Source of the DNA: an uncultured Gammaproteobacteria bacterium
Lineage (GTDB): Bacteria; Patescibacteriota; Microgenomatia; CAYXHB01; CAZYTL01
Length of the DNA: 64,000 nt
Direction of reading: 5' to 3'
NCBI GenBank assembly: GCA_964650355.1
Contig: CAZYTL010000001.1
Span: 149,552-213,551 of the forward strand
The position numbers and the translations under genes were made by a program. Under the pieces are notes generated by a model. That model worked only from the letters and a program-made list of their open reading frames with translations, did not search any database and had not been told where the DNA came from. Each line of letters begins with the position of its first letter. Positions within the stretch are counted from its first letter, which is position 1. This document shows positions 1 through 64,000 of this stretch, piece by piece.

Positions 1-46
1 GTTTCTGCAGAAGTACAAATATCATGGCTATTTAGTTCTGGCGTCT

Positions 47-898
47 TTGGCCTACACTTCAGTCTCGATTTTCACCAAGTACTTAGTTATTGATCACGTT
101 AATCCGTTTAATCAAGTTTTCTGGAGAATTGTCATCGGCATGCTTTTTGCCTTACTAGCCTTTAAATTATTAACTCGACAAGCAATTGGAATTAGTAGGA
201 AAGAATTCATTGATTTGTTAATCAACGCTGTTTTGTTTGTGATATCCTGGATATGTTGGAGCACTGCCATTACTCTCGGTACCCCGATTACCAAAGCTAT
301 TGCCATCCTCTTTTCTTACCCTATTAGTATTGGTCTACTTACCTGGCTAATTTTAAAAGAAACTCCTTCTTTCAAAAACATAATTGCTTTAGGTTTAAGT
401 TTAGCTTCGGTTTACATTATTTTGGAAGTGTGGACAATTGGCAGTTTCAGCCAAATTCATCCCGGGGATATCTTTGTCCTCATCAACTCGGTTACTTTCG
501 CAGGCATGGTGGTCTGGGGCACCAAAATCAAAAGGGAATCTCAGATCAATCCTTTTAAAATCCTCTTTTACACCCTACTGATCGCCTTGCCCATTTTATT
601 AATTATCACCGCCACACTTAACCAGCTTAATGTTCCTATCTACCAACTGGAGATCAAAGCCAATTTTCAACCGTTTACGTGGTTTAACTTAATCGGGATA
701 GGCACCATCGGCACAGTCGTTAACTTAGCTTTAATTTTCTTCGCTACCCAAAAAGTCAAAACCAATATTGCCAGCGTTATTCTTTTGCTGGAAATCGTCT
801 GGGTAAACCTATTCGGAATTATCCTCTTTAAAGAAGCCTTAACTCTCACCTTAATTATTGGTACAATTGGGATATTGGTTTCTGTACTATTAGTTTGA
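47..898 (+). CDS. EamA/DMT-family membrane transporter
   Basis: 283 aa, ~10 hydrophobic helices in two similar halves; TGA stop. Confidence 0.55.
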   Translation: MAYTSVSIFTKYLVIDHVNPFNQVFWRIVIGMLFALLAFKLLTRQAIGISRKEFIDLLINAVLFVISWICWSTAITLGTPITKAIAILFSYPISIGLLTWLILKETPSFKNIIALGLSLASVYIILEVWTIGSFSQIHPGDIFVLINSVTFAGMVVWGTKIKRESQINPFKILFYTLLIALPILLIITATLNQLNVPIYQLEIKANFQPFTWFNLIGIGTIGTVVNLALIFFATQKVKTNIASVILLLEIVWVNLFGIILFKEALTLTLIIGTIGILVSVLLV

Positions 899-904
899 TG
901 AGGT

Positions 905-1657
905 ATGAAGAGTAAAAAGTTGGCTTTAGTAACGGGTTCCAGTAGGGGAATCGGCAAAGCCATTGCCCTGACTTTAGCTAAGGACGGATTCGACATCGTC
1001 GTGAATTGTAGTAAGTCAAAAAAACAAGGAGAAGAGGTCGGGGAAGAAATTGGAAAAATAGGCAGACAGGCTTATTTGGTTATGGGAGACATTACCAATG
1101 AAGCTCAAGCCCAAAATATCTTCAAACAGATGGCCACTATTGCCCCCCAGCTTGATTTACTAGTAAACAATGCCGGTTTCGACTACGGACATTTAATTGA
1201 AGATTATACGATTCCCCAAATGAGAGAGATTGTGGAGATTATTTTAATCGCCAAAATGACCACCACAAAGTACGCCTTACCTTTACTAAAAAAGAGCCCA
1301 AATCCGTCTATAATCAACATTGCCTCCCGGATGGGCAGAGAAAAAACCATTGAAACAGTAGGAGCTTACGGACCGGCAGAAGCAGGCGTCATTAAATTCA
1401 CTCAGTGCTGTGCTCTCGAATTTCGCAAGTACAAAATCAGAGTTAATTGTGTAGCTCCCGGATTAACCGAAACAGAATTAACCCGGAATATGGTTCCTGA
1501 GGAATCTTTTTGGAAAGAACAGGCCCGCATCAATCCTCGAGGCAGAGTTGGTACTCCCCAAGACGTCGCAAACGTGGTGTCTTTTCTCTCCTCTGAAAAA
1601 GCAGATTATATTAATGGTGAAACCATTGGAGTGAATGGCGGCAGCGTGCTGATTTAA
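905..1657 (+). CDS. SDR-family oxidoreductase (FabG-like)
   Basis: N-terminal TGSSRGIGKAIA Rossmann motif, 250 aa. Confidence 0.7.
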   Translation: MKSKKLALVTGSSRGIGKAIALTLAKDGFDIVVNCSKSKKQGEEVGEEIGKIGRQAYLVMGDITNEAQAQNIFKQMATIAPQLDLLVNNAGFDYGHLIEDYTIPQMREIVEIILIAKMTTTKYALPLLKKSPNPSIINIASRMGREKTIETVGAYGPAEAGVIKFTQCCALEFRKYKIRVNCVAPGLTETELTRNMVPEESFWKEQARINPRGRVGTPQDVANVVSFLSSEKADYINGETIGVNGGSVLI

Positions 1658-1661
1658 TCAT

Positions 1662-2636
1662 ATGAAAGACATTATCAATCTCCAATACACCACCATCAAG
1701 ACTCCCCTACCCGACTTCATTTATGAGGGATTAAAAGAGTATTCTCGCGGCGCCAATCTCTATCATCCTCAACCTCAAATATTAATAGACAAATTAGCTA
1801 AGAAATACCATCTTCCGCCTGAAATGATCTATCTTACCGCCGGCATCGACGAAGCCTTGCAGATGTTTATGCTGGCTTACGGACAACGCGGCGTTGTCTT
1901 CACTCCTACCTACACAGTCTATACAGACATTGAAGAGTTTGGCGGCAAATTAACCCCAGTTTGGTCAATCCAGGGTGACCAATATCTTATCGATCAGGGC
2001 AAGCATCCTGACGCGACTTTGATTATTCTGGCTAATCCCAACAATCCTTCCGGATTTACTCCTAAAGAAAGAGTTTTGGAATTGGTTGCCAATAATACCC
2101 ATTGCCAGGTAGTAATCGACGAAGCTTACGCTGAGTTTGCCGATCTGACCGTTATCGATCAAGTCAAAAACCATCCTCATTTGGCAGTCTTAAGAAGCTT
2201 TTCCAAGGATTACTCCATGGCGGGTAACAGAATCGGTTATCTGGTAGCTCACCCACAAGTGATAGCTCAGGTCAAAAACAAGTCCACTTGGAGTAACGTA
2301 TCTTATTTGTCCGTCGGCGCCGCAGTTGTGGCTCTTGACCATGAAGATTATTTTAAACAAATCCGAGATGAGATTAACCAGCGAAGGGAGAAATTCATTA
2401 ATTTTCTCAAAAGACAAAAGCTTACAGTTTTTCCTTCTCGAATTAACGCGGTATTAATCAAGTTTGAAACAGAGGATCGGGCCACTGATTTTGTTAATTA
2501 TTTAAACTCCAAGAATATCATTGTTAGCCACGGAAACGGCAATAGTAACATCGGACTTGATAAGTCATTTGTAAGAATCTCAATTGGCACCGCCGAACAA
2601 ATGAGTGTGCTACAGAGAGAGATAGAGAAATATTAA
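1662..2636 (+). CDS. PLP-dependent aminotransferase class I/II (HisC-like)
   Basis: 324 aa, LANPNNPSG motif typical of histidinol-phosphate aminotransferase family. Confidence 0.6.
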   Translation: MKDIINLQYTTIKTPLPDFIYEGLKEYSRGANLYHPQPQILIDKLAKKYHLPPEMIYLTAGIDEALQMFMLAYGQRGVVFTPTYTVYTDIEEFGGKLTPVWSIQGDQYLIDQGKHPDATLIILANPNNPSGFTPKERVLELVANNTHCQVVIDEAYAEFADLTVIDQVKNHPHLAVLRSFSKDYSMAGNRIGYLVAHPQVIAQVKNKSTWSNVSYLSVGAAVVALDHEDYFKQIRDEINQRREKFINFLKRQKLTVFPSRINAVLIKFETEDRATDFVNYLNSKNIIVSHGNGNSNIGLDKSFVRISIGTAEQMSVLQREIEKY

Positions 2637-2721
2637 AAACTCCTTATCTCCGGAAAGGTAAAATTAAACTTCGATATCCGGAAGGCTTCTTTTTATGGTT
2701 GAAAATTAGTAAACTATAACC

Positions 2722-3387
2722 ATGATTTCGAAACTTTGGTGTATTCAACAGACGGATTTGTTTGCATCTTTATCAGCAAAAGAACTTGAAGAAGTTCATC
2801 ACCACTTCGTGATGAAAAAATATCGTAAACGCGAAGTCATCTACGAACCGGGTGACAAAGATCGGATATTTATCGTGGAAACCGGTAGAGTAGAGCTTTA
2901 TCAATTAACCCCTTCAGGTAAAAAAGTGATCATTGAAGTCCTCAAGCCAGGGGGTATATTTGGCGATTTGGGGGCCGAATCAAATATCGAAACCTTTGTC
3001 GAAGCCAGCGAAGATTCGCAAATCTGTTCCATGGATAAAGAAGCCTTTTTTGACCTGATCAGCCAATACCCAGCCGTCTCTTCGAAAATTATGAAAGGTC
3101 TTTTTAATCGCCTGGTTAACGTTGAAAATCGATTGTCATCCTTGGCCGCCGACAACGCCATGCAAAAATTGGCCAAACTGTTCTTAAGTCTGGGCAAACA
3201 ACAACAAGAAGAAGATTACATGGTGGTGACAGAAAATCATACCCATGAAGAACTGTCTCAAATGTTGGGTATCTCCCGTCAAACCGTTACCACTTTAATT
3301 AATCAAATGGAGAAAAAGAGCCTGATTCAGCGTTCAGGAAAAACCATTTGTTTTCAACCGGCGGTTCTGGAAGAACTAGCTCAATAA
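2722..3387 (+). CDS. Crp/Fnr-family transcriptional regulator
   Basis: cNMP-binding-like N-terminal domain plus C-terminal HTH (LSQMLGISRQTVTTLINQM). Confidence 0.6.
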   Translation: MISKLWCIQQTDLFASLSAKELEEVHHHFVMKKYRKREVIYEPGDKDRIFIVETGRVELYQLTPSGKKVIIEVLKPGGIFGDLGAESNIETFVEASEDSQICSMDKEAFFDLISQYPAVSSKIMKGLFNRLVNVENRLSSLAADNAMQKLAKLFLSLGKQQQEEDYMVVTENHTHEELSQMLGISRQTVTTLINQMEKKSLIQRSGKTICFQPAVLEELAQ

Positions 3388-3531
3388 CTAAATAATATGG
3401 ATACATCTCAAGTAGCCATTTAAAGAGATAAAATATTTAACCCAAATCCCCAATTTATATCCAGGCTATTCTTTGTCTTCACCATCACCTTATCACTGGT
3501 CATTTGGGGACCCCTCAGATAATCCTGAAGC

Positions 3532-4284
3532 TCACTTCTGGCTGCCGTATTTACTTTCAAAATCTGGTTGACAATATTCATTAACTAACTCCTGATATAA
3601 ATCCATGGTCAGCCTCCAAGAAGGATAGCTTAATTTATTTAAAAAAGCCTCATAAATCGAGTTAGTCTTGGGGTCAGCCGCCAATGCCTCTAGATATTCT
3701 TCTCTCTTTTTAGGTACTAAACACAGATTAATAAAATTAATTCCGGTAATATCATCTCTATATTCGAATAAGTCTTTCCACTGTCTTTCTATTGCAGCAT
3801 AGTCCCCCAATTTGTATGCTTTTACATGTTCTCTGACTCGACCAACTGTTTCTATCGCGTCAGAAATTCCTCGTTGATCGGCCGATATTAGGTGCGTTGT
3901 TTGATTACCGACCACTCTTTCAACAGGATTAAAATTCATTGAGGATTTATTAATCTTAAATTTTTTAAACACTTGGGTGAGTCTATCGGGGTCGCTTAAT
4001 AATTGACAGAATTCTTCTGCTTTTTGGACCACAAATCTAGTTTGTGAGTCATTTAAATTCAGTCCGCTGGATGCCTGAGAAACCCCGTTCCATACCTCCG
4101 CGACCTTCTTTCCTGATACTAATGACTTCAACATCAGCTTCAATATCGTTTGGCTACAAAAGGAAGCATCCGATCGCAATTCATCCTCAGCGGATAGTCT
4201 TTTTTTCTCCCAGCTATCCGCTACAACTTTGTCCAGATCAATTTCTTGTCTTATTCTTTCAAAGATGTCTTCATCTGCTTCCAT
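3532..4284 (-). CDS. hypothetical protein
   Basis: 250-aa ORF, no recognisable motif. Confidence 0.35.
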   Translation of the reverse strand: MEADEDIFERIRQEIDLDKVVADSWEKKRLSAEDELRSDASFCSQTILKLMLKSLVSGKKVAEVWNGVSQASSGLNLNDSQTRFVVQKAEEFCQLLSDPDRLTQVFKKFKINKSSMNFNPVERVVGNQTTHLISADQRGISDAIETVGRVREHVKAYKLGDYAAIERQWKDLFEYRDDITGINFINLCLVPKKREEYLEALAADPKTNSIYEAFLNKLSYPSWRLTMDLYQELVNEYCQPDFESKYGSQK

Positions 4285-4460
4285 GTCATTACGAGTTTAA
4301 ATCAAACAAAATACTAAGAGAACTCTTAAGGAAGTTTGATATTCCTCTGTATTAAATAATAGTCTGAATTTTATGTCAATCCTTCTATCTGTCTAAATCA
4401 GTAAAGAAAGTCAAACCCGGATGCAACAACAGTAATTTTCATGTTAAAATCCATATAACT

Positions 4461-4808
4461 ATGAATTTAGACGGCGCGGTTTTTTACACCAGCGACATAG
4501 AAAAAATCACCGACTTTTACCAAAACATAATTGGTTTGCAACTTGAATACCGTCAAGGAGACAAGTTTGTTTCTTTTATCTTTCCTAACGGAGGCAGACT
4601 GGGAATCAAAAAAGCTGTAGAACAACGGGAAACTCCAGGAAAACAATCAGTGTTTATTGCAGTTGATCAGATTGAAGAACTTTATCAACAATTAAAAGAC
4701 CAGGACTTAAACATCTATAAAGAATTAACTGATGAATCGTGGGGCACAGCATTCGATATCCTAGACCCTGACGATAATAAAGTGGTCTTCATGAGAAGAA
4801 AGAAGTGA
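4461..4808 (+). CDS. VOC/glyoxalase-family protein
   Basis: 115 aa, glyoxalase-like fold signature (small betaalphabetabetabeta module). Confidence 0.5.
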   Translation: MNLDGAVFYTSDIEKITDFYQNIIGLQLEYRQGDKFVSFIFPNGGRLGIKKAVEQRETPGKQSVFIAVDQIEELYQQLKDQDLNIYKELTDESWGTAFDILDPDDNKVVFMRRKK

Positions 4809-4814
4809 TAAACT

Positions 4815-6191
4815 ATGATCCTTAAATCCATCAATCCTCACGACCAGTCAGTCGTCGGAACGTTGAAAATCTCTACTGCCAAAGACGTAGAGGATGCCGT
4901 TACCAAAGCCAGGAAAGCATATCCATCCTGGAAAGAAACTTCAATTAAGCAGCGGGTTAAATATATTAAAAAATATAAAAATTTACTGGCAAAACACAGG
5001 CAGGAAATTGCTGAATTAGTTACCAAAGAGATGGGCAAGCCCTTGTCGCAGTCTTTGGATGATGTCAAATTTGAACTGGGATTTATTGACTACTATGTTA
5101 AAAACGCTCCCAAGTTCTTAGCTGACGAGCAGGTACTGAAGAATAAGTCCGGTACTTTCAGGATCACTTATGAACCATACGGTGTCTGCGCCTGCATCGC
5201 TCCCTGGAATTTTCCTTTATCCATGATGAATTCTGGTGTGCTTCCCGCTTTAATAGCAGGGAATACAGTCGTCTTCAAACCTTCTGAACATTGCAGTCTG
5301 AGCCAGAAAATGTTTTGTGATTTACTTCAGGAAACTGATATTCCGGATGGGGCTCTGAATCTAATTATTGGTGCTGGTGAGGTGGGATCTCGACTGGTTG
5401 ACAGCCATGTGGATCTGGTTTGGTTTACAGGCAGCACCCAAGTAGGAAAGGAGATCCACAGTAAATGCGGACAAAAATTCATTAAATGCTTGTTAGAAAT
5501 GGGCGGCAGTAGCCCCGGAATCATTTTCGCGGATGCGGATATTGATCAGGCAGTTGATAGCCTGTATTGGGCAAGATTCCTTAACTGTGGGCAGGTCTGC
5601 ACATCTGTCAAGCGCTTGTTTGTCCAGGATAAGGTATTTGATCAAGTCGTGGAGAAATTCGTACAAAAACTCAATACCGTTAAAGTCGGGGATCCGCTAA
5701 AAAACTCAGATCTTGGTCCGCTAGTTTCTCAAAAACAGCTCCAGACACTTAAGTCTCAAGTTAAAGATGCTCTGGATAAGGGGGCTCGAGTGGAAGTAGG
5801 AGGTAAGGAGCCTTCAGATCCCCAGCTAAAACAAGGCAATTATTATCTGCCCATCCTGCTGACCCACGTCAACTTTGACATGCGGGTGATGAAAGAAGAA
5901 GTCTTCGGCCCGGTTTGGCCGATCATGCCTTTTAAAACCGAAAAACAGGCGATTGAATTTGCTAATCATACCGATTACGGCTTGTCAGCGGAAGTTTACA
6001 CTTCGGATTTAGCCAAAGCAGAAAGGGTGGCCAAGCAAATTCAATCCGGTACCGTGGCCATCAATACCGACGACTTTTTCTTTCCTGAGTGTCCTTTCGG
6101 CGGGTACAAATCCAGCGGCATGGGTAGAGAATACGGAAAAATCGGCATGCAAGAATTCTGCCAAATTAAAACCATTGCTACTTCTAAGTAA
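4815..6191 (+). CDS. NAD(P)-dependent aldehyde dehydrogenase
   Basis: FTGSTQVGKEI, LEMGGSSP and catalytic-Cys CGQVCTSVKR motifs. Confidence 0.8.
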   Translation: MILKSINPHDQSVVGTLKISTAKDVEDAVTKARKAYPSWKETSIKQRVKYIKKYKNLLAKHRQEIAELVTKEMGKPLSQSLDDVKFELGFIDYYVKNAPKFLADEQVLKNKSGTFRITYEPYGVCACIAPWNFPLSMMNSGVLPALIAGNTVVFKPSEHCSLSQKMFCDLLQETDIPDGALNLIIGAGEVGSRLVDSHVDLVWFTGSTQVGKEIHSKCGQKFIKCLLEMGGSSPGIIFADADIDQAVDSLYWARFLNCGQVCTSVKRLFVQDKVFDQVVEKFVQKLNTVKVGDPLKNSDLGPLVSQKQLQTLKSQVKDALDKGARVEVGGKEPSDPQLKQGNYYLPILLTHVNFDMRVMKEEVFGPVWPIMPFKTEKQAIEFANHTDYGLSAEVYTSDLAKAERVAKQIQSGTVAINTDDFFFPECPFGGYKSSGMGREYGKIGMQEFCQIKTIATSK

Positions 6192-6206
6192 GAAACTTCG
6201 TACAAA

Positions 6207-6707
6207 ATGAATAACAATTCCGTTACTCCAATCCAGGTTAAGGATATTTTTTCGAACATAAAAGCAGGGAAAAAGGTCTTTGTTCGTAATCAAGAATTGA
6301 ATATTCTTGATATTAAACTTGCCAATGATAGTTATGATTACGCTAAAGTTAAAATTAAACTGACTCCTAATAAAACTCAATATTTAGAACTATATTGGGA
6401 GGGACCTTATCTGGGGATTGAACTTTCAGAAGATATTGACGAATTTAGCAATTTTGATTTTGAAAACTTCGACGCACCAAAAGCTCTCAAAAGGCACGGT
6501 ATTAAGTACGAACTAGGAGATCAAGGAAGCTCAATCGTGACAGATTCAGACCCCACAGGAGATTATCACCAAGGAGATAAGGTAAGCTACTGGGAATATT
6601 TTTCGAAAGATAAACGTACGCGGATTAGTTTAGGATATAACCAAAGATCCCGAAAATGGCTGAATATGTTCGCCGAAAAATTGAACCCTAGTGAAATAAC
6701 ATATTAA
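6207..6707 (+). CDS. hypothetical protein
   Basis: 166-aa ORF. Confidence 0.3.
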   Translation: MNNNSVTPIQVKDIFSNIKAGKKVFVRNQELNILDIKLANDSYDYAKVKIKLTPNKTQYLELYWEGPYLGIELSEDIDEFSNFDFENFDAPKALKRHGIKYELGDQGSSIVTDSDPTGDYHQGDKVSYWEYFSKDKRTRISLGYNQRSRKWLNMFAEKLNPSEITY

Positions 6708-6763
6708 TTTATACCAATAAAAATCATTAACATTCGTCAATCATTACATTTATAATCATCCTT

Positions 6764-7279
6764 ATGAAGGTCATTCTTTACATAGCTACTTCTATCAACG
6801 GATTAATCACCAGAGGAAAAGACGATTCCGACTGGGTAACTGAAACAGACTGGAAGCAATTTAGTCAATTAATGAAAGAGTGTGGCATCATGGTGATGGG
6901 CAGAAGGACTTATGAAATATTTGGTGACGATTTTCCCTGCGCAGGAGCAATTAACGTGGTAATGACCGGCAATAAAAAGTTATTAGCCCAAAAGACTCCA
7001 GAGAATGTTATCTTCACGGATAAATCTCCTAAACAAGTAATTCAAATGGCTGAAAAAAAAGGTTTTGAAAAATTAATGCTTATTGGTGGCATGACTCTGA
7101 ATACGTCATTTTTAAAAGAAAATTTGGTGAATGAGATCTGGCTTAGTATTCACCCCTTATTGATAGGAGAAGGATTGAGAATAATGGACACTTTTGACTG
7201 CTTTAAAAAACTTACCAGACTGGGAGTTAAGAAACTTGATGAAGGATTAGTGCAAATAAGATACCAGTTCAACAAATAA
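6764..7279 (+). CDS. dihydrofolate reductase-like (RibD C-terminal domain) protein
   Basis: MKVILYIATSINGLI...GRRTYE pattern. Confidence 0.5.
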   Translation: MKVILYIATSINGLITRGKDDSDWVTETDWKQFSQLMKECGIMVMGRRTYEIFGDDFPCAGAINVVMTGNKKLLAQKTPENVIFTDKSPKQVIQMAEKKGFEKLMLIGGMTLNTSFLKENLVNEIWLSIHPLLIGEGLRIMDTFDCFKKLTRLGVKKLDEGLVQIRYQFNK

Positions 7280-7301
7280 TGAGTCGAGGTAATTGTAAAT
7301 A

Positions 7302-8225
7302 TTAATTCGTCTCTTGTAGCTTCTTCAAAATCTCCTTTCTCAACCACAACTTAGAAGTCTCGCCTAAATCTTCTTCGAACTTAATATCCAAGATACGAGT
7401 CAATAACTGTTTAACTTCAGGATTTTGGGTGTAAATGTAGTTGTTGCCCCCGCTGATACTGGGAGAGGTGAGAAACCAGTAATCACTTCCAAAAGACTTC
7501 AGAGCAGATTCAATGGTCTGTAAATGCTGATCAATAAATGATTTACTGTTCCATAACTCCAACTGGCCTATGACCAAATCAGTTTCGAAACCAGCATAAT
7601 TAATTTTTTTAGTATCGTTAATAACCGATTGCCGGGGGTTTTCATGCACTTCTCTTTCTAGACTATTGAAATAAATTTCCGTCCAGTTATCAGGTAATTC
7701 AAGATAAGCTTTCAATTCATTAAAAGCCTCAATATCTCTTTGATCAGTTACCGAAGCCTTAAAATTCAGAGTATTAGAAATAATCGCCGTATAAAGCAGA
7801 TTCGCACTTACATGGGAAATCTTTTCCGCAAGCCCGTGCGACTTATACTCTTCCCAAATCAAAGTAGCGCAGGCCCCCACCGGTTCAATCTTAGCTTTAT
7901 CACCCAATTTTTCATTCCAGTAGGTTTCCATTCCTGCTCTATGATCATAGAGTTCAATAATTTTATCCTGATCTACAAAAGCAGCCACGATTTTAGGATT
8001 AGACTCGTCTATAATTACGTACTCATGATTACCATCTTTAATTGAAGCACGTAGATCATAACTCCATTGTTTAATTTCTGGAACCACACTGGCATTGGGT
8101 TCACCAGCCAGCACAGCTTGACAAACAACCTTTTTTTTCCTTAGTAGTTCCTGATAAGCAATCGCGCATGCCAAAGTATCAAGATCATAAAATTCCTCGC
8201 CAGCTGTGATAATTATCTCCGCCAT
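7302..8225 (-). CDS. DHH-family phosphoesterase
   Basis: DLDTLACAIAY and DHR motifs. Confidence 0.45.
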   Translation of the reverse strand: MAEIIITAGEEFYDLDTLACAIAYQELLRKKKVVCQAVLAGEPNASVVPEIKQWSYDLRASIKDGNHEYVIIDESNPKIVAAFVDQDKIIELYDHRAGMETYWNEKLGDKAKIEPVGACATLIWEEYKSHGLAEKISHVSANLLYTAIISNTLNFKASVTDQRDIEAFNELKAYLELPDNWTEIYFNSLEREVHENPRQSVINDTKKINYAGFETDLVIGQLELWNSKSFIDQHLQTIESALKSFGSDYWFLTSPSISGGNNYIYTQNPEVKQLLTRILDIKFEEDLGETSKLWLRKEILKKLQETN

Positions 8226-8228
8226 GAA

Positions 8229-8828
8229 TTATTTATTACCTAAAAGATTAACCATAATATTTTTCGTTGTTTCAGGGTCCTGAAAGGGGTAAGTAACTAT
8301 TCCCAATTCCTTCGCTACGTCTATATTTGCAAACGAATCATCAAAATAAGCACATTCGGAGCCTTCTACTTTGTTTTCATTCAGAACTAATTGATAGGCT
8401 TTGGGATCTGGTTTCACATAACCGGTTTCCCAGGAGAAATACGCCTTGTCAACAGAATTAAATACCAAGGGAAAATGCTGTCGATAATACTCAGTTCGTT
8501 CCTTAAAATTGTTAGATAATATAAAAACCTTAAGTTCTTGTTCTCTCATTTCGTTTGCCAATTTTACCATCTGTTGATCAACTATTTCACCGCTAAACCA
8601 GAAATGAAAAAATTCATCTTTTGAAAAATTCAAACCCAATTTTCGTAAATGAGGCTCCCATATCTGGAAGGCATTGGCCACTCCGGGTTTCCGGACAATC
8701 GCCATTACTTGTTTCAGTGAAGATAAAAAGTCTTTTTGATTCACACCATAAGCCTGAGCGATTCTTTCGCTTAGGTATTCGCCTTTTACGAATACACCGT
8801 TTAAATCAAATATTATTGCTTTAATCAT
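8229..8828 (-). CDS. HAD-family hydrolase
   Basis: N-terminal IIFDLNGV (DxD-type HAD motif I). Confidence 0.6.
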   Translation of the reverse strand: MIKAIIFDLNGVFVKGEYLSERIAQAYGVNQKDFLSSLKQVMAIVRKPGVANAFQIWEPHLRKLGLNFSKDEFFHFWFSGEIVDQQMVKLANEMREQELKVFILSNNFKERTEYYRQHFPLVFNSVDKAYFSWETGYVKPDPKAYQLVLNENKVEGSECAYFDDSFANIDVAKELGIVTYPFQDPETTKNIMVNLLGNK

Positions 8829-8869
8829 GACAAAACATTTATAATATCTAAATTATAAAGCATCATATC

Positions 8870-9286
8870 ATGGATCAGAAATATGACATCCACAAAGCCG
8901 CAGGAATTTTAATTCAGGACCGAAAACTTCTGGTAGAAAAGTCACATCATAAAAAATTTTTTGTCGCCCCGGGTGGAAAGCTTGAAAAGAACGAGACACT
9001 CAGACAAGCGTTGATCCGGGAACTCAAGGAAGAATTTCAGATCAGTGTACAAAAATTAGATTTAGAAAAATTCGGAACATTTTCTGCTCCGGCAGCGGGT
9101 AATGAAAGCCAGACAGTACGCATGGAAGTATTCCTTGTTAAACAATGGCAAGGAGACATTCAGCCGGACCACGAAGTAGAACAAGTTCATTGGATTAACT
9201 CCCGGATTCCTTCTGATATTCAGGTCGGATCCATTTTCGAACACGAAGTCATTCCCAGATTAAAGTCAATGAATCTAATTGATTAA
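8870..9286 (+). CDS. NUDIX hydrolase
   Basis: Nudix box GGKLEKNETLRQALIRELKEE. Confidence 0.65.
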   Translation: MDQKYDIHKAAGILIQDRKLLVEKSHHKKFFVAPGGKLEKNETLRQALIRELKEEFQISVQKLDLEKFGTFSAPAAGNESQTVRMEVFLVKQWQGDIQPDHEVEQVHWINSRIPSDIQVGSIFEHEVIPRLKSMNLID

Positions 9287-9289
9287 TAA

Positions 9290-10561
9290 TTACCACCCTA
9301 CCGGTTGGGTACGCACCCAATATAGACCGTGGCCTACTTGTTTTTCAAACTCGTCAATTCTTTTCTGCGCTTCTCCTGACCAATGCCATTCCCAACCTTT
9401 TTCCAACACCTGCACATACAATTTTTCTGCCACCATTTTTTTCTTAAAACCCGCATCTGTGGAACGAACCGACTTAATTAAATGGAGAGCCCCTTCACAA
9501 ATCATGTCCGGGTTCCACCAGGGGCGGCAACTTGACCACCACCAGTAACAACTAGACAGTCCTTTGTCCAAGTGATTCCTGGCTGAGTGCCATCTCCAAT
9601 CAGGATCTACCTTAGGTTGAGGAAAGCTAGCCAAGTTGGAGATTGCCAACCAAGCCAGTTCCCATTGCATGATTTGAACTTCGTTATCCTGTTTATACCA
9701 GAGGGGGTAGGGGAGCTGTTCACTTTGATCTTCGGCAGCCAAGTCTTGTTCGGTAGTTTCCCAGGTAGCGGGCAATAATTGAACCTTTGTGGCGGGTTGC
9801 TGGCTAACTTGATCCAAATAGTCACTAATAGTGAGAAAGTTAATTTTCTGATTGCCAAAGGCCCTTTTTAAAACATCAATTCTGTCAGCATAATGGTGTC
9901 CGAATAACTCCATATCATTCCCGGTGATCAAAAGTTTTCGTTCGTCTGCGTAATCCTGAGAAATAAACCAAAAGAAATCATCCAGAACCAATTCCTGGGT
10001 GCTGCGTAACTGGTTAGACCAGTGACGTTGGACAGGCACAATCTTCACCCCGTCTTCCTGATCATCTGTCAGATAGTATTTTGACCAATCCAAAATATTA
10101 AACTTACCACTAACCGATAATTCGTCTACCAATAGATAAGTAAATTTTGATTTGTTTGCCGCTCTCAACACCCGGGGTGCGAAAGCTAATTCACTGGAGA
10201 AGAATCCCTGCGGCTGGTACACCTTTTTGCCCAATAATCGTTGATTAGCTTCCATGCCTAACCTGATCTGACGTAAAATTTCCTTTTCTGGAATTAAAGG
10301 CAAAAAGGCATGATGTTTGGCCGACGCCACAAACTCGATTTGACCTCTACCGGCTAATCTCTTCAGCCTCTCTATCAACTCCGGGTACTCATAAGCTAGC
10401 TGTTCTGTTAAACAGCCGTTAATATTGATGCTTACTTTTACTCGCCGATAACGATTTAATAACTTAAAGAAAGGCAGATAAGATTGATTAACAACTTGGG
10501 TCAAAATTTCCGGCTTCTGATCGTGCGGCTGATAAAGGTGGAGAAACAACACCCAGTTCAT
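9290..10561 (-). CDS. glycoside hydrolase family 57-like protein (glycogen metabolism)
   Basis: N-terminal HLYQP motif and GFFSSELAF (GH57-like nucleophile region); next to glgA. Confidence 0.45.
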   Translation of the reverse strand: MNWVLFLHLYQPHDQKPEILTQVVNQSYLPFFKLLNRYRRVKVSININGCLTEQLAYEYPELIERLKRLAGRGQIEFVASAKHHAFLPLIPEKEILRQIRLGMEANQRLLGKKVYQPQGFFSSELAFAPRVLRAANKSKFTYLLVDELSVSGKFNILDWSKYYLTDDQEDGVKIVPVQRHWSNQLRSTQELVLDDFFWFISQDYADERKLLITGNDMELFGHHYADRIDVLKRAFGNQKINFLTISDYLDQVSQQPATKVQLLPATWETTEQDLAAEDQSEQLPYPLWYKQDNEVQIMQWELAWLAISNLASFPQPKVDPDWRWHSARNHLDKGLSSCYWWWSSCRPWWNPDMICEGALHLIKSVRSTDAGFKKKMVAEKLYVQVLEKGWEWHWSGEAQKRIDEFEKQVGHGLYWVRTQPVGW

Positions 10562-10725
10562 AAATCACTGGAACATGAAACATAAAAACAAAAAACAAAC
10601 AGAGAACTATTCATCTTTAACCAATATCAGGTAACATTAACCAACAACTTCTGAAATTCTGTTAGTGGCAATTTTTATGCCAATTGTAAATGTCTTGAGT
10701 TAATTGTTCTATGCTCTCGTGGTTC

Positions 10726-12327
10726 TCAATTGTATGTCATCTGGGTGTAAGCGGGATAAGGGTTGTCTCCCAAAGACTCGGAGCGAAATCTGATTGCCCG
10801 ATGATACAGATCCGTATATCTTTCCGCAGCGTGTTCCCAAGAAAAATCCTTTAACATTGCCCTTCGAATTAAGCCCCGCCATACTCTGGGATTCTTAAAA
10901 TACTCCAGCGCCCGAACTAAAGCGCCGTAAAATGCCCAGGGATTGTAATTTTTAAAAGTAAACCCATACCCTGTATTTTTCATGGGATTGTAATCTTCCA
11001 CCGTATCAGCCAATCCTCCCGTAGCCCTGGCCACCGGAATACTACCATAGCGCAAAGCTTCGATGCAGGTAATTCCTCCTGGCTCATAAGCGGAGGGCAA
11101 TAAAAAAATGTCAGAACCGGCAAATATCTTTCTGGGTAAGGTAAAATTAGCCATTAAATGAGTGCCCACCTGGCCGGCAAATTTCTTTTCCATGGCGACT
11201 AAAAATTGCCTGGCGTGGCTATCTGGTTCCCCCATGGCAATAAACTGAACCGGATATTCGCGCAGCAAAATGGGGAGCACCTCTTCCAAGAGTTCTATGC
11301 CTTTTTGTCCCGTTAATCTGCCTTCAATTGACAGCAACGGCAATGAAGGATCTTCGGGTAAATTAAATTCCCTTTGTAAATCAATTTTATTTTCTTGCCT
11401 GGTTTCTAAATTGGTAACCGAGAAATTTTTATAAATAATCTTGTCTGTTTTAGGATTGAATTCTTCGTAGTCTAATCCATTTAAAATCCCGAACACTTTG
11501 GTCCTGACCTCTTTAAGCAACTGATCTAATCCTTCTCCATAGTCAGGCAACATGATCTCCTGAGCATATTTTTCCGATACTGTATTGACCACGTCAGCGT
11601 ACATGATACCGCGTTTAACACTATTCTGTTTTTGTAGTCGGGGATCAAAAAACGGTGCTAGACGACTTTTGCCGTCATCAAAATCGATCTCGCTGGCATA
11701 CTTATACTCAAAGGGCCCCTGATAGGGAAGATTGTGAATGGAAAAGACCAATCCTACCTTATCCAACTTCTTATTGTTCTTATACTCAGTTCTTAAATAA
11801 TTGGCCAGATATCCGGTATGCCAGTCTGAGGCATTAATTACATCCGGTTTCCAATTTGCTTTTAATAACCATTCAACTGCTCCGCGGGATAACAGTGCAA
11901 ATCGGATATGGTCATCCTGATACTGATAGACATTGGCTCTCTGTTCATAGTATTCCTGGTTTTCAAGAAAGTAGACAATCGGGTCTTTGGTACTCCCCAA
12001 CCATCGCTTAACGTTGCAAATTAACGAATGCTTATGATCTTTATCTGTATGTCCCGTTGGTACACTTAACTCCTTCATTTCCATGGTCATCGGGTAGCGT
12101 TTTTCGTCAATCAATCCAAACTTAGGAGTAAAAATTCTTACGTCATGACCCATTTTGATTAAGGCTCTAGACAGAAAATACATCACTTGTGACAGACCAC
12201 CTACGGAAGAAAAAGGAGCCACTTCTGCCGCCACAAAGAGAATTTTTAATTGTTTGCCTTTATTCCTTGCTTTTCTGCTAATTCCTTTAGCCATAAATCT
12301 TCTTATAACAATTCTACCACATTTCAA
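10726..12327 (-). CDS. glgA: glycogen/starch synthase (GT5, GlgA-like)
   Basis: KILFVAAEVAPFSSVGGL motif; the ORF-track N-terminus is probably over-extended. Confidence 0.75.
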   Translation of the reverse strand: MKCGRIVIRRFMAKGISRKARNKGKQLKILFVAAEVAPFSSVGGLSQVMYFLSRALIKMGHDVRIFTPKFGLIDEKRYPMTMEMKELSVPTGHTDKDHKHSLICNVKRWLGSTKDPIVYFLENQEYYEQRANVYQYQDDHIRFALLSRGAVEWLLKANWKPDVINASDWHTGYLANYLRTEYKNNKKLDKVGLVFSIHNLPYQGPFEYKYASEIDFDDGKSRLAPFFDPRLQKQNSVKRGIMYADVVNTVSEKYAQEIMLPDYGEGLDQLLKEVRTKVFGILNGLDYEEFNPKTDKIIYKNFSVTNLETRQENKIDLQREFNLPEDPSLPLLSIEGRLTGQKGIELLEEVLPILLREYPVQFIAMGEPDSHARQFLVAMEKKFAGQVGTHLMANFTLPRKIFAGSDIFLLPSAYEPGGITCIEALRYGSIPVARATGGLADTVEDYNPMKNTGYGFTFKNYNPWAFYGALVRALEYFKNPRVWRGLIRRAMLKDFSWEHAAERYTDLYHRAIRFRSESLGDNPYPAYTQMTYN

Positions 12328-12405
12328 TCCAGTTCAAGTAGCTACTGACGAACAGAAAACAAAGCCGTTGTCTTTCCATAGATAACGGCTTCCCCTAACA
12401 GAAGA

Positions 12406-13389
12406 CTAATTTACCTTGGACACAATTTTGGGAATTAACCAGTCAGGCACTCGGGAGCCTTTAGCCTCTTCCTGGCCTTCCGGCTCTCCAGCGGCTTCTG
12501 GGACTGAGTCCTGGGGTTGAGTTTCTGCCACTTGTTCTGGTTCCTGATCCATACCAGTCACCTGATCAACTGGAGCGGCAGGACTGGTTTTTTCAGGTAC
12601 AATTAAAGTCTGGCTACTTGCTGGTTGTTTACTGGCAAGCGGGGTCCTGGAGTAAGCTCTGATAGCTCCATAACGCAAACACATCGCCACTGTTTCCAGC
12701 GTCTGAGGTGCGGTATCTGGATTAGTCAAATTTGCTGTTTTATATTCAATTCCAGAGAGCAAATTAGTAGCGATATCCGCATCCATCTCAAACTGCATTC
12801 CCTGCAGTAAATTAAAAATTATCTCCGAAACTGAAGACGCCTGTTGATCTACAAATTCATAATTTTTCGGATGATCGGGTTGCGGTGTGGATCCAATCCG
12901 TACTAAATGAGTAGAGCTAATCAAAGATTGGAAATATTGTTTTTCAAAGTGAGAAAAATCATTCGGGTGGTTCGTATCGATGAAAAAAATCACTTCTGAT
13001 TTGAAGGCCTGGTAGGCGTAAGAAATTGCCTGATGATCCGGAGAAGGATAACCCTTCCTAGGTTCAATAATGATTTCAAAATGACCACTCTGCTGATTAA
13101 CCTCAGTGTAAACCTTTTCGATATTGTCTTTTTGACCGGGTAAGGAAATCACCAAATTGTTCCCTGTCAACTGATTTATCACCTGATCCACGCCGATTAG
13201 CCGATTATGTTCCACTGTTAGTTGAGTAGGAGAGTAGGTATGAATCTGTTTTTTGTCCTTCAATATACTTAAATGCAGCCCTAAAGCAGCTGCTAAAATA
13301 TCCAAATCAGGTTCAGGAGGTAAGATAGTTAAGAAGGAATGGGAGTGAGCTAGTAACTGTTTTAACTCATCAATGTTAGTATGTGCCAT
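12406..13389 (-). CDS. DHH-family (NrnA-like) phosphoesterase with acidic C-terminal tail
   Basis: N-terminal H-x-H..DPD pattern; low-complexity acidic tail. Confidence 0.35.
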   Translation of the reverse strand: MAHTNIDELKQLLAHSHSFLTILPPEPDLDILAAALGLHLSILKDKKQIHTYSPTQLTVEHNRLIGVDQVINQLTGNNLVISLPGQKDNIEKVYTEVNQQSGHFEIIIEPRKGYPSPDHQAISYAYQAFKSEVIFFIDTNHPNDFSHFEKQYFQSLISSTHLVRIGSTPQPDHPKNYEFVDQQASSVSEIIFNLLQGMQFEMDADIATNLLSGIEYKTANLTNPDTAPQTLETVAMCLRYGAIRAYSRTPLASKQPASSQTLIVPEKTSPAAPVDQVTGMDQEPEQVAETQPQDSVPEAAGEPEGQEEAKGSRVPDWLIPKIVSKVN

Positions 13390-13401
13390 AATAATAATCC
13401 C

Positions 13402-14811
13402 CTAATAACTAATTATATCGTCTCCAACATGAAAGTCAACATAAGGCGAGAACACAGCGCCAAACTCTGCACCTGAAGCCACCTTGTTCACTTCCTCTTT
13501 GCCCTGTCTTAAAGACTTGATTTTGGTTTTTTTCACTAGCTGGCCATTTCTTAAAAGTAACACCTGATGATCTTTTGATAACTCACCTTCTGCTACTTTG
13601 CCGCCGGCAATCCGATCCTTGTTAATCTTAAACTCGGCCAAAATTTCCGCTTTGGCTTTCACTTCAATCCCATACAAAGGATCAATTAATCGCTGATACT
13701 GATCCGCCAGATATTCAAATAATTCATAAATAATTTTAAAAGTCTTCACTGTCACCTCCTCCGTTTCCGCCAGTTTAGTTACTGATTTGGGCACTGACAC
13801 ATGGAAACCTATCACTTGGGCTCCTGAAGTTTTGGCCAGCAGAATATCATTTTCCGAAATATCACCTACACCTTCGGCTAGTAACTGGATCCCTTTGGGT
13901 AAGGAATTTATTATCGCCTCACTGGAGCCTGCCACATCAGCTTTAACAATGATGGGTAATTTCTGCTCCTGATTCAGGGTGGGGGGAGGAACAGCCGGTA
14001 ACCCGGACGGCTGAACTATGGGCAGATCAGTCGGTAATCCGCTGTGGACTTGGGCTCCCACCGGCGGCACTTCCGTAAAACCCAATATCTGAACTGGTTG
14101 GCTGGGTCCAGCCTCTTTAATCGGCCGGCCCTGGTAATCAAACATGGCCTTGATTTTGCCAGTAATAGTTTCCGCATGGATTGCCTGTCCGATTTTTAAG
14201 CTCCCATTACGTACTATCAGGTTGGCAATCGCACCCCTGCGGTTGTCTAGCTCTGATTCAATCACCACCGCTTCCAGCGTCGCTTGCGGATCTCCTTTCA
14301 ATTCCAAGGTTTCCGCCAGCAAGGCAATCATCTGTAACAACTCATCCACTCCTTGTCCGGTCACTGCTGATACAGGTACTGCGATCACTTTGCCCCCCTG
14401 ATCTTCGGTCGGGTGACCTCGCTCGACCAATTGACTCTTCACTTGCTGGGCATCCGCACCGGGCAAATCCATTTTGTTAATGGCCACCAAAAAAGGCACC
14501 TGCGCTTGGTTGATATGTTGCAGAGACTCCTCTGTTTGCGGTTTGATCCCTTCATTGGCCGCAATCACTAACACCACCAAGTCTGCTACTTGTCCGCCCC
14601 GGGCTCGCATCTTTTCAAACGCCGCGTGTCCGGGAGTATCCACAAAAGTAATCGCGGGATTATCAATTTGATAAGCATTGATGTGTTGAGTGATCCCGCC
14701 TGATTCCTTTTCTGTGACCTTGGTTTTCCGGATATAATCCAGCAAACTGGTTTTGCCATGATCCACATGGCCCATGATGGTGACGATTGGTGGTCGATTA
14801 GCCATAACCAT
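13402..14811 (-). CDS. infB: translation initiation factor IF-2 (short form)
   Basis: G-domain [26 protein letters not shown]; 469 aa. Confidence 0.9.
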
Positions 14812-14933
14812 AGCTCCACAACAATTCCTTAGTTACAGCCCAAAGTAGAAGTATTTAGAAGCGACTATTCAATATTTTCTTTCATAATCATTACTACTTA
14901 ATTACTTCAATCTGTAACTTGGAATTCTCAAAA

Positions 14934-16157
14934 TTAGTCAGACAATTTTTTTATCTCTTCAATGGCCTTTGGCCCGATGCCTTTGATGGCTTTGAGTTCA
15001 TCTTCAGATTTCTGCTTTAAATCAGCCACACTAGTAATGCCTTCCTTGGCCAAAATGTTAACCACTTTAGCAGACAAACCTGCTTGCTCCAACTCATTGG
15101 TAGCCGGTTTCTCAGACTTTTCCTCTGCCTTCACAGTATCGTCAGTCGGGTGGGCGGAAACCGGTTTGGCTCCGGAAGCTCCCACAATATCTAATTTGAA
15201 TCCGGTTAATTTTGCCGCCAGCCTCACGTTTTGACCTTCTTTGCCAATGGCGAGAGACAACTGATCATCCGGGACCACCACCTTGGCTAACATCTTATCC
15301 TGATCGATAGCTACCGACTCTACTTCTGCCGGAGCAATCGCACCAGTAATGAACTTGACCGGATCTTCGTCATATTGAATAATATCCAACTTTTCACCGC
15401 TTAACTCATCAATTACGGCCTGAACCCTGACCCCTTTTTGACCCACACAAGAACCCACTGGATCCACCCCGGGTTGAGTAGAGTGGACTGCTACTTTGGT
15501 TCGGCTGCCTGGTTCTCTGGCAATCGCCATAATTTCTACCGCCCCTGTGGAAACTTCAGGAACCTCTCTCCCGAACAACAGTCTCACCAATTCTTTGTTG
15601 GCTCTGGAAACCACAACTTCTTGGCCTTTCATTGATTGCCTGATTCCCTCGATGAGAAATGTCAAATGCTGATTCAGGTGATATTTGTCAGTGCTCACCT
15701 GTTCGTGTGGAGGTAACACAGCTTCAGCTTTACCCAAGGCGACAATAATGTTTGGCCCGTCAAACCGTAAAATCATTCCGTTAATCAAAGTACTTACTTT
15801 ATCTTCAAATTGGCTGATGGTAGCTGCTTTTTCAGCTTCTCTGATTTTTTGCAGAATCACTTGTTTGGCAGTTTGAGCTGCAATTCTTCCAAATCCCGGA
15901 GGGGTCACTTCCTTTTTTTGATCCTCGTCATCTTCGGGCCAACCCCACACTTGGGCTGCTCCAGTAGCCGGATCCAATGTCACTTCATAATTCCAGGTAT
16001 CATCCAAAATCTCGCCTGTTTCCCGGGCATCTCTTTTATAGGCTGCTAATATGGCAGTTTTTATTGTTTCAATGACCACTTCCGGCTCTACACCGCGTTC
16101 GGTCGCGAGTTGGTTTACAGCAGCGGCAAATTCTGTTCTGGCGGTTAAAGGACGCAT
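14934..16157 (-). CDS. nusA: transcription termination/antitermination factor NusA
   Basis: S1/KH region and C-terminal HhH repeats; immediately upstream of infB. Confidence 0.88.
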   Translation of the reverse strand: MRPLTARTEFAAAVNQLATERGVEPEVVIETIKTAILAAYKRDARETGEILDDTWNYEVTLDPATGAAQVWGWPEDDEDQKKEVTPPGFGRIAAQTAKQVILQKIREAEKAATISQFEDKVSTLINGMILRFDGPNIIVALGKAEAVLPPHEQVSTDKYHLNQHLTFLIEGIRQSMKGQEVVVSRANKELVRLLFGREVPEVSTGAVEIMAIAREPGSRTKVAVHSTQPGVDPVGSCVGQKGVRVQAVIDELSGEKLDIIQYDEDPVKFITGAIAPAEVESVAIDQDKMLAKVVVPDDQLSLAIGKEGQNVRLAAKLTGFKLDIVGASGAKPVSAHPTDDTVKAEEKSEKPATNELEQAGLSAKVVNILAKEGITSVADLKQKSEDELKAIKGIGPKAIEEIKKLSD

Positions 16158-16352
16158 AAAATTTAGATTTCAGTAATCAGTTTATATTATTTGAAGATTG
16201 GTAACTGGGATTTAATAAAAAGGGTGGACATTTCGCCCACCTCCCACAAATCTTCTTACCACCATTATCTTACCATTCGAACCCAATCCAGTCAATCAAT
16301 ACCTCAACTGACCATTCCGTCAATCAATGATTGCTTACGTTCAGAACTTAAT

Positions 16353-16874
16353 CTATTTCTGCTCCAGATACAATTGATAATCAAACCAATTCACTACTCC
16401 ATCATTATTCAAGTCAAACCTTAAATCTGCTGTCCCAAAAGCATTCTTAAATTCTTCTTCAGACAACTTTGGCGGCGTATCCGTAGGCGGGGTTTTAAAT
16501 TGCCAAGGTTGACCTCCGTTATCAAAAACTTCCTGTCCCACTTGAATCTGGAAATAATAAGTACTATCTGGTTCCAAATTATTTAAAGTCACCCTGTGGG
16601 TCTTCACCGAAGACAACTCTGTTTGCGTTTGCTCCAAAGCAGTCGGACTTTTACCATATAAGATTAGACTGATTACTTCCTGCTCTGTGGTCCAGCTTAT
16701 CACTGCCTGATCAGAACCCACCACTCTGGACTGCGCGTTTTGAGGCTTGCCTATTCCTGTTTGAGCTCTGGATAAATAACTTGTCATCTGCCTCACCGCA
16801 AAAATCCCCGTTACCAATCCCATGATCAACAGCACAACAATGAGGAGATTAATAAAAATTTTCTTTTTATTCAT
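16353..16874 (-). CDS. secreted/anchored Fn3-like protein with C-terminal dockerin-like Ca-binding repeat
   Basis: N-terminal TM, Fn3-like core, DLNNDGVVNWFD. Confidence 0.4.
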   Translation of the reverse strand: MNKKKIFINLLIVVLLIMGLVTGIFAVRQMTSYLSRAQTGIGKPQNAQSRVVGSDQAVISWTTEQEVISLILYGKSPTALEQTQTELSSVKTHRVTLNNLEPDSTYYFQIQVGQEVFDNGGQPWQFKTPPTDTPPKLSEEEFKNAFGTADLRFDLNNDGVVNWFDYQLYLEQK

Positions 16875-16887
16875 AACCCGTTCGCCG

Positions 16888-17667
16888 CTACCAAATAAAT
16901 AATATCACGCTGCCCATCAACAGAATAGCCCCAAATACAGACAAAGTCAATGTGGGAGTCATAGATCCGCTGTCTAACAACTCACCCACTGGAGTAGGCG
17001 TCGGGGTGGAAGATGTTGATCCGCTTGACCCAATTTCCTTTGTGGGAACTGGAGTAGGAGTAGTCGTAACTGATGGAGTGGGAGTTCCAGTGGTTCCCAC
17101 AGCCCCTCCTGTAGGACTCGGACTCGGAGTAGATTGAGCTGCCGCTGTTACCGTATACGAGCCGTTAACTACAGATAAACAGTCCAAAATATCTTGGGCT
17201 ACTCCTTGTTTAATAATATTACTGTCATTTGTAGCTCCTGAAGTACATTTAATCGTCACTGCTGACACCCCTTCTGCCACACCTGTAAAATTAATAGTGG
17301 CTAACACGCCAGAGCCTTGAAAGTTGTCTCCCGGTCCGCCTCCAGAGAAATAACTAAAAGTGGATAACTTTCCTCCTGTATTATCAATATTGGGCACATT
17401 TTGCGGATACAGAGTGCCAAAGGTCACATCAGTAACATTTAAAATCGTGGGGTCGTAATTCAATACCAAGTCCGTTTCAATCGAAGAGTCGGTTCCGGTG
17501 TCCAACATGACCTGCACACTAAACTGACTACCGCTGTCCGTGGTCGGGGATAATGACAAAGATCCGGCCGCTCTCACTTGAGGCGCAACAAACAAGCCAG
17601 CCATCAAAAACAATCCTCCAACCAAACCTCTTCGCCAGCTTAAAATATCTCGTAACTGCTCAATCAT
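16888..17667 (-). CDS. cohesin-domain surface protein with Thr/Pro linker and C-terminal TM anchor
   Basis: signal/TM, cohesin-like beta-sandwich region, TPTP linkers, C-terminal hydrophobic helix. Confidence 0.4.
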   Translation of the reverse strand: MIEQLRDILSWRRGLVGGLFLMAGLFVAPQVRAAGSLSLSPTTDSGSQFSVQVMLDTGTDSSIETDLVLNYDPTILNVTDVTFGTLYPQNVPNIDNTGGKLSTFSYFSGGGPGDNFQGSGVLATINFTGVAEGVSAVTIKCTSGATNDSNIIKQGVAQDILDCLSVVNGSYTVTAAAQSTPSPSPTGGAVGTTGTPTPSVTTTPTPVPTKEIGSSGSTSSTPTPTPVGELLDSGSMTPTLTLSVFGAILLMGSVILFIW

Positions 17668-17761
17668 AACTTCATTGTGAACAACTTCAAAAAAAGAATC
17701 AAGACCCGAATCACTGGTTGCAATTTCACCGTTCTCATGCTTATACTAAGGTTCAGCAAAC

Positions 17762-18244
17762 ATGGACGATTCCACTACCCCTCCTCCAGATCAGCCCCAG
17801 GTGACAGATCAATCCAGTTCTCAGGGGCAAGTCAACGAAAACCAGCCATTTGACATTCAGGCTTTTGAAGCCACCAGAGAGATTGCCGCCCGTCAGGCAC
17901 AAAGACTGCAAGAAATTAAAAAAGAACTCAAAATTTACGCCGAGCAACTCAAAGACCTGCTGGAAAATGATCAGCCGTTAGTAGAAGCTGAACAAGCAGC
18001 CAAAGACTTAACTCAGAAAGTCAAACTACGCAAAACCGAGATTCTGGAAACCACCGAAGCCAAGAACATCAAACTTAAAATTACCGACATTAAAGAAGAA
18101 CGATCCGATATCGAAGACAGCCTCAGTGCCCATCTGGTTGACCTTTATCAGACCACCGGAGTGATGGAATTTGAAGACCAACAAGGCAACTTGTGGGAAT
18201 ACGACATCAAAGGCAAGATCAAGACCCGGAAAAAACCTTCCTAG
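17762..18244 (+). CDS. hypothetical coiled-coil protein
   Basis: 160 aa, Pro/Gln-rich N-terminus then charged helix. Confidence 0.3.
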   Translation: MDDSTTPPPDQPQVTDQSSSQGQVNENQPFDIQAFEATREIAARQAQRLQEIKKELKIYAEQLKDLLENDQPLVEAEQAAKDLTQKVKLRKTEILETTEAKNIKLKITDIKEERSDIEDSLSAHLVDLYQTTGVMEFEDQQGNLWEYDIKGKIKTRKKPS

Positions 18245-18380
18245 ACAACCTCCTGAATAATAAGTCGGATATCAACGAACGACTGTTGGTGTAGAGATTA
18301 AGATGGTAACATAACATAAATATATCTTGTTGGTGCTCATTAATCTAAAGATTCGAGCTAAGTCTGCCAACTCTTGAAGC

Positions 18381-19409
18381 ATGAAAATCATCTTCCTTTG
18401 TCACTATTTTCATCCCCGAATCGGGGGGGTAGAAAAGCACGTCTTTAGGGTAGCAGAAGAACTAATCCGTCAGGGCCATGAAATTGTAGTGATTACTAGC
18501 CAGTACACACCAGACTTATTAACTCACGACCAGATCGATGGCATAAAAATTTATCGCATTAAACTACCTGGAAATCATTGGCAGCGACCCTCGAAAATAC
18601 AACTTTGGAAATGGATGGTTAAACACCGCAATTTATTTAAACCAGCTGATATCATTCATTGTCATGATGTTTTCTTCTGGTATTTGCCTTTAAGGTTTTT
18701 ACTACCATTTAAACCCATTTTCACCACGTTTCATGGTTATGAGGGTAAGTGCCCGCCTGACAAAAAATCTATTTTCATCCGGAAAATATCTGAAAAATTG
18801 TCTTTTGGCAATCTTTGCGTAGGTAAGTATTTAGAAAAGTGGTACGGAACCCATGCTAGTGAGATCACCTATGGAGCTACAGAAATACCATCCAAAATCC
18901 CCTCTCCAAAATCAAAAACCTCAGCAGTATTTATCGGAAGAATAGACCAAGATACAGGTATTCCGCAATATTTAGAAACGATTGATTTACTAAACAAACA
19001 AGGAATCAAGCTCAAAGTGGAATTTTGCGGGGACGGTCCCTTACGTAACCAGGCGCAAAAGCGCGGTCGGGTCCTCGGATTCCAAAAAGACATCACCGGC
19101 CCCCTTTCCAGAAATAGATTCGCTTTCGTATCAAGTTATTTATGTATACTAGAAGCGATGGCTCACCACCGATTAGTTTTTGCTGTTTATGATAATGATC
19201 TTAAAAGAGACACTTTATTAATGAGTCCCTTTTTACCATATATAAATATCTCCTCTTCATCTACAAACCTCGCCCGTCAGATTAAAGAAGCCCTCGCCGG
19301 GCCGAATCTTGAACGGGAAATGGTAGACCAAGCATATAAATGGGTCAAAATCCAAACTTGGCAGCAATTGACCCAAAAGTATGTAAACCTTTGGCAAACT
19401 AAATCTTGA
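18381..19409 (+). CDS. glycosyltransferase family 4 (GT-B)
   Basis: 342 aa, GT1/GT4 architecture. Confidence 0.55.
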   Translation: MKIIFLCHYFHPRIGGVEKHVFRVAEELIRQGHEIVVITSQYTPDLLTHDQIDGIKIYRIKLPGNHWQRPSKIQLWKWMVKHRNLFKPADIIHCHDVFFWYLPLRFLLPFKPIFTTFHGYEGKCPPDKKSIFIRKISEKLSFGNLCVGKYLEKWYGTHASEITYGATEIPSKIPSPKSKTSAVFIGRIDQDTGIPQYLETIDLLNKQGIKLKVEFCGDGPLRNQAQKRGRVLGFQKDITGPLSRNRFAFVSSYLCILEAMAHHRLVFAVYDNDLKRDTLLMSPFLPYINISSSSTNLARQIKEALAGPNLEREMVDQAYKWVKIQTWQQLTQKYVNLWQTKS

Positions 19410-19410
19410 T

Positions 19411-20439
19411 ATGGAAGTTTCTCTGATCACCACCGTGCTGAACGAAGAAAAGAGCATTTTAAAATTTTTGGAATCAATACTTAATCAAAATCAACTACCT
19501 GACGATGTCGTCATCGTTGACGGAGGATCAAAGGACAAAACCGTCGAGATTATAAGTCAATTCGCCAAAGAGCATCGCAAACCTCCGATTCAATTAATTA
19601 AATCGCCAGGTGCTAATCGATCAAAAGCAAGAAATCTGGCCATCCAAGGGTCCAAATATTCTGTGATTGCGGTTTCTGATTCCGGCTGTGAATTGCCGCC
19701 TCAATGGCTCGCTGAAATTACTCAGCCATTTAACAAGAAAAACATTGACATTGTGGCCGGTGCTTATCAGCCGATCACCAACACTCTCTGGCAGCGGGCC
19801 GCCGCCACTGGCGCATCAGTTAACTTCGCTCGCGTTAATCCGGCCACCTTTTTGCCTTCTTCCCGATCAGTGGCCTTTAGAAAGGCCGCCTGGAAAAAGG
19901 TGGGCGGTTATCCTGAACATCTTAATACCGCAGAGGATCTGGTTTTTGCGCAACGGTTATTAAAGGCCGGCTGTAAACAAGCTCTAGCCCGATCAGCAAG
20001 GGTAGATTGGTATCCTCCTTCCAGTACATTAAAAATCATTCGCCAATTTTTCCGCTATTCATTAGGAGACGGCTTGGCGGGACTAGAAGGACACCATGCC
20101 AGGAGATACCTGATCAAAACTCTTATTATCTTCTTAATCATCCTTGCCTACGCTCAAGCTTTAATTCCCTTACCCACTCTCGTCTTAGTCTGCTTACTTT
20201 GGTTTGCCTTCCAGGCCATGCGTAGAACCTGGGAGGATCCTTTCTTTACCCACGTTGGTTTTATTCGGGGTTTATATTTTTGGGCACACTTTGGCTGGGC
20301 AGTGATTCTTTTCCCTGTCACTTTGGCTGGCTTTTGGTTAGGCTTTGTTCGCAGTATAATCGAGACACCAGTACATGAAGACATAAAAAAGAAACCTTCA
20401 AATTACATTCCAATGAAAAATTTTGTTTTTATGCTCTAA
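19411..20439 (+). CDS. glycosyltransferase family 2 with C-terminal TM helices
   Basis: VIVDGGSKD, DSG motifs; hydrophobic C-terminus. Confidence 0.65.
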   Translation: MEVSLITTVLNEEKSILKFLESILNQNQLPDDVVIVDGGSKDKTVEIISQFAKEHRKPPIQLIKSPGANRSKARNLAIQGSKYSVIAVSDSGCELPPQWLAEITQPFNKKNIDIVAGAYQPITNTLWQRAAATGASVNFARVNPATFLPSSRSVAFRKAAWKKVGGYPEHLNTAEDLVFAQRLLKAGCKQALARSARVDWYPPSSTLKIIRQFFRYSLGDGLAGLEGHHARRYLIKTLIIFLIILAYAQALIPLPTLVLVCLLWFAFQAMRRTWEDPFFTHVGFIRGLYFWAHFGWAVILFPVTLAGFWLGFVRSIIETPVHEDIKKKPSNYIPMKNFVFML

Positions 20440-20454
20440 TAGTCACCAGGTTTT

Positions 20455-21201
20455 ATGAATAACCTTACCGCTGTGGTGCTTACCAAAAATGAAGAAAAGA
20501 TCCTTGTCAGGTGTCTTACCAGCTTACAATGGTGTGATCAAATCTTGGTAATCGATGACTATTCAGAGGACGATACCACTGCGATCGCCAAAAAGCACGG
20601 GGCGAAAGTGTTCCAACATCGCCTCGACCAAAACTTTGCCCAACAAAGAAACTTTGCCCTTAAACAAGTAAACACCGAATGGACTTTATTTGTGGACGCC
20701 GATGAACAAGTCACTCCCCAATTGGCTAAAGAAATCCAAAAAGTGATTGTCCAAGACTATCCCCTGGCTTTCCGGATTAAAAGACAAGATATCTTCCTGG
20801 GTAAACATCTTAAACACGGGGAAACTCCTCAATGGAATCAAATTCGGTTAAGTGAAACCAAAGCCGGGGAGTGGGTCAGCCCGGTGCACGAGCTTTGGCG
20901 GGTACCTGGAACCGTTGGTCAACTGCACCAACCATTGCTCCATTATTCACACGACAACTTAGCCGAATTCCTGAATAAAATCAACCAATACACCACCATT
21001 GCAGCTCAACATCATTTTCGCCGGGGACATCGCAGCAATTGGTGGCAAATCATTGTTTACCCAGGAGGAAAATTTATCCGCAACTATCTTTTGCGTCTTG
21101 GTCTACTCGACGGGAGCCACGGGTTTGTTCACGCCGCCTTGATGAGCTTTCACTCCTTTTTGGTCAGAAGCAAGCTTTATTTAATCCAAAGAAGAGCCTG
21201 A
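20455..21201 (+). CDS. glycosyltransferase family 2
   Basis: VIDDYSEDDT, DAD motifs. Confidence 0.65.
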   Translation: MNNLTAVVLTKNEEKILVRCLTSLQWCDQILVIDDYSEDDTTAIAKKHGAKVFQHRLDQNFAQQRNFALKQVNTEWTLFVDADEQVTPQLAKEIQKVIVQDYPLAFRIKRQDIFLGKHLKHGETPQWNQIRLSETKAGEWVSPVHELWRVPGTVGQLHQPLLHYSHDNLAEFLNKINQYTTIAAQHHFRRGHRSNWWQIIVYPGGKFIRNYLLRLGLLDGSHGFVHAALMSFHSFLVRSKLYLIQRRA

Positions 21202-21223
21202 CCTCCAGAGATCACTAACATTC

Positions 21224-22492
21224 ATGGACCAAATATTGTTTATTCTTCTCTGCACTTACTTGATTTTACTGCCTTTTGGCCAATTGCCTCGTTTCCCCAC
21301 TAACTGGATTGGTGTAACTATTCATCCGGCCGACTTTATTGTAGGCTTAATCTGGTTGGTTTGGCTAGCTGGATTTTTAATCCAAAAAAAGAGGAGCAGG
21401 ATCATCACGCCTCTTCATCGGCCTTTGGCCGTCTTTCCCTTGGTTGCCCTCTTGTCACTGCTAGTATCAGCTTTGGGGACTCCGTTGTCGGAAACTCTGG
21501 TTGCCGGACTATATTTACTCCGTTGGGTAGCTTATGCAGGATTGTTCCTGGTCACTCTCAAACTGGCTCCAATTAAACCTTATCGCCACAGCCTTCACCA
21601 ATTGCTCATCATCAGTATCACTTCTTTGGCGGTTTTTGGGCTCGTCCAATATTTTATCTATCCTGACTTAAGATCCTTATTTTATGTGGGTTGGGACGAA
21701 CATTACTATCGGCTGACTAGTACTTTTCTGGACCCGGGATTCACCGGCGTCGTATTGCTCATGGGTCTCATTACTCTCTTGTCGACTGGGTCCAAATCTC
21801 TTTTATACAAGAGATTTGGTGGAATCAATTCTCAAAAGCTGTTCATCAAATGGCTGTTGATTATCGTAACTTATGTGGCCTTAGCTTTAACTTACTCTAG
21901 AGCTACCTATGTGGCTTTAACCGGCTCAATCACAGTCTTGGCCTGGATAAAACGTTCTTGGAAAATTATTGCCCTAGGCATAGTTATCATCGTGGCTACC
22001 TGGTGGCTGCTTCCCAGACCAGCCGGAGAAGGGGGCAACCTGGCTCGCACGTCCACCATTAATTATCGCTTCACTAACTGGCAACAAGCCTGGCAAGTAT
22101 TTATAGATCACCCGATATTAGGAGTGGGCTTTAATCGTTATCGGTATATCCAAAGAGATTACGGATTTCTCCCCCCTGAAAAATGGACGGTTTCTCATTC
22201 CGCCTCCGGAGTAGACAACAGCTGGTTGTTTGTACTAACCACCACCGGCCTTGTGGGTTTCGCTACTTATATCTGGTTGTGGGTGTCGGCCTTCAAGTCC
22301 GTCTGGCCATTAGTAAACAAAAGTCAACCAAAAAACGGAAAGCCGAAAAAAAGCCACCGCCAGTTGCCAATATTTTTAGTCTTGATCGCCCTTCTCATCC
22401 ATTCTCAATTTCACAACACATTATTTTATCCGCCGGTCATGGCTGTTATGTGGATACTCCTCGGTCTGTCTCTAGAGTTGACAGAAAATTGA
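21224..22492 (+). CDS. Wzy_C-family membrane protein (O-antigen ligase / O-oligosaccharyltransferase-like)
   Basis: 422 aa polytopic membrane protein with Wzy_C-like loop. Confidence 0.55.
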   Translation: MDQILFILLCTYLILLPFGQLPRFPTNWIGVTIHPADFIVGLIWLVWLAGFLIQKKRSRIITPLHRPLAVFPLVALLSLLVSALGTPLSETLVAGLYLLRWVAYAGLFLVTLKLAPIKPYRHSLHQLLIISITSLAVFGLVQYFIYPDLRSLFYVGWDEHYYRLTSTFLDPGFTGVVLLMGLITLLSTGSKSLLYKRFGGINSQKLFIKWLLIIVTYVALALTYSRATYVALTGSITVLAWIKRSWKIIALGIVIIVATWWLLPRPAGEGGNLARTSTINYRFTNWQQAWQVFIDHPILGVGFNRYRYIQRDYGFLPPEKWTVSHSASGVDNSWLFVLTTTGLVGFATYIWLWVSAFKSVWPLVNKSQPKNGKPKKSHRQLPIFLVLIALLIHSQFHNTLFYPPVMAVMWILLGLSLELTEN

Positions 22493-22829
22493 ATAACCAA
22501 TACACCGGTCCAATTTTTAAGAGTCCACCTTTTATTCTTACTAATTTTGTTTCTCAAAACAAGAATTGATTTTAGTTCAACCGTATATAGACTGAAACCA
22601 GAAAAGACTAAGATGGAAAAATTGACTTTGAACAAAGCGAAACTTGGAGGGCTCATAGAAAGATTCAAATCAACATACTGGTTTGTCCTCGGTTCAAGAA
22701 TCATCCACCCTCCAACAGAACTGGTGAAAAGAGCAGGATTATTAGATGAATGGCATAGAATGCCACCCGTAGATCAACGAATAGTAATTGTCCCTCCAAA
22801 CGCCAAAGAGCAAAATTAACAAATCAAAG

Positions 22830-23561
22830 CTATGGATTATAAGTAACCTTCACTTCCTCTACGGTTTCATTGCCGGATTCATCACTAGCTACCACTCTAA
22901 TTACATTTTCTCCATCCTGTAGTTCAATAAAAGTATAGAAAGTCCCGTTTTGATCCACAATTACAGATCTGTCGTTAACTTTGACCCGGGCATCCTCATC
23001 CGTCGTGCCTCTAACCTCGACTCGTTTCTGCTCGCTACCATAAAATTTATTGCCTGTTTGGGGTTTTTCCAGAGACAGATTGGGCGGTTTATTATCATAT
23101 ACCACCAGTTCTCTCTGAGACTCCGCGCTTGTATTTTGCGCTTCATCTTTAGCCATCGCTGAGAACCAATTATAGCCCGAATCTAATTCGACGTTTGAAG
23201 CCAAAAACTTTCCATCAGCATCAGCGGTAACCTTTTTGACCGAATGTTGATTCAAAAATATTTCCACCTCCGCTCCTGGTTCAGAAAAACCCATTAGATT
23301 CATGGTAGCGCTATTTGTAGCCGTGAACGGAATTTCCATCCTGGGCGGAGCAGGAGGAACCTGATCATCTGCCACTACCGTAGTGTCTCCGGACTTCCAG
23401 TCACCATACATAACCGCAATCTTAATAAATAAAGGCAAACCCCAAAAATACAAACCGGCCAATACCAAACCGGTCAAAAACATCCAAAAAACAGCCTGCC
23501 GCCACTGACTTTGCTGTTTTTTCCTCTCCAATCGTGACTGATACTGCCTTCTAGAAACCAT
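22830..23561 (-). CDS. membrane-anchored Ig-like domain protein
   Basis: N-terminal TM then beta-rich repeats. Confidence 0.3.
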   Translation of the reverse strand: MVSRRQYQSRLERKKQQSQWRQAVFWMFLTGLVLAGLYFWGLPLFIKIAVMYGDWKSGDTTVVADDQVPPAPPRMEIPFTATNSATMNLMGFSEPGAEVEIFLNQHSVKKVTADADGKFLASNVELDSGYNWFSAMAKDEAQNTSAESQRELVVYDNKPPNLSLEKPQTGNKFYGSEQKRVEVRGTTDEDARVKVNDRSVIVDQNGTFYTFIELQDGENVIRVVASDESGNETVEEVKVTYNP

Positions 23562-23624
23562 AATCCATTACTTAAGTGTAACACCTTGAGAAAAATAGTT
23601 ACAGGTTAACAGTGAGCCAGGAGT

Positions 23625-23696
23625 GGGATTCGAACCCACGACCCACGGTTTACGATACCGTTGCTCTACCCCTGAGCTACCCTGGCACAGGCTTAT
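23625..23696 (-). tRNA. tRNA-Thr (anticodon CGU)
   Basis: hand-folded cloverleaf: 7-bp acceptor, D-arm GCUC/GAGC, anticodon loop AUCGUAA, T-loop GTTCGAATC; CCA not encoded. Confidence 0.85.
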
Positions 23697-23769
23697 TTTA
23701 CCAGAGTGTACAATTCAAATATACAAAAATATTTAAAAACGTTTATACTTAATCACAAATATCCTGGTT

Positions 23770-24087
23770 ATGATTACTTTTGACGAGTTCAAGAAAGTTG
23801 AATTACAAGTGGCCACCATTACCGGAGTGGAAAAGGTAGCCGGCTCCAATAAATTACTCAAGCTCCAGATTGACCTGGGCGACGAGACTCGCCAATTACT
23901 GGCCGGATTGGCCGAATATTACTCGCCTGAAGAACTTATAAACACTCAAATCGTGGTGGTCGCCAATTTAGAACCCAAAAAACTCATGGGCTTGGAAAGC
24001 CAGGGCATGCTATTGGCGGCCAATGGAGATACTCCTCAATTACTCAGACCCGCTCAACCTGTCCCGGCAGGAACTCAAGTATTTTAA
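23770..24087 (+). CDS. tRNA-binding domain protein (CsaA/Trbp111-like)
   Basis: EMAP/Myf-like OB-fold sequence (FKKVELQVATI...LLAANGD). Confidence 0.65.
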   Translation: MITFDEFKKVELQVATITGVEKVAGSNKLLKLQIDLGDETRQLLAGLAEYYSPEELINTQIVVVANLEPKKLMGLESQGMLLAANGDTPQLLRPAQPVPAGTQVF

Positions 24088-24129
24088 TCAACTGCTGTTA
24101 ATTTTCACTTCAGGTAAGGTGACGACTCT

Positions 24130-25620
24130 GTGATTAATTCTTCCTTGTTAACTAGCAGACATGGTAGACTGATAATAACCATGTCCGAATTAAAGCCTCC
24201 TGCTGCCGCACCCCGACCCAAACCCGCTTTTATTCCACAACCTGCCAAACCGGAAAAACCAATCACCTTTCCTTCAGCGTGGAAACCTTCTTTCAACCCG
24301 TCTCCTTCTCAAGTCCCCAGTAGAAAAAGAATCATTATCGTTTTAAGCGCTATTTTTTTTCTTATCATAATTGCCACTTTGGTCACCTCTTTATTCAAAA
24401 AACCTGCCAAACCACCGATCACCGTTCCGAATCCACCCAGAACTAGTCCTCCTCCAGCCACCATCACCCCTGAAATCACGCCTCAAGTTACCAACTTGCC
24501 AACCAAAAGCCCCACTCCCACTATTGAAGTCACTACCACTAGCTGGAATACCTTTAACAGCCAACAAGGAGGCTTTTATTTTTCCTACCCTCAGGACTTA
24601 TCCACTCCGCCTTCTACCAACGTATTTCAAGAATTGCAACCGATTATTTATGAAGACAGCTACTACTTTGACTGCCTAAACCGCCAGTTAGGTACTGCCA
24701 ACCCTTACGCTTGTTGGCTAATCAACATTGATTTTAGTACCGCAGATGCCAGCAGTTTGCTTGCCGGTCCTCCCCAATACTACCAGTTACCAGATCTTAA
24801 TCAGACCGAAATCTCATCTTATGCCGACAAGTTGGGACGCACATGGACTTTACGTGGACCTGACGCTTCCTTTGGTCATTCCGTCCTTTATGCTCAATTA
24901 GCCCAGAATCAAGTAGTTTATCAACTTAAGACCCAAATGGTCACCCGCAGCATGCAGGACTACTTGCGTAACCATCCCCATAATCCCTTTGGCTTTGACC
25001 TGGATACCAGTGCCACTGAAGCGGATGCGGTTAAATTCCATCAGTTATTAGTTCAAGAACTGCTTTCCAATTTTAAAGTCTTTCGCAAACCATTTATCAC
25101 TGAGCCTCGTTGGCTCCAAGTCAGAGTAAGCAATAACTGGAGTGTGGCCTACCCGGAAAATTGGCAGCTTTACAAACCAACGGATCGCCAACTGCTACCG
25201 GATGACGAAGGCTTGTTCGAAGGCTGGTATGGTAGCGGCGAGTCTATTAGCTTTCACCGCTATGCTGTACATTTAGCCACTCCTAACTTATCTCAATACC
25301 CAGCTTCTGCACGGCAGTCGCAAACGGCTTGGAAAGACTACCTCATTAGCATGCTCACTAGCGACCAAGCTCAACAAGTCAGTGAACAACTAGTCAATAA
25401 AAGATACAGAGAAGGCCCGGTAATGCTCTTAAATTATCCTGATCTGACCAACTTCCACACCGACGCTGCCTTGCCTGACAGCCCGGTACATTTAGCATTA
25501 ATCTGGAAAACGGACAAATTGCCTATTCGCATGATCACCATCAAACAACTTGACGGACTGTACGAATCAGACAGCATGGCCAGAGTACTAGAAAAATTCA
25601 CCAAACTCCTGTTCGAGTAA
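24130..25620 (+). CDS. Pro/Thr-rich membrane-anchored hypothetical protein
   Basis: TM helix after Pro-rich N-terminus, PT linker. Confidence 0.3.
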   Translation: MINSSLLTSRHGRLIITMSELKPPAAAPRPKPAFIPQPAKPEKPITFPSAWKPSFNPSPSQVPSRKRIIIVLSAIFFLIIIATLVTSLFKKPAKPPITVPNPPRTSPPPATITPEITPQVTNLPTKSPTPTIEVTTTSWNTFNSQQGGFYFSYPQDLSTPPSTNVFQELQPIIYEDSYYFDCLNRQLGTANPYACWLINIDFSTADASSLLAGPPQYYQLPDLNQTEISSYADKLGRTWTLRGPDASFGHSVLYAQLAQNQVVYQLKTQMVTRSMQDYLRNHPHNPFGFDLDTSATEADAVKFHQLLVQELLSNFKVFRKPFITEPRWLQVRVSNNWSVAYPENWQLYKPTDRQLLPDDEGLFEGWYGSGESISFHRYAVHLATPNLSQYPASARQSQTAWKDYLISMLTSDQAQQVSEQLVNKRYREGPVMLLNYPDLTNFHTDAALPDSPVHLALIWKTDKLPIRMITIKQLDGLYESDSMARVLEKFTKLLFE

Positions 25621-25654
25621 TCGAAGAAACAACTGCGTTTCACTACTACGAGTT

Positions 25655-26719
25655 ATGACAACTGACCTTGATGCATTTTTAGATGCCATAGTTAAAGCCC
25701 ATTCAGAGATGGATATCACTCAATGTTGGCCTGCTCACCCGGCCCAGATCGAAGCTTCAATCAGTGACCTGATTGCTATGCGTCTCTTTCACAAGTATCA
25801 ACAAAATAAATCAAAATTTTTTCAGGCACTCAATCACGTACGGATTGACTCGGTGAGAACATACTTGTACCAAGCTGGTTTGGTAGGACTAAAAGTAGCC
25901 CGGGTACATCCTAAATTAGGTCATAAAATAACTATCAAAGACACAGAGAATTACCTGCTGAATGCTCTGAAGGCTCTTCAAAAAAGAATCCACAGCGACG
26001 TCTTATGTCGGGACAAAAAGAATTTATTATCCTCGGCAGAACAAATACGAAACCTGATTCAAAAACAATTTGTTACCAAACTGTCCGCTGTTGATCAAAG
26101 GGAAATTGCCAACCTCAACGTTACCGCAGAGAGCCTCTCTTGGGCGATGTTTTATGATATGTATCGCTCCGGCGGGTTTGTCATCCATGGACCATACGAA
26201 ACTTCGGAAGGTAAACTTTTGGTGAGAGAAAATACAGATTTAAATCCTCCTTTTTGGCCATTTAAGTCCGAATATCAAAACTTAAAAATTTTTCTTCTTT
26301 ATGATCAAGACATCGAAATTTCTTGCGATTTTGCTAATCATTTTACTTACCGGAAACCTATTTTATATAAATTAAAAGCCTATCGAATAGAAAACAATGG
26401 CCGGGTTATTGACTCTTTAACAAGAATCCTGGAGTTGACTCATGTCTTGGAAAAATATCGTTCACAACACGTCAAACATATTGAGTCACTCAGCCCTTCA
26501 CAGATAATTAGTAAGGGGGCAGAGATCAGCGCTTATCTGTTTAAAAATCTCTGGGAGTACTATGATGAAGATTGGCACCCTAGCCAAGAGACATATCATA
26601 GAATTGACACGGACGGACTTAAATATTGGCAAGAATACCAAGCGTTAAAAGATCAAAAAGAAAGACCTCCGGAGTATTATCGTCGACTATATGACCCCCG
26701 AAACGATTTCATTGGCTAG
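25655..26719 (+). CDS. hypothetical protein
   Basis: 354-aa ORF. Confidence 0.3.
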   Translation: MTTDLDAFLDAIVKAHSEMDITQCWPAHPAQIEASISDLIAMRLFHKYQQNKSKFFQALNHVRIDSVRTYLYQAGLVGLKVARVHPKLGHKITIKDTENYLLNALKALQKRIHSDVLCRDKKNLLSSAEQIRNLIQKQFVTKLSAVDQREIANLNVTAESLSWAMFYDMYRSGGFVIHGPYETSEGKLLVRENTDLNPPFWPFKSEYQNLKIFLLYDQDIEISCDFANHFTYRKPILYKLKAYRIENNGRVIDSLTRILELTHVLEKYRSQHVKHIESLSPSQIISKGAEISAYLFKNLWEYYDEDWHPSQETYHRIDTDGLKYWQEYQALKDQKERPPEYYRRLYDPRNDFIG

Positions 26720-26768
26720 AAGAAAATTAAGCGGGTCTTTCTCTACCAGTAGTTAAAACTCCTGCCCC

Positions 26769-28151
26769 TTACCCGAAAATTTGTTGCGCCCGGATAGCTA
26801 AACCTGCTGCCACAGCAGTAAAACTTTCACCTACCACTACCTTATTTTTACCAAACATGTCAGTCAGCAGCTTCAGGAATAGAGGAATACTGGAAGATCC
26901 ACCAGTAGTAATCACCTCATCTATCTGAGCAGGGGAAAAACGTGCCTGACCAAGCACCTGATTAATGCAATCGCGAGTCTCCTCCACATAACCCTGAATC
27001 ATGTTTTCAAAGGCTGCTCTGCTCAGATTTTCCTTGATCTCATAACTCTTACCAGAAAAAGCAATGTCTTCCTGATCATGAAAAGACAGGCCGATTTTTG
27101 CCCGATCGATTTCCTGATATAAAGAGAAGCCCCGGTCACTTAAGATCAATTCTTTTAAAGCTTCAATCGGCTGAGGATCATCAGCCAGACCGATCAAGTT
27201 GTCCAGAGATTGAAGACTTTTCATGGTTTTTAATTGCGACATGGCATACCAATTATTCATGGCTGATAGTAAATGGCTGGGAATCGCTCCCTTACCCTGC
27301 ATAAAAGTAGTTTGAGAACCGAAATATTTGGCTAACTTCTCTTGAAAAATTTTCGAATTTAGCAAATCGCCTCCGACCGCTAGACCGCCCACCGCTAAAA
27401 TTTCCTTTTCCGGCAGTCGCATAATGCAGATATCCAAAGTGCCGCCGCCAAAATCGAAAATTAACAAATTGGATCTTTTCGCTATATCCAGACTGAAATT
27501 CAAGGCCGCTCCTACAGGTTCATATTCAAACTCCACTCGTTTAAAGCCGACTTCCTGGGCTACCGTCTTCATCCTGGCCAAAGCCACCGCTTCGTGCGCA
27601 GATTTTCCCACATAGCGAATCGGTCGCCCCAGAACCACCTGGTCAAAGTCAGTACCAGTGGCTTGTTCTGCTCTGATCTTTATGTCATGCAGGATGATGC
27701 TCAACAACTGTTCGATTGAATATCGCGTTTGGTTAACCTCCTCACCATCGTAAAAAGAAATTTCGGTTCCTTGAAAATGCTCGTGCGCCAACACTGTTTT
27801 CAGTGCCTGAATCAGCCTGCCTCGGCCACTGGTGTCCACTTCTACAATCTCCGGCACCATTTTCGTGCCCGCAAACCCGGATATACCGGCTTCTTTAATC
27901 ATTCTAATCATTCTTCCAGTAGCAGCCCGTACCGGTGGCTTATCCGGCAAATTGTTAATGTCCGCCAAATATCTGTCAATTGCCTGTTTACCCACAGCCA
28001 GGCGTTTAAAGGGATTGATATACACATTGGACCTTAAGATTTGGGGATTTTGATTGGCAGGATCAATTTCCAACACCAATGGCCGGCCATTTTCCATCAC
28101 GGCGCAACTGCTGTTGGTGGTGCCAAAATCGATGCCGCAATAATTATTCAT
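26769..28151 (-). CDS. Hsp70-family ATPase, NBD-only (YegD-like)
   Basis: GIDFGTTNSSCAV and C-terminal TGGSSSIP motifs; 460 aa, no substrate-binding domain. Confidence 0.65.
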   Translation of the reverse strand: MNNYCGIDFGTTNSSCAVMENGRPLVLEIDPANQNPQILRSNVYINPFKRLAVGKQAIDRYLADINNLPDKPPVRAATGRMIRMIKEAGISGFAGTKMVPEIVEVDTSGRGRLIQALKTVLAHEHFQGTEISFYDGEEVNQTRYSIEQLLSIILHDIKIRAEQATGTDFDQVVLGRPIRYVGKSAHEAVALARMKTVAQEVGFKRVEFEYEPVGAALNFSLDIAKRSNLLIFDFGGGTLDICIMRLPEKEILAVGGLAVGGDLLNSKIFQEKLAKYFGSQTTFMQGKGAIPSHLLSAMNNWYAMSQLKTMKSLQSLDNLIGLADDPQPIEALKELILSDRGFSLYQEIDRAKIGLSFHDQEDIAFSGKSYEIKENLSRAAFENMIQGYVEETRDCINQVLGQARFSPAQIDEVITTGGSSSIPLFLKLLTDMFGKNKVVVGESFTAVAAGLAIRAQQIFG

Positions 28152-28167
28152 AGGTTTTTGTAGGCAT

Positions 28168-28198
28168 TAAAAAAGGCGGGTGCCTAGGCACCCGCCTT
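28168..28198. promoter_or_regulatory. 10-bp perfect palindromic GC hairpin flanked by A6/T tracts in divergent intergenic region
   Basis: AAAAAAGGCGGGTGCC-TA-GGCACCCGCCTT; on the minus RNA it is hairpin+U6 about 20 nt before the Hsp70 AUG. Confidence 0.4.
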
Positions 28199-28387
28199 GA
28201 TTTCCAACCCAAGGTTACATCTCATAATTAAACTCGTCTACAGTAATGATGTTTATCATAACAAATACATCAACACCCGTCAAATTTTCCCTCCAGGTGC
28301 TACAATTATCACATCCGCGGGACCCAGCTTTAACTGTAGGGTTCATCCGAGATACATTGTCATTATCAACAATTAAATTTAAAGTCC

Positions 28388-29176
28388 ATGCGCAAATATT
28401 GGTACGTTATAAAAATTTCCCTCATTGAACAAGCCATTTACCCCGTGGCTTTCTTTATCGATTTACTCGGAAACATTTTAATCTTATGTTTATTTTATTT
28501 TTTCCTGACAGCCTTGTTTGCCTCTAGGGCCGAAATCGTTGATCTGTCAAAACCAGAAATAATCACCTACTATGTTTTGACCCTTGTAATCCGGCCTCTT
28601 ACAGTTAGCGGAGGAACAGCAAGAACCATCACCAAAGCCGTAAAAAGAGGTGAACTATCAATGTTCTTAATCAAACCGATTAATTTCAATTTTTACCAAT
28701 TCTGTACCCTATATGTTAAAAAAGTTTTCAGCATTGTCTTACCGGTCAGCGCTCTAATTATTAGTTTCTGGTTATTACCACGTTGGATAATAAAACCGCA
28801 AGCTTGGGAATGGTTCATAACCTCACTCATACTAGCCACGCTGCTAAACTATTTCCTATATTCAATAATTGGTTCCATTGCCTTTTGGACCATAAATACC
28901 TGGGGAATTATCTCTATCTACGGTCGCTTCTCAGACGTGCTTAGCGGAGCGCTATTTCCATTAGATTTCTTGCCGTCTTGGGCATTGAATATAAGTAGTT
29001 ATCTACCTTTTAAATTTATGCATTCCGCAGTAATTAATATATATCTCGGCAGGATTCCAGCGAATGAATTATGGCTATCTATAATTAACCAAGCGGTATG
29101 GGTAGGGGTGCTTTATTTAATTTATCAATTCGTATGGCGAAAGGGGACACAAAAATATGATGCCGTCGGCAATTAA
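28388..29176 (+). CDS. ABC-2 family transporter permease
   Basis: 262 aa, 6 TM. Confidence 0.5.
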   Translation: MRKYWYVIKISLIEQAIYPVAFFIDLLGNILILCLFYFFLTALFASRAEIVDLSKPEIITYYVLTLVIRPLTVSGGTARTITKAVKRGELSMFLIKPINFNFYQFCTLYVKKVFSIVLPVSALIISFWLLPRWIIKPQAWEWFITSLILATLLNYFLYSIIGSIAFWTINTWGIISIYGRFSDVLSGALFPLDFLPSWALNISSYLPFKFMHSAVINIYLGRIPANELWLSIINQAVWVGVLYLIYQFVWRKGTQKYDAVGN

Positions 29177-29954
29177 ACATTTTCGTTATTGGAAATTACG
29201 ATCCAAAGTTCAAATGATGCATTTCATGGAATATAGAGCCGATCTGCTGATGGGCATTCTCGGTACCTATGGATATAGTTTCGCCAAGCTGACGTTCTTG
29301 GGGGTGTTGTTTACTCAAGTAAATAGTTTGGCCGGGTGGAATTTTTATGAAATGCTCTTGTTATACGCGATTGCTGAACTCATTGTTTATCTACACTATA
29401 GTTTTTTTGGTCCCATAGTCGTACTCTCTGAAGCCGTCTTAAGTGGAGAATTGGATCGATATTTACTCAAACCCTTAAGTGCATTTTTCACTCTCAGTTT
29501 TGATGATTTTCGTTTACTAGAAACCCTACCTTCATTTCTAATTCCCGTAGGAATAATTTGGATATCGAATCCCCACCTCAACTTATTATGGTGGCCCAAC
29601 GGCCCGATTGCCCTTTTAGTATTTGTGATCAGCTTAATAATTTATTTCTTGTTTAAGGCAATTTTAGGTCTGCTTTCATTTTGGATTCTTGACGTTAATC
29701 CCTTGATAAATTTTTATGAGAATCTGTCCGACTTCGAAAAGTATCCTTTGGATATCTTCCCTAAATTTCTTCGTAGTATTTTTCTTACTATCATTCCTAT
29801 TGGTTTAGTCGCTTACGTGCCCACTGTCTTCTTCATCCGCGGATTTCAACTCGATCTATTCCTTTGTCAACTTTTCGGTTTGGGAATTTTTACTACCCTG
29901 ACCAAAATCCTCTGGACTAAAGGTTTACAAAACTACTCCTCAGCTAGCAGCTGA
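29157..29954 (+). CDS. ABC-2 family transporter permease
   Basis: 265 aa, 6 TM; overlaps previous gene. Confidence 0.5.
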   Translation: MMPSAIKHFRYWKLRSKVQMMHFMEYRADLLMGILGTYGYSFAKLTFLGVLFTQVNSLAGWNFYEMLLLYAIAELIVYLHYSFFGPIVVLSEAVLSGELDRYLLKPLSAFFTLSFDDFRLLETLPSFLIPVGIIWISNPHLNLLWWPNGPIALLVFVISLIIYFLFKAILGLLSFWILDVNPLINFYENLSDFEKYPLDIFPKFLRSIFLTIIPIGLVAYVPTVFFIRGFQLDLFLCQLFGLGIFTTLTKILWTKGLQNYSSASS

Positions 29955-29965
29955 TTGGTTACCCC

Positions 29966-30982
29966 TTGGTGACCAACCCTCCTTTATATATAATTCCAAT
30001 TATGGAACCCACCATCAAAGTCAATCATCTGGTCAAGCAATTCAAGGTGCATAAAAAGGAAGAAGGACTTCGTGGCAGCCTCAAGGCCTTATTCAAACGC
30101 GAATACAAAATCGTCGAAGCCGTCAATGACATTAACTTCCACATTAATCAGGGGGAACTGGTTGGATTTATCGGCCCCAACGGCGCCGGCAAAACCACTA
30201 CTCTTAAAACGTTATCCGGCCTGCTTTATCCCACTTCAGGAGAGGTTCACGTTCTCGGATTTACTCCTTACGAACGCAAACATGAATTTCTCAAGCAAAT
30301 CAGCCTGGTCATGGGGCAAAAAAACCAATTGTTCTGGGATCTACCAGCCATCGAGACCTTCAATCTTAACAAAGAAATTTACGAAGTTTCTGATAGCCGC
30401 TATAAAAAGGTGCTTAAGGACCTGATTGACATGCTGGACGTCAAAGACATCATTCACCAGCAGGTGCGCAAACTCAGCCTGGGCCAACGCATGAAATGTG
30501 AACTGATCGCTTCTCTGATTCATACCCCAAAGGTCCTGTTTTTGGACGAACCCACCATCGGCTTAGACGTGGTCATGCAAAAGAAAATGCGGCAATTTAT
30601 CAAAGAATACAACCAAACCTATGAATCTACCATTATCCTTACCAGCCACTATATGGGCGACGTGCAGGAACTGTGCAAACGGATTATCATCATCGATCAT
30701 GGCCACTTGGGATATGACGGTCGGCTGGAAAGCTTGGTTAAAAAGTACGCCAAAAACAAAACTATCACCCTGGTATTTACTGAGGAGATATCTAAAGACA
30801 AACTTAAAGCCTACGGCAAAATCACCCATTATGATCCTCTAAAGGTTACTTTCTCTATTCCCAGATCCAAAGTCAGCGATCTGGCCAGCGAGATGCTTAA
30901 AAAACTTCCGGTCGACGACGTGGATATTGCCGAAACCCCCATTGAAGAGATCATCCGTCAAGTATTCGAAAACTCCAACTGA
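29966..30982 (+). CDS. ABC transporter ATP-binding protein
   Basis: Walker A GPNGAGKTT, signature LSLGQRMK, Walker B LFLDEPT. Confidence 0.85.
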   Translation: MVTNPPLYIIPIMEPTIKVNHLVKQFKVHKKEEGLRGSLKALFKREYKIVEAVNDINFHINQGELVGFIGPNGAGKTTTLKTLSGLLYPTSGEVHVLGFTPYERKHEFLKQISLVMGQKNQLFWDLPAIETFNLNKEIYEVSDSRYKKVLKDLIDMLDVKDIIHQQVRKLSLGQRMKCELIASLIHTPKVLFLDEPTIGLDVVMQKKMRQFIKEYNQTYESTIILTSHYMGDVQELCKRIIIIDHGHLGYDGRLESLVKKYAKNKTITLVFTEEISKDKLKAYGKITHYDPLKVTFSIPRSKVSDLASEMLKKLPVDDVDIAETPIEEIIRQVFENSN

Positions 30983-31011
30983 TTCAAGTAAGTAGTAACT
31001 AAACATTATAT

Positions 31012-31049
31012 AGCAACTTGTAGGGGTTTTGTCAAGTTGCTAGTTTTGA
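31012..31049 (+). terminator. putative intrinsic terminator of the ABC operon
   Basis: AGCAACTTG-12 nt loop-CAAGTTGCT followed by AGTTTTG. Confidence 0.4.
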
Positions 31050-31056
31050 GCCTGAG

Positions 31057-31108
31057 TGCTACAATAAAAGCCTAGTAGCTACCAAAAATCAATTTTTGAA
31101 GCTACTAG
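31057..31108 (+). promoter_or_regulatory. int promoter (TGcTACAAT extended -10) plus 37-bp palindrome abutting the int ATG
   Basis: TGCTACAAT at 31057-31065; palindrome CTAGTAGCTACCAAAAAT-CA-ATTTTTGAAGCTACTAG at 31072-31108; ATG at 31110. Confidence 0.4.
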
Positions 31109-31109
31109 C

Positions 31110-32123
31110 ATGGATAAGGATCTCTTCAAAAGGTTTGAAGCTTACCTGCTCCGTCGAGGCAATAAACCTCTGACCATCTATAAAAGAATAAGTTCAATCA
31201 AGAAACTTCTAAGGGAAGTCAGCCCCCTTACGCCTGAAAACCTCGAATTATACTTTGCCAATATGGCTAAAACCAGAAAAGGAACCACGGTAAACACCCT
31301 AATTGATACCATGAGAGTATTTGCGGACTTCCTCGGAAGGTATGAATTAAGAATAAAACATTTTCCTCAAGAGGATCCGATAAAAACAACCATGTCTGAT
31401 GAGGAAATTGAAAGATTCCTTGCTCTTCCCCCTCCATCCCGGACCAGCGAAAACCGAAAAATCGAATATTATCGCTGGACTAAATTCTTCAAAATTTGTG
31501 CCATGACTGGCGCACGTCCAGGAGAAATCGCTAATCTGACCGTTGATGGAGTTGACTTTGGCTTAAATGCTTTAATCGTAGACGGTAAAATGGGTAAAAG
31601 AAAAATCCCGATGGCAGAGAACATCAAAGATGATCTGAAAAATCTCATCGACAATGAAAAAGACGGGTTCCTTTTTTGGTCCTCAAAAGGTGGGAATGGG
31701 GGAGATGCCAAACAACAAAATCCGGTATTTACAGCCACGCAACGCCATTACTACTTTCACGGCCGACTCAAACGCCTGGGGATCAAACGCCGGGGATTAA
31801 CTCCGCACTCGCTCCGCCATAGTTTTATTACCCAATTACTGGAAGAAGATGTTAATTTATTTAAGGTTCAAAAAATCGTGGGACACAAACGGATTGAAAC
31901 CACAGCACAATATACCCACATGACATTAAAAGATGTGCAACAGGCTATCAAAAAACATCCAATTATTCGCAAACAAACGGATCCGTATTCAATCCTTCAA
32001 GCAATCAAAGAATTAATTCAGTCATTCGAACTGGAAAAAGACCAAAGATTTGAATATGTCATCACCGAAACCACCGATGAGTTAAGTCTCTCTGTTAAGG
32101 TTGTTAATAAGCCTAGCAGTTAA
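31110..32123 (+). CDS. int: tyrosine recombinase / phage integrase
   Basis: C-terminal catalytic region HSLRHSF...KIVGHKRIETTAQYTH (R..HxxR..Y). Confidence 0.9.
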   Translation: MDKDLFKRFEAYLLRRGNKPLTIYKRISSIKKLLREVSPLTPENLELYFANMAKTRKGTTVNTLIDTMRVFADFLGRYELRIKHFPQEDPIKTTMSDEEIERFLALPPPSRTSENRKIEYYRWTKFFKICAMTGARPGEIANLTVDGVDFGLNALIVDGKMGKRKIPMAENIKDDLKNLIDNEKDGFLFWSSKGGNGGDAKQQNPVFTATQRHYYFHGRLKRLGIKRRGLTPHSLRHSFITQLLEEDVNLFKVQKIVGHKRIETTAQYTHMTLKDVQQAIKKHPIIRKQTDPYSILQAIKELIQSFELEKDQRFEYVITETTDELSLSVKVVNKPSS

Positions 32124-32350
32124 AACAACCACAATTAGGGCAATAGAGATCTTCTTCGTTGGCCACCGACACCAGATACCAGATATAACTACAAAATTTA
32201 CAGACTATTTGCATCATAACAAATGTTTAACGTCCATCTCTACAATTCCTACAAAGGTAGGGATATGGCTTCCTCCGTCTAGTTACCTTTCCGCATTCCT
32301 GGCAAGGAACCATATAGGGCTTTCTCTTTTTGGAAAATCTTCACGGCATA

Positions 32351-32581
32351 TTATTTACCCAGTGCTTCCTCAGTCTTTTCTAATTCCTGAATTAATTTAC
32401 TGAGTTCGTTGCTAATTCCGTGTCTAACACCGATCAGCCCCAGACCTGCAATTAGCATCTCAGGCTCATTTTGAATGAGACCATAAGCAATAGCGCAGGC
32501 GCCGGCGATATAAGCTTTTTTGCCCCTTAACACTTCCCAGGCTAGTGAAATTAAATTTGTAACTGTAGACATATTTCTCAC
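32351..32581 (-). CDS. small membrane protein (holin-like candidate)
   Basis: 76 aa, two hydrophobic segments. Confidence 0.3.
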   Translation of the reverse strand: MRNMSTVTNLISLAWEVLRGKKAYIAGACAIAYGLIQNEPEMLIAGLGLIGVRHGISNELSKLIQELEKTEEALGK

Positions 32582-32604
32582 CTCCTTACTTCAGCTCCAA
32601 TAAA

Positions 32605-32802
32605 TCAATCTATTGATTCAAAGTAGTCTGGATTATTTTTGATAGCATCCTCATCAATGGATAGACTCAATGTCCAGTGAGAATTGATATCAATCAGACA
32701 TTCATAATAAGGAACATATCGCTGGACCTTCTCTGGTGCGTTAGTTAGAAATTCCCCCTTTCCGATTGCTTCTAGTAGTTTTTGGGTAGCTCGATATTTC
32801 AT
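32605..32802 (-). CDS. hypothetical small protein (start revised to MKYRATQ)
   Basis: AAGGAAG SD 6 nt before AUG at 32802; the ORF-track N-terminus overlaps the upstream small gene. Confidence 0.35.
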   Translation of the reverse strand: MKYRATQKLLEAIGKGEFLTNAPEKVQRYVPYYECLIDINSHWTLSLSIDEDAIKNNPDYFESID

Positions 32803-32803
32803 A

Positions 32804-32974
32804 TCATTTCTTCCTTTTGTTAAGTTTCGCTCCGTGTGCGCCGGCGTTCCTGGCATTAATTGACCTTAGAGCGTCTTCCCGATTCGTAGAACTGCCCACC
32901 ACTTCTCCGGTGTCTCTATTGACAATTTTGTAAGGGCGCTTATCTCCTTTTACATACTTAACGTCATAAGGCAT
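32804..32974 (-). CDS. small basic protein (55 aa), absent from ORF track
   Basis: strong SD AGGGGAGGUG 9 nt upstream of AUG at 32974; hand translation MPYDVKYVKGDKRPYKIVNRDTGEVVGSSTNREDALRSINARNAGAHGAKLNKRKK; stop overlaps the next start. Confidence 0.4.
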   Translation of the reverse strand: MPYDVKYVKGDKRPYKIVNRDTGEVVGSSTNREDALRSINARNAGAHGAKLNKRKK

Positions 32975-32975
32975 A

Positions 32976-34040
32976 CTATTCACCTCCCCTTACGAAAATT
33001 CGATCTTTTAACCATTGCCAAAAAGTCTTTTTTGGTTTATTTGTCGCCGGTTTCGGGTCTTCTGTGGGCTCTTCCGGAGTATTTTCTGAACTCAGGACCT
33101 CGTGTAATCGCCGTAGAAGCTCTTTTTCATCCGTTCCGGTATATGCAATCATTGAACCCACTTTTCCAATTAAATTGGCATACTGGGCTTTGAATTGTTT
33201 AGTTTTTTCCGTGTCGGTATCTAATTGATCCTCTTGAAGAATAAGTTTCTTAATCTCTCCTATTACTGTCTGGCTATTCTTCTCGCCGGCATCCGGCTGG
33301 GGTTTTAATAAGTCCCAAGCGTTATCAAGAAATTGCTGCCATTGTTTATTGGTGGTCCGCAATCCCTGATTAGTTATTTCTAGCGTCTTAAAATCTTTCT
33401 TCAAATTTTCCAAAGCCTTTTTATCTCCACTCCAATCTTTCTTCATGTCCTCAATCGTCCGCCTCAAAATTCCCAACTGATCCTGACATTTAGCCAACTC
33501 ACCAGTCGCCGGATCCGCGGCCTTGCGCTCTATCCAAAGCAAGGAATGGGGCTGATTCTTGTCCTGAAGAGTCTCCGCCCACGCCGATTCAAATTCCTCT
33601 TTAGTATAAAAGTGATGGTCACCATCCTGTCTTAAGGCATCTCTGAAATTCGGATCATTTACAAAATAACCATCTTCACGATAGCCAACCACCAAAAAGA
33701 AGTGCCCACCCTTAAATTTTTTATCCTGAGTGCTGTTAAGACTACCATAGTGAACCAAAACAATCGGAGGCAAATTCTGGTCAATCAACTCTCTGATTCT
33801 TTCCGGTGTAGCATTACGCTCCAGATGGGGAATATAGCCAAAAGATTTAATCGCCTTCTGTAATTCGTCCCAGCCAATTAAACCCTGATCTGCCTCAGTC
33901 TTCTCAAAAACTGTATCTGTCGTTAAACTCTCGCCATAATAATTGAGAATCATGGCAATACTGGCCGGTCCGCAGTCATTCTTTGTCTTACCCGCATCAT
34001 TGTCCCACTGTGACTTGTACTTAACTTCCAAATTTCTCAT
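32976..34040 (-). CDS. endolysin candidate: papain-like C39-type cysteine peptidase with C-terminal amphipathic tail
   Basis: CGPASIAMILNYYG (Cys) and GGHFFLVVGY (His) motifs; C-terminal KTFWQWLKDRIFV. Confidence 0.55.
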   Translation of the reverse strand: MRNLEVKYKSQWDNDAGKTKNDCGPASIAMILNYYGESLTTDTVFEKTEADQGLIGWDELQKAIKSFGYIPHLERNATPERIRELIDQNLPPIVLVHYGSLNSTQDKKFKGGHFFLVVGYREDGYFVNDPNFRDALRQDGDHHFYTKEEFESAWAETLQDKNQPHSLLWIERKAADPATGELAKCQDQLGILRRTIEDMKKDWSGDKKALENLKKDFKTLEITNQGLRTTNKQWQQFLDNAWDLLKPQPDAGEKNSQTVIGEIKKLILQEDQLDTDTEKTKQFKAQYANLIGKVGSMIAYTGTDEKELLRRLHEVLSSENTPEEPTEDPKPATNKPKKTFWQWLKDRIFVRGGE

Positions 34041-34042
34041 AG

Positions 34043-34303
34043 CTATTTGCTGTTAATACGGTCTTTTAGTAGGGTTTCTATTCCGGACAATCTTTGATCT
34101 ATTCCCTTTAGTGTCGCGATATATTCAGATTGAGTAACATAAGTTTCTCCTTTAGATTCCAGTGCTTTAATTCTTGTATCATTTACGGCAATATTTTGTG
34201 CCAGAGGAGCCAATCTAGCAGTAATCCAAACGCCAAGCACAAGAGTAGCCACAGTAAGAACCGAGATGAGGAGCTGTACTTTTTGTCTGAATTTATCATC
34301 CAT
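34043..34303 (-). CDS. holin-like single-TM protein
   Basis: 86 aa, one TM then coiled-coil; immediately upstream of the lysin. Confidence 0.35.
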   Translation of the reverse strand: MDDKFRQKVQLLISVLTVATLVLGVWITARLAPLAQNIAVNDTRIKALESKGETYVTQSEYIATLKGIDQRLSGIETLLKDRINSK

Positions 34304-34320
34304 GTTAGATATGCTTCCAC

Positions 34321-34390
34321 AAAAAAAGCGCCGTGAATTACTTCACAACGCTTTAGTAATTATTATAGCAGAGGATCTGAAATCTATCAA
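34321..34390 (-). promoter_or_regulatory. promoter-hairpin cassette A (TTGATA-17-TATAAT, transcription start site (TSS) hairpin AAAGCGUUGUGAAGUAAUUCACGGCGCUUU + U7)
   Basis: -35 at 34385-34390, -10 at 34362-34367, hairpin 34321-34354; holin AUG 17 nt downstream. Confidence 0.55.
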
Positions 34391-37300
34391 AAATGAACGT
34401 CAACCGGATTCTTTTGTTTCAAGGTCCAGGCTGTATTTATCTTTGTTTTGGGTGTCCAATTTGTAGATACTTTTGCCTTATTATCCCAGGAAGTAGATAT
34501 TTTCGTTTTATTGATCCACAATCCCCTGAAAACAATGTCAGGGACCACAAAATTCACCACCACTGGCACCACACTGGCCGTCTCAACTTGTAAATAGGTG
34601 GCGGTGACGGCGGGAATAGAGAAAATTGTTATGGTAGGAGTAACGCTGGCTGTTATATGTCCGGTTGCCGCCGTTACATTTGGGACGGTAAAGGTGGTTA
34701 CTATTGGATTTAATGCCGCGGTTTCTACCTGGACATAAGTGGCCGTGGTCGCTGGAATCGAAAATGTACCTTGCACTGGAGAAGCGCTTGCAGTTTCTAC
34801 CTGACTATAACTCGCTGTAACGGAGGGGATTAAAAATGAGCTGAGGACAGGCGATGCCCCTGCGGTTTCTACCTGGACATAAGTGGCAGTAACAGAAGGT
34901 AAATTAAATATAGTTATTACTGGATTAACTGAAGCATTATAAAGACCCGAATGGGTAGCTGTGACTGAGGGGAGAGAAAAATTGACTGAAACGGCAGATA
35001 AACTAACAGTTTCTACTTGGATATAGGTGGCTGTAACTGAAGGATTGGAAAAATTAATTATTACCGGAGATACCGAAGCGCTTTCACCACTACTTGATGT
35101 TGCCGTAACAGTGGGTGTACTAAAATTAACTATTGATGGGGATAGGCTGGCGGTTTCTACCTGGACATAGGTGGCTGTAACTGAAGGATTGGAAAAGGTG
35201 GTTGTGACTGGCGAAAGATTGGCGGTTTCTACTTGGATATAAGTAGCTGTCATTGATGGATTAGAGAAAGTGACCGCTACCGGGGAAACACTTGCCGTTT
35301 CACCACTGCTTTGTGTCTCCTCACTTCCAACACTGTAAAATGTTGAAGGATTGCTTTGGTTATTATAAATTGTAGTGATTTGATTGCTAGATAAATATGA
35401 AGCAATCACCCGAATTTCATCTAATCCTCCATCATATCTATATGCAGTGGGTGGAGATACCCCCCAAGTCCGTTCTCCAATGTAAATAGAAGTCGTCGTA
35501 TTTGCATCTATAGAAGTAGGCCCGCCTGTTGTTTGATGAATTGTCCCATTATTTATTGAGGCCTCCAATAAACCATTTCCACCATCTCCATCTGCATCAT
35601 ACCGCCCCATCAAAAAGTCCCATTGACCCGTAGTGACGGAATCGCCCGTTGTTTGGACATTATAACCAGTTAATGACTTCCTAACTGCAAAGCGTAATTC
35701 TCCGGCTGGACTTTGACGAGTTACAAGCAAATACCCTCCGCCGCTTGCATCGAAAAAATCAAGAATATCATAGGATGTATTCTGTGGTAAGGTTTCATGT
35801 TTGGACCACATTATAATTGTCAAATCCCCGGTAATTTTAAGATGTCCCGCATTTGCGTTTGACAAAGAAAAATAATCTCCATTGTCATCTCGCTCTAAAT
35901 CCCTACCGTTCCCAACTTTTCCAGTTAAACTATCAATGGTATTGTTGTCAGAAAAATTTGCATTACCAGTAGAATCAATTAAATTATTTCCGCTAGATTC
36001 GTCACCATGAGCAACCAATTTGTAAATGCTAGGCCAAGTATTATCTCTCCCATAAGTGTCGCTGGTTCCATACCCAGTAGCATTTGGGTATCCATAATAA
36101 ACATAGAAATCAGTATCTACGCTTGAAGAAATTGAATCTATCAAAAGGTGAATCTGTCCTGTTTGTCCACTTGTATCAATCTTTACCAAATCATAGGCAC
36201 ATTCAGTTACCCCATCATCTTTGGTAATTCTTATATCATCACCGTCTGCTTGTACATGACTAAAAAAGGCCGACGGCAAATCACTTAAATCCACATAAAC
36301 AGGGTAGTCAGTATCGTCAGCGGCCACCTTTCCATGCTGAATAGTAACCTTAATCCTATATTGCCAATTACTGTTATACCACCCAACCCCGACGCTTGCT
36401 GTTACGCTTGGAAGCGTAAAGGTCACTCCCACCGGATTAACACTGGCAGTCTCCACTTCTTGATAAGTAGCAGTCACCACAGGGAGGCTAAATGTAGTTA
36501 CTACGGCAGCGACGGTAGCCGTGAAGTAAGCTAAGGCTGTAACCAAGGGCAAGGTAAAACTGGTAACCACCGGCGAGACTGAGGCCGAATCAACCTCGTT
36601 ATAGGTGGCCGTCACGCTAGGCACCGTGAAGTTTACCGCTACCGGACTAACACCGGCAGTCTCACCGCCACTTGCTGTATAGGTGGCGTAGATAGACATT
36701 GAATATCCGTCATAATTATTAGTTGGAACAAGGGGGTCTGGAAAAGTGTTGTAGGTTCCAGAATTATAACTTATCAACCTATTCCCAGAAGTAGTAGAAT
36801 CGTACCTCCCAAACCAACCAAGATCTTGATCGGACCACCCAGCTAATGTATATGGAGTACTGTCCACAACAGACGGCTTAGTTCCCGAATAAACTATGTC
36901 CCTCCAACCAGCCGAAGCATCAGTAAAATTATATTCATCTGTTTGTCCGTTAGTAATTTTATCGAAATCTGGATGCTGAGAATATAATTGACCAGTTACA
37001 TTTGCATTTGTCCCCGCATCAGTATATATAGTTAATTTATCAATGGTTCCATTTCCATCAGTGGGCGTATAATCATTTCCACTTCCACACCCTAAATTAT
37101 TTAAACTCCAATTTGAGCCTCCAATAGTCTGATATCCAAACGTAGGATCAACAACTACTGGATAAACCGCATTGTCTAGCCAAGATTTAGGAAGCAATAA
37201 TTTGTGTTCATTTGTATCAGGAAACCAATTCTGATCTGCCCAAGCTTCTTTTCCGTCAGCCGCAATCAACTTTACTCTTTTAGCATTGCCGATCTTGCCC

Positions 37301-38100
37301 GTTTTATAGTCCTGAAATTGTGTTTGCTGGATAATGATCTCACTTAATCTCTGCAATTCTTGCTCCAAGTCCCCGTCTTTCCATGTGTTAAATTTATCTG
37401 TTTGACCAGCCGTTCCCAATTTCACCATCACCTTTTCAGGGTGTCTTTTTAGAAGCTCATCAAAGATCTCTGCGTGTCTCTTCTGTTCCTGGCTCTGTGC
37501 TACCATTCCCCCCTTGCTCTCATGATAAAAGGCAATGGAGTTGACAATATCTTCCGGCCTATGTACCAAAACATTACCTTGATCGTCTTTTACGTCTGTT
37601 TCTGTGACAGTAATGTTCGTTTGAAATTCGTCACTCCAGCCGTCTTGAAATTCCTCCGTTAGTGGTGGCTGTTTATATCCCTTAATTGATTTATGTTGAG
37701 TGGTTAATACCAGTTCGCAATTATCGCCTACAACCTTTGTCTTTTTTTGAAGAGCAGCCAGAGTCTTAAAATGCAGCTCCATCTCATATCCACCGTCTTC
37801 ACCAGCGTCAGGCTTTTCAAACTGGTGCACTTCATAGTCGGGAGCAATGTATTTAATTTTCTCTCCATCAGTAATGACTTGGGCATTGGAATCCTCTGGC
37901 GCCCTTTGACTAAAATTGACCTCATTATCCCACCGACTTGATTTTCTCTGGGGCTTGAAGTCCGGTTGTTTGCTATCGCCAATTTCTACCTGAATCCGAT
38001 CCTTCGGATTACTTTTAACTTCATACAAGAAAGTATTATTCTCAATCCGGTACTTCCCGGTGATTTCTGCCGGTAATTTTTGAATATTTATGTCTGCCAT
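34387..38100 (-). CDS. tail fibre / receptor-binding protein (LamG/ConA-like domain, DUF2341-like region, tandem 24-aa repeats)
   Basis: 1237 aa; repeat unit SPVxxxFSxPSVTATYxQVETAxx repeated >12 times; LamG-like block; C-terminal KTKISTSWDNK repeats. Confidence 0.6.
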   Translation of the reverse strand: MADINIQKLPAEITGKYRIENNTFLYEVKSNPKDRIQVEIGDSKQPDFKPQRKSSRWDNEVNFSQRAPEDSNAQVITDGEKIKYIAPDYEVHQFEKPDAGEDGGYEMELHFKTLAALQKKTKVVGDNCELVLTTQHKSIKGYKQPPLTEEFQDGWSDEFQTNITVTETDVKDDQGNVLVHRPEDIVNSIAFYHESKGGMVAQSQEQKRHAEIFDELLKRHPEKVMVKLGTAGQTDKFNTWKDGDLEQELQRLSEIIIQQTQFQDYKTGKIGNAKRVKLIAADGKEAWADQNWFPDTNEHKLLLPKSWLDNAVYPVVVDPTFGYQTIGGSNWSLNNLGCGSGNDYTPTDGNGTIDKLTIYTDAGTNANVTGQLYSQHPDFDKITNGQTDEYNFTDASAGWRDIVYSGTKPSVVDSTPYTLAGWSDQDLGWFGRYDSTTSGNRLISYNSGTYNTFPDPLVPTNNYDGYSMSIYATYTASGGETAGVSPVAVNFTVPSVTATYNEVDSASVSPVVTSFTLPLVTALAYFTATVAAVVTTFSLPVVTATYQEVETASVNPVGVTFTLPSVTASVGVGWYNSNWQYRIKVTIQHGKVAADDTDYPVYVDLSDLPSAFFSHVQADGDDIRITKDDGVTECAYDLVKIDTSGQTGQIHLLIDSISSSVDTDFYVYYGYPNATGYGTSDTYGRDNTWPSIYKLVAHGDESSGNNLIDSTGNANFSDNNTIDSLTGKVGNGRDLERDDNGDYFSLSNANAGHLKITGDLTIIMWSKHETLPQNTSYDILDFFDASGGGYLLVTRQSPAGELRFAVRKSLTGYNVQTTGDSVTTGQWDFLMGRYDADGDGGNGLLEASINNGTIHQTTGGPTSIDANTTTSIYIGERTWGVSPPTAYRYDGGLDEIRVIASYLSSNQITTIYNNQSNPSTFYSVGSEETQSSGETASVSPVAVTFSNPSMTATYIQVETANLSPVTTTFSNPSVTATYVQVETASLSPSIVNFSTPTVTATSSSGESASVSPVIINFSNPSVTATYIQVETVSLSAVSVNFSLPSVTATHSGLYNASVNPVITIFNLPSVTATYVQVETAGASPVLSSFLIPSVTASYSQVETASASPVQGTFSIPATTATYVQVETAALNPIVTTFTVPNVTAATGHITASVTPTITIFSIPAVTATYLQVETASVVPVVVNFVVPDIVFRGLWINKTKISTSWDNKAKVSTNWTPKTKINTAWTLKQKNPVDVHF
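34560..35300 (-). repeat. 72-bp tandem repeat array (~10 copies) inside the tail-fibre gene
   Basis: anchor word TTTCTAC recurs at 34722, 34794, 34866, 35010, 35154, 35226 (period 72); second shorter array ~36400-36700. Confidence 0.7.
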
Positions 38101-38101
38101 A

Positions 38102-38596
38102 TTAACTGCTTAAAATATCGTGACTGCCCTTGTTAGATTCATCCAGCTGGACATAAACTTCCCTTTTAACCTTTTGATCATTTTCCTCCACAACGGCGGT
38201 TAATAAGGCGTTCTTTTGGATTGGATTAATCTGGAAGTTGAGTACTCCCACCAACTGCCCACTATTAACCAACTCATCAATATAGCTCTTTAATGCCGGA
38301 GTGATTGTGTCTACGGGTTTATCTATTGGGGGTGGCGTTTGATCATGCCAGTAGGCAACCTCCTGTTCGGTTCCCTCATTTTCTACATAAAAGCTGATAT
38401 TCTTCCTGATTAGGGTGTCATTCTTTTTTTCATATACACCAATTGTGTACCAGTTGATATTTTCAGCCGATCTTATTTCCTCTCGGATTGCCCTCTTTGG
38501 CGTGTCCTCAGCAAGCAATAACGCCTTTTTACCCTCTGGCGTAGTAACCGTGTGGAACTTAGTCATTAAATAATTAAATAATTCTGCTTTAGTCAT
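38102..38596 (-). CDS. hypothetical protein upstream of tail fibre (start revised to MTKAELF)
   Basis: SD GAAAGGGGGUGA before AUG at 38596; the ORF-track N-terminal 31 aa are translated terminator+SD. Confidence 0.4.
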   Translation of the reverse strand: MTKAELFNYLMTKFHTVTTPEGKKALLLAEDTPKRAIREEIRSAENINWYTIGVYEKKNDTLIRKNISFYVENEGTEQEVAYWHDQTPPPIDKPVDTITPALKSYIDELVNSGQLVGVLNFQINPIQKNALLTAVVEENDQKVKREVYVQLDESNKGSHDILSS

Positions 38597-38618
38597 ATTT
38601 TCACCCCCTTTCTCTACT

Positions 38619-38641
38619 AAAAAACCAGCCCTATTGGCTGG
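38619..38641 (-). terminator. intrinsic terminator
   Basis: minus RNA CCAGCC-AAUAG-GGCUGG followed by U6. Confidence 0.55.
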
Positions 38642-38733
38642 TATTAACCTTAACCTATCCGCCTCGTCTCGCCGGTCAAGACAGGTCAACCGATAGGCAT
38701 TTATTTTAATTATTAACTTTATGCGCTTGTGCC

Positions 38734-39177
38734 CTAGGCGCTTGCCCCCTGAATAATCCCTTCAGCATCCCAAGGGACATCAATCTGGGTAGCTGTAGCA
38801 GGAATATCTGCGGTGAAGTCCATGAAGGCAATTGGGATGGAGTCTGTGTCATTCGTTACGTGCTTATAAACTAAGGCACCCTGAATATCTCGTGTCGCGT
38901 TACCACTTAATCCAGTAAATGAAGCATTGTCGGCATCAAATTCAGCCCGATCATTGGCATCATCAATATTAACAGCCTCGTTTGCCAAAGCAACTCTAGC
39001 ATATCCGGTAGCGTCACACTCATCTAGGGTGGTAAAACCATTCATTAGATCCACGTCTGGCTCGGTGTCGCAGGTAGTATTAGTCATCACCAAAGCCACC
39101 CGAATATCGTCGGCGTTCATGTCCAAATCGCCGCTCATCCATTTTCCGATTGCATTTTGATAAACTACACTCGCCAT
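38734..39177 (-). CDS. acidic hypothetical virion protein
   Basis: 147 aa, Asp-rich. Confidence 0.3.
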   Translation of the reverse strand: MASVVYQNAIGKWMSGDLDMNADDIRVALVMTNTTCDTEPDVDLMNGFTTLDECDATGYARVALANEAVNIDDANDRAEFDADNASFTGLSGNATRDIQGALVYKHVTNDTDSIPIAFMDFTADIPATATQIDVPWDAEGIIQGASA

Positions 39178-39180
39178 AAA

Positions 39181-39672
39181 TTATTCCTCCTTTTTTTCGT
39201 TTTTAATCATGGTAATAGGGAACCAGCAAAGATTGCCGCGATTGCCGCCACTTTTAGCTAAAAACATTTGAACAGCAATTGATTCACGATTATTTGCTTG
39301 TAATCTCAAATATTCAGAGTGCTCACCTTTAAGTTGAAGATATTTTGACTTCCATTTTTCTTTAACCTCTAACAACCTATCATTAAAGGGTTTAATTTTG
39401 GCTCGTAATTCCGGAGTATGTTTTTGGTACCTTTCTTCCGGAGACAATGAATTAAGGAAGTCGTTTAACTCTTTTTCAATTGGTGCCTGTTTATCTTTCA
39501 GTTCTTTATTTATATCCCCAATTTTCTGCCTATATTGTTTAATCTTCTCCTCTACGTCAGAAGTAAATGCCTTTCTCTTTTTAGTCTGAATCATCCTCAC
39601 ATCTAAAACCTCAAGTTCTTCGCCGTGGATAGTTGTAACCTTATCTCCCTTTTGGGGTGTGTCTGTAGCCAT
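39181..39672 (-). CDS. hypothetical coiled-coil protein
   Basis: 163 aa Lys/Glu-rich. Confidence 0.3.
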   Translation of the reverse strand: MATDTPQKGDKVTTIHGEELEVLDVRMIQTKKRKAFTSDVEEKIKQYRQKIGDINKELKDKQAPIEKELNDFLNSLSPEERYQKHTPELRAKIKPFNDRLLEVKEKWKSKYLQLKGEHSEYLRLQANNRESIAVQMFLAKSGGNRGNLCWFPITMIKNEKKEE

Positions 39673-39748
39673 AAAAAAACGCCGTGAATTATTTCACAAC
39701 GCTTTTTAACTAGATTTATTATATCACAAGACAAAGGTCGCCTGTCAA
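39673..39748 (-). promoter_or_regulatory. promoter-hairpin cassette B (TTGACA-19-TATAAT then hairpin+U7 directly abutting AUG)
   Basis: -35 at 39743-39748, -10 at 39718-39723, hairpin 39680-39707, A-run 39673-39679 touches start codon at 39670-39672. Confidence 0.55.
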
Positions 39749-39750
39749 TA

Positions 39751-40104
39751 TTAGAAAGCGATCAACTGCGTGTAGATCGTCACGCTGGATGTAATTACTC
39801 CTCCCCCTGCCGGAGCCACCACATCAATCCTGTCGTCTTCCTTCAGGATCAATTCCCCGTCCGGAACGTAATTGAAATATTGACCGTTATTACTACCTGT
39901 CTGCAAGACATTGTCATGTGCCGCCCCTTCACCGGAATTGAGAGTGACTTTTAAATCTGTTCCTGTATAGGTTGGAGCAGCAGAATAACTCACCAGGACC
40001 TGCAAGAGCCGCCTGGCGCTACCAGTAGGCGTTGATAGAGTTTGTAGTGTGTCCGGTGCCGATGTTTGAGCAATTCTTCTTAATACTCCTCTCATAATGT
40101 CCAC
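39751..40104 (-). CDS. hypothetical protein
   Basis: 117 aa. Confidence 0.3.
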   Translation of the reverse strand: MDIMRGVLRRIAQTSAPDTLQTLSTPTGSARRLLQVLVSYSAAPTYTGTDLKVTLNSGEGAAHDNVLQTGSNNGQYFNYVPDGELILKEDDRIDVVAPAGGGVITSSVTIYTQLIAF

Positions 40105-40163
40105 CTCCTTTGCTTTTCATCCCTGCCCCCACCTCCCAATAGGGGCAGAGTTAAAAGCCAAGA

Positions 40164-40607
40164 TTAGGCTTCCTTGGTAACTACACCATTGGCCTGCGTG
40201 ACAACCCACTGGGTGCCATCACAGAAAACCTCGACATAGTTTCCGATCACACCTGCTAATAAAAGATATTTAGTAACCACGGCAGAGCCATTGTAATTAA
40301 CTGCTTCTCCTGTTTGTGGCAGTAAAGCAATGGTTTGAGCAGCCAAGGCATGTGCCCTTAAAATCTTACCTTTGGAACTCACGACAGCTGGAAGCGTTAA
40401 AACCTGGGCTCCCGTATCTCCCGAATTATTGAAAATAGTCGGTTTATCCAGATCATCCTGGGTAACGGTATAGTCGGCGGTTTTAGTCGTCACCGTGGCA
40501 GTCCGGGGATCAATTGTCGGATATGGAGGAATCGTCGAACTAATCAGGGCGTAATATCCCTTGATTAATTTAGATAGATATTGTTTGACCTGTAAATTTT
40601 TCAACAT
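40164..40607 (-). CDS. hypothetical structural protein
   Basis: 147 aa; SD 40 nt upstream, bridged by the TATAAC/GTTATA hairpin (40620-40646). Confidence 0.35.
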   Translation of the reverse strand: MLKNLQVKQYLSKLIKGYYALISSTIPPYPTIDPRTATVTTKTADYTVTQDDLDKPTIFNNSGDTGAQVLTLPAVVSSKGKILRAHALAAQTIALLPQTGEAVNYNGSAVVTKYLLLAGVIGNYVEVFCDGTQWVVTQANGVVTKEA

Positions 40608-40695
40608 ATATTTAGTGACTATAACTTTGTGATTATGGTCGTTATATTCACCTCCTTTCCTGAAAAAATGAAATTAGAATTAATTTTTGGGTGTA

Positions 40696-40717
40696 CGGGG
40701 TTTTTGTACAGAACCCC
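40696..40717 (-). promoter_or_regulatory. stem-loop downstream of capsid gene (no U-tract)
   Basis: CGGGGTT-9 nt-AACCCCG. Confidence 0.35.
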
Positions 40718-40730
40718 GCTAAACTGTTAG

Positions 40731-41888
40731 TTATTTGAACTCACTGGCATCCTGGGTCAGTGACACCATCAAATCAGCCCCATCATAAAAGGTTTTAGCA
40801 CCAATACCGATTACTCCCTTCGGTAAATCAGCAAATCCCTTTTCTTTAGTCTCAATCTCTAATCTTAGAAATTGAAGGACCACATCGATAGCACCCCTGA
40901 TCATGAACCCGGCAGTTACCTGTTGACCGCTCCATACATCTGCTGCTGCGGTTAAGGTTTCGGAAACGGAGATATCGCCGTATCCCGAGAAGACCATATC
41001 TTCAGCGGAGGTGCAGGTAACAGCTCTTTTTCTCGTCAACATGAACCTATCTCTTTCAGAAAGTTCGATGTATGTCGTCCCAGCACCAGATCCGGCTTCT
41101 ACAGCCTTTTCTAGGTTAGCTCTGGAAGTTGCCGCATCAGTGCCAATGTCCACGTCACCCGGATTAGTAGGTGAGGCCACAAACTTAAAAGTGACGCCGG
41201 CAATCGTTACCGTATCATCGGCAGTCGGATTGGTAGCTATCTTTAGGGTAGCAGTCCAGGGTAGATTGTTATTTTGTACTACGATCCAACCCATCCAGGG
41301 ACCCACAACACCATTAGACAATACCGAATCACCCAATCTTGATTCACGGTCAGCCTTGGCTCTTCGCAGTTTAGCCACGGTCCGGGGACCCATAACAAGC
41401 GCCCTCATGAGAGTTTCATAGGGGGCATCAACGGATCCTAGTTTACTTTCAGCCTCTTCGAGAATATCTAAGATATTTGTAGAAGAGACAAGCACCGGCG
41501 ATCCGGAAATATTGTGTCCAGCATTGGCAATTTCACTGAGGAATTTCTGCTCCACTAAGTTCATTAATCCTTTGCGGATTGACAAGAGTGAGTGGGCCAC
41601 CAAGTCATAAGGTGTCTGCGCCTCCTCCGTGACATCAATATCCTCCGCTGCATATTTGTAAGTATCCACCGTCAATGTCTGCTTGGCTGCAGATTTCTTG
41701 GAAAATTCGATGTCGTTATGAGGTATATAAGTTCCGGTCAATGGGTGAGACGCAATTGGTCTATGAGCCTTATGGCCATCAGTGCTGATAATTTGTTCAA
41801 GAGTCTGGTTTGCCAGCCAAATAGCTGTATTATCGGTATACAAGTCGGCCTGTAAATCACCCCAGAATTCCTGTTTTAAATCGTCCAT
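40731..41888 (-). CDS. major capsid protein candidate
   Basis: 385 aa, directly downstream of the scaffold-like gene and preceded by a strong SD (GAAGGGGGGUGA); position-based call. Confidence 0.45.
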   Translation of the reverse strand: MDDLKQEFWGDLQADLYTDNTAIWLANQTLEQIISTDGHKAHRPIASHPLTGTYIPHNDIEFSKKSAAKQTLTVDTYKYAAEDIDVTEEAQTPYDLVAHSLLSIRKGLMNLVEQKFLSEIANAGHNISGSPVLVSSTNILDILEEAESKLGSVDAPYETLMRALVMGPRTVAKLRRAKADRESRLGDSVLSNGVVGPWMGWIVVQNNNLPWTATLKIATNPTADDTVTIAGVTFKFVASPTNPGDVDIGTDAATSRANLEKAVEAGSGAGTTYIELSERDRFMLTRKRAVTCTSAEDMVFSGYGDISVSETLTAAADVWSGQQVTAGFMIRGAIDVVLQFLRLEIETKEKGFADLPKGVIGIGAKTFYDGADLMVSLTQDASEFK

Positions 41889-41950
41889 ATTATTTTCACC
41901 CCCCTTCTAAGTAGGAATAGTTCGGGGGAAGAATTACCAGAAGTTAGTTC

Positions 41951-42619
41951 TTATTCACCATGCTCGCGTCGATATTTTTCCCTTGCTGCTTTTGCCTCTC
42001 TCCAGGCTTTAACGCCTTCATCAGTAGTAAAATCAAAGTCTTCATGACGGAGGGGCTTAGCAGGATCGGTGCTGGTTGCATAAGAACCCCTGCTGGTTCG
42101 CTTAGGAGTGGCGGCTTTTATCCGTGCCTCCCGTTCCTCTTTTTCTTTCATGGAAAGAATATAAGGATGTTTAGCTGCTTCCCCTATAGAAATACCCTTT
42201 AACTTCGCCAAGTCTTTGACTTCTGATTTCAGCTCGTCAGACAAATTTAAGGAATTCAGTTCCATGTCTTCAAAACGAGCGTCTAGCTTCTTGTCAATCG
42301 CTTCGTCCGTTAATGGCGTTTCTTTAGGTTTGGTGTTATCCTCCTCCGGCTTATCCTTCGGTTTTTCGGAAGTCTTTTGATTTTTCTGGGCTACTTCCCT
42401 CCAGTTGATCTTTTGCTTGATCGCCCCGGACAACTTTTCATGGTGGGTTTTTTCCCGTTCGACGAGTTTGCCGAGCAGTTCTGAGTCCTCTTCCAGGTCA
42501 AGCTCGAAATCTTCGGCCAGTTTACTTCTCAACTCGTCATTATTGACTTCCTTTTTTGCCTCCTCTTCAGCTTTCTGCTCCTCTGGAGACACCTCGAGGT
42601 CTTTATCTTTTTCGTCCAT
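41951..42619 (-). CDS. scaffolding protein candidate (start revised to MDEKDKD)
   Basis: highly charged Glu/Lys helical protein immediately upstream of capsid; the ORF-track start (42652) lies inside the terminator hairpin loop. Confidence 0.45.
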   Translation of the reverse strand: MDEKDKDLEVSPEEQKAEEEAKKEVNNDELRSKLAEDFELDLEEDSELLGKLVEREKTHHEKLSGAIKQKINWREVAQKNQKTSEKPKDKPEEDNTKPKETPLTDEAIDKKLDARFEDMELNSLNLSDELKSEVKDLAKLKGISIGEAAKHPYILSMKEKEEREARIKAATPKRTSRGSYATSTDPAKPLRHEDFDFTTDEGVKAWREAKAAREKYRREHGE

Positions 42620-42638
42620 AGGACTAAATTTTTTCAAT

Positions 42639-42733
42639 AAAAAAACCGCCATCTGGCGGTATTGTCAAGAGAAGAGAAAGCGTTGTGGCGAACTCTTCCC
42701 CTGACCAAACAGTCAGAGGGTTCACAACGCTTT
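42639..42733 (-). terminator. compound hairpin (cassette C: AAAGCGTTGTG...CACAACGCTTT with inner hairpin) followed by terminator CCGCC-AGAU-GGCGG + U7
   Basis: 11-bp perfect outer IR 42677-42687/42723-42733; inner IR 42698-42720; terminator 42639-42659. Confidence 0.5.
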
Positions 42734-42747
42734 AATAAAAATTTCAA

Positions 42748-43218
42748 TTATTTATTGTCCGGATTAAATCTATGCCCACAAGCCGGACATTTAATGCTTG
42801 GCTCCACTTTCTTAAATTCGACCCGATAATCCCCCTTAGCCGCAAACTGATTAGCCAATTTAGCGAATCCCTTTCCATGGGTTTCCACGTCATATCTACG
42901 GACCTCTCTTTTATCTTTATACACCACAGCCACATTATCGTCTTTCCCAGGTTTGGAAGTTGAGGCGGGAGACGTCGCCGGCGATGCTCCTTGAGGGCTT
43001 GCGGGTCCTCCACCGCCAGCCGCATCATCGCCTTCAACTCCCTTGCCTTCCTCACCAGCCGTATCCTCAACCTCTTTATCAACATTCTCATTACCAGCTG
43101 CTTGATCTCCACCTTTCTCCTTTTCCTTGACAAACTTTTCCAAATCTTCTTGTGATGCACCAACCACGTTACCGTAACCCAATTCTGTCGCTCGTTTTTG
43201 AAGTTCTTTGTAATCCAT
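42748..43218 (-). CDS. hypothetical Gly/Ala/Glu-rich protein
   Basis: 156 aa; the alternative-frame ORF 42744-43163 reflects low complexity. Confidence 0.3.
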   Translation of the reverse strand: MDYKELQKRATELGYGNVVGASQEDLEKFVKEKEKGGDQAAGNENVDKEVEDTAGEEGKGVEGDDAAGGGGPASPQGASPATSPASTSKPGKDDNVAVVYKDKREVRRYDVETHGKGFAKLANQFAAKGDYRVEFKKVEPSIKCPACGHRFNPDNK

Positions 43219-43263
43219 GTGAATCTGTTAGATCCACAACGCTTTGATAAATACTTTATAACA
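43219..43263 (-). promoter_or_regulatory. promoter-hairpin cassette D (TGTTATAAA, hairpin GUGGAUC-UAACA-GAUUCAC abutting AUG)
   Basis: -10 at 43255-43263; half-motif CACAACGCTTT at 43236-43246. Confidence 0.45.
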
Positions 43264-43429
43264 CATCTGTCAATCTCTTGTCAATCAAAGTCCATAACGT
43301 CTTTCTACTTTTTTGGCTCGTTGCTTTCTTTTCCGCCTCAGCGCCTCTCGGGGATCCGGATTTTTCGCTTCCTCTATCGCGTCTTCCAGCCATTTCTTGA
43401 ACTGCTGGTTAGTGTGCTCACTTCCCATT

Positions 43430-43642
43430 TTAGATAACTCTTAAATAAACATTCACCTTGTCCATCCTGGTAATTTCAGCCGGCAGTTCATAATGCTTTT
43501 GTCCTTTTAATACATCACAAAATATCCAACCCAGACACTTCTCAGAAATCAATTCTTCTGATTTAACCATGATAGCGGCTGGCACGTCTTTGGTGGGTGA
43601 TTCAGATAAAATAATGATTTTACCCTTTATTCTTACCTTCAT
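43430..43642 (-). CDS. hypothetical protein
   Basis: 70 aa. Confidence 0.25.
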   Translation of the reverse strand: MKVRIKGKIIILSESPTKDVPAAIMVKSEELISEKCLGWIFCDVLKGQKHYELPAEITRMDKVNVYLRVI

Positions 43643-43899
43643 AAACCAAATTGCTCCTTTCTGGCTTGAATTTGCTGTGGAGTAGGTTCGATCTTTTCCC
43701 TGTAATTCACAAATGGGCTTAATATCTCCCGCAGTTTTTTAGACGCCAGTAATCTCACCTTTGCTTCTTCACCGGCTTTATCATTATCCAGTTTATCCAA
43801 ACCCTCGACCGTGTCCAACTTACCAATCACGGTCAAAATATGTGCTACCAAGGCTTCGAAATCGGGATTACCCCGAAGTCTTTTAACAATTTCATCCAT
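43639..43899 (-). CDS. hypothetical protein (start revised to MDEIVKR)
   Basis: the ORF-track start is a GTG codon in the promoter/hairpin; AUG is 2 nt after the hairpin. Confidence 0.3.
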   Translation of the reverse strand: MDEIVKRLRGNPDFEALVAHILTVIGKLDTVEGLDKLDNDKAGEEAKVRLLASKKLREILSPFVNYREKIEPTPQQIQARKEQFGL

Positions 43900-43962
43900 A
43901 TAAAGCGCCGGACAATAAATCACAACGCTTTTTTTGAATCAGTTTCTATTTCATTATATCAC
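43900..43962 (-). promoter_or_regulatory. promoter-hairpin cassette E (TGATATAAT overlapping TerL stop codon)
   Basis: -10 at 43954-43962; hairpin variant AAAGCGUUGUGAU...GGCGCUUU at 43908-43940. Confidence 0.45.
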
Positions 43963-45182
43963 AGTCCATAAGCCTTCCTCACGGTCTCCTGTTTTTGTGT
44001 CCGATTATATATCTGGCGCTTCTTAGTCAATTCCTCTTTTTTAGGATCCCGATGTTCCAGAGTAGACATCCCGTAACGGGCAGCGTCCATCAAATGATCC
44101 CAGATTTTTTCCGGCACATTAGGAGAAATTAACTTTCCTAATCTGTCAGTCGCCCAGACATAATTGCGGTATTCTTTAATCAAATTTACACTTCGTTTAG
44201 TCACACTAATAGGCACGTCCTGCATAAATTGAATTCCCTGTCTAACCGAATCTTTACCTTTATCTGCTGCTCTGATATTCACGCCATAAGAATAAATCTC
44301 GTCTATGCTCTTAGGCTCTGCCGAATCAGCTATTACTAAAATATGAGCCTGCGGTAAATACAGAATAAAATCCGCGATCTGTTTATTTGACATTCCTTTT
44401 TGATAAAGTTGTTCATCAAAAATATATCCCCCGTTCAGATAATAAATATCCACCAAGGCTGTTGGATCCAAAGAGTAACCAAAATCCAGTCCTCGCCGTT
44501 CTAGCCGCGCCTCGTGGGGTATTCCATCGATTATTTGCCATCCTATATAAATTTTACCTATTAACTCTCCAAATAATCCCTCCCCATAAACTCTCCAAAA
44601 ATTCTTATTATTTTTCCTCGCCTCAATGGATTGGATAATATTTTCAGATAATGCCTCATTGTCATTATAAGTTAAAATTATATGATCATAATCTTTTCTC
44701 TTAGGTAAAATCTCTTCTGATACCCAAAATTCAGCTACCGGATTATAATCCAAAAAAACAAACTCATTAGTTCTGATTTCCAACTGTTCAAATGTTTCAA
44801 AAGGTACATTATTCGCCTCATTAATAAACAGCCTGTCCCGCCTCGGTCCCCGAACCTTGCCCGGCTGGTCTGCAGAAAAAAATTCTAGCTTGCTTCCCGT
44901 TTCAAAAATATAGAGATAATCAGTTTTATTCCATCGCTGGTTTCTAAAGAGATTTAATCCTCCCATTATGTTCAAAAAGTCCCTCATTGCCCCTCTTTTT
45001 AAATGTGGGAAACTCTCTGACACTACACTAGTCAACGTAGGCTTCTCGTCTCTTTGGGCGCGGTCTATCAAATAAATCAAAATACTAAAGGTTTTTGAAG
45101 AAGCAGTCCCACCCTGAATAATTCTCAATCGTTTAGTTAGCTCCTGGATCTTCTTGGTCGCCGTGGTTATTCCTGGCTGCAT
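43959..45182 (-). CDS. terL: terminase large subunit (PBSX/XtmB-like)
   Basis: Walker-A-like GGTASSKT, nuclease acidic motifs IADSAEPKSI and DHLMDAARYG. Confidence 0.85.
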   Translation of the reverse strand: MQPGITTATKKIQELTKRLRIIQGGTASSKTFSILIYLIDRAQRDEKPTLTSVVSESFPHLKRGAMRDFLNIMGGLNLFRNQRWNKTDYLYIFETGSKLEFFSADQPGKVRGPRRDRLFINEANNVPFETFEQLEIRTNEFVFLDYNPVAEFWVSEEILPKRKDYDHIILTYNDNEALSENIIQSIEARKNNKNFWRVYGEGLFGELIGKIYIGWQIIDGIPHEARLERRGLDFGYSLDPTALVDIYYLNGGYIFDEQLYQKGMSNKQIADFILYLPQAHILVIADSAEPKSIDEIYSYGVNIRAADKGKDSVRQGIQFMQDVPISVTKRSVNLIKEYRNYVWATDRLGKLISPNVPEKIWDHLMDAARYGMSTLEHRDPKKEELTKKRQIYNRTQKQETVRKAYGL

Positions 45183-45624
45183 AATCTAGTAAAGGAATCG
45201 GCTTTCCGCCGCTAGTTAAATCAGTTTCAGTCCTGTCTTTCCACCGAGAATAGTTGTTTTTCAGATTAAACATTGCTCCGGTCGGATTTTTCCCGATAAA
45301 CAATGATTCTTCAGCGTAACCTTCACATATCCCTTTCGCTCTTTTTATCGTGTCAGAAAACCTAGTTTTCTCCTCATAATCCAACAGGGTTTCTCTTGTT
45401 GTATTCAATGCCACCGCCAATCCAGTAATTATGTAAGGCTTGAACTGCTCCATTACCTTCTTTTTTGTTACTTTTCCGGTTTTATCTTTGTGAAACACAA
45501 GATTGCCATCCCGATCTATTTTCTGTCTCCAACAAGATTTAAAATACTTGTTGATTTTTTTCTCCAATTCCTTGATCGATTTGAATTTCAATGGTCTTCC
45601 GCCCTTGTTAATAATTTTAGCCAT
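45133..45624 (-). CDS. terS: terminase small subunit
   Basis: N-terminal KGGRPLKF and ITGLAVALN motif typical of TerS HTH; overlaps terL. Confidence 0.65.
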   Translation of the reverse strand: MAKIINKGGRPLKFKSIKELEKKINKYFKSCWRQKIDRDGNLVFHKDKTGKVTKKKVMEQFKPYIITGLAVALNTTRETLLDYEEKTRFSDTIKRAKGICEGYAEESLFIGKNPTGAMFNLKNNYSRWKDRTETDLTSGGKPIPLLDYAARNNHGDQEDPGAN

Positions 45625-45641
45625 ATGCCTTAGTTACACGC

Positions 45642-45689
45642 AAAAAAAGCGCCGTGAACTATCTCACAACGCTTTATTAAATTATAACA
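45642..45689 (-). promoter_or_regulatory. promoter-hairpin cassette F upstream of terS (TGTTATAAT; hairpin+U7; AUG 16 nt later)
   Basis: -10 at 45681-45689; hairpin 45646-45675. Confidence 0.55.
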
Positions 45690-45712
45690 TAGCAGTATAA
45701 TATATTCATTAG

Positions 45713-45786
45713 TGCGCTCCTCTAGACTTGAACTAGAATCTAAACGTTCGATACACGTTTGCTTTATCCAATTAAGCTAGGAGCGC
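45713..45786 (-). tRNA. phage-encoded tRNA, anticodon AUC (nominally Asp, unusual A34)
   Basis: hand-folded: 7-bp acceptor GCGCUCC/GGAGCGC, U8, D-stem GCUU/AAGC with loop AAUUGGAUA (G18G19), anticodon stem AACGU/ACGUU with loop GUAUCGA (U33, R37), variable loop UAGAU, T-stem UCUAG/CUAGA with T-loop UUCAAGU, discriminator A. Confidence 0.6.
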
Positions 45787-45796
45787 ATTTTTGTGC

Positions 45797-45858
45797 ATAA
45801 AAAAAGCGCCCTTTGTGTTGCTCAGGGCGCTTTGCTCAGTTTCCCGAGCAACACAAAA
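45797..45858 (-). promoter_or_regulatory. attenuator-like element: terminator AAAGCGCCC-loop-GGGCGCUUU+U7 overlapping an alternative 13-bp helix
   Basis: perfect 9-bp IR 45803-45811/45825-45833 with A7 at 45799-45805; competing IR TGTGTTGCTCAGGG / CCCGAGCAACACA (45815-45828 / 45843-45855). Confidence 0.45.
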
Positions 45859-45876
45859 GACGTTTATAGATTTAAG

Positions 45877-45942
45877 CAAAGCGCGTGGTATTTCACAGCG
45901 CTTTTAATAATTCCAGTATATTATTTGGGGACCAGCTGTCAA
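45877..45942 (-). promoter_or_regulatory. promoter-hairpin cassette G2 (TTGACA-16-TATACT then AAAAGCGCUGUGAAAUACCACGCGCUUU)
   Basis: -35 at 45937-45942, -10 at 45915-45920; hairpin 45877-45907. Confidence 0.45.
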
Positions 45943-45964
45943 GATCGATTGAATGTGCTATAAT
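45937..45964 (+). promoter_or_regulatory. plus-strand promoter of the island (TGcTATAAT extended -10), overlapping the divergent minus promoter
   Basis: TGCTATAAT at 45956-45964; start codon of first island gene at 45999. Confidence 0.4.
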
Positions 45965-45998
45965 TTTTGTTAAGACATATAAAAATCCTCCTTGTTAT

Positions 45999-46367
45999 AT
46001 GAATTGGTTAATCAATCATAGTGAGTGGACTTTTCCAATTCTTTTAATATTAGCTCCAATTGGGGTATTTATTCTTTACCGCTTTTTTGAGTGGGAAGAA
46101 AAAATAACTACAAAAACTATAAACTCCATTGAAAAAAACTTAAATAGTAATCTCAAAAATTTACCCCAAAATAAATTGTCTATAATTATAGTTCTAATTA
46201 TTAGTATTTTATTGATAACTTTTTATTGGTTTGAGTGGCGTCCTTCTCAAGTTAAAGCTTATTGTAATCAGTACACCCGCTGGAATGAAAATGGACCTAA
46301 AGTCGATCCTCGTTCCAGATTTTATGATATCTACTACAAAGATTGCCTCCACTCCAAAGGACTCTAA
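45999..46367 (+). CDS. 2-TM membrane protein (moron candidate; start revised to MNWLINH)
   Basis: two hydrophobic helices; opposite strand to all phage genes; the ORF-track N-terminus covers the promoter. Confidence 0.4.
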   Translation: MNWLINHSEWTFPILLILAPIGVFILYRFFEWEEKITTKTINSIEKNLNSNLKNLPQNKLSIIIVLIISILLITFYWFEWRPSQVKAYCNQYTRWNENGPKVDPRSRFYDIYYKDCLHSKGL

Positions 46368-46875
46368 AATTAAGTTGTTCAAAACTGTTACTTTTGTTAT
46401 CTTCGTTATTGGTGTAACGACGTTTAACTATGCAATCTGGAAGAAATCTTCACTCTCTCAAAATATAGAGAGCTGTCCAATTAATAAGCTTGGTATTGAA
46501 TTATTGCCGACCAACATTCAAAACAGTAAAACCATCATCCAACTCATAAAGAAAAACTGTTATTTAGCTTCAACCGCTTTTGAAGATTTTACTCACGATG
46601 GAAGAAAAGACATTTTATTAACCGGAATAGGATATGGATGTGTAAGTTGTCATGCCCGTGATATATACATTCTAAATAATAATAAAATTATTTTTTCATA
46701 TACTGGGGATGATGCCAATATAAAGCAAATTCCAGACGGATTCTTGTTAACAGAACCCATCCGTAAGACCGAGGAGCCATATTGTTGTCCTTCTCAATCA
46801 ATAAGTACCGAATATGATTATTCTCCACAAACAAATAGCTTTATTAAAACCCAGTCAATTATTATAGACAATTAA
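46324..46875 (+). CDS. membrane-anchored Cys-containing extracytoplasmic protein (moron candidate)
   Basis: TM helix then domain with YGCVSCHARD and EPYCCPSQ; +1 frame relative to upstream gene with 44-137 nt overlap (possible frameshift). Confidence 0.35.
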   Translation: MISTTKIASTPKDSKIKLFKTVTFVIFVIGVTTFNYAIWKKSSLSQNIESCPINKLGIELLPTNIQNSKTIIQLIKKNCYLASTAFEDFTHDGRKDILLTGIGYGCVSCHARDIYILNNNKIIFSYTGDDANIKQIPDGFLLTEPIRKTEEPYCCPSQSISTEYDYSPQTNSFIKTQSIIIDN

Positions 46876-46877
46876 TC

Positions 46878-49800
46878 TCAGTAAGAAATTTTTAAGCCCA
46901 ATTCTTTCAATACCACCGGATCAATTCCCGCAACCACCTTGTTAAGATATTGCTTTCCCAATGTGTCTATATCCTTTGATTTGACCCTATTCACCCCTCG
47001 ATTATAGGCAACGATTGCCTTCGCATAATCTCCTTCAAAAGTCTTCAAGTTTTGCTTGATAATTTTAGTTGCATAAACAATCGAAAAAACAGGATCAAGC
47101 GCCTGTTCTTGGGTCACGTTAGGATGAGCATTGCTATTTAATTGAGCAATTCCCACATCCCAGGATCCATCGCTATTCTGATTTTTAGCACCAGGATTAA
47201 ATCCGCTTTCACTGAAAAAGATCGACGCCATCACTGCCGGCACCACGCCTGAGTTTTCAGCAGCCGAATTAATCAATCCTCCAATCTGCTCATTCGGCTT
47301 TTTTCTTTCTTTCTCCTTAAATCCGGAGACTATAGCCGATGTAGGAATTGGCTCCGGATTCTTGCTCGATTGTTGAACCTCTGCGGCGGCCTCCTGACTA
47401 GCGATGTAATTCGGGGCTCCATCCGGCCACTCCTTCCCTGTTACCTCCGGATACATTTTCTGCCAGGCTGCCAACGCCCGATCCTTTTCTTCCTCAGTGT
47501 CAAAAATAGAAGTCTGACCATTGGGATAAGAAACCTCAATCTTCCCATTGAGTAGATCTCTTACACGATAGGGATCCTCATCAGTTTTTTCAGTCAATCC
47601 TTCTGGCTTGGCTGTAGGACTTACCCAGGTTACTGGTTCGCGCTGAAATAATCTTGTGATTGCCCGCTTAACCTTCTCCCAAAAAGAAGGTTTGGGATTC
47701 GCCTTTTCTCTCTCCCAATCTGCCTTAGTCCAATTCTCAGCCGCTAATACATCCGGGACAATCTTTGCGTGGGCAGACTCCAGGAAACCTAAAAGTAAAT
47801 TCTGTTCATCTGTGGGCGCCTCTCCTACTTCTCTCCGGATCCGTTTAAGCGCCTCATCGCTAATTACCTTATTTTTACGTGCGGTATTCAACAGATCATC
47901 ATATTGCTCCGGTGTCAAAGATTTCTTATATAGCTTCATTAATTCTACTTTCTCGTCATTCGTTGTCGCCTCGATTAAACTATCCATTTCTTGGCTCACT
48001 TCACCCTTGATCAATCCAATCTTAAACTTCTTTAGCGTATTTGTCCGCCGGCGTCTATCCGCCTCAGTAAGGATTTTGTCCCCTACAACCTCCCTCACCA
48101 GTTCCTTTTTAAGTCGATCTACCGATTCCGGATTTTCCTTTCCCCGTTTAATATAATCAGCCAGAATCTTTCTTTCCTTCAAAACCCGCTGAGCAGCCTG
48201 TTTATCTAATTCTTTCTTGATTACCTGCTCTGACTCCTTCATTCCATAATCCGTGGACTTAATCGCCCGATTGACTAAAGGAATATTTTTCAATAAATAA
48301 TCAAGTGTGGTATCTGTTTCGTCTGAATAGGTAGTAAACTGGGAGAAACCCAACTCATTCGTTGTCCATTTAATCATCTTCATATACATCGGTAATCCTC
48401 CAGCCTTCCAGGTAATATCGTCAACTACTGGCCGGCCCCTGTAGTTATCGTAAGGATTCTTGCCCTGTAATACGTTCATCCATGCGCCGCCAATTTCCCA
48501 AAGCGGGGTCATTGAGGGAATGTAACCGGATAATAAGTAACCAATTTGTTCCGGTTTTTTGAGGTCATGGTTAAGATAAGTTCCGAGCTTCCAGACAACA
48601 GCAGAGAAGAGCCGTCCGGTTTCGTCCTGGGGGATCCGCCAGTAAGTCGCCTTGCCATTCTTCCTCAAACCCAGAGGGACAATGATATAGTTTGTCTTGT
48701 CATATTCAGTCGCTTTATCTAAAATCTCCTTCACCGTAGCCCCGAAAAGCCCAGCAATCCCAGCCAGCATTAACATTTTAGGTAAAATATCTACTTGAAA
48801 AGTCTTCATCCAGTATCCGGACCGAGTTTGGGGGTTGGTTGCCAGCTCAAAGTCAGTCCGGAGAGCCTGAAGCGCTACATTAGAAAATACAAATACATTA
48901 TTATCCACCACCTTCTGATTCCCGCCATCTATAAAATTAGGAGTACCTACATAGTTACGGGTAATAAATCCGGCCTCCCTTCCGCTTAACTCTCGCTTCT
49001 TGGTCAATTGATAACCTGCTACCTTACTGGTAGTTTCAAACGTAGATCCCACCAGCTCGATTCCATTAAGAATTTTTCGAACCGGTTTTAACATCTGCTC
49101 TTTAAGCCCGCCCTGTTTAACGTCGTCAGTCACGGGGCGGTAACGCTTGATGATTGGCTTTAACCACTCCGCCTCATTCGCAGTGGTATCAAACTTAGTA
49201 AATGGTGTAGTAAATGCCCGATAGTCTAATGCCTCTCTTACCAACGGATCAATTACGTCATTCTGGTAACGGTAAGCCCCCGGAATTGCCTTTAGATACT
49301 CAGATATAAATTCAATAATAGATAATCCCTTTTTATTACCCACCTGTGGGAGTATTGCGCCTAAATTTTTATATGTCCTCTTGGCGTCTCTGATAATATT
49401 GGCGTAAAATCCCCAGGAAATATTGTAAGTAGTCACTACCGGCTTAAACAGTCGATTAAATGCCCCAGATGCTTTGACAATATTATGAATTTCACCCGGC
49501 AGATAAAAGTCAAACATTTGTGCGATATAGGGATCCACGTCATAGGCAATTCGTTTACCATCTTCAAATAATTCCAACGGGACTCGATTTTTAACTTTCT
49601 TCCACCCCACCCGCACACCTTTAGGTTTAACTGGCTTGCTCTTGGAAATATCTGTTGGGAAATTTTCAAGTAATTGATCAACAACCGCCCTCTTGCCTTT
49701 CTGTAGTTCGATTTGCTCTATCAATGCCGCCGTCTTGAGAATTGATGAAGTAGCTGGATTTTCTATTGGCTTTAGTGTTCCTATTGCTTCTTTAATTGCC

Positions 49801-52800
49801 GGCGTTACATAGTTATTATGGATATACTCAATTACTTGGAATGTGGCGTAAGTGTCTTTATTCGGCTTGGCTGTCTCATTAAAAAATTTCTTGCTGTAAA
49901 CTCCGGTCTCGGCCGCCTGCTCTACCACACTGAAGGTCAATTCCCTGAACTTCCCGGCTGATTGCTGAAGAATATTAAATTGTTCATCGCCAATTCCCCG
50001 CTTAGCTAAATGCTTCTTAAAATAATCTAGTGTCTCTTGTGCGTATTCGCCTTGTAAACCATATGGGTTGGCAATATCCTTACGATCTCCAAGCTCCCTT
50101 TCAAGCTTAAGCAGAGTTCCCAAATCATCCTCAGTCATTCCTAATTGATCTAAGGGTGAAGTGATGTCTTTAATAACTGAATCCAGATAGAGATAAACCG
50201 CATTTCTCCTCATCTGCATTTCCTCTAGCTGCATCCGAAGTCGTTGTTTGGGAGATATAATAATGCCGTAGTCTTTTGAAATTGAGTCTACCTTGCGATA
50301 AATAGGATCAAAGCGGGTAATGTGCTGTCTCATAAAGCCCGCCCAAACAGACATTACTCTTTCCATTATCGACTGTCGGGGAAGCTTCTCTTCCATGATT
50401 CCCTTACGGATAGCCTTTGCCTCTGCAAAACCCTCGTAGATGGCATTTAGCCGCTTCTCCTGCACTACATCAGCTGGCTCGTTAAGCAAATCCCAAATTA
50501 CAAACAAATTTTCTTGTACTGCTGGCTTACGGTCTAAATATTCAATAAAGCCCTGCCAGAACTTAGGAGCTTCTGTCTGTAATCGCTTGGGATCATTAAA
50601 TAAGACACTGATCGCATCGGCGTATAATTCCTTTGAAGATCGACGGTATTTATCGTATTTACTTCCTCCCTTACGTTCAAATTCTCCCCGCCATTTTGCA
50701 GATAAATCCATTAACTCATTTCTAATCGCCTTGTTGGTTGATAAATTTCCATAAGTTCCGGCTATATGTTTTTTTAATGTTGCCAATCGCCCCAATAAAT
50801 TACCCCGCGACAACAATTCGTCGGGTAAATAATCAACCAAATGACCAATCTCATGTGCCAAAGTTTTAGTAGCCGTCTCAATATCTGAAAAAATATCAGC
50901 CCTTAATTTAATTTTTCCACCTTCCTTACCGATAAAAACCCCCAAAGCTTTTTGTCCCCCTCTCGTTCCGACTTGTTTCTTAACTACTGGATATTTATTC
51001 ATCAATTCCCTTGTGAGTCCAACCATCTCTGGAAATGGAACTATCTTCACTTCACTCTGAATCTTTGTCAAATTCGGTAATGATTCAAAACCACCAATAG
51101 CAGCAGCTGAAGTCGTGCCTTTTTTCACTAGAGTTTCTCCTTTCGCCAATGCCTCAACCTGCTTCATTAAAACGTTTTCACTTATTCCCAACGCTGTCGC
51201 AACCTCATCAGAGGCCAGTTGACCATTTTTACCCTCTGGAATATGTTCACGGAATAATAAACCAGTCTTCTTACTTTTCTTCTCAGCCAAAAGTCTAAAC
51301 ACTTTCACTAAATACTTAACATCATCGGCAGAATTTCCATACTTAGCGTATTTATCCACAACTCCTTCCTTTTGTGCTCGTTTCATTTCCAACTCTCTCT
51401 CTCGATTTACTGCATTTAATAGTTTTTCATAAGCTGGCTTGATACCTTCAATTCCTGAATATAACTCCTGGGCAGCCGCCAGATCTCCGCTATCAATCGC
51501 TTCCTTTACCATCTCTAGTTCAGCCTTGGTTTCTTCCGGTAAATTCTTCAATAATACCTCTACTGTTTCTGATGGGGGAGGGGCTTCCTTTAATTCTTTT
51601 GCTGTCTGCTTAATTTTATCTGATAACTTACCTGTTTCTAAAAGATTCTTATTATTGGGGTAAATTACCAACTTGGAATCAGTTATCTCTCCTTTTAATA
51701 CGCGTAGCCTTTCTTGTAGATAATCCCTTTGCTGATTAATATCTTCACTTTCTTTTCCTGATAACTCATCCAACTTTTTCTGAATAGCTTCTGGATCAAT
51801 TGAATTAAGAACAGATTCACCCAATCGCCGTTTTTTTATTTCTTGTTTAATTATCTTAGGTACTGAGGGCTCCACAATTTCCACTCTCAATGCAGTCTCA
51901 TCTTCCGTGGGTGATATTTTTATATTTTTATTGTCCCGTTGCGCTTGAAGTGCCGCCTGGAATACCTGCTTGCCAGTATCGCCCTTAATTTCATTTTTCG
52001 CCAACATCTTCATTGCCTCATCCGGTGTCAATTCTATGGTTGACAATGCCTTTACCACTTCCTCTTGTTGGGGTGTGCGCTCTTCGCGGGGTATCTCAAT
52101 TGCCTTCTGAATCTTTTCTTTTATTTGTTGACCAACTTCTTCCGGAGTTGATTTTTTTCCCGTCAATCCAATCACCCCGGAAACTGTCACATCTGAGAAA
52201 CCACCAAGCAATGCCCCAACCACCGCCGATTCCTTAACCCCCTCAAATAAATCCTTGTGTTTGTTATAAGTTTGAGCCACGGCGTTTTGGACAATTTGTT
52301 GAAGTCCCTCCGTGACCCCTTCCATGCCGGACTGAATCGCCACATCAACCATCCCCTCTGTAATCATTTTTAGTAATGGCTTTTTAACTGTGGATCCTAA
52401 GCCTGTTTTCCTGATTAGTCTTTCTAAGGGAATCACGTCTAGTGCGCCCATGATGGATCCACCAATCATGGCTAAGGGCATTGCTTCATTATCGGAAAGT
52501 CCTGCGGTTCTTGCTTCTACATAAACATCATTGGCGTTCAATCCATAAGAAGTAGATAAACCGACCTCCGTAGCCAATATTGGGTTCTTCGTCACTACCT
52601 CTGTAGCCAAAGCCAGACCATAGCTAACAGCCATCTGGGGTACATTGTATGCGGCCATTTCTAAATAACCCTGCAATCCTGTCGAAGGCGTATAGGTCTT
52701 TTTGAATTCCTCCTCTGCCTTTTGTTGTTTTGTATATCCAGACTCCTTAAGCTGTCTAGCATATTCAGGTGATCCAATGATTGGACCCTGGATGGTAAGT

Positions 52801-53186
52801 GCTGATTCTTTCGGCTGATATTTTTCGCCACCAGGCAAAATCTTTAATGTTGTCTTAATAAAAGCTCTATTAATTTTCCTCTGAATGTCTGTTAAATTAG
52901 CCAGGATAATTCCGCCGGCAGTCTCAAACTGCCCAGGCGTGGCTTTCAACCCACCAACAAAAGATTGTCCCAGTTTTTGAAGATTCAACCCCTCAATTGT
53001 ACCCGTTTCCTGTGGTCCAGTTTCTATTTTATGTATTGGCTCCGTGGGTATAATCGGTCTATTTGTACTGGGCAGGAATTTGACAATTTCCTCATGTGTT
53101 GGAATTCCAAGTCGTTGGGTACTTAAAACCTGGTTCTTTTTAAGTTCCTGTTCTATTTGCTGGTGAGTGGGAAGGGTGAAGGGCAT
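46878..53186 (-). CDS. giant virion protein, tape-measure/ejection-like, with zincin HEIGH motif and C-terminal lytic transglycosylase (SLT) domain
   Basis: 2102 aa; Gly-rich and coiled-coil N-terminal third; TLAHEIGHLVDY; C-terminal FSESGFNPGA...DVGIAQLN...AYNRG SLT motifs. Confidence 0.6.
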   Translation of the reverse strand: MPFTLPTHQQIEQELKKNQVLSTQRLGIPTHEEIVKFLPSTNRPIIPTEPIHKIETGPQETGTIEGLNLQKLGQSFVGGLKATPGQFETAGGIILANLTDIQRKINRAFIKTTLKILPGGEKYQPKESALTIQGPIIGSPEYARQLKESGYTKQQKAEEEFKKTYTPSTGLQGYLEMAAYNVPQMAVSYGLALATEVVTKNPILATEVGLSTSYGLNANDVYVEARTAGLSDNEAMPLAMIGGSIMGALDVIPLERLIRKTGLGSTVKKPLLKMITEGMVDVAIQSGMEGVTEGLQQIVQNAVAQTYNKHKDLFEGVKESAVVGALLGGFSDVTVSGVIGLTGKKSTPEEVGQQIKEKIQKAIEIPREERTPQQEEVVKALSTIELTPDEAMKMLAKNEIKGDTGKQVFQAALQAQRDNKNIKISPTEDETALRVEIVEPSVPKIIKQEIKKRRLGESVLNSIDPEAIQKKLDELSGKESEDINQQRDYLQERLRVLKGEITDSKLVIYPNNKNLLETGKLSDKIKQTAKELKEAPPPSETVEVLLKNLPEETKAELEMVKEAIDSGDLAAAQELYSGIEGIKPAYEKLLNAVNRERELEMKRAQKEGVVDKYAKYGNSADDVKYLVKVFRLLAEKKSKKTGLLFREHIPEGKNGQLASDEVATALGISENVLMKQVEALAKGETLVKKGTTSAAAIGGFESLPNLTKIQSEVKIVPFPEMVGLTRELMNKYPVVKKQVGTRGGQKALGVFIGKEGGKIKLRADIFSDIETATKTLAHEIGHLVDYLPDELLSRGNLLGRLATLKKHIAGTYGNLSTNKAIRNELMDLSAKWRGEFERKGGSKYDKYRRSSKELYADAISVLFNDPKRLQTEAPKFWQGFIEYLDRKPAVQENLFVIWDLLNEPADVVQEKRLNAIYEGFAEAKAIRKGIMEEKLPRQSIMERVMSVWAGFMRQHITRFDPIYRKVDSISKDYGIIISPKQRLRMQLEEMQMRRNAVYLYLDSVIKDITSPLDQLGMTEDDLGTLLKLERELGDRKDIANPYGLQGEYAQETLDYFKKHLAKRGIGDEQFNILQQSAGKFRELTFSVVEQAAETGVYSKKFFNETAKPNKDTYATFQVIEYIHNNYVTPAIKEAIGTLKPIENPATSSILKTAALIEQIELQKGKRAVVDQLLENFPTDISKSKPVKPKGVRVGWKKVKNRVPLELFEDGKRIAYDVDPYIAQMFDFYLPGEIHNIVKASGAFNRLFKPVVTTYNISWGFYANIIRDAKRTYKNLGAILPQVGNKKGLSIIEFISEYLKAIPGAYRYQNDVIDPLVREALDYRAFTTPFTKFDTTANEAEWLKPIIKRYRPVTDDVKQGGLKEQMLKPVRKILNGIELVGSTFETTSKVAGYQLTKKRELSGREAGFITRNYVGTPNFIDGGNQKVVDNNVFVFSNVALQALRTDFELATNPQTRSGYWMKTFQVDILPKMLMLAGIAGLFGATVKEILDKATEYDKTNYIIVPLGLRKNGKATYWRIPQDETGRLFSAVVWKLGTYLNHDLKKPEQIGYLLSGYIPSMTPLWEIGGAWMNVLQGKNPYDNYRGRPVVDDITWKAGGLPMYMKMIKWTTNELGFSQFTTYSDETDTTLDYLLKNIPLVNRAIKSTDYGMKESEQVIKKELDKQAAQRVLKERKILADYIKRGKENPESVDRLKKELVREVVGDKILTEADRRRRTNTLKKFKIGLIKGEVSQEMDSLIEATTNDEKVELMKLYKKSLTPEQYDDLLNTARKNKVISDEALKRIRREVGEAPTDEQNLLLGFLESAHAKIVPDVLAAENWTKADWEREKANPKPSFWEKVKRAITRLFQREPVTWVSPTAKPEGLTEKTDEDPYRVRDLLNGKIEVSYPNGQTSIFDTEEEKDRALAAWQKMYPEVTGKEWPDGAPNYIASQEAAAEVQQSSKNPEPIPTSAIVSGFKEKERKKPNEQIGGLINSAAENSGVVPAVMASIFFSESGFNPGAKNQNSDGSWDVGIAQLNSNAHPNVTQEQALDPVFSIVYATKIIKQNLKTFEGDYAKAIVAYNRGVNRVKSKDIDTLGKQYLNKVVAGIDPVVLKELGLKISY

Positions 53187-53197
53187 AATTCATAAAA

Positions 53198-54679
53198 TCA
53201 CAACGCCTGAAGAACCTCATTTCGAATGTCCTCCGGCACGTTAGAAATAGTCGCCTGCCCGTTATTAATTGCATTAGCCCACGTCTGTATCTCTGATTCA
53301 TTGTTGGCATTGGCTGCATAACTAGTCCGATATTGCTTTTCCAACTCCTTAACCATCGCCGGGCCAAAAGATATCCTCGACGCGCTCTGGGCTGCCGTTA
53401 AATACTCTTGGAATGTTGGTGCACCCGCCTTAATCTGTAGTGCTGCCAACACCTCATTTCTTATTTCCTCTGGCACCTGAGAAATCGTAGCTAATCCATT
53501 ACGTACCGCATATACCCAGGTCTGCACATCACTGTCTGTACTGACTGTACCGTCTTTGGGAACCCTGTAATAATGAACAGTTCCTCTTGAATCAATAAAA
53601 CTTCTTAGTTGGCTGGCCGGCACGGTTGAAGGATTAACCACCGCCACCCCACCCTCCAGAGTTATTTTATTCGCCTGCTCTTTTACTTCATTGGCATACT
53701 GAGCATTAGCCAATTTAGAATTGATCGTCTCGACTGAATCATTTAGTGATACTCCCCCCTGGGCCATCAATAAAGCAGTGTTCGGATCCACCATTAATTC
53801 CTTAATCATGTTGACTGCTGCCTGGGCATTAGTAAGGTCTGTCTTTTTAAGATTAAGCTGTTCTTCAGCCAATTTTTTAGATTCATTATCCAAACTAACA
53901 ATATCCTGACGATTCAAATTCAAAATTGTCTCATAATAGGCAATCTGGTCCTGTCTATCCGCGGTAATTGCCCCCACCGATCTATCAATCATATTCTCAG
54001 CCACCGCTATTTGGCCGTTCCTGGCATTAATTACTGCCTCTATAACCCCTGCCCGGGCAGCCACATCATCCATTGTCTTTTGGATCCGGGGATTCCGGAC
54101 CGCCGCCAATCCTGTAATTTCCTTTTGTTGTTTGATCAGATCATTTCCCTCTGTTAATAATTGATCCAATTCATTAACTAATTTTTGATTTTCCTCAAAA
54201 TTCTGATTAATATACAAACTCTCCCGCTGTGTCTTCTCTAAGTCTGCCCTAAATGGCTCAGTCAATGGCTTAACTTTCTCTAAAGTTTGCTGCTCCTTTT
54301 GTCTCGCCGCCTCCATTTGTGCATTATTTAAGTCCTGTTGCTGTTTTAGGCTGTCCTCCAACGCCTTTCTTGCCGTATCTAATTGACCCTGTAAACTTGT
54401 GACATATGACTGATTCGCTCCGGAGCTTAATGGTACGCTGACCGGCGTCTGAATCTGGTTTGCCTGATATTCTTGCTGTTGTTGCTGTACGTATTGAACA
54501 TTCGCCGGATTAGTCTGCGCAATTACCTCTGCGGAGGTCTGTTTCCCTGGCTCGTATTCACCTGAAGCCAATAATTGACCATTTAGATATCGCCTTGAGT
54601 CGTACCACTTTCCCTCTTCGGGGGCAACAATCTTTCCATTGTCTAGTCTAATTTGATTTCCTGAAATTAATGTAGCCAT
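53198..54679 (-). CDS. coiled-coil protein with duplicated C-terminal ~30-aa motif
   Basis: 493 aa; QTWVYAVRNGLATISQVPEEIRNEVLAALQ and QTWANAINNGQATISNVPEDIRNEVLQAL. Confidence 0.35.
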   Translation of the reverse strand: MATLISGNQIRLDNGKIVAPEEGKWYDSRRYLNGQLLASGEYEPGKQTSAEVIAQTNPANVQYVQQQQQEYQANQIQTPVSVPLSSGANQSYVTSLQGQLDTARKALEDSLKQQQDLNNAQMEAARQKEQQTLEKVKPLTEPFRADLEKTQRESLYINQNFEENQKLVNELDQLLTEGNDLIKQQKEITGLAAVRNPRIQKTMDDVAARAGVIEAVINARNGQIAVAENMIDRSVGAITADRQDQIAYYETILNLNRQDIVSLDNESKKLAEEQLNLKKTDLTNAQAAVNMIKELMVDPNTALLMAQGGVSLNDSVETINSKLANAQYANEVKEQANKITLEGGVAVVNPSTVPASQLRSFIDSRGTVHYYRVPKDGTVSTDSDVQTWVYAVRNGLATISQVPEEIRNEVLAALQIKAGAPTFQEYLTAAQSASRISFGPAMVKELEKQYRTSYAANANNESEIQTWANAINNGQATISNVPEDIRNEVLQAL

Positions 54680-54729
54680 AAAAAAGCGCCGTGGATATCC
54701 ACAACGCTTTTAATAAATATATTATAACA
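54680..54729 (-). promoter_or_regulatory. promoter-hairpin cassette I (TGTTATAAT; hairpin+U6 directly abutting AUG)
   Basis: -10 at 54721-54729; hairpin AAAGCGUUGUGGAUAUCCACGGCGCUUU at 54683-54711; A-run touches start codon 54677-54679. Confidence 0.55.
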
Positions 54730-54733
54730 GCTA

Positions 54734-55561
54734 TTAGGCTATTTGGTCTTTGAAAATAATTACTCTGAAATTATAGTCTTTATCAGATCCTTGTGAAGTC
54801 TGCCTTACATTACACACAATATCGCTTATCGAAGCATATGCGTCAATAATCACGGGCTGTGGCGCCCGCCCTTGAGGAAGTATTCGTTGGTAACTATCCA
54901 ACCATGTATATTTCACATAGGCTATAAACGCAGGCACATATCCCAATGAATGAGAAACTGAAATAGAGCCAGTTAAATTACCGGCTGGAATAGTCAAATC
55001 CTTCGTCTGGTCATCGTGGTACTTTAGCATTGGCAAGTCAGGATGTAATAAAATTTCCCCGATATCAGTTGTTGCAACATCAGCCCCTTCCTTAACAACC
55101 TTTATCCCGTAATCTGCGGTTAACAAACTTGCAATATCTCCACTTTCATCACCCCCTAAAAAGTACCCAAAATAATTAACTGTAATATCGCCACCGCTAC
55201 TGTTTCTTAAATATAACCTGAATTTTGTGCTATCAACGTAACTAAACGCCAGGTCACCGTTTCCGTCTATTCCAACATCAACCCAAACATTCGAGTCAAT
55301 ATCTAGTGACGATCTTTTAATTGCTCCCATCCACCATCTGAAAGTCGATTGTTTTGTCCAAAACAAAGTTACCGGGACAAATGGTAGCCCATGATTGATC
55401 TCCACGGCTGCGTAACTGCCCGCCGGCACGTTTACGGATCCGGAGAAAGACCCGCAAATTTTAACGGTCCCATAACCAGAGTGCAGGACAAAGTCCCGAG
55501 GATCATTAGAGCCAATATCTTTTCCAGGCCGGCTAATCTTAGCCCCATATTCAGTAGTCAT
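54734..55561 (-). CDS. tail-fibre-like protein (paralogous N-terminus with next gene)
   Basis: MTTEYGAKISRPGKDIGSN vs MSEVYGFKVSKPGHDVKTA. Confidence 0.35.
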   Translation of the reverse strand: MTTEYGAKISRPGKDIGSNDPRDFVLHSGYGTVKICGSFSGSVNVPAGSYAAVEINHGLPFVPVTLFWTKQSTFRWWMGAIKRSSLDIDSNVWVDVGIDGNGDLAFSYVDSTKFRLYLRNSSGGDITVNYFGYFLGGDESGDIASLLTADYGIKVVKEGADVATTDIGEILLHPDLPMLKYHDDQTKDLTIPAGNLTGSISVSHSLGYVPAFIAYVKYTWLDSYQRILPQGRAPQPVIIDAYASISDIVCNVRQTSQGSDKDYNFRVIIFKDQIA

Positions 55562-55563
55562 AT

Positions 55564-55878
55564 TTATCTAGCTTCTTGATGGAAATAATAATAACGAATC
55601 TCGTTAGAGCTTCCATTATTTAAGTTTGTTCCGTTAACTCCAACGTTTTGAGTTCCCCAACAGGCAGAATAACGAGTCATTGTCCCGACCACTTTATTAA
55701 CTGCAAAATAAATTGGCACATAGGATAGACCATGAGCCTGATTGTTGCCGGCAGCTAGATTTCCAAACCCCGCAGTCTTCAACATATTCAATTCAGAACT
55801 CATTATCAGGTCCTTGTCGGCTGCTGTCTTTACATCGTGTCCAGGCTTGGAAACTTTAAATCCATAAACTTCAGACAT
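55564..55878 (-). CDS. short paralog of tail-fibre N-terminal domain
   Basis: 104 aa sharing N-terminal motif with 54734-55561. Confidence 0.3.
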   Translation of the reverse strand: MSEVYGFKVSKPGHDVKTAADKDLIMSSELNMLKTAGFGNLAAGNNQAHGLSYVPIYFAVNKVVGTMTRYSACWGTQNVGVNGTNLNNGSSNEIRYYYFHQEAR

Positions 55879-55880
55879 AA

Positions 55881-56168
55881 CTAAAACTTACCCAATAACA
55901 CACGGTCATTTGTCTTATCGTTAATAAAAAATTGTCCATCCATAGTTATCCGAATCGTGCCATCAGCAAAATCAGCCGATCCCATCCACATACCATTCTC
56001 ATCTATGCCGAAAATATTATCCCCGTAGCCACGCTTAAAGGCGTTGGAAAAAGCCGACAATCCTCCGATTCGCTGGCCTATCTCCATCATCCCCGGATCC
56101 AGTTGCAATTCCAATTCTGCCGGAAGAATCGGTGTTGGCAATTTGGGTGTTAGATCTTTGATTGCCAT
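55881..56168 (-). CDS. hypothetical virion protein
   Basis: 95 aa. Confidence 0.25.
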   Translation of the reverse strand: MAIKDLTPKLPTPILPAELELQLDPGMMEIGQRIGGLSAFSNAFKRGYGDNIFGIDENGMWMGSADFADGTIRITMDGQFFINDKTNDRVLLGKF

Positions 56169-56170
56169 AT

Positions 56171-57622
56171 TTAACGCTCAACAAATACTCCCAATAAAGT
56201 AATCTTCCGGATCAAACAATTATTAGTAGTATTTCCATTTGTCCAATCGACCACCACCCTGACATCCTCAACCGGACCTAAATCAATAGAGCGGAAAACA
56301 TGCCTGGTTTTATTTGTCCCGCTTATCTGCAAGGCGGTTGCAGACTTAGCACCCTGATTTCCCTCCAAAGTAATATCAGCTCTGGCACTGGCTCCTAATG
56401 CTTTTGTCTGTACAATTACATCTGTAATCTTCCCCAATATTCTTCCCTCTGTTAAATCTATGAGGATACTCTTCCAATTACATGCAGTTTCCAGCCCCCC
56501 AAATCGTGCCAGGCGGTGACTTGTGCTTCCATTTGAGCTAGCAATCATTGGAAGGTCAAAAGGCGCCCCGATCCCTCCCACAAGGTTATATCCACCAAGT
56601 CTTAACCGACTGATCTGAATCGGTAACTGCTCCACTGGTGCCCCACAGTCCCAAAGATATCCGCCGGAGTAAAACAAAATGGTATTTTTATATAAAGTTT
56701 TTTGTCTATGGTCAGGTAATGATCCCTTAAAATATCGTAAAGGTTTAAGTTGTCTGCCTGAAATCCAACCAATCGCAAAGATTGTGGCAGCTAAATCATC
56801 TGAAACATAAGCCACATATACAATTCCGTTTAAAACATACAAAAATCCGATCTTCTGGGCTCCCACCCCTACTTCATCAGATAAAACATTGGAAAGAATC
56901 GATCCATCATAAATATATATTCGACTCTCCCGCCCTGCTACGTTGTTAACGGCAATCCACCAGACATTGGCATGAAACACCACATCTACCACTTCGTTTC
57001 CATCTCCGAAATTTAATTTTTGCACATCAAGTATTGCATCTTCCTCAATATAAACTCCCAAATACTGGCCATTACCAAAAACCAGAATACCCTTTTCTAT
57101 CTCATGGACCGCCGCTGGATGGGGTGCCTTTTCCAATGCCTGGTCCGTGGTCGATCCCCAGTCTGGATCAATCGCTTCGGTGTCCAATGGCATTGCTGCG
57201 ATCTCGCCGGCACTTTCAGTGTTGTAAAAAACAAATAAATTATTCCCTAGTCTGACAATGCTTTCCCCCTCGGCCATATTGGTAATTGTCTGTGGCCAAC
57301 TGGGAGTGCCACCGTTTTTCACCGTGTAATAATTTTCAATCTTAAATAATTTAGTAGTCCCTACTGCGAATGTGATTCCCGTGGCTGTTGGCTTATCCAA
57401 AATGAACCGGATCAACTGATCAACGACTCCGGACTCATTACCGTTTGTCAAGTCTAGTGAGCCAGGGCTTTGACCCAAAAATCCCGGAGTGCCGATTACA
57501 TCAGCCAACATCTCCGAAGCCTGCCCCCTGTCACCGATGAATGTTTGGCTATCAACGTGGGCTAGAGGGGAAAGTCCTTTATGAAAATCCGCAATCTCAA
57601 TCTTAAAATCTATATCTGCCAT
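56171..57622 (-). CDS. beta-rich structural protein (tail/receptor-binding candidate)
   Basis: 483 aa with repeated beta-strand-like segments. Confidence 0.3.
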   Translation of the reverse strand: MADIDFKIEIADFHKGLSPLAHVDSQTFIGDRGQASEMLADVIGTPGFLGQSPGSLDLTNGNESGVVDQLIRFILDKPTATGITFAVGTTKLFKIENYYTVKNGGTPSWPQTITNMAEGESIVRLGNNLFVFYNTESAGEIAAMPLDTEAIDPDWGSTTDQALEKAPHPAAVHEIEKGILVFGNGQYLGVYIEEDAILDVQKLNFGDGNEVVDVVFHANVWWIAVNNVAGRESRIYIYDGSILSNVLSDEVGVGAQKIGFLYVLNGIVYVAYVSDDLAATIFAIGWISGRQLKPLRYFKGSLPDHRQKTLYKNTILFYSGGYLWDCGAPVEQLPIQISRLRLGGYNLVGGIGAPFDLPMIASSNGSTSHRLARFGGLETACNWKSILIDLTEGRILGKITDVIVQTKALGASARADITLEGNQGAKSATALQISGTNKTRHVFRSIDLGPVEDVRVVVDWTNGNTTNNCLIRKITLLGVFVER

Positions 57623-57632
57623 AATTCACCTC

Positions 57633-59411
57633 CTAAGTCGGGGCAGGCAACTGGGCCTGTACTATCTCTGGATTCTTATTCGACAACGCTCCGGCTTGCT
57701 CTCTTTGGGGCAGTTGGGTCTCCGCAGGCGCCGTTTCTCTCCTGGGAGGGATAGGGATTCCCCTCGATCTGTAAATCTGGTCCAGGATCCAACCAATCCT
57801 CGCCGGATCCTTTTCTAATCCGATTAGATTTATCAAATCCTGTATCTGGTCCTGTATGTCGCTATTTTCACCAGTAATCGTTATAAACAACCTTGGCAAT
57901 ACATTTTTCCAGATTTCCTTAGAATTCTTAATTACTGGGTCTATCCGCCGCAATTCATCCAGCTTCTCCGCCTTAATTGTCTTAGCTATTTCTAGAGTAT
58001 GAGGACCGATTTTAACTAGATTTTGTGCATACCAACTCTCCGCCATAATTTCCCTGAATTGGTCTAAAATATCAGTGTCACCCACCAATCTGAAAATATC
58101 TTCACCCCTTAAATACTTCACCAACTCCGGCAATACCCACTCTCTGAATACCCGCTTATAAGGCAATGCCAGCTTTTGTCTTAACAACGCAAATAATCGT
58201 CCGGCGTTCTGATCAATCAATGCTCCCAACCTAAATGGCGTTCCGGAGGGCAATGATTCACCCCGGACCACCTCAAAAGAATTAGACAGTCTGTCCGCGT
58301 CGTTAATCAATCGGTTCCAGTCCGCTATCAGCTGATCCATCGCCTGCATCCTCACATCCAGCTGAGCCAGGTCCTCAGTGATCACCACGTCGCCATTATC
58401 TAAATCGGCTCGGATATTCTGCAACACAGTGGGATCCTTACTTCTGAAAATCACCTTGGAAGCCCATTCCAGCCCTGTAGCCAACTGATTCCCGATTTCA
58501 TTCGCTCTGATCTGGTGGTCAAATAGCAACTCATACATTCCTACCCGCCAAAATCTACCCTCGTAGCGTCCCCGGTGGGCATAGATATAATAATCAGACA
58601 TTTTTCCATCTAACTTCTCGGCGAACAACGTATACTTCTCCCCCGCCCCACTCTTCCTCAAACCCGCCAGGATTACCTTTGCTAAAAAGTGTTTATTTTC
58701 ATCTCCCCTCCCTTCCTCATTCACCTCATTAAACTCCTTTTCCGAAACTTCCCCGGTAAACTCAAAAATCTCATAAACCTTACCCGTCTTTTCAATGGGT
58801 GTGGTTTTATCAGCAGCCTTAAAAAACTTATTCCCTAATTCTTTAATTACCTCATCCACATGATTCCAATCCGACATAGATTTCAGCTCCGAAGCAATCA
58901 TCTCATGTCTTTCAATTAGGTCGGTGTTGTCAATCGACCTGGCTGTTTGATTAGTTATGTAAGCGTTCAGTGAATCTACCATCTCATAGCCGCCATCAAT
59001 CTTCTTAAACCCCACGTTTCCAGAAGTCACAAATTCCTCTACCGCCGCTTTTAATTTTTCATCTTCACCGTTTTCTGCCATCCATTCCTTCAGTTTGGCG
59101 TTAGAAATAAACACCGCTGGAAAATCCTTTTGAGGATTACGCGAAAAAATCAAGATGTGCTTGGTATCAAACCTTAAATTCTTCACCTCGCTGTCTGCCC
59201 GGTTAGAGATAATGTCAAAATAATAGTTGTAAGATAAATCCGCATTAATCTTGGTCCCCGACAAGTCACGATTCTTAAACCTATTTATCCTGTTAATTAG
59301 CTTATATTGACTAAAAAACACCCTCTCAGACAATTCAATATTCCGAGAGGTATAGTTCTCAATCTCGGATTCGATTCTGGAATATAATGTGGATTGGTTA
59401 GTCTTTGGCAT
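57633..59411 (-). CDS. large virion protein (possible portal)
   Basis: 592 aa acidic with Pro/Gln-rich C-terminus; call rests on size and context only. Confidence 0.25.
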   Translation of the reverse strand: MPKTNQSTLYSRIESEIENYTSRNIELSERVFFSQYKLINRINRFKNRDLSGTKINADLSYNYYFDIISNRADSEVKNLRFDTKHILIFSRNPQKDFPAVFISNAKLKEWMAENGEDEKLKAAVEEFVTSGNVGFKKIDGGYEMVDSLNAYITNQTARSIDNTDLIERHEMIASELKSMSDWNHVDEVIKELGNKFFKAADKTTPIEKTGKVYEIFEFTGEVSEKEFNEVNEEGRGDENKHFLAKVILAGLRKSGAGEKYTLFAEKLDGKMSDYYIYAHRGRYEGRFWRVGMYELLFDHQIRANEIGNQLATGLEWASKVIFRSKDPTVLQNIRADLDNGDVVITEDLAQLDVRMQAMDQLIADWNRLINDADRLSNSFEVVRGESLPSGTPFRLGALIDQNAGRLFALLRQKLALPYKRVFREWVLPELVKYLRGEDIFRLVGDTDILDQFREIMAESWYAQNLVKIGPHTLEIAKTIKAEKLDELRRIDPVIKNSKEIWKNVLPRLFITITGENSDIQDQIQDLINLIGLEKDPARIGWILDQIYRSRGIPIPPRRETAPAETQLPQREQAGALSNKNPEIVQAQLPAPT

Positions 59412-59437
59412 ACGCTAAAAATTAACTTGGTCTGTAG

Positions 59438-60214
59438 TTAAAGACCATATCTTTTAATGGATTTTCTTTTTAATTTCAGCCTGGGTTTAACATCCATTGC
59501 CCGCCTCTGAAAATGCTCTACCATTGACTTTCTCATTGCTTCCTTTTGTATCCTCAATTCAGCAGATTTTTTGGTCATCCCGTTTGCAATTGCATAATCT
59601 AACGCTGCCCCCAGGGATAAAAACCTATGATACAGAGAGCTAAATCCAGGCTTCTTTGTCGTATCTGATGGTATGAAGTAGTTACCTCCCCGCTGAATTG
59701 AAATCTCTACTCCGGCAGAGTAACCGTAGTCAGGCATGGGGACCGGGAAAATAGCGTTACCTTCCCTGTAAAAACTATCCGGAGATCCGGTTGACTTCAA
59801 TTCGCTATCGCTAAATTCACGCTTCAATTTGGGGGTTAAAATCACAAAATCGCCTTGGCTATTTTTCATCCGCAACTCATGGATTACCAATGCCGAATCG
59901 GGAATTGAATAATGATCCTGATTGCCTACCAGGGTCGCGATAGCGCATGGAAGGTCTGTGTTATTGAGATCATCCCACTTCCAGTTAGGATCCGCCTTAA
60001 ACATTTCTGCAATAGCCTCATCCCAGACGTTATTTACATTCCTCGTACGGTCATCCAAAGAGTACTCGGAGTTAAATATAGCACTATTGCCAAACAATAA
60101 GAAGTCAATGTCAGCAACCAATGAAATAGATTTATCGGATGGATTATATTGCACAGTAATTACCCTCCTTTCTTTCGATATAAAAATTATCGTATTCTTT
60201 ATGGCACGCAGCAC
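59438..60214 (-). CDS. hypothetical protein with basic C-terminal tail
   Basis: 258 aa; C-terminal RLKLKRKSIKRYGL. Confidence 0.25.
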   Translation of the reverse strand: MLRAIKNTIIFISKERRVITVQYNPSDKSISLVADIDFLLFGNSAIFNSEYSLDDRTRNVNNVWDEAIAEMFKADPNWKWDDLNNTDLPCAIATLVGNQDHYSIPDSALVIHELRMKNSQGDFVILTPKLKREFSDSELKSTGSPDSFYREGNAIFPVPMPDYGYSAGVEISIQRGGNYFIPSDTTKKPGFSSLYHRFLSLGAALDYAIANGMTKKSAELRIQKEAMRKSMVEHFQRRAMDVKPRLKLKRKSIKRYGL

Positions 60215-60593
60215 ATAATCTTAACCAGTCGCTCAAATCTCTTTTATACTGTCCACTCTTGTTAGCCCAATGAATATTATGTCCCTTTAACTCTGAACAA
60301 CCACATCGCTCACAGGTGGTGGGTTTTCCTAAAATTGCCCCAATCCACATATGAACAGCTCTATATTTAGCCTTAATTCCAAGCCATCTATTGGTGTTTT
60401 TCCCTCTTAATCCCAATTTCGCATTTCTCATTTTAAGCTTCGTTTCGTCTGAATGTTTTTTCCCGTAAAAACTATTTCTTTCGCCTACCCGAAGTTTGGC
60501 GGCACAAGATCTGGAACACGTTTTTCTCTTTCCTCCCAATGATGGATGAATATCAAAGTCTTTTTTACAAAATTTACATTGAAGTCTAACCAT
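60144..60593 (-). CDS. HNH homing-type endonuclease with NUMOD3 motif (start revised to MVRLQCKFC)
   Basis: GKKHSDETKLKM (NUMOD3), C-x2-C...HNIHW...CAACH HNH core; the ORF-track first AUG lies inside the -10 box. Confidence 0.7.
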   Translation of the reverse strand: MVRLQCKFCKKDFDIHPSLGGKRKTCSRSCAAKLRVGERNSFYGKKHSDETKLKMRNAKLGLRGKNTNRWLGIKAKYRAVHMWIGAILGKPTTCERCGCSELKGHNIHWANKSGQYKRDLSDWLRLCAACHKEYDNFYIERKEGNYCAI

Positions 60594-60636
60594 AAGCGTT
60601 GTGGAATTTTGCACAACGCTTTGATTCATTATAACA
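60594..60636 (-). promoter_or_regulatory. promoter-hairpin cassette upstream of HNH (TGTTATAAT; perfect 10-bp palindrome abutting AUG)
   Basis: AAGCGTTGTG-GAATTTTG-CACAACGCTT at 60594-60622; -10 at 60628-60636. Confidence 0.5.
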
Positions 60637-60768
60637 CCTAGACTAATTACTGCCTATAGAAACTTTCTCATAAATTACCCTTCTATTTACCCTTAATGAA
60701 GTTGAACTTTTTTAATCCTTTGTTGAACTAACATTCTCTAACAGCCACACTGTCCGGGAATTGTAAAA

Positions 60769-61017
60769 CTAAATTCGTTCATAAAAAATGTCTACGGTGA
60801 AGAGTTTTAGTAAACTCACCACCATTGCTTTCCTTCTTTTTTCCCCTCCACATTGACACTTTCTTTCTATTATTTGTTCTCCCACCTGTCGTTTTCCTCC
60901 TGTATCCTCAATAAAAATAGGATTGTGGATATGTGTCATGTCACAATCATTTAGGTCACAAAATATCCCCGGGTAAATTATTTTTTCTATTTTCTTTCGT
61001 AATTTAGTGTCTGTCAT
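60769..61017 (-). CDS. hypothetical Cys-containing small protein
   Basis: the ORF-track N-terminus overlaps the upstream gene; internal M28 start likelier. Confidence 0.25.
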   Translation of the reverse strand: MTDTKLRKKIEKIIYPGIFCDLNDCDMTHIHNPIFIEDTGGKRQVGEQIIERKCQCGGEKRRKAMVVSLLKLFTVDIFYERI

Positions 61018-61408
61018 GGTGTTTGGTTGGTAGAGTGGATAAAAGTTTTTCGTACTCAGCATTGACCGCTTTTTCAAACGTGTCGTAATATCTATCAACT
61101 GTTAGATATTTCTTCCAATCATCATGCTGTAAGTTGGTTTCAAACCCTTTTGGCGGTTCATAGAAAAGAAAACCTATACCAGCTCGGCAATAGTGAATAT
61201 CGTAAATATTTTTTGCTTCTTCAATTTTATGCAATTTTTCTAAGGTGTCCTCCCTCACCCTCTCCCCGTAGTCGGTGAAGGCTTGGGCAAGTAACTTCGA
61301 TATTTTTTCAGGATGCCAATACAAATTGCCATCATCCCCAATATCAGCTCCTGTTTTCATTATTTGCTGGACTATCTCCTCAATGGCGGGGTCGGTGGGT
61401 TTAGTCAT
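61004..61408 (-). CDS. hypothetical protein
   Basis: 134 aa. Confidence 0.3.
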   Translation of the reverse strand: MTKPTDPAIEEIVQQIMKTGADIGDDGNLYWHPEKISKLLAQAFTDYGERVREDTLEKLHKIEEAKNIYDIHYCRAGIGFLFYEPPKGFETNLQHDDWKKYLTVDRYYDTFEKAVNAEYEKLLSTLPTKHHDRH

Positions 61409-61632
61409 GGTGTTTGGTTGGGTTGGGCGGATGGTGGATTAAATCCTTTTATAATATATCCTTCGTCAAAATACTTAGGATCTAACACCATTGGTTGCTC
61501 TAGGTCAAAGTTTGTATCGTCTTTATCGCCACTAGCAAAACCATGCCAATATTTTTTACCTGTAACATCGTCAACCGCAAGCTCCCAACGGGCATCTTGT
61601 TCTCCTACCTCCATAGTTTTTTGGTTACTCAT
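61405..61632 (-). CDS. hypothetical protein
   Basis: 75 aa. Confidence 0.25.
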   Translation of the reverse strand: MSNQKTMEVGEQDARWELAVDDVTGKKYWHGFASGDKDDTNFDLEQPMVLDPKYFDEGYIIKGFNPPSAQPNQTP

Positions 61633-61940
61633 GATTCGTTCGCAATTTTAAGTAACACATCGGCGTGACAAGGTTGATCTAATGGACACCAGCAAGCGAG
61701 ATTTTTTCCCTTTAACTGTAATTTGACTAAGGCACGTTCATCCAACCCAATTCTGTCTATTAATTCTTTATAAAAAACAACAGCTCGTTCACGAGTAGAT
61801 GGGCATCTATTATCATCAGATAATTCACCCACTTTATAAGAATTGCCCCACTTGGTAGGTCTACCCACATAAACAGTATTCGGTGGCATCCGCCATCCTT
61901 TAGTTCGTTTTCTCTGGATTCTAACCGGTTGGGAGTTCAT
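61629..61940 (-). CDS. DUF4326-family protein
   Basis: KGWRMPPNTVYVGRPTKWGN pattern typical of DUF4326. Confidence 0.45.
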   Translation of the reverse strand: MNSQPVRIQRKRTKGWRMPPNTVYVGRPTKWGNSYKVGELSDDNRCPSTRERAVVFYKELIDRIGLDERALVKLQLKGKNLACWCPLDQPCHADVLLKIANES

Positions 61941-62217
61941 AAAATTTAGCCGATTTAATAAACATCTCGGCGTGCTTTTGATCTAAACTAATCATCCTGG
62001 TTAATGTCTTTGTAATTCCTGCGGCTAACTGCATGGCTTCATCTACCCTCATATGCACATCCCAGCCAAATCCGGGCTTAGAGCTGGTAAATTTAACCCT
62101 AATTATGTCTTCTTTAACTCGATGTTTATTATTGTGGATTATTCCGACCTGACAATAATTACCTTTACTCATTACACTCTGCCAATGCCAGATAGTATGC
62201 TGTTTTTTGCTTTTCAT
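61921..62217 (-). CDS. hypothetical protein
   Basis: 98 aa. Confidence 0.25.
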   Translation of the reverse strand: MKSKKQHTIWHWQSVMSKGNYCQVGIIHNNKHRVKEDIIRVKFTSSKPGFGWDVHMRVDEAMQLAAGITKTLTRMISLDQKHAEMFIKSAKFYELPTG

Positions 62218-62345
62218 AGTGGCTTGATAGTCACCTGCACGTCACAAGGCATTTCTACCGTAGATTTAGCCTTCCTGGTTTGAAACAGGACCAAAGTAAT
62301 TAAACAATAAGTGATTAAAATGAGAATAATAAAATTTTTAGTCAT
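62214..62345 (-). CDS. 43-aa single-TM peptide, absent from ORF track
   Basis: hand translation MTKNFIILILITYCLITLVLFQTRKAKSTVEMPCDVQVTIKPL; start 2 nt after the upstream stop, stop overlaps the downstream AUG (AUGA). Confidence 0.3.
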   Translation of the reverse strand: MTKNFIILILITYCLITLVLFQTRKAKSTVEMPCDVQVTIKPL

Positions 62346-62347
62346 AA

Positions 62348-62695
62348 TTAAAGGGCTCTAATTCTCTCTAAGACATCTTCAGGACTATGCCCATCCCATG
62401 GGGGGGCTTTCTTTAGCTCCGGAACATGACATCGATCCCAGTATTCAATTGGCAGGTGATAGGTTATTTGCTCTCCTTCAAAAAATCCATAACCCAACAA
62501 AAACCAATTTTTCCATTCGCTTCCGTCAGAATGTTTTCTAGACTTCCACGCTGTTAGACTCAGTCTATTAATTAGGGCTATCCACAATTCGGTCCTACGC
62601 TCATAGAGTTCACCGAAAGTATAGAGCCCGTCACTTATCTGATTCGTGTCAGGTTTTAATTTTCTAATTAACCAATTAATCAGTTTTTCCTTCAT
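62348..62695 (-). CDS. hypothetical protein
   Basis: 115 aa. Confidence 0.25.
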   Translation of the reverse strand: MKEKLINWLIRKLKPDTNQISDGLYTFGELYERRTELWIALINRLSLTAWKSRKHSDGSEWKNWFLLGYGFFEGEQITYHLPIEYWDRCHVPELKKAPPWDGHSPEDVLERIRAL

Positions 62696-62826
62696 ACTTA
62701 AAAAATTGACTGGCTTGGCTCTCCAGTCTTGGTTGCCCCTCTTCGCGACTTCCCTTTTGGGTTTAGCCTAACCGGTGAGTGTGTATTTGCGGCTATACTT
62801 TCGCCATCTGCCAACCACCACCCATG

Positions 62827-63984
62827 CTACAAAAGATCCGGATTAATAAAAATCATTCCAGATTCGGTCTTTATTAAATTGTTTCGCTTCATGGTGTTGA
62901 TATACTCGTTAAAACTACCCCCCTTTGCGCTCATTCCTACCGCAAGAGCGATTTGAGATCTTGTGTGTTTCATGGGATAGGTATTAGCAAGCAGCCGGAG
63001 AATATCCGGAGCCGATCCCCGCAATTTGCTCGCCCACATCTCAATCTGACTATTGGGTATAACCTCCACGCCGTTCTGTATCTCCTCAAATTCCTCATCG
63101 CCGATTATTGCCGCTATCTTTTCTAGTTTCTTAGATAGCCGGCCAATCTCCTTATCCCTGGCCCTTAGTTGCTCTTCGTAGTCGTTCTCCAGTGATTTGA
63201 GCTGCTCATCAACCTGCTTTTGACTATAGCCTTTTTCAGTCCTTTGAGGAGTTGAGACAGGGACCGGACCATCATCGGATCCGGTTACATTACTGATAAA
63301 ATCATCAATAAAAGCTTGGATATCCATATCTTTATAGAGGCGGCCCGCCTGCCCTAGTCGTGGCATCCCAAATTTCATGTCTATCTTTTCTCTATCGGGA
63401 TGGAAAGTTTCGCGCTCCCGGATCCTTATTCTCTCAAAGGTCTTCAGAAATTCCGGTGACCAGAGCCATCCCTCGCCCGTGGGAAGAGAGGGGAGTGACT
63501 GCATAAATTCATTGAAGTCATCTTCGGCGGCGTGATACTCAACCCACTCCTTTAGAGCCTTGCGGTCCTGTGGTGCCGTATTTCTAAAGGCCAACAAAGT
63601 ATCAATCTGTGTCAAAACGTCTTTGTTGATCGTTGCGGCTCTTTGATTAATTAAAGTCACCCCCAGCCCCCGATTCCTTCCCATGACCACCAATGCTTCA
63701 ATTGCCGCAAAAACCTTACCCATGGCACCAAACACCCTCTGGGGAACGAATTCATGAGCTTCTTCAATAAAAACATGTCGGGGCCGGTCATTAATTCTCA
63801 ATAACTCTTCCGCCAAATCAGCCATAAGCTCTCTCTGGCCTACTTTCGGCATCCCAAAAGTGGAAATGATACAAGAGACATTCTCTTTTACGATGGCTTC
63901 AGCTATCTGCTTTCCCATCTTCCGGTCAATAGGAACGTCGGCGTGGTCCAATCCAAATACCACAATAGGCAGCCCCTTATCCAT
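62827..63984 (-). CDS. HerA/FtsK-superfamily (DUF87-like) ATPase, N-terminus beyond window
   Basis: Walker B FIEEAHEF followed by GRNRGLGVTLINQRAATI; no Walker A in visible part, so probably truncated by the window edge. Confidence 0.5.
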   Translation of the reverse strand: MDKGLPIVVFGLDHADVPIDRKMGKQIAEAIVKENVSCIISTFGMPKVGQRELMADLAEELLRINDRPRHVFIEEAHEFVPQRVFGAMGKVFAAIEALVVMGRNRGLGVTLINQRAATINKDVLTQIDTLLAFRNTAPQDRKALKEWVEYHAAEDDFNEFMQSLPSLPTGEGWLWSPEFLKTFERIRIRERETFHPDREKIDMKFGMPRLGQAGRLYKDMDIQAFIDDFISNVTGSDDGPVPVSTPQRTEKGYSQKQVDEQLKSLENDYEEQLRARDKEIGRLSKKLEKIAAIIGDEEFEEIQNGVEVIPNSQIEMWASKLRGSAPDILRLLANTYPMKHTRSQIALAVGMSAKGGSFNEYINTMKRNNLIKTESGMIFINPDLL

Positions 63985-64000
63985 GCCATTCTTGGCGAAC

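Follow-up and report, generated by a model that had tools for sequence, protein, structure and literature searches.

Does a run of phage genes in which portal- and tail-like genes precede the packaging module belong to one phage with an unusual gene order, or do two elements lie side by side? A preliminary description, made from the DNA letters alone, offered both readings for the right half of the window (the whole 64,000-nt stretch of DNA that we analyzed), which it took to be a prophage. We found every ORF at the coordinates it had given, and our analysis indicates that 31.0–64.0 kb of the window very probably belongs to one temperate tailed phage, of which it is the left ∼33 kb and in which the portal/tail block has been relocated.

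Left junction, strand layout and host

Cellular genes fill 1–31 kb of the window, including NusA and, both read by eye, a translation-factor GTPase taken as IF-2 and a glycogen-synthase-like protein. Integration by a tyrosine integrase beside an ABC-transporter operon is shown at the left junction, where the presumed attL region (30983..31109) lies between an ABC-transporter ATPase gene and the integrase gene (31110..32123, plus strand; PF00589, E 4e-25; phrog_1 integrase, E 3e-42). The same junction, comprising ABC transporter, integrase and lysis genes, occurs both in the source contig at NCBI (295 kb) and in L085, a Logan assembly made separately from run SRR14802573. The integrase abuts host genes, and the element is a prophage, as first proposed. 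The right boundary, attR and any repressor are located beyond the window, as already stated in the preliminary description; the integration evidence therefore consists of one junction, and completeness of the prophage is unproven. A search of the rest of the window and of the next 1.16 kb beyond its right edge gave no repeat of ≥12 bp of the left-junction sequence. After the integrase, 33 minus-strand ORFs cover 91.5% of 32351–64000, and the only plus-strand genes in the element are the integrase and two overlapping ORFs at 45885–46875, in agreement with the nearly single coding strand noted earlier.

The best named relatives of the NusA protein were from Chisholmbacteria and Patescibacteria (56–58% identity), and the named relatives belonged mostly to the Patescibacteria group. 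Judging by this one marker protein, and by MAG names that are in part plainly mis-binned, the host is probably a Patescibacterium (CPR), in line with the CPR lineage suggested before, and appears to be nearer to the Microgenomates-type lineage Chisholmbacteria. Prophages of Paceibacteria are reported to average 43.7 kb, and others have been cited in Saccharibacteria, Gracilibacteria and Absconditabacteria (PMC12455944). By description, the prophages of these Patescibacteria MAGs resemble the present one as integrated tailed phages of ∼40 kb in the genome of an ultra-small bacterium, whereas the present host seems closer to Chisholmbacteria.

Portal, packaging, shell and lysis genes

All features described below lie on the minus strand unless indicated otherwise. 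The preliminary description had flagged the 592-aa product of 57633..59411 (p592) as portal-like. No Pfam or PHROG model matched p592. Its homologue is located directly after TerL and before the scaffold and capsid genes in more distant relatives, namely MW202577 and three further loci (L013, L015 and L018), and in 32 surveyed loci <5 kb separates a portal homologue from the capsid gene downstream of it. Among PDB structures, the 40 best Foldseek matches of p592 were podovirus portal or portal–tail complex entries (E down to 1.5e-6), and its named BFVD matches were almost all 'portal protein'. The underlying model is of low confidence (pLDDT 57.8, TM-scores ∼0.2), the fold signal being local 3Di similarity; it agrees with the synteny evidence. 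Based on synteny in canonical-order relatives and on these fold matches, p592 is the portal, as the earlier flag had hinted. A portal homologue elsewhere had been expected to speak against an atypical order; the one that we found is the very gene already flagged, so the phage lacks nothing and the gene has simply moved.

Directly upstream of the portal gene, a 258-aa ORF (59438..60214) matched the SU10-type head-to-tail adaptor family PF24175 (E 1.3e-4) with 22.9 bits, below the curated cut-off of 27, while its 238-aa homologues in six related loci (L079–L084) matched at E ≤ 1e-5. A profile of the adaptor family reached none of the PDB sequences. Further upstream are a NUMOD3/HNH-like endonuclease gene (60144..60629; PF07460, E 1e-6; phrog_314 and phrog_8446, weak) and the end of the early (replication/recombination) region (60769..64000), which consists of small ORFs, DUF4326 (PF14216), WDGH (PF25311) and a HerA-like ATPase (PF05872). 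The HerA-like ORF runs past the window edge and encodes 451 aa in the overlapping contig L030, in which RusA precedes it just outside the window.

On the other side of the portal gene, 56171..57622 encodes a 483-aa protein whose AF2 model (pLDDT 73.4) combines a beta-propeller with a beta-sandwich. Its top Foldseek matches included P22 gp10, the nozzle protein gp12 of T7 and gp8 of Sf6, interspersed with propellers of the GH43/GH32 type; the glycoside-hydrolase propellers match about as well as the phage nozzles, and we describe the protein as nozzle- or tail-hub-like. Some of its homologues carry an inserted Laminin_G_3 domain. The three small tail-associated ORFs that follow (54734..56168; 95, 104 and 275 aa) are patchily conserved in relatives and had no match in profile searches; by eye, the 104-aa protein and each half of the 275-aa protein appear to have an N-terminal motif in common. 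The next gene (53198..54679) encodes a conserved 493-aa virion protein, recognized by synteny, with a duplicated C-terminal motif (45–55% identity in close relatives, 29–43% in canonical-order relatives). Its homologues always lie between the nozzle-like gene and a large variable protein, and from this position it is probably an internal or ejection protein. The large protein of the present phage (46878..53186, 2102 aa) is discussed below.

Beyond the large gene lies the plus-strand island (45885..46875, plus strand), whose two overlapping ORFs encode proteins with hydrophobic segments and had no significant Pfam match. It is the lowest-GC stretch of the element (0.355), with terminator-like hairpins on both sides; at the matching position, the related locus L082 has an opposite-strand 206-aa ORF. 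We propose that the island is a moron-like insertion and that, together with the tRNA region, it forms an insertion hot-spot. The tRNA (45712..45786), read as Asp with anticodon AUC (ARAGORN; Rfam RF00005, 54.2 bits), is an addition to the earlier annotation.

The terminase small subunit (45133..45624; PF16677 GP3_package, E 3e-16; phrog_606, E 2e-24) is followed by a Terminase_3-type large subunit (43959..45182; PF04466 and PF17288, Terminase_3 and 3C; phrog_2, E 6e-32) with 45% identity to the TerL of Flavobacterium phage FpV type. The terminase slot is fixed and the TerL family varies, being Terminase_3 in the present phage and L079 and Terminase_6N in L002 and L082. No portal follows TerL, just as reported before: three small ORFs of 94, 70 and 156 aa (42748..43923) stand there, and the scaffold-like and capsid genes come after them. 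The three ORFs are conserved in the same place in L002, L004–L006, L021 and L026, with no match in Pfam or PHROG searches. The highly charged 233-aa product of 41951..42652 may be the scaffold, given its position and composition; in all related loci where both were detected, the gene for its homologue directly precedes the capsid gene. The capsid call at 40731..41888 was confirmed by 'major head protein' matches (phrog_267, E 2e-15; phrog_283, E 4e-10), and the protein is 52% identical to the product of the positional capsid gene of MW202577.

Between the capsid and fibre genes, five small ORFs (38102..40607; 195, 147, 163, 117 and 147 aa) probably encode head-completion or decoration proteins, judging only from position. 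The capsid-adjacent 147-aa protein has counterparts of 66–67% identity in L020 and L021, and residues of the protein encoded at 38734–39177 match phrog_644, a family of unknown function. A 1237-aa tail fibre or receptor-binding protein (34387..38100; Laminin_G_3, E 5e-15, and DUF2341) had no homologue in the reassembled close relatives. The adjacent 86-aa protein (34043..34303), for which a profile search gave no match, is a putative holin on account of one N-terminal hydrophobic segment (residues 7–34) and its position directly upstream of the endolysin gene (32976..34040), whose product has an N-terminal C39-like cysteine peptidase domain (PF13529, E 9e-17; phrog_10051 endolysin, E 2e-13). 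Two small ORFs from the ORF list (32351..32856; 76 and 83 aa), without a match in the PHROG search, end the late region. Overall, profile searches backed the labels first given to the integrase, endolysin, fibre, major head protein, TerL and TerS.

Gene order and the number of elements

Read in the direction of transcription, the phage presents the end of its early region first (RusA just outside the window, HerA-like ATPase, WDGH, DUF4326, HNH-like endonuclease) and then a contiguous portal-vertex block of SU10-type adaptor, portal, nozzle-like propeller, small tail proteins, 493-aa protein and 2102-aa protein. The proposed insertion hot-spot with island and tRNA comes next, then TerS and TerL, followed by a shell block, in which the three small genes lead on to scaffold, capsid and head-completion genes, and finally by fibre, holin and endolysin. 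In this clade, the portal has moved from its usual place after TerL, with the entire portal/tail block upstream of the terminase.

The non-canonical module order first seen in this window, with the portal/tail block upstream of the terminase, is real. At least 24 IMG/VR contigs, together with two further prophages on NCBI contigs of 144 kb and 129 kb, likewise run from adaptor, portal, nozzle and ejection proteins through TerS and TerL to scaffold and capsid. Six reassembled IMG/VR contigs (27–40 kb) have adaptor, portal, nozzle, p95, p493, a variable stretch, p94, p156, scaffold and capsid. In 22 loci, TerL is separated by <4 kb from the capsid gene downstream of it, an interval that contains no portal, and in L088, L095, L105 and L115, p483 and/or p493 are followed by TerL, p94 and the capsid gene. 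Judged from these sequences, the portal/tail-first order is common to a whole clade of uncultured phages. We found no duplicated core gene in the element. The recurrent order, the unduplicated core genes and the lack of an internal att repeat together point to one phage with a clade-conserved rearrangement.

Two other explanations of the locus were weighed against this. That two elements were joined at the tRNA and island, a defective portal/tail one (46.9–64 kb) and a prophage with terminase, capsid, fibre and lysis genes (31–45.6 kb), would fit the fact that 45625–46877 is the sole break in strand and coding, with the lowest GC, flanking terminator-like hairpins and a tRNA, a classic integration target. 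The two blocks, however, are complementary and duplicate nothing: portal, capsid gene and terminase each occur once. The run from large protein to TerS, TerL, p94, scaffold and capsid recurs in at least 24 independent viral contigs and two other prophages, most of which have neither tRNA nor island, and canonical-order relatives hold the same gene set in one genome. As no integrase or transposase is present at the block junction and the left-junction sequence is not repeated in the window, we regard the juxtaposition of two elements, one of the readings offered before, as extremely improbable. Only slightly less remote is an assembly or binning chimera of host and phage DNA, the phage really being free lytic or extrachromosomal. 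Through mis-binning, relatives often turn up in MAGs of unrelated organisms (Micrarchaeota, Methanogenium, Enterobacteriaceae), and a single junction is visible; but that junction recurs in the NCBI and Logan assemblies with the integrase exactly at it, phage GC is continuous with host GC, and the related phages on the 144-kb and 129-kb contigs are integrated too, one with its own integrase at the junction.

Returning to the single rearranged phage, its gene order differs from those of P22 and T7: P22 has TerS, TerL, portal, scaffold and coat, and T7 has portal, scaffold, capsid, adaptor, nozzle, internal proteins, fibre and terminase. Compared with both, the present order is adaptor, portal, nozzle, ejection proteins, terminase, scaffold, capsid and fibre. 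Within the GenBank phage collection the phage has just one relative, MW202577.1 (complete circular genome of 39.6 kb from Manatee Spring, uncultured 'Caudoviricetes sp.' ctPCi537), which is similar in genome size and shares the portal (47.5% identity), capsid (52%), scaffold, adaptor, p493 homologue and C-terminal half of TerL, all deposited as hypothetical. It differs in its canonical order (TerS, TerL, portal, scaffold, capsid, adaptor, 752-aa protein, p493 homologue, large protein), in having its early genes on the opposite strand and in its large protein, which carries a Zeta_toxin domain instead of SLT.

Tail type and the 2102-aa protein

Like P22, the present phage uses a tyrosine integrase, and it resembles P22-, Sf6- and T7-type phages in its podovirus-type portal fold matches, although its portal has no detectable sequence similarity to theirs. 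Its propeller protein matches P22 gp10, Sf6 gp8 and T7 gp12. The tail of Escherichia phage SU10 (Kuravirus) consists of portal, adaptor, nozzle and needle (PMC9509320), and the present adaptor, by a marginal match, falls into PF24175, for which the adaptor of that phage was the founding member, and its gene lies beside a portal and a nozzle-like gene. This SU10-type adaptor and the nozzle-like propeller make a short tail probable, and the virion is probably podovirus-like. Profiles of tail-tube, sheath and tape-measure proteins had no match anywhere in the element, in which many small ORFs are unannotated. Every part is present and none is duplicated, so virion assembly and DNA delivery should proceed as in P22-, T7- and SU10-type phages, and we infer an ordinary-functioning phage.

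The 2102-aa protein, labelled tape-measure-like in the preliminary description, has hydrophobic segments, a bare HExxH motif at residue 778 with no metallopeptidase profile matched in that region, and a C-terminal SLT lytic transglycosylase domain (residues 1971–2071, E 1e-16), its only profile-identified domain. Its PHROG matches were 'internal virion protein with endolysin domain' and 'lytic tail protein', its tblastn matches were T7-like internal virion protein D/gp16 homologues, and the SLT domain is closest to T7-type internal virion proteins; compared with the P22, Sf6 and T7 types, SLT is here C-terminal in a protein that also bears HExxH.

A long-tailed, siphovirus-like prophage, with the 2102-aa protein as tape measure and the 483-, 275- and 493-aa proteins as distal tail or baseplate, is unlikely. 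The protein is very long, tape-measure proteins often carry terminal lysozyme or SLT domains, several unassigned small ORFs could hide a tail-tube gene, and MW202577 was deposited as 'Siphoviridae sp.', presumably an automated label, which conflicts with a short tail. Yet tail length, and hence tape-measure length, should stay about constant among close relatives, whereas in those with portals 63–76% identical the positional counterparts have 722, 799 and 1203 aa and very weak or no detectable similarity to the 2102-aa protein. These large positional proteins bear conflict-type domains, LPD38 in the 1203-aa one and Zeta toxin in the 878-aa counterpart of MW202577. At ∼0.15 nm of tail per residue, 2102 aa would give a tail of ∼300 nm, unusual given the 37–44 kb contigs of the relatives. 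The T7 gp16-type SLT, the adaptor of the SU10 podovirus family and the exclusively podoviral portal fold matches also argue against it. The tape-measure label thus did not hold.

Instead, the 2102-aa protein looks like an internal-virion or 'polyvalent' protein, with a predicted role in ejection, and carries the HExxH motif and the peptidoglycan-cutting SLT domain. For the polyvalent proteins of phages and conjugative elements, which are injected along with the DNA, lysozyme fusions and zincin-like peptidases have been described (Iyer et al. 2017, PMC5512222). Compared with these, the 2102-aa protein has a single profile-identified domain, and its packaging and injection are predicted. The likeness lies in its great size, its place in the late region and its modules, which are unrelated to each other (HExxH motif, SLT), and the protein at the equivalent position in L082, a weak homologue (E 2e-5), bears the 'large polyvalent protein-associated domain' LPD38.

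A prophage beside cellular genes

Gene positions in our ORF map of the window agreed with those in the preliminary description. A tyrosine integrase gene (31110–32123, plus strand; PF00589, phrog_1) lies 128 bp past a host ABC-transporter ATPase gene, and from 32351 to the end of the window 33 ORFs, all on the minus strand, account for 91.5% of the sequence. The left junction, with this site-specific recombinase at the host border, was present in two assemblies, as Logan assembly L085 (run SRR14802573) likewise runs from the host transporter through the integrase to the lysis genes. The right end of the prophage lies outside the window. A search of the window, and of 1.16 kb past its end taken from a 7.7-kb Logan contig (L030), found no repeat of ≥12 bp from the left-junction region (30941–31130), and a search of IMG/VR found no relatives of the integrase.

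The first 31 kb of the window are cellular and encode, among others, NusA, a glycogen-synthase-like protein, glycosyltransferases and a translation-factor GTPase that we took to be IF-2. GC content is continuous across the host/phage boundary, and the window's proteins belong to a 295-kb NCBI contig. We found no close named relative of the host NusA; its named relatives (56–62% identity) carry the labels Candidatus Chisholmbacteria, 'Patescibacteria group' and a few evidently mis-binned names, which makes a host from the Patescibacteria (CPR) likely, as had been guessed from the sequence. Prophages in Patescibacteria are already on record (PMC12455944). The position of this prophage beside cellular genes provides a direct link to a host, probably of the Patescibacteria, for a large metagenomic phage clade without a cultured member, some members of which are now binned in archaeal or proteobacterial MAGs. 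MAGs with labels such as Micrarchaeota, Methanogenium, Bathyarchaeia and Enterobacteriaceae also contained relatives of the host NusA or of phage genes (L031–L037; P0135, P0183, P0299), probably through mis-binning of phage or CPR contigs. By eye, two parts of the host region (16353–17667, minus strand, and 22830–25620) appeared to encode proteins that are secreted or anchored and combine Pro/Thr-rich linkers with cohesin/dockerin-like or Ig-like stretches.

Portal protein and gene order

The 592-aa protein encoded at 57633–59411 (minus strand), labelled 'portal-like' in the preliminary description, had no match in Pfam or PHROG, and the profile of its family gave only chance-level matches to PDB sequences. 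All of its 466 homologues are unannotated, many of them on contigs of 37–44 kb. Their gene neighborhoods were informative: in MW202577, a complete, circular phage genome of 39.6 kb and the sole relative in the GenBank phage set, TerS and TerL are followed by a homologue of the 592-aa protein (47.5% identity), scaffold, capsid (52%), adaptor, a 752-aa protein and a homologue of the window's 493-aa protein. TerL is directly followed by a homologue of the 592-aa protein in three further loci as well (L013, L015, L018), and in 32 of the ∼100 viral loci surveyed such a homologue lies <5 kb upstream of the capsid gene. The AlphaFold model of the protein was poor (pLDDT 57.8); nevertheless, the 40 PDB entries that Foldseek ranked highest were all podovirus portals or portal-tail complexes (best E 1.5e-6), from DEV, N4, Pan3, GP4, T7, P22 and crAss001, and its named matches among viral predicted structures were 'portal protein' almost throughout. 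Since TM-scores were low (∼0.2), the fold evidence alone would be insufficient. Together, synteny in the relatives and the podovirus portal folds securely identify the 592-aa protein as the portal, bearing out the earlier label for a family that standard profile libraries (Pfam, PHROG) miss.

The element therefore carries terminase, portal and major capsid genes together: TerS and TerL by Pfam and PHROG, the predicted capsid protein by PHROG major-head families, and the portal by synteny and fold search. Profiles from Pfam or PHROG further confirmed TerS (GP3_package), TerL (Terminase_3, 3C), the major head protein, a Laminin_G_3 fibre and a C39-like endolysin.

Gene order had been described as either unusual or the product of two juxtaposed elements. 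The only large coding gap of the phage region (45625–46877), which holds a minus-strand tRNA and two overlapping plus-strand ORFs and is the lowest-GC stretch of the element, is where two such elements would meet, and the tRNA (45712–45786) could have served as the integration site dividing them; we rejected this role for the tRNA, as most relatives with the same order have none there. No recombinase was found at this plus-strand island. The two halves of the window are complementary, with a single integrase and no core gene duplicated, and the order recurs elsewhere. All six IMG/VR contigs that we reassembled from overlapping loci contain adaptor, portal, nozzle-like gene, a 95-aa product, the 493-aa protein, a variable stretch of 4–8 kb, products of 94 and 156 aa, scaffold and capsid; where examined, the variable stretch consists of a gene for a large protein, then TerS and TerL. 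Across the loci surveyed, 22 lack a portal gene between TerL and the capsid gene, TerL lying upstream at a distance of <4 kb. Two further prophages, on NCBI contigs of 144 and 129 kb, are ordered as in the window; at its early-gene end the former carries an integrase of its own, and a 38.3-kb contig starting with that integrase holds a near-identical copy of this prophage. The complementary halves, the conserved order, the lack of a recombinase at the island and the lack of a junction repeat in the sequence searched thus led us to reject the reading as two elements. Its counterpart, an unusual order, held up: the arrangement in the window is a conserved trait of the clade with ≥63% portal and ≥62% capsid identity. 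The one relative that could be fully reassembled (37,771 bp) had no exact terminal repeat and may be incomplete.

We observed three orders in the family. The canonical one runs TerS, TerL, portal, scaffold, capsid, adaptor, nozzle-like gene, 493-aa protein and large protein; MW202577 shares portal, capsid, scaffold and adaptor genes with the window phage but follows this order, its portal gene standing directly after TerL rather than upstream of the terminase. In locus L136 (7466–21191), whose portal is 53% identical to that of the window, TerS, TerL, scaffold, capsid, adaptor, a 1229-aa protein and a 220-aa protein precede the portal. In the clade of the window the order is adaptor, portal, nozzle-like gene, 493-aa protein, large protein, TerS, TerL, scaffold and capsid, so that all unique-vertex components are contiguous. 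As circular permutation cannot turn the canonical order into that of the window, at least two rearrangements are needed, and the position of the portal gene appears to be labile across this phage family. The terminase slot is fixed in position and varies in content (window, 43959–45624; L002, 17738–19583; L079, 18467–20171; L082, from 21360). Close relatives carry unrelated TerL families in it, Terminase_3 with 3C in the window, L021 and L079 versus T4-type Terminase_6N in L002, L082 and L088, which implies cassette exchange at a fixed position. Insertions also occur at this slot, namely the island and tRNA in the window and an opposite-strand 206-aa ORF in L082.

With its three gene orders and its exchange of terminase types at a fixed position, the family exemplifies modular rearrangement, with no new mechanism. 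A more far-reaching reading, which we put forward tentatively and rate at somewhat below even, is that the window ties a widespread lineage of temperate short-tailed phages, so far neither classified nor annotated, to a Patescibacteria host. In this reading the portal gene has moved at least twice, standing after TerL, after adaptor and nozzle (L136) or between adaptor and nozzle upstream of the terminase, and unrelated TerL families have been swapped at a fixed slot. If true, the group would rank as a family, its morphogenetic module would be unusually plastic, and it would offer a natural test of whether gene order matters for head assembly. Since no part is missing and the prophage is not a chimera, pipelines that expect TerL–portal adjacency, or a Pfam or PHROG portal model, would mis-score it and many of its relatives. 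Its interest lies in a portal gene relocated throughout a clade, in a portal family missed by standard profile libraries and in the probable Patescibacteria host anchor for many orphan viral contigs.

Tail machine and the 2102-aa protein

Directly upstream of the portal gene, a 258-aa gene product matched SU10_adaptor (PF24175) marginally; the match was clear in its homologues (238 aa; 52–61% identity), and by this homology the protein is assigned as an SU10-type head-to-tail adaptor. An adaptor of a podovirus family thus adjoins the portal, as in short-tailed tail machines. Downstream of the portal, the model of a 483-aa protein (pLDDT 73.4) combines a beta-propeller and a beta-sandwich; its best matches included P22 gp10, Sf6 gp8, the T7 gp12 nozzle and further tail hubs of podoviruses, with GH43/GH32 propellers scoring alike and TM-scores of ∼0.3. 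Some of its homologues contain an inserted Laminin_G_3 domain, which might be in keeping with an exposed tail protein. Profiles of the nozzle-like and adaptor families matched PDB sequences at chance level only.

The preliminary description had called the 2102-aa protein 'tape-measure-like', a label that we reject. Its sole profile-defined domain is a C-terminal SLT domain, most like that of the 'internal virion protein with endolysin domain' of T7-like phages (protein D/gp16). Pfam searches with 600-residue pieces (E ≤ 1) returned nothing besides SLT, and sequence profiles against the PDB gave only lysozyme-type matches to this domain; the protein also contains an HExxH at residue 778 (motif only) and two hydrophobic segments. 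In close relatives (portal 63–76% identical), the same slot encodes proteins of 722, 799 or 1203 aa, so that length is not conserved, and tblastn with the 2102-aa protein detected none of them. Nor is the genomic setting that of a tape measure: the gene is flanked by that of the 493-aa virion protein on one side and by the island and TerS on the other, rather than lying among tail-tube, chaperone and distal-tail genes. The only link to its counterparts was one weak alignment of 322 residues (E 2e-5) between residues 1204–1519 of the 2102-aa protein and the 1203-aa protein of L082 (16928–20539), which carries LPD38, a 'large polyvalent protein-associated domain'. In MW202577, the slot after the homologue of the 493-aa protein (27283–29919) encodes an 878-aa protein with a Zeta_toxin domain. 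Both LPD38 and Zeta_toxin were found in positional counterparts and are absent from the 2102-aa protein itself; the slot appears to collect conflict-type effector domains. Phages are known to package and inject variable multi-domain proteins with their DNA (PMC5512222), and by analogy the 2102-aa protein would fit a polyvalent or ejected internal virion protein.

No tail-tube, sheath, tape-measure or chaperone profile matched any ORF in Pfam or PHROG, with ∼15 ORFs lacking any match. Because the 2102-aa protein is unlike a tape measure and such tail profiles are missing, we infer that the virion is short-tailed. Our confidence is moderate, as many small ORFs are unassigned (those searched against PHROGs had no matches) and MW202577 was deposited as 'Siphoviridae sp.'.

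Two sets of repeats were seen near these genes. At 54734–55878 (minus strand), a 104-aa protein and each half of a 275-aa protein start, by eye, with a similar motif (xxxYG-K-S/V-K/R-PG-D-V/I), which suggests a small repeated tail-protein domain without a profile match. The 493-aa virion protein (53198–54679, minus strand) has two C-terminal copies of a ∼30-residue motif, IQTW...NG.ATIS.VPE.IRNEVL.AL (residues ∼385–412 and 466–491), which matches short PHROGs of unknown function (phrog_1382, phrog_5056).

Late transcription, life cycle and accessory genes

Three minus-strand cassettes recur in the late region (45675–45641, 39705–39671 and 34354–34320, each with ∼45 nt upstream). Each comprises a promoter-like site with a −35 and an extended −10 element, 7–14 nt, a hairpin of 13–15 bp (AAAGCGTTGTGAnnTAnTTCACGGCGCTTTTTTT; −16 to −17 kcal/mol, z about −4.4) and a T-run, and ends 0–20 nt before the start codon of TerS, a 163-aa gene or the holin-like gene. 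None would be expected by chance, and among the other loci fetched the cassette was present only in L085, which represents the same genome as the window. The cassettes are probably markers of regulatory sites or of late transcription units. They could be promoter-proximal terminators subject to antitermination control, or 5′ stabilizing stem-loops.

We saw no sign that the phage departs from ordinary tailed-phage biology, and the life cycle that we outline is mostly inferred from gene content. The phage would integrate by its integrase and be expressed from right to left, from the early genes into a single long late region. Portal, scaffold and capsid protein would assemble a procapsid, into which TerS and TerL would package the DNA before adaptor, nozzle and fibre attach. 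Upon infection, the large SLT-bearing protein may be ejected and breach the peptidoglycan; the holin-like protein and the C39-type endolysin would bring about lysis.

Profiles confirmed several early genes, whose products are a HerA-like ATPase, a NUMOD3/HNH-like endonuclease and proteins with DUF4326 and WDGH. The ATPase gene (62827–64000, minus strand) runs out of the window; in Logan contig L030 it encodes 451 aa and is preceded by RusA. This HerA/FtsK-like ATPase matched phrog_2666, labelled 'terminase large subunit' (E 7e-14), which reflects either a misleading PHROG label or a second DNA-translocating ATPase beside RusA. We rejected a role as a second packaging enzyme, given its place in the early region beside RusA and the presence of a bona fide TerS/TerL pair. 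In contig L002, a close relative, genes for a BstXI-type restriction endonuclease (E 4e-91) and for an N6/N4 DNA methylase lie on opposite strands of the early region (5523–7558); together they look like a phage-borne restriction-modification system.

The phage tRNA in the window was listed by a focused Rfam run (54.2 bits) and missed by the 'gathering' run over the whole region. It is read as Asp with anticodon AUC (loop G-U-A-U-C-G-A); as far as we know, it is unusual for such bacterial tRNAs to have A at position 34. A tRNA-Thr with anticodon AGU is encoded on a related phage contig (L004, 321–393).

Follow-up and report, generated by a model that had tools for sequence, protein, structure and literature searches.

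Several phage systems combine promoters with short repeated elements and are related to the locus described here. The promoter-early stem-loops (PeSLs) of T4-like phages (Arbiol 2010; Comeau 2014, PMC4122927) are short composites in which a stem-loop is combined with a near-consensus sigma70 promoter. They are repeated many times between the genes of one phage genome, directly 5′ of open reading frames, and the prophage units described below share these properties. The order of parts differs, however. PeSLs show stem-loop, promoter, Shine-Dalgarno (SD) sequence and ATG (PMC4122927), whereas the prophage shows promoter, box-hairpin and ATG, with no SD. PeSLs lie in hyperplastic early regions and are associated with indels, but most of the prophage cassettes are at syntenic late or structural sites. 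The cassette stem is conserved in its 5′ arm only and ends flush with the AUG.

The stoperators of L5 (Cluster A) phages are asymmetric motifs of 11–13 nt that are present in many copies (PMC9283540; PMC6550527). As with the prophage box, they are found at promoters and in short intergenic spaces, their orientation is tied to transcription and there are phage-specific variants. Stoperators are bound as DNA by a known repressor, a monomer, and occur throughout the genome (PMC9283540; PMC6550527). In contrast, the prophage box is always just downstream of a −10 element, and has a complementary arm with pairing of the RNA type (G·U).

In T7, class II and class III promoters are followed by RNase III sites, e.g. 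phi3.8/R3.8 and phi6.5/R6.5. This arrangement was reportedly described by Dunn and Studier in 1983. The series of promoter, RNA hairpin and gene is repeated along the genome as in the prophage, and promoter-started and read-through transcripts have the same 5′ structure. T7 uses promoters of its own RNA polymerase, however, and those of the prophage are of the host type. The T7 hairpins are long RNase III substrates with internal loops and a normal ribosome-binding site after them, but the prophage stems are short and variable, with a conserved 5′ arm and an AUG abutting the stem.

The Thermus phage phiYS40 has extended −10 promoters and leaderless late genes. The same is found in Thermus phage P23-45 (PMC5758890), and leaderless genes with a −10 element adjoining the open reading frame are known (PMC12340547). 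The likeness lies in the many extended −10 promoters for host RNA polymerase that drive middle and late phage genes, and in sister phages of the prophage that set TGnTATAAT 6–9 nt from the ATG. The prophage itself differs from the Thermus phages by a structured, boxed leader of 19–56 nt between start site and AUG. Factors similar to gp39 or gp76 were not identified.

DsrA and RprA act on rpoS by anti-antisense activation of a self-inhibited leader. Here too a leader hairpin lies beside the start codon, and a trans RNA that pairs with the upstream arm could open it. A system of this type predicts an invariant target arm and a variable masking arm, as in the cassettes. The prophage differs in that there would be about nine targets sharing one 5′ box, and in that the proposed regulator would be a bistable RNA with a box of its own. 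The initial annotation regarded the architecture as not previously described, which is broadly fair for the exact order of parts; the related cassettes are PeSLs, L5 stoperators and the T7 sites.

The DNA analysed (the window) is 64 kb long. A search for the 11-nt box AAAGCGTTGTG with up to one mismatch yielded 11 matches in the window, where 1.12 are expected (sd 1.0); none of 100 shuffled windows reached 11. Nine matches are minus-strand copies (Table 1) and two are perfect return arms, which belong to the copies starting at 60622 and 42733. Every match is intergenic and inside the prophage, between 34 and 61 kb. At this threshold the box was not found in the host part of the window, nor was it present at 60.7–64 kb or in 10 kb of early region of L149 and L150. 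On the minus strand of the window TGnTATAAT occurs six times, each time 5–21 nt upstream of a box copy. In copies D and G2 this motif is replaced by TTGACA-N16/18 with TATAAA or TATACT. The repeated promoter-hairpin unit that had been proposed is confirmed by this excess of intergenic prophage matches. The eight units listed at the outset are present where they had been placed, but a ninth copy, the long form, had been left out.

Table 1. Positions of the cassettes and related features in the window.
Feature	Position	Strand	Promoter	Box	Hairpin or structure	Followed by
Cassette HNH	60594-60636	-	TGTTATAAT 60636-60628	AAAGCGTTGTG 60622-60612	60622-60594; perfect palindromic return arm	ATG 60593
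Cassette I	54680-54729	-	TGTTATAAT 54729-54721	54710-54700	54710-54683; 12 bp, then U-run	ATG 54679 (493-aa protein)
Possible degenerate copy	53185-53209	-		CAGGCGTTGTGA, over stop codon of 493-aa gene		
Cassette G2	45878-45942	-	TTGACA-N16-TATACT 45942-45915	variant AAAGCGCTGTG 45904-45894	to 45878; bulged	non-coding leader, no ORF
Cassette F	45642-45689	-	TGTTATAAT 45689-45681	45675-45665	45675-45646; 13 bp, then U7	ATG 45624 (terminase small subunit, TerS)
Cassette E	43900-43961	-	TGATATAAT 43961-43953	43931-43921, 21 nt past -10	43931-43902	ATG 43899 (86-aa conserved protein)
Cassette D	43219-43263	-	TTGACA-N18-TATAAA	43245-43235	ends 43219; box pairs via GTG only (GUGGAUC/GAUUCAC)	ATG 43218
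Long form	42636-42733	-		starts 42733	box, inner hairpin, perfect antibox CCACAACGCTTT, CU-rich strand, conserved intrinsic terminator CCGCCAGATGGCGG+U7	scaffold and capsid genes
Cassette B	39673-39748	-	TTGACA, then TGATATAAT 39726-39718	39705-39695	to 39677; 13 bp, then U-run	ATG 39672 (163-aa protein)
Cassette A	34321-34390	-	TTGATA-N17-(TG)TATAAT 34390-34362	34354-34344	34354-34325; 13 bp, then U7	ATG 34303 (86-aa protein, then lysin-like 354-aa gene)
int leader	31052-31112	+	TACAAT-N7	unrelated to box	CCUAGUAGCU...AGCUACUAGC	ATG 31110

The anatomy of the unit was compared in 39 curated short cassettes, taken from the window and from 14 related phage genomes (60%–78% capsid or portal identity). 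The box is exactly AAAGCGTTGTG in 21 of the 39. Across relatives this 5′ arm alone is invariant; the 3′ arm differs from gene to gene and pairs with differing parts of the box. Thirty of the 39 promoters are TG-extended. The distance between the −10 element and the box is most often 6 nt, and 5–9 nt in 30 cassettes, but a uniform gap of about 7 nt, as first reported, does not hold: the range is 5–21 nt. Some cassettes have gaps of 10–21 nt, so that the RNA would not always begin with the box. The box is downstream of the −10 in all 39 cassettes, and therefore probably transcribed; overlap with the −35 or the −10 was never seen. The hairpin ends 0 nt from the start codon in 24 cassettes and within 3 nt in 37, and these start codons have no SD sequence. 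Host genes in the window show no comparable hairpin flush with the start codon.

Most of the cassettes occupy syntenic sites before core genes, i.e. those for TerS, p493, p258 and the scaffold protein. The cassette I gene has a cassette at its orthologues in L011 (1895), L153 (4565), L055 (1634) and L077 (2080). A box cassette precedes TerS in L011, L012 and L013, and TerS of L170 is leaderless. In relatives the HNH cassette is found directly before the adaptor-like p258 gene; thus the HNH gene appears to have been inserted at this position. The 163-aa protein behind cassette B (p163) was found in a single relative. G2 had been thought to lead to a gene start, but what follows is a structured RNA of about 100 nt with a terminator and then a tRNA, with no protein-coding start. 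The sequence CAGGCGTTGTGA, 14 nt upstream of the ATG of the 2102-aa gene, is a candidate degenerate copy with no clear −10 and no hairpin.

The leaders were analyzed for predicted structure. Compared with leaders in which the non-box part was shuffled, they fold far better, with a median z of −3.5 and z below −2 in 28 of 39. Predicted stability is greater for the sense than for the antisense RNA in 29 of the 39 cassettes, including 23 of the 32 outside the window (Wilcoxon p = 2.4e-4). G·U accounts for 47 of the 386 predicted pairs, and these pairs give the sense strand its greater predicted stability. The proposal of a sigma70-type promoter with a structure that is sensible only as sense-strand RNA is upheld by these counts. 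Inside the window the minus-strand RNA is predicted to be more stable than its complement in six of the seven short cassettes. The HNH palindrome is symmetric, so this copy has no strand asymmetry.

The window leaders are 19–56 nt long, i.e. not leaderless, and their hairpins are very stable (−13 to −18 kcal/mol) with tetraloops as the only loops. Over all cassettes the stems have 4–18 pairs (median 9), and both loop length and pairing register vary. This variation fits a hairpin and not a palindromic operator of fixed spacing. A 13-bp stem followed by U6–7 had been taken as the consensus; a full stem of 12–13 bp with U6–7 is indeed present in A, B, F and I, but only there. Cassette D, also said to have the conserved hairpin, retains the 5′ arm alone and its hairpin is otherwise different. 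Its orthologue in L012 (5634) has GUGAAUC/GAUUCAC, an A-U to G·U change. A search against the covariance models of Rfam 15 found tRNAs only, with no match to the cassettes or the long form.

At matching genes the sister phages have plain leaderless promoters, TGnTATAAT-N6-9-ATG. This placement of the −10 was seen in L001, L017, L163 (at the p258-like gene) and L170, and at no fewer than seven genes (at least 7) in MW202577. Since these promoters are 6–9 nt from the ATG, the box-hairpin appears as an insertion between transcription start and AUG. The host also has some TATAAT-N7-ATG genes, and SD sequences are almost absent from it.

The long form was found in 15 genomes with a covariance model. 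It alone has promoter, leader and terminator ahead of structural genes. Two mutually exclusive folds of similar energy both show covariation: S2 (92% paired) has compensatory changes at 20 of its 22 pairs, and S1 (88% paired) at 15 of its 25. On this covariation the long form appears to be a bistable RNA. The antibox, the complement of the box, is displayed in a loop of 15–18 nt. In L168 and L169 the long form is present with no cassettes in the 12–21 kb sampled, and here cis box and antibox of the long form vary together.

Within one phage the box variants are concerted, and each variant is matched by the antibox of that phage. Examples are L011 (box GGCG, antibox CGCC), L013 (AACG, CGTT), L014 (GTA, TAC) and L167 (GCGCTGTG, CACAGTGC). 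The long form lacks its cis box in L015 and L167 and has a deviant one in L013, L018 and L149; the antibox follows the cassette boxes even where the cis box is poor. These complementary changes were also counted in support of the sense-strand RNA reading.

Judged from its recurrence, the unit appears to be the standard 5′ end of late transcription units in the family of phages to which the prophage belongs, and most late (virion and lysis) operons of the prophage appear to open with it. We tentatively regard it as an RNA-level 5′-leader module that marks the late regulon and is read by one phage-specific partner, an explanation to which we give somewhat less than an even chance. A host sigma70-type promoter, mostly with an extended −10 and recognized by consensus match, would start the RNA at the invariant 11-nt box, given as AAAGCGUUGUG in the proposed anatomy, or a few bases before it. 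The gene-specific 3′ arm would pair back on part or all of the box, so that the whole 19–56-nt leader would fold into a hairpin with its last pair 0–3 nt before an AUG that has no SD. The hairpin would work in RNA by packing the extra leader against the AUG, and would thus set translation and 5′-end stability of otherwise leaderless mRNAs.

The invariant box may be a shared handle, through which one phage-specific partner would act on all late operons together. Candidates for this partner are the antibox RNA and a repressor that binds DNA in the manner of the stoperator system. The likeliest candidate is the antibox in the loop of the putative bistable RNA upstream of the scaffold gene, and its pairing with the box would open the leader hairpin. 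With the stable tetraloop hairpins of the window, a trans antibox RNA would have no obvious toehold and no net energy gain. Four of the window hairpins resemble strong intrinsic terminators, and this was counted against the RNA-leader reading, as were the longer gaps between −10 and box in some cassettes and the presence of the long form in L168 and L169, where the sampled stretches showed no cassettes.

Box and antibox would be expected to co-vary just as well if both were DNA sites read by a single DNA-binding protein. It is possible, though rather unlikely, that the box is an asymmetric DNA site for a phage repressor or late regulator at +1 of the late promoters. About nine strong sigma70-type promoters, that of the lysis operon included, would then be held silent in the lysogen. 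The antibox of the long form would represent this site in inverted orientation, and the 3′ arm would have been adapted secondarily to fold the inserted leader away. The element is integrated next to an integrase, and a lysogen would have to silence consensus promoters. The box is asymmetric, 11 nt long and in many copies, with one orientation relative to transcription and all copies in short intergenic spaces. This matches L5, which has >20 asymmetric 13-mers at promoters and in short intergenic spaces with an orientation that follows transcription (PMC9283540). The concerted variants within each phage are also in accordance with such a site, as is the invariance of the box alone, whatever its RNA pairing state. 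However, a DNA site alone leaves the complementarity of the 3′ arm, the sense-strand G·U bias and the flush end at the AUG unexplained. The box is always in the probably transcribed region and never on the −35 or −10, and it is limited to late regions, whereas L5 sites are genome-wide and include the early lytic promoter. No candidate repressor was found in the window, most of the early region lying past its end, and a partial sampling found no protein family specific to box-bearing phages.

It is improbable that the hairpin and U-run act chiefly as an intrinsic terminator or insulator, which would end the upstream transcript and attenuate transcripts of its own promoter. Antitermination would then be required for late expression, as at lambda pR′-tR′; alternatively, the hairpin would chiefly stabilise the 3′ end of the upstream mRNA. 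The GC-containing 12–13 bp stems with U6–7 of A, B, F and I agree with this, A and F were scored terminator-like by a scan, and a genuine, conserved terminator does come after the long form, ahead of the scaffold and capsid genes. However, a U-run follows the hairpin in only five of the 39 cassettes (four of the nine window copies and one in L012), and most relatives have the ATG straight after a stem of 4–9 bp. Thus termination is not the conserved role, and the terminator/insulator and pR′-tR′-like functions offered in the initial annotation are not supported as the conserved function. The lambda pR′-tR′/Q unit is a single late promoter with a Q-binding element, a pause close to the promoter, a terminator further downstream and a Q gene; here there are about nine units, most with no terminator. 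An intrinsic terminator is expected at the 3′ end of a transcription unit, upstream of the next promoter, but all 39 hairpins lie downstream of the −10, and this order would end the cassette's own transcripts. Neither the invariance of the 5′ arm only nor the flush AUG is explained, and a non-exhaustive search identified no Q- or N-like gene.

There is only a slight chance that the unit is a processing site, with the box hairpin recognised by an endoribonuclease, of host or phage origin, that would cut at the 3′ foot of the hairpin. Primary and read-through transcripts would then become leaderless mRNAs starting at the AUG, by analogy to T7 promoters with RNase III sites or to cleavage of the Cas6/Csy4 type. 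This would agree with the hairpins that stop exactly at the start codon (24 of 39), with the leaderless state of the same genes in sister phages, and with the TATAAT-N7-ATG genes and near absence of SD sequences in the host. But stem length (4–18 pairs), loop and register vary more than a structure-specific nuclease would allow. At a median of 9 pairs, and not the roughly two helical turns of a T7-type site, the stems are mostly too short for RNase III; a role as RNase III site, also suggested in the initial annotation, is not supported as the conserved function. The only nuclease candidate identified is the HNH DNA endonuclease.

It is very improbable that the units are mainly short homologies for gene-module swapping with regulation as a by-product, as for PeSLs, repeated composites of terminator and promoter through which modules of T4-like phages are shuffled (PMC4122927). 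The HNH gene does stand between a cassette and the gene which that cassette precedes in relatives, and some cassette-led genes, e.g. that of p163, are poorly conserved. But most cassettes are syntenic before core late genes (TerS, p493, p258, scaffold), the part order is reversed relative to PeSLs with no SD, and recombination would not need RNA-level selection on the 3′ arm.

The prophage element is integrated adjoining an integrase, and a related integrase is present at the same position in L013. A palindrome at +1 before int, noted previously, is real. It follows TACAAT-N7 and its sequence is unrelated to the box. The hairpin has a folding energy of −14.5 kcal/mol and ends 1 nt before the ATG.

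The invariant 11-nt 5′ arm of the cassette hairpin, AAAGCGTTGTG, is termed the box, and a cassette is a minus-strand unit of promoter, box-hairpin and AUG. At one mismatch or less the box has 11 matches in the 64-kb window, where 1.12 are expected, and none of 100 shuffles reached this number. Repetition of the motif across the prophage, as reported in the initial annotation, is thus borne out. All 11 matches are intergenic, lie inside the prophage (34–61 kb) and have the orientation of the phage genes. Nine are minus-strand copies and the remaining two are perfect return arms belonging to the copies at 60622 and 42733. Each of the six minus-strand TGnTATAAT sites of the window is found 5–21 nt 5′ of a box. 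The prophage extends from the integrase gene to at least the end of the window, with lysis, tail, capsid, terminase and portal-like genes on its minus strand; the early regions examined contain no box. The box offers a simple marker for locating late operons and their promoters in this phage group.

The eight units originally described (cassettes A, B, D, E, F, G2, I and HNH) were all recovered in place. The list, given as at least eight copies, had overlooked the long form, a ninth box copy upstream of the scaffold gene. A long stem followed by U6–7 had been ascribed to the units in general; A, B, F and I have this arrangement, with a full 12–13 bp stem, and the other copies do not. Cassette D retains the 5′ arm only. 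G2 had been taken as the start of a gene, but it heads a non-coding RNA and a tRNA, with no open reading frame. The promoters and transcription start sites of all cassettes were assigned by consensus, and all structures are predictions backed by comparison.

Features of the prophage, host region and related phages (window coordinates unless a genome is named; boxes by start position)
Feature	Position	Strand	Description
Host TATAAT	6751, 29989, 28374		7–8 nt before ATG
int leader	31052-31112	plus	TACAAT-N7, then −14.5 kcal/mol hairpin ending 1 nt before ATG; sequence unrelated to box
Integrase gene (int)	31110-32123	plus	
Box, cassette A	34354	minus	
Box, cassette B	39705	minus	
Terminator-to-scaffold spacer	42600-42636	minus	Extra small hairpin and TAGTCCTATGGA start region, kept in L011, L012, L017, L018
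Long form	42733-42636	minus	Box (42733), inner hairpin, antibox CCACAACGCUUU (perfect complement), CU-rich strand, clean terminator; 5′ of scaffold gene
Box, cassette D	43245	minus	Promoter TTGACA-N18-TATAAA
Box, cassette E	43931	minus	
Box, cassette F	45675	minus	
tRNA	45713-45786	minus	Phage-encoded; between cassettes G2 and F; Rfam 54 bits; ARAGORN: Asp, unusual anticodon AUC
Leader 5′ of tRNA	45877-45795	minus	UUGUGUUGCUC complementary to loop GAGCAACACAA of terminator hairpin GCGCCCU...AGGGCGC+U7
Box, cassette G2	45904	minus	Promoter TTGACA-N16-TATACT
Divergent promoter	45956	plus	Sole plus-strand TGnTATAAT of window; diverges from cassette G2
Two open reading frames	45936-46875	plus	About 160 and 214 aa; facing the 45956 promoter; membrane-like; no Pfam match; within minus-strand late region
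2102-aa protein	46878-53186	minus	HExxH metalloprotease-like motif; C-terminal lytic-transglycosylase-like region
Degenerate box	53209	minus	Possible copy; GGCGTTGTGA; overlaps stop codon of gene 5′ of the 2102-aa gene
Box, cassette I	54710	minus	
HNH endonuclease open reading frame	60144-60593	minus	Begins at foot of cassette hairpin; end overlapped by p258
Box, cassette HNH	60622	minus	
MW202577.1, TGnTATAAT	15907, 21727, 25269, 31573, 35274, 37165	plus	7–11 nt from late-gene ATG (at least 7 with the next row)
MW202577.1, TGnTATAAT	2921	minus	As above
L013, two long-form copies	9147-9243, 14951-15040		Antibox CACAACGUUUU in both, fits cassette box variant AAAACGUUGUG; cis boxes differ (AAAAUG..., AAAGCG...)

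A search with the capsid protein yields 559 metagenomic homologues at E ≤ 1e-20, many of them on contigs of ~40 kb. Related loci were gathered by capsid, terminase and portal searches and by a DNA pattern, and only loci with protein homology to the prophage were kept; most relatives are partial contigs. The comparison set consists of 14 related genomes (capsid or portal identity 60%–78%). Manual curation of the pattern matches gave 39 short cassettes, of which seven belong to the window and 32 to relatives. The −10 plus box pattern matched 120 loci in IMG/VR, mostly single chance matches; loci without capsid or portal homology were set aside. The exact two-arm pattern had no match in IMG/VR; this gave the first hint of a non-conserved 3′ arm. 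TerL (the large terminase subunit) as a single query found no match in the genome collection, and the capsid alignment search yielded only two MAGs, whose labels conflict (Gammaproteobacteria versus Shapirobacteria). MAG bins that contain related phage contigs bear the labels Gammaproteobacteria and Candidatus Shapirobacteria. The box is missing from relatives of a HerA-like early gene, owing to the mosaic make-up of the early regions, and these relatives were of no use for finding a regulator.

Conservation in the 14 related genomes is limited to the 5′ arm, with an extended −10 promoter ahead of AAGCGTTGTG; the sequence 3′ of the box varies between genes and between phages. The −10 element is exactly TATAAT in 28 of the 39 cassettes and TG-extended in 30, and its distance to the box has a mode of 6 nt (5–9 nt in 30/39). 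Leaders are 19–56 nt long and fold more stably than leaders whose non-box part was shuffled (median z = −3.5; below −2 in 28/39). The last pair of the hairpin directly abuts the start codon in 24 cassettes and is within 3 nt of it in 37, with ATGG as the start context in 26. The part of the box that pairs with the 3′ arm may be the whole box, GCGUUGU, GUUGUAA or GUGA alone, and loop length varies between 3 nt and over 30 nt.

The central inference of the initial annotation was that the stem functions as RNA. Of the two strands, the sense gives the RNA with the higher predicted stability in 29/39 cassettes, and in 23/32 when those outside the window are taken by themselves (Wilcoxon p = 2.4e-4). 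G·U pairs make up 47 of the 386 predicted pairs, and the right-arm variants CACGGCGC, CACAACGC, CACAGCGT and CATAACGT preserve U-A or U·G pairs in the sense RNA only. These predictions support the asymmetry that had been noted, and a pairing that acts like RNA on the transcribed strand. The cassette probably is a leader hairpin that works at the RNA level in late operons. The variable spacing and register of the arms speak against a palindromic operator bound by a dimeric protein. A terminator role, also suggested earlier, is not conserved across the family: a U-run follows the hairpin in only 5/39 cassettes, four in the window and one in a relative (L012, 16822), and in most relatives the ATG comes right after a short stem. 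Four copies in this phage may terminate transcription in addition, but this cannot account for the element across the family. A CRP-like reading of TGTGA-N6-TCACA was dropped, as copies and relatives differ in spacing, which runs from 4 nt to at least 11 nt. A promoter for a phage-encoded RNA polymerase was dropped because the −10-to-box spacing is variable, the −10 elements fit the host consensus, and the complete relative MW202577 has no RNA polymerase gene. Flush hairpins as a host-wide feature were dropped, none comparable being present in the host part of the window.

Among known systems, the T7 promoters with RNase III sites involve long substrates and promoters of a phage RNA polymerase, and the late mRNAs of the Thermus phage phiYS40 are leaderless, without a box leader. 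The PeSLs of T4-like phages differ in having the stem-loop 5′ of the promoter, a Shine-Dalgarno sequence and a location in early hyperplastic regions (PMC4122927). The stoperators of L5 are DNA sites of a known repressor and are found genome-wide (PMC9283540). The extended −10 late promoters of Thermus phage P23-45 have no box leader (PMC5758890). A literature search with the motif string returned unrelated primer sequences only. None of the described families compared has all features of the cassette, which is a repeated phage cis-regulatory element.

More distant and sister phages have no box, and TGnTATAAT is found 6–11 nt before the ATG of their late genes. One example is L001 (MW202577.1), a complete genome of 39.6 kb without a box, whose capsid is 52% identical; from the position of its promoters its late mRNAs are predicted to be leaderless. 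Further junctions of this type are present in L016, L017, L163, L168, L169 and L170. Corresponding genes can be in either state: the TerS (small terminase subunit) gene is leaderless in L170 and box-led in this prophage, L011, L012 and L013, and the gene for a protein like p258 is leaderless in L163 and box-led in L150, L055, L077 and L149. For this reason the box-hairpin is a 20–50-nt module that separates the AUG of otherwise leaderless genes from their presumed transcription start. No Shine-Dalgarno sequence is recognisable in the window cassettes, and such sequences are almost absent from the host part of the window (1–31000), where a few genes have TATAAT shortly before the ATG. The host IF-2 has just 469 aa, and for the host NusA the protein collection yielded no close relative. 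The same genes with a leaderless or a hairpin-capped start provide a natural comparison, which makes it testable how ribosomes initiate without a Shine-Dalgarno sequence at an AUG that is flush with a helix.

The long form has homologues at the same place in relatives. A covariance model detected it in 15 genomes, twice in L013, and did not detect it in MW202577, L016, L017 or L170. Two alternative folds are predicted for its RNA. In S1 the box pairs with the antibox (its perfect complement in the same RNA) beside an inner hairpin; 88% of cells are paired, 15 of 25 pairs show compensatory change and covariation is 0.32 (shuffled, 0.21). In S2 a 16-bp helix displays the antibox in a 15–18-nt loop; 92% of cells are paired, 20 of 22 pairs show compensatory change and covariation is 0.62 (shuffled, 0.29). 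These values are from 16 distinct sequences in the larger alignment, which was fitted to S2; a smaller alignment likewise gave covariation for both folds. The energies are similar and the minimum-free-energy fold alternates by genome. The two folds are mutually exclusive in the models, and both are supported by covariation. Rfam searches of the cassette and long-form region yielded tRNAs only. With its presence in 15 genomes, strong covariation and no Rfam match, this two-state antibox-loop RNA is a well-supported candidate for a new structured RNA. The scaffold start called at 42652, inside the terminator, is probably wrong, an ATG near 42620 being more likely.

Box variants are concerted within each phage and are matched by the antibox of the same phage, e.g. 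box GGCG and antibox CGCC in L011, AACG and CGTT (in both long-form copies) in L013, GTA and TAC in L014, and GCGCTGTG and CACAGTGC in L167. This sequence pattern points to a reader of the box that is phage-specific and not a universal host component. The cis box, i.e. the long form's own, is missing in L015 and L167 and deviant in L013, L018 and L149, but the antibox of these phages is complementary to their cassette boxes all the same.

That the reader is an RNA, acting in trans through the antibox, is a tentative choice, favoured because the target arm is invariant, the masking arm variable and the antibox the most conserved part. The window cassette hairpins, however, are very stable, and L168 and L169 have the long form but no cassettes in their sampled sequence. 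A single DNA-binding protein that reads box and antibox as DNA would produce the same co-variation, and would account for the silencing of about nine consensus promoters in the lysogen, as stoperators serve as silencing sites in an L5 lysogen (PMC9283540). Such a protein is slightly less likely than the RNA; against it, the box is always probably transcribed and occurs in late regions only, the analysis yielded no candidate protein, and at partial genome coverage no protein family was specific to box-bearing phages. Some other reader takes up the rest of the probability.

If the trans-acting RNA is extended to a full scheme, the ~95-nt long-form RNA would be a two-state master riboregulator. 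The antibox displayed in its loop would pair with the identical 5′ box of every late mRNA and so open or remodel the AUG-flush leader hairpins; the entire late regulon would thereby be switched in translation or stability at once. The hairpin-capped leaders would then be “pseudo-leaderless” translation starts in a host nearly without Shine-Dalgarno sequences. This complete scheme is improbable as it stands. Should the leader reading hold, widespread uncultured ~40-kb phages would coordinate their late genes by a common 5′ leader, whereas late genes are commonly run from one promoter under an activator or antiterminator.

The initial annotation had described a similar arrangement before int, and this is correct: promoter, flush hairpin and ATG are present, with non-box sequence. 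The hairpin design is therefore general in this phage, and the box is the mark of the late set. The tRNA leader has the same design as the long form, a 5′ segment pairing with the loop of a 3′ hairpin. In relatives the cassette at the HNH site is immediately 5′ of the adaptor-like p258 gene, which suggests that the HNH open reading frame is a homing-endonuclease insertion beside a cassette. The plus-strand pair of open reading frames next to G2 looks like a moron. Given its metalloprotease-like motif and lytic-transglycosylase-like region, the 2102-aa protein is likely to be an internal virion protein that is ejected.

Follow-up and report, generated by a model that had tools for sequence, protein, structure and literature searches.

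The window, by which we mean the whole 64-kb stretch of DNA analysed here, runs from a bacterial chromosome into a prophage. The chromosomal part (1-31 kb) encodes EamA, an aldehyde dehydrogenase, starch synthase, IF-2, NusA, glycosyltransferases and an ABC transporter, and it holds a tRNA-Thr-CGU (23614-23686) detected by the Rfam run on the whole window. The nearest named relatives of the NusA come from Patescibacteria, including Chisholmbacteria and entries named 'Patescibacteria group'. A tyrosine integrase (31110-32123) marks the start of the prophage, which spans the sequence from 31110 through the end of the window and continues beyond position 64000. Prophages of Patescibacteria are already known (PMC12911398). 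The genes of this one encode an endolysin-like C39 peptidase, a 1237-aa lectin-domain protein, a 2102-aa protein that ends in a lytic transglycosylase (virion transglycosylase), a major head protein, TerL and a gp3-type TerS.

The small terminase gene terS (45133-45624, minus strand; Pfam GP3_package, E 2.9e-16) starts at 45624 and is separated from the gene for the 2102-aa protein by a gap of 1.25 kb. A tRNA gene with the anticodon AUC, hereafter tRNA-AUC, lies in this gap, and terS is the first gene downstream of it. An earlier note on this DNA had called the tRNA phage-encoded, and its place within a prophage that carries terS, terL and genes for the major head protein, the endolysin and the virion transglycosylase bears this out. 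We also considered whether the tRNA serves as the attachment site of the prophage. This was ruled out because the window contains no further copy of its 3' end, even with up to 3 mismatches allowed, and because it is surrounded by phage-type genes; 14 kb separate it from the integrase.

The tRNA-AUC gene is 74 nt long and occupies 45713-45786 on the minus strand. ARAGORN calls it at 45712-45786 (-) with the anticodon atc, and a local search of the region with the Rfam model RF00005 scores it at 54.2 bits (E 3.8e-11, model positions 1-71, 45713-45786), the gathering score of the model being 29 bits. The whole-window Rfam run at the gathering threshold had listed only tRNA-Thr-CGU, since tRNA-AUC was lost to speed filters. 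Other Rfam matches in the region (SprX, the rpsL leader and others) were dismissed as chance; their scores fall well short of the respective gathering scores, and each of them overlaps either the tRNA or the terminators. Read from the minus strand, the RNA is GCGCUCC UA GCUU AAUUGGAUA AAGC A AACGU GUAUCGA ACGUU UAGAU UCUAG UUCAAGU CUAGA GGAGCGC A. The cloverleaf stems measure 7, 4, 5 and 5 bp, with all 21 of their 21 pairs Watson-Crick, and the invariant nucleotides U8, A14, G18G19, U33, G53-C61, U54-U55-C56 and A58 are intact, as are the nucleotides engaged in tertiary interactions. Position 37 is G, the variable loop has 5 nt and the T loop reads UUCAAGU. The anticodon A34-U35-C36 (45750-45752, minus strand) sits in the loop G32-U33-A34-U35-C36-G37-A38 at 45748-45754, which is TCGATAC on the plus strand. 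The discriminator is A73. CCA is absent from the DNA, as it is from the host tRNA-Thr in the same window, and a check of the site found no credible ORF across it.

These results agree closely with the earlier note, which had described a canonical minus-strand tRNA with the anticodon AUC at a site where the ORF track shows no gene. Every feature that it listed is present, its reading of the anticodon loop is correct and ARAGORN, which it had named as a check, calls a tRNA on the minus strand. Its cloverleaf was right in structure and wrong only in length, having been given as 73 nt. The predicted fold adds a complication: an extended rod (-27.2 kcal/mol) is favoured over the cloverleaf (-23.4 kcal/mol) by 3.8 kcal/mol. 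In silico, a rod beats the cloverleaf neither in the host tRNA-Thr nor in a phage tRNA-Arg with the same D arm, and a CPR tRNA-Arg keeps four of four cloverleaf stems.

The leader in which the tRNA is embedded is far more structured than shuffled controls, with a z-score of -8.4. It is preceded by a candidate sigma-70-type promoter at 45942-45915 on the minus strand (TTGACA-16-TATACT), proposed from its match to the consensus at 11 of 12 positions; in our promoter scan this is the only strong candidate placed to drive tRNA-AUC. The leader opens with a hairpin, H0 (AAAGCGCUGUGAAAUACCACGCGCUUU, 45878-45904, minus strand), that closely resembles the stem of terminator T2 further downstream. A predicted intrinsic terminator, T1 (45799-45861, minus strand), then intervenes. 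It was recognised from its fold and inverted repeat and consists of a 19-bp hairpin (45861-45808) followed by GC and U7, and it ends 12 nt before the tRNA. A shorter alternative terminator hairpin, AGCGCCCU/AGGGCGCU, is possible in the same region. Beyond the tRNA, by 37 nt past its 3' end, lies a second predicted intrinsic terminator, T2 (45642-45675, minus strand), with a 13-bp hairpin and U7, just ahead of the ribosome-binding site of terS. Between the tRNA and terS we also read an extended -10 element, TGTTATAAT (45681-45689, minus strand), without a -35; it is missing from the output of the promoter scan because the scan needs a -35. This element is what the earlier note had termed the terS promoter.

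The tRNA is thus placed as first described, within the leader of terS and downstream of a terminator. The accompanying claim that it is co-transcribed from an upstream promoter needs qualifying: a strong promoter candidate is indeed present, but T1, with its 19-bp hairpin and U7, demands read-through, which antitermination might allow. Since T1 stands between the only good promoter and the tRNA, tRNA-AUC would be made only when polymerase reads through T1. The order of promoter, terminator, tRNA, terminator and terS fits late expression that depends on antitermination, and read-through of T1 would fit the same scheme; no Q-like antiterminator was identified in the window. The lambdoid Shiga-toxin phage 933W carries the tRNA genes ileZ-argN-argO downstream of PR'/tR' in the leader of its late operon. 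Its layout is similar to the one described here, in that these genes follow the late promoter and a terminator and precede the late genes, so that their expression would depend on antitermination. Unlike tRNA-AUC, whose body does not match its anticodon, the 933W tRNAs are ordinary rare-codon isoacceptors with matching bodies.

We looked for relatives of tRNA-AUC both by position and by sequence. Nine terL relatives (55-70% identity) have the terL-to-capsid module in common with the prophage; they carry no tRNA, and their region upstream of terS is a different one. Among nine terS relatives, drawn from viral and metagenome contigs, none carries a tRNA at this position; one of them (L057) has an unrelated tRNA-Asn 3.4 kb away. 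The exact 26-mer at the 5' end of tRNA-AUC has no match in viral, genome or metagenome contigs, and patterns for the anticodon arm and for the T arm plus acceptor have none in viral contigs. A pattern combining the D arm with the loop GUAUCGA gave a single chance match in a coding region, and the D arm combined with any UAUC loop gave 43 matches, none of which is a tRNA. Megablast of the region against the INPHARED phages found no match, and blastn of the tRNA returned only insignificant matches to the D arm (E = 2). tRNA-AUC is thus a singleton in the viral, genome and metagenome collections searched, and conservation and covariation are for that reason unusable as arguments for its function.

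The codon that tRNA-AUC would read keeps its usual meaning in the phage. Comparison of GAT sites in the prophage with homologues in related contigs gave Asp for 58% of the aligned residues, with an Asp majority at 43 of 71 sites, and Arg was not among the top residues. The control codons in these alignments behave comparably (Asp at GAC 75%, Glu at GAA 59%, Arg at Arg codons 56%). A reassignment of GAU was excluded on these grounds. Because GAU means Asp in the phage, productive use of tRNA-AUC requires that it be charged with Asp, by way of U35 and C36. In the prophage ORFs GAT is used more than any other of the 61 sense codons, accounting for 383 of 9191 codons (41.7 per 1000), as against 29.4 per 1000 in the host, a figure taken from the 33 host ORFs of the window only. 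The ratio GAT/(GAT+GAC) is 0.66 in the prophage versus 0.59 in the host (Fisher p = 0.02). The comparison of GAU and GAC usage that the earlier note had suggested thus finds GAT enriched in the phage, but the shift is a modest one and extends beyond Asp, with equal or larger rises for AAT, GAG and AAG.

Only the anticodon of tRNA-AUC is Asp-like, and the rest of the molecule looks like a tRNA-Arg. The parts that match are the D arm with A20, the acceptor stem, A73, the T loop, G32 and the anticodon stem. We searched with the exact D arm from U8 to C25, whose D loop AAUUGGAUA places A at position 20 and U20a after G18G19. An identical D arm was found in 41 viral contigs; 30 tRNAs hold it, 23 of which are Arg and none Asp. 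Among bacteria and archaea represented by one genome per species, it occurs at 75 loci, many of them in Patescibacteria, and 62 of the 72 tRNAs concerned are Arg, again with no Asp. The anticodons of these 62 are CCG (16), UCU (15), GCG (13), CCU (8), ACG (6) and UCG (4). To control for circularity, we masked the anticodon and compared tRNA-AUC with 176 bystander tRNAs only, whose selection did not depend on the D arm. Arg still scores best of the isotypes in this comparison, with a mean identity of 0.50 and 9 of the 20 nearest neighbours where about 3.5 are expected, and Asp ranks 18th of 19 isotypes with a mean identity of 0.42. G32 is rare: of 224 parsed tRNAs 10 have it, and 9 of these 10 are Arg, in a set that is Arg-enriched by the manner of its collection.

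Individual tRNAs show where the resemblance lies. The tRNA-Arg(GCG) genes of two Microgenomates (L078, Levyibacteriota; L089, Collierbacteria) have an acceptor stem, A73 and a T loop UUCAAGU in common with tRNA-AUC, together with an identical D arm including A20 and U20a. In L078 the agreement extends to 13 of 15 acceptor and discriminator positions, 6 of 7 acceptor pairs and all 7 positions of the T loop. A chromosomal tRNA-Arg(CCU) of Bacteroidales (L072) corresponds to the central part of the molecule, reading AACGU-GU-CCU-GA-GCGUU-AGAU where tRNA-AUC reads AACGU-GU-AUC-GA-ACGUU-UAGAU. About 36 of 41 positions between U8 and position 48 are identical, including the flanks G32-U33 and G37-A38, 9 of 10 positions of the anticodon stem and the AGAU of the variable loop, whereas all three anticodon bases differ. 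Relative to these tRNA-Arg, AUC takes the place of GCG or CCU, with the loss of C35 and of G/U36, and the T stem differs as well.

The two synthetases concerned recognise different nucleotides. Identity elements of bacterial AspRS are G73, G10, G34, U35, C36 and C38, and the pairs G1-C72 and G2-C71 are strictly conserved; those of ArgRS are A20 (the main determinant in E. coli), C35, G/U36 and A/G73. In bacteria the anticodon supplies the strongest determinants, and U35 and C36 are strong for Asp (PMC9976931). tRNA-AUC lacks three of the six AspRS determinants, with A73, A34 and A38 in place of G73, G34 and C38. It retains G10, U35, C36 and G1-C72, and its 2-71 pair is C-G instead of G-C. On the Arg side, A20 and A73 are present, while U35 and C36 occupy the positions of C35 and G/U36. 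The discriminator is G73 in every unambiguously readable tRNA-Asp(GUC) of the loci that we fetched. Two phage or mobile tRNA-Asp(GUC) genes (L016 and L077) carry UCGA at positions 35-38, that is, G37-A38 without C38, showing that G37-A38 is tolerated in some Asp tRNAs. As the Asp and Arg sets are both incomplete, the amino acid accepted by tRNA-AUC is not readable from its sequence. The Asp assignment made at the outset consequently agrees with the anticodon, but it is at odds with the Arg-type body and with the absence of G73, G34, C38 and G2-C71.

With A20 and A73 in place, tRNA-AUC could conceivably be charged with arginine and still read GAU, so that its expression would cause Asp-to-Arg mistranslation. 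McClain and Foss reportedly found in 1988 that A20 in the variable pocket gave arginine identity to an amber suppressor, which also has U35. The D arm, acceptor stem, T loop and G32 of tRNA-AUC are as in the tRNA-Arg of Patescibacteria, and its A20 and A73 correspond to the main E. coli ArgRS determinant and to the A/G73 of the ArgRS set (PMC9976931). However, C35, the other major determinant, is absent together with G/U36, and m1G37, which acts as an anti-determinant against ArgRS in yeast tRNA-Asp (PMC9976931), has a potential counterpart in the G37 of tRNA-AUC. Arg charging would moreover damage the late proteins of the phage itself, given that GAU is its top codon and falls at conserved Asp positions. 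We consider charging with arginine very unlikely.

The conflict among identity elements, with neither set complete, would also be expected if tRNA-AUC were an inert relic, that is, an acquired Arg-type tRNA whose anticodon has changed, which no synthetase charges efficiently and which is neutral to the phage. Its status as a singleton without conserved relatives, its place behind a strong terminator and its competing non-cloverleaf fold are in line with such a history. Decay, however, is absent outside the anticodon, as the 21 Watson-Crick stem pairs and the intact invariant and tertiary nucleotides attest. Moreover, the differences from L072 are concentrated in the three anticodon bases, with the flanks G32-U33 and G37-A38 and the stem retained, and this looks like a directed change of the anticodon and not like random drift. 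The new anticodon also happens to match the top codon of the phage. A relic is, in our view, somewhat unlikely, though it is the alternative that we take most seriously.

An AUC anticodon in an Asp tRNA has been described before. It is known from Streptomyces sp. SPC6 and 32 other streptomycetes (Chen et al., NAR 2022, PMC9262613). This Streptomyces tRNA decodes GAU, and A34 is retained in 97% of its reads; it is proposed to get around the inefficient pairing of G34 with the U of GAU where queuosine is lacking. A database survey found Asp-AUC candidates in only five bacterial genomes outside Streptomyces, and no homologues of the Streptomyces tRNA were reported beyond streptomycetes (PMC9262613). 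The earlier note had judged AUC very unusual for Asp decoding. Its rarity is confirmed by that survey, but since a functional Streptomyces tRNA-Asp-AUC exists, the anticodon is not unprecedented (PMC9262613). Both tRNAs have the AUC anticodon and a purine at position 32, and both are found on mobile DNA, the Streptomyces gene in an apparent integrative element and tRNA-AUC in a prophage. They differ in that the Streptomyces tRNA has C33 and a covariance score of 29, whereas tRNA-AUC has U33, a canonical body and a score of 54 bits. By the paper's description of the SPC6 tRNA, tRNA-AUC is further set apart by being phage-borne, by its occurrence in Patescibacteria and by its Arg-type body. GAU decoding and an unmodified A34 have been demonstrated for the Streptomyces tRNA; for tRNA-AUC we infer them.

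The state of A34 matters for what the tRNA would read. If A34 were deaminated to inosine, as the earlier note had suggested, tRNA-AUC would decode both GAU and GAC. A34 is the substrate position for this reaction, and an engineered tRNA with an AUG anticodon, its loop otherwise as in tRNA-Arg2, was partly modified by E. coli TadA (PMC11066159). E. coli TadA is nevertheless highly specific for the loop of tRNA-Arg2, and all tested changes at positions 32, 37 or 38 blocked it (PMC11066159). Compared with the substrate Y32-U33-A34-C35-G36-A37-A38, the loop G-U-A-U-C-G-A of tRNA-AUC differs at 32, 35, 36 and 37, and deamination is made unlikely by its G32, U35 and G37. Inosine at 34 also pairs with A-ending codons, so that an A34 in a split box is safe only without deamination (PMC11066159); in tRNA-AUC it would read the Glu codon GAA as well. 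The Streptomyces tRNA, moreover, is not deaminated (PMC9262613).

The host may not be able to carry out the modification in any case. tRNA-Arg(GCG) is common in Patescibacteria among the D-arm loci, which suggests that many of these bacteria read CGU and CGC without I34 and that the host may lack TadA. Neither tadA nor tgt was found in the window. An inosine-modified decoder is thus highly improbable, the least probable of the readings considered here.

Our preferred reading, to which we assign a probability of roughly 45%, is that tRNA-AUC is a late-expressed tRNA that would decode GAU by Watson-Crick pairing. It is supported by the canonical tRNA, by GAT as the top codon, by the alignment of GAT with Asp and by the Streptomyces precedent. 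Several observations argue against it. The absence of three of the six AspRS determinants and of G2-C71, the presence of A20, the main ArgRS determinant, the singleton status, the modest codon shift, the terminator before the tRNA and the favoured rod fold all weigh against such a decoder. On our preferred reading, the phage tRNA would descend from an Arg-type tRNA of the Patescibacteria kind whose anticodon became AUC. RNA polymerase starting at 45942-45915 would read through T1, so that tRNA-AUC would be made in the lytic phase, along with terS and the other late genes. Its release would fall to RNase P and a 3' nuclease, and CCA would be added afterwards, as for the host tRNAs. The unmodified A34 would then pair with the U of GAU in Watson-Crick fashion, and the phage would benefit from an Asp-charged tRNA that supplements the host tRNA-Asp(GUC), which would read GAU only by G-U wobble.

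tRNA-AUC might also have a role outside decoding, and the earlier note had already raised a decoy or a part in tRNA-based defence. As a decoy or sponge, it might bind a host nuclease that attacks tRNAs, or an enzyme that modifies or charges them, such as one specific for tRNA-Arg; alternatively, it might serve processing by RNase P/Z and stability in the leader of the late operon. To our knowledge, no anticodon nuclease has been described from the host lineage, which counts against a decoy. Colicin E5-type nucleases cut four tRNAs, including that for Asp, between G/Q34 and U35, and A34 would remove this site. A decoy aimed at a protein that binds Arg-tRNAs would be expected to combine, as tRNA-AUC does, a body of Arg type with a scrambled anticodon, and a place in a structured leader between two terminators would suit a non-decoding role. 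Phage tRNAs that counter tRNA-cleaving defences are documented, and they resemble tRNA-AUC in being phage-borne and in having an unusual anticodon loop (PMC10264068, PMC11555353, PMC11464382). Those tRNAs, however, keep their cognate anticodon and body and change neighbouring positions of the loop, whereas tRNA-AUC differs in the wobble base and in its whole body. In a decoy, moreover, one would look for the loop recognised by the nuclease to be preserved and not altered. Nor was a known defence system detected: PADLOC, run on 10 nearby proteins within the 64 kb of host genome, gave only generic ABC-ATPase and HerA-like matches, and none of the 43 window ORFs scanned is a tRNA-related or defence gene. 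We consider a non-decoding role unlikely.

Phage tRNAs, prophages of Patescibacteria (PMC12911398) and bacterial tRNA-Asp-AUC (PMC9262613) are each already known; what is new here is that they come together, with a fully canonical body of Arg type bearing an AUC anticodon in a CPR prophage, within a late leader bracketed by terminators. Wobble-A tRNAs that stay unmodified hardly ever occur in two-codon boxes, and among bacterial tRNA-Asp-AUC a single one has been characterised. If another were to be established that is unrelated to the first, this would point to a repeated emergence of GAU decoders with A34 in settings where translation is limited by G-U wobble. The tRNA described here is carried by a phage of the little-studied, genome-reduced Patescibacteria, and its anticodon is aimed at the most used codon of that phage.

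The Arg-type body makes tRNA-AUC a natural experiment in tRNA identity, in which charging by AspRS, by ArgRS or by neither would each be informative for the lineage. It could be a tRNA of hybrid identity, an Arg body reading GAU, either because the AspRS of Patescibacteria accepts it without G73, G34 and C38 or because the phage deliberately mistranslates Asp as Arg; we regard this as quite unlikely. Acceptance by AspRS would mean that Asp identity in this lineage rests almost entirely on U35-C36 and can be switched by the anticodon alone, and charging with arginine would mean deliberate Asp-to-Arg mistranslation late in infection. If uncharged, tRNA-AUC would become a candidate tRNA decoy. 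It is a clean and cheap target for work on tRNA identity and A34 decoding, though a single sequence. As to how the anticodon could have changed, the loop GUACGAA of tRNA-Arg(ACG) can be converted to GUAUCGA by one insertion and one deletion, or by three substitutions; a simple one-step origin of tRNA-AUC from tRNA-Arg(ACG) is speculation.

When searched within 351 bases, the tRNA gene of the prophage (45713-45786, minus strand, anticodon AUC) scored 54.2 bits against Rfam, but scanning all 64 kb of the window at the gathering threshold missed it entirely. Because A+T-rich tRNAs can escape the default Rfam speed filters, the lack of a hit in the whole-window scan is not evidence of absence.

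The tRNA cassette is bracketed by two exact copies of a 12-nt direct repeat, AAAAAAAGCGCC (plus strand, 45642-45653 and 45799-45810), which sit 157 bp apart at the ends of T2 and T1, the intrinsic terminators on either side of the tRNA. On the minus strand, a pair of near-alike hairpins of the form AAAGCGYUGUGARAUA...GCGCUUU lies at 45878-45904 and 45642-45675, preceded by the -10 elements TATACT and TATAAT, respectively; a U tract follows only the second hairpin. Together, the hairpin pair and the direct repeat could represent a repeated module acting as regulatory RNA or in antitermination; alternatively, they may be a vestige of the insertion of the tRNA cassette.

Adjoining the tRNA, a divergent extended -10 promoter on the plus strand (45936-45964, CTGTCA-17-TATAAT with TG) points towards a pair of ORFs on the same strand (45999-46367 and 46231-46875) that run opposite to the phage late genes. 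Neither ORF matched a family in Pfam, PHROGs or PADLOC, and the product of the first looks membrane-embedded. The pair is like a moron or lysogenic-conversion cassette inserted against the late genes. In the same region, immediately upstream of the strong sigma-70-type promoter that precedes T1 and the tRNA, the minus strand carries a two-codon mini-ORF (ATG TCT TAA) with a perfect Shine-Dalgarno sequence, AAGGAGG, 8 nt ahead of it (45973-45993).

Between terL and the head gene (43218-43959) there is no portal-sized gene, the ORFs there encoding just 70-233 amino acids. Upstream of the tRNA gap lie large genes without annotation (592, 483 and 493 amino acids; including 57633-59411). The gene at 62827-63984 matches HerA/FtsK-type ATPases and, among large terminases, their C-terminal portion. 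The tRNA-moron insert may have divided a single virion module, or else a tandem pair of phage-like elements is present. The minus-strand gene at 46878-53186 encodes a 2102-amino-acid protein that resembles internal virion or lytic tail proteins. Only a lytic transglycosylase at its C-terminus (residues about 1940-2090) can be recognised, nothing significant being matched by the other 1900 residues.

Among the comparison loci, tRNA-Arg with anticodon GCG is frequent in Patescibacteria genomes (L063, L078, L089, L130 and others); the tRNA-Arg(ACG) genes that have the D arm of the prophage tRNA all come from outside Patescibacteria. The tRNA-Arg(CCU) genes of Patescibacteria have G32, in the loop GUCCUAA. 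Taken together, these observations hint that Patescibacteria read CGU/CGC without inosine and have lineage-specific anticodon-loop rules. This Arg-type D arm also occurs in two tRNAs that contain long insertions within or following the anticodon arm: a phage tRNA-Arg(UCU) of 94 nt (L026, 1751-1844) and, in L104, one called Thr(AGU) that overlaps the D-arm match at 5611-5630. These insertions may be introns or mis-called structures.

In the host part of the window, tRNA-Thr(CGU) (23614-23686, minus strand) has A, a purine, at position 32, and its CCA is not encoded. Its codon, ACG, is used about twice as often in the prophage as in host genes (10.7 versus 5.7 per 1000). The host IF-2 gene (13402-14811, minus strand) encodes only 469 amino acids and lacks the extended N-terminal part that bacterial IF-2 typically has, in keeping with the reduced translation machinery found in Patescibacteria.
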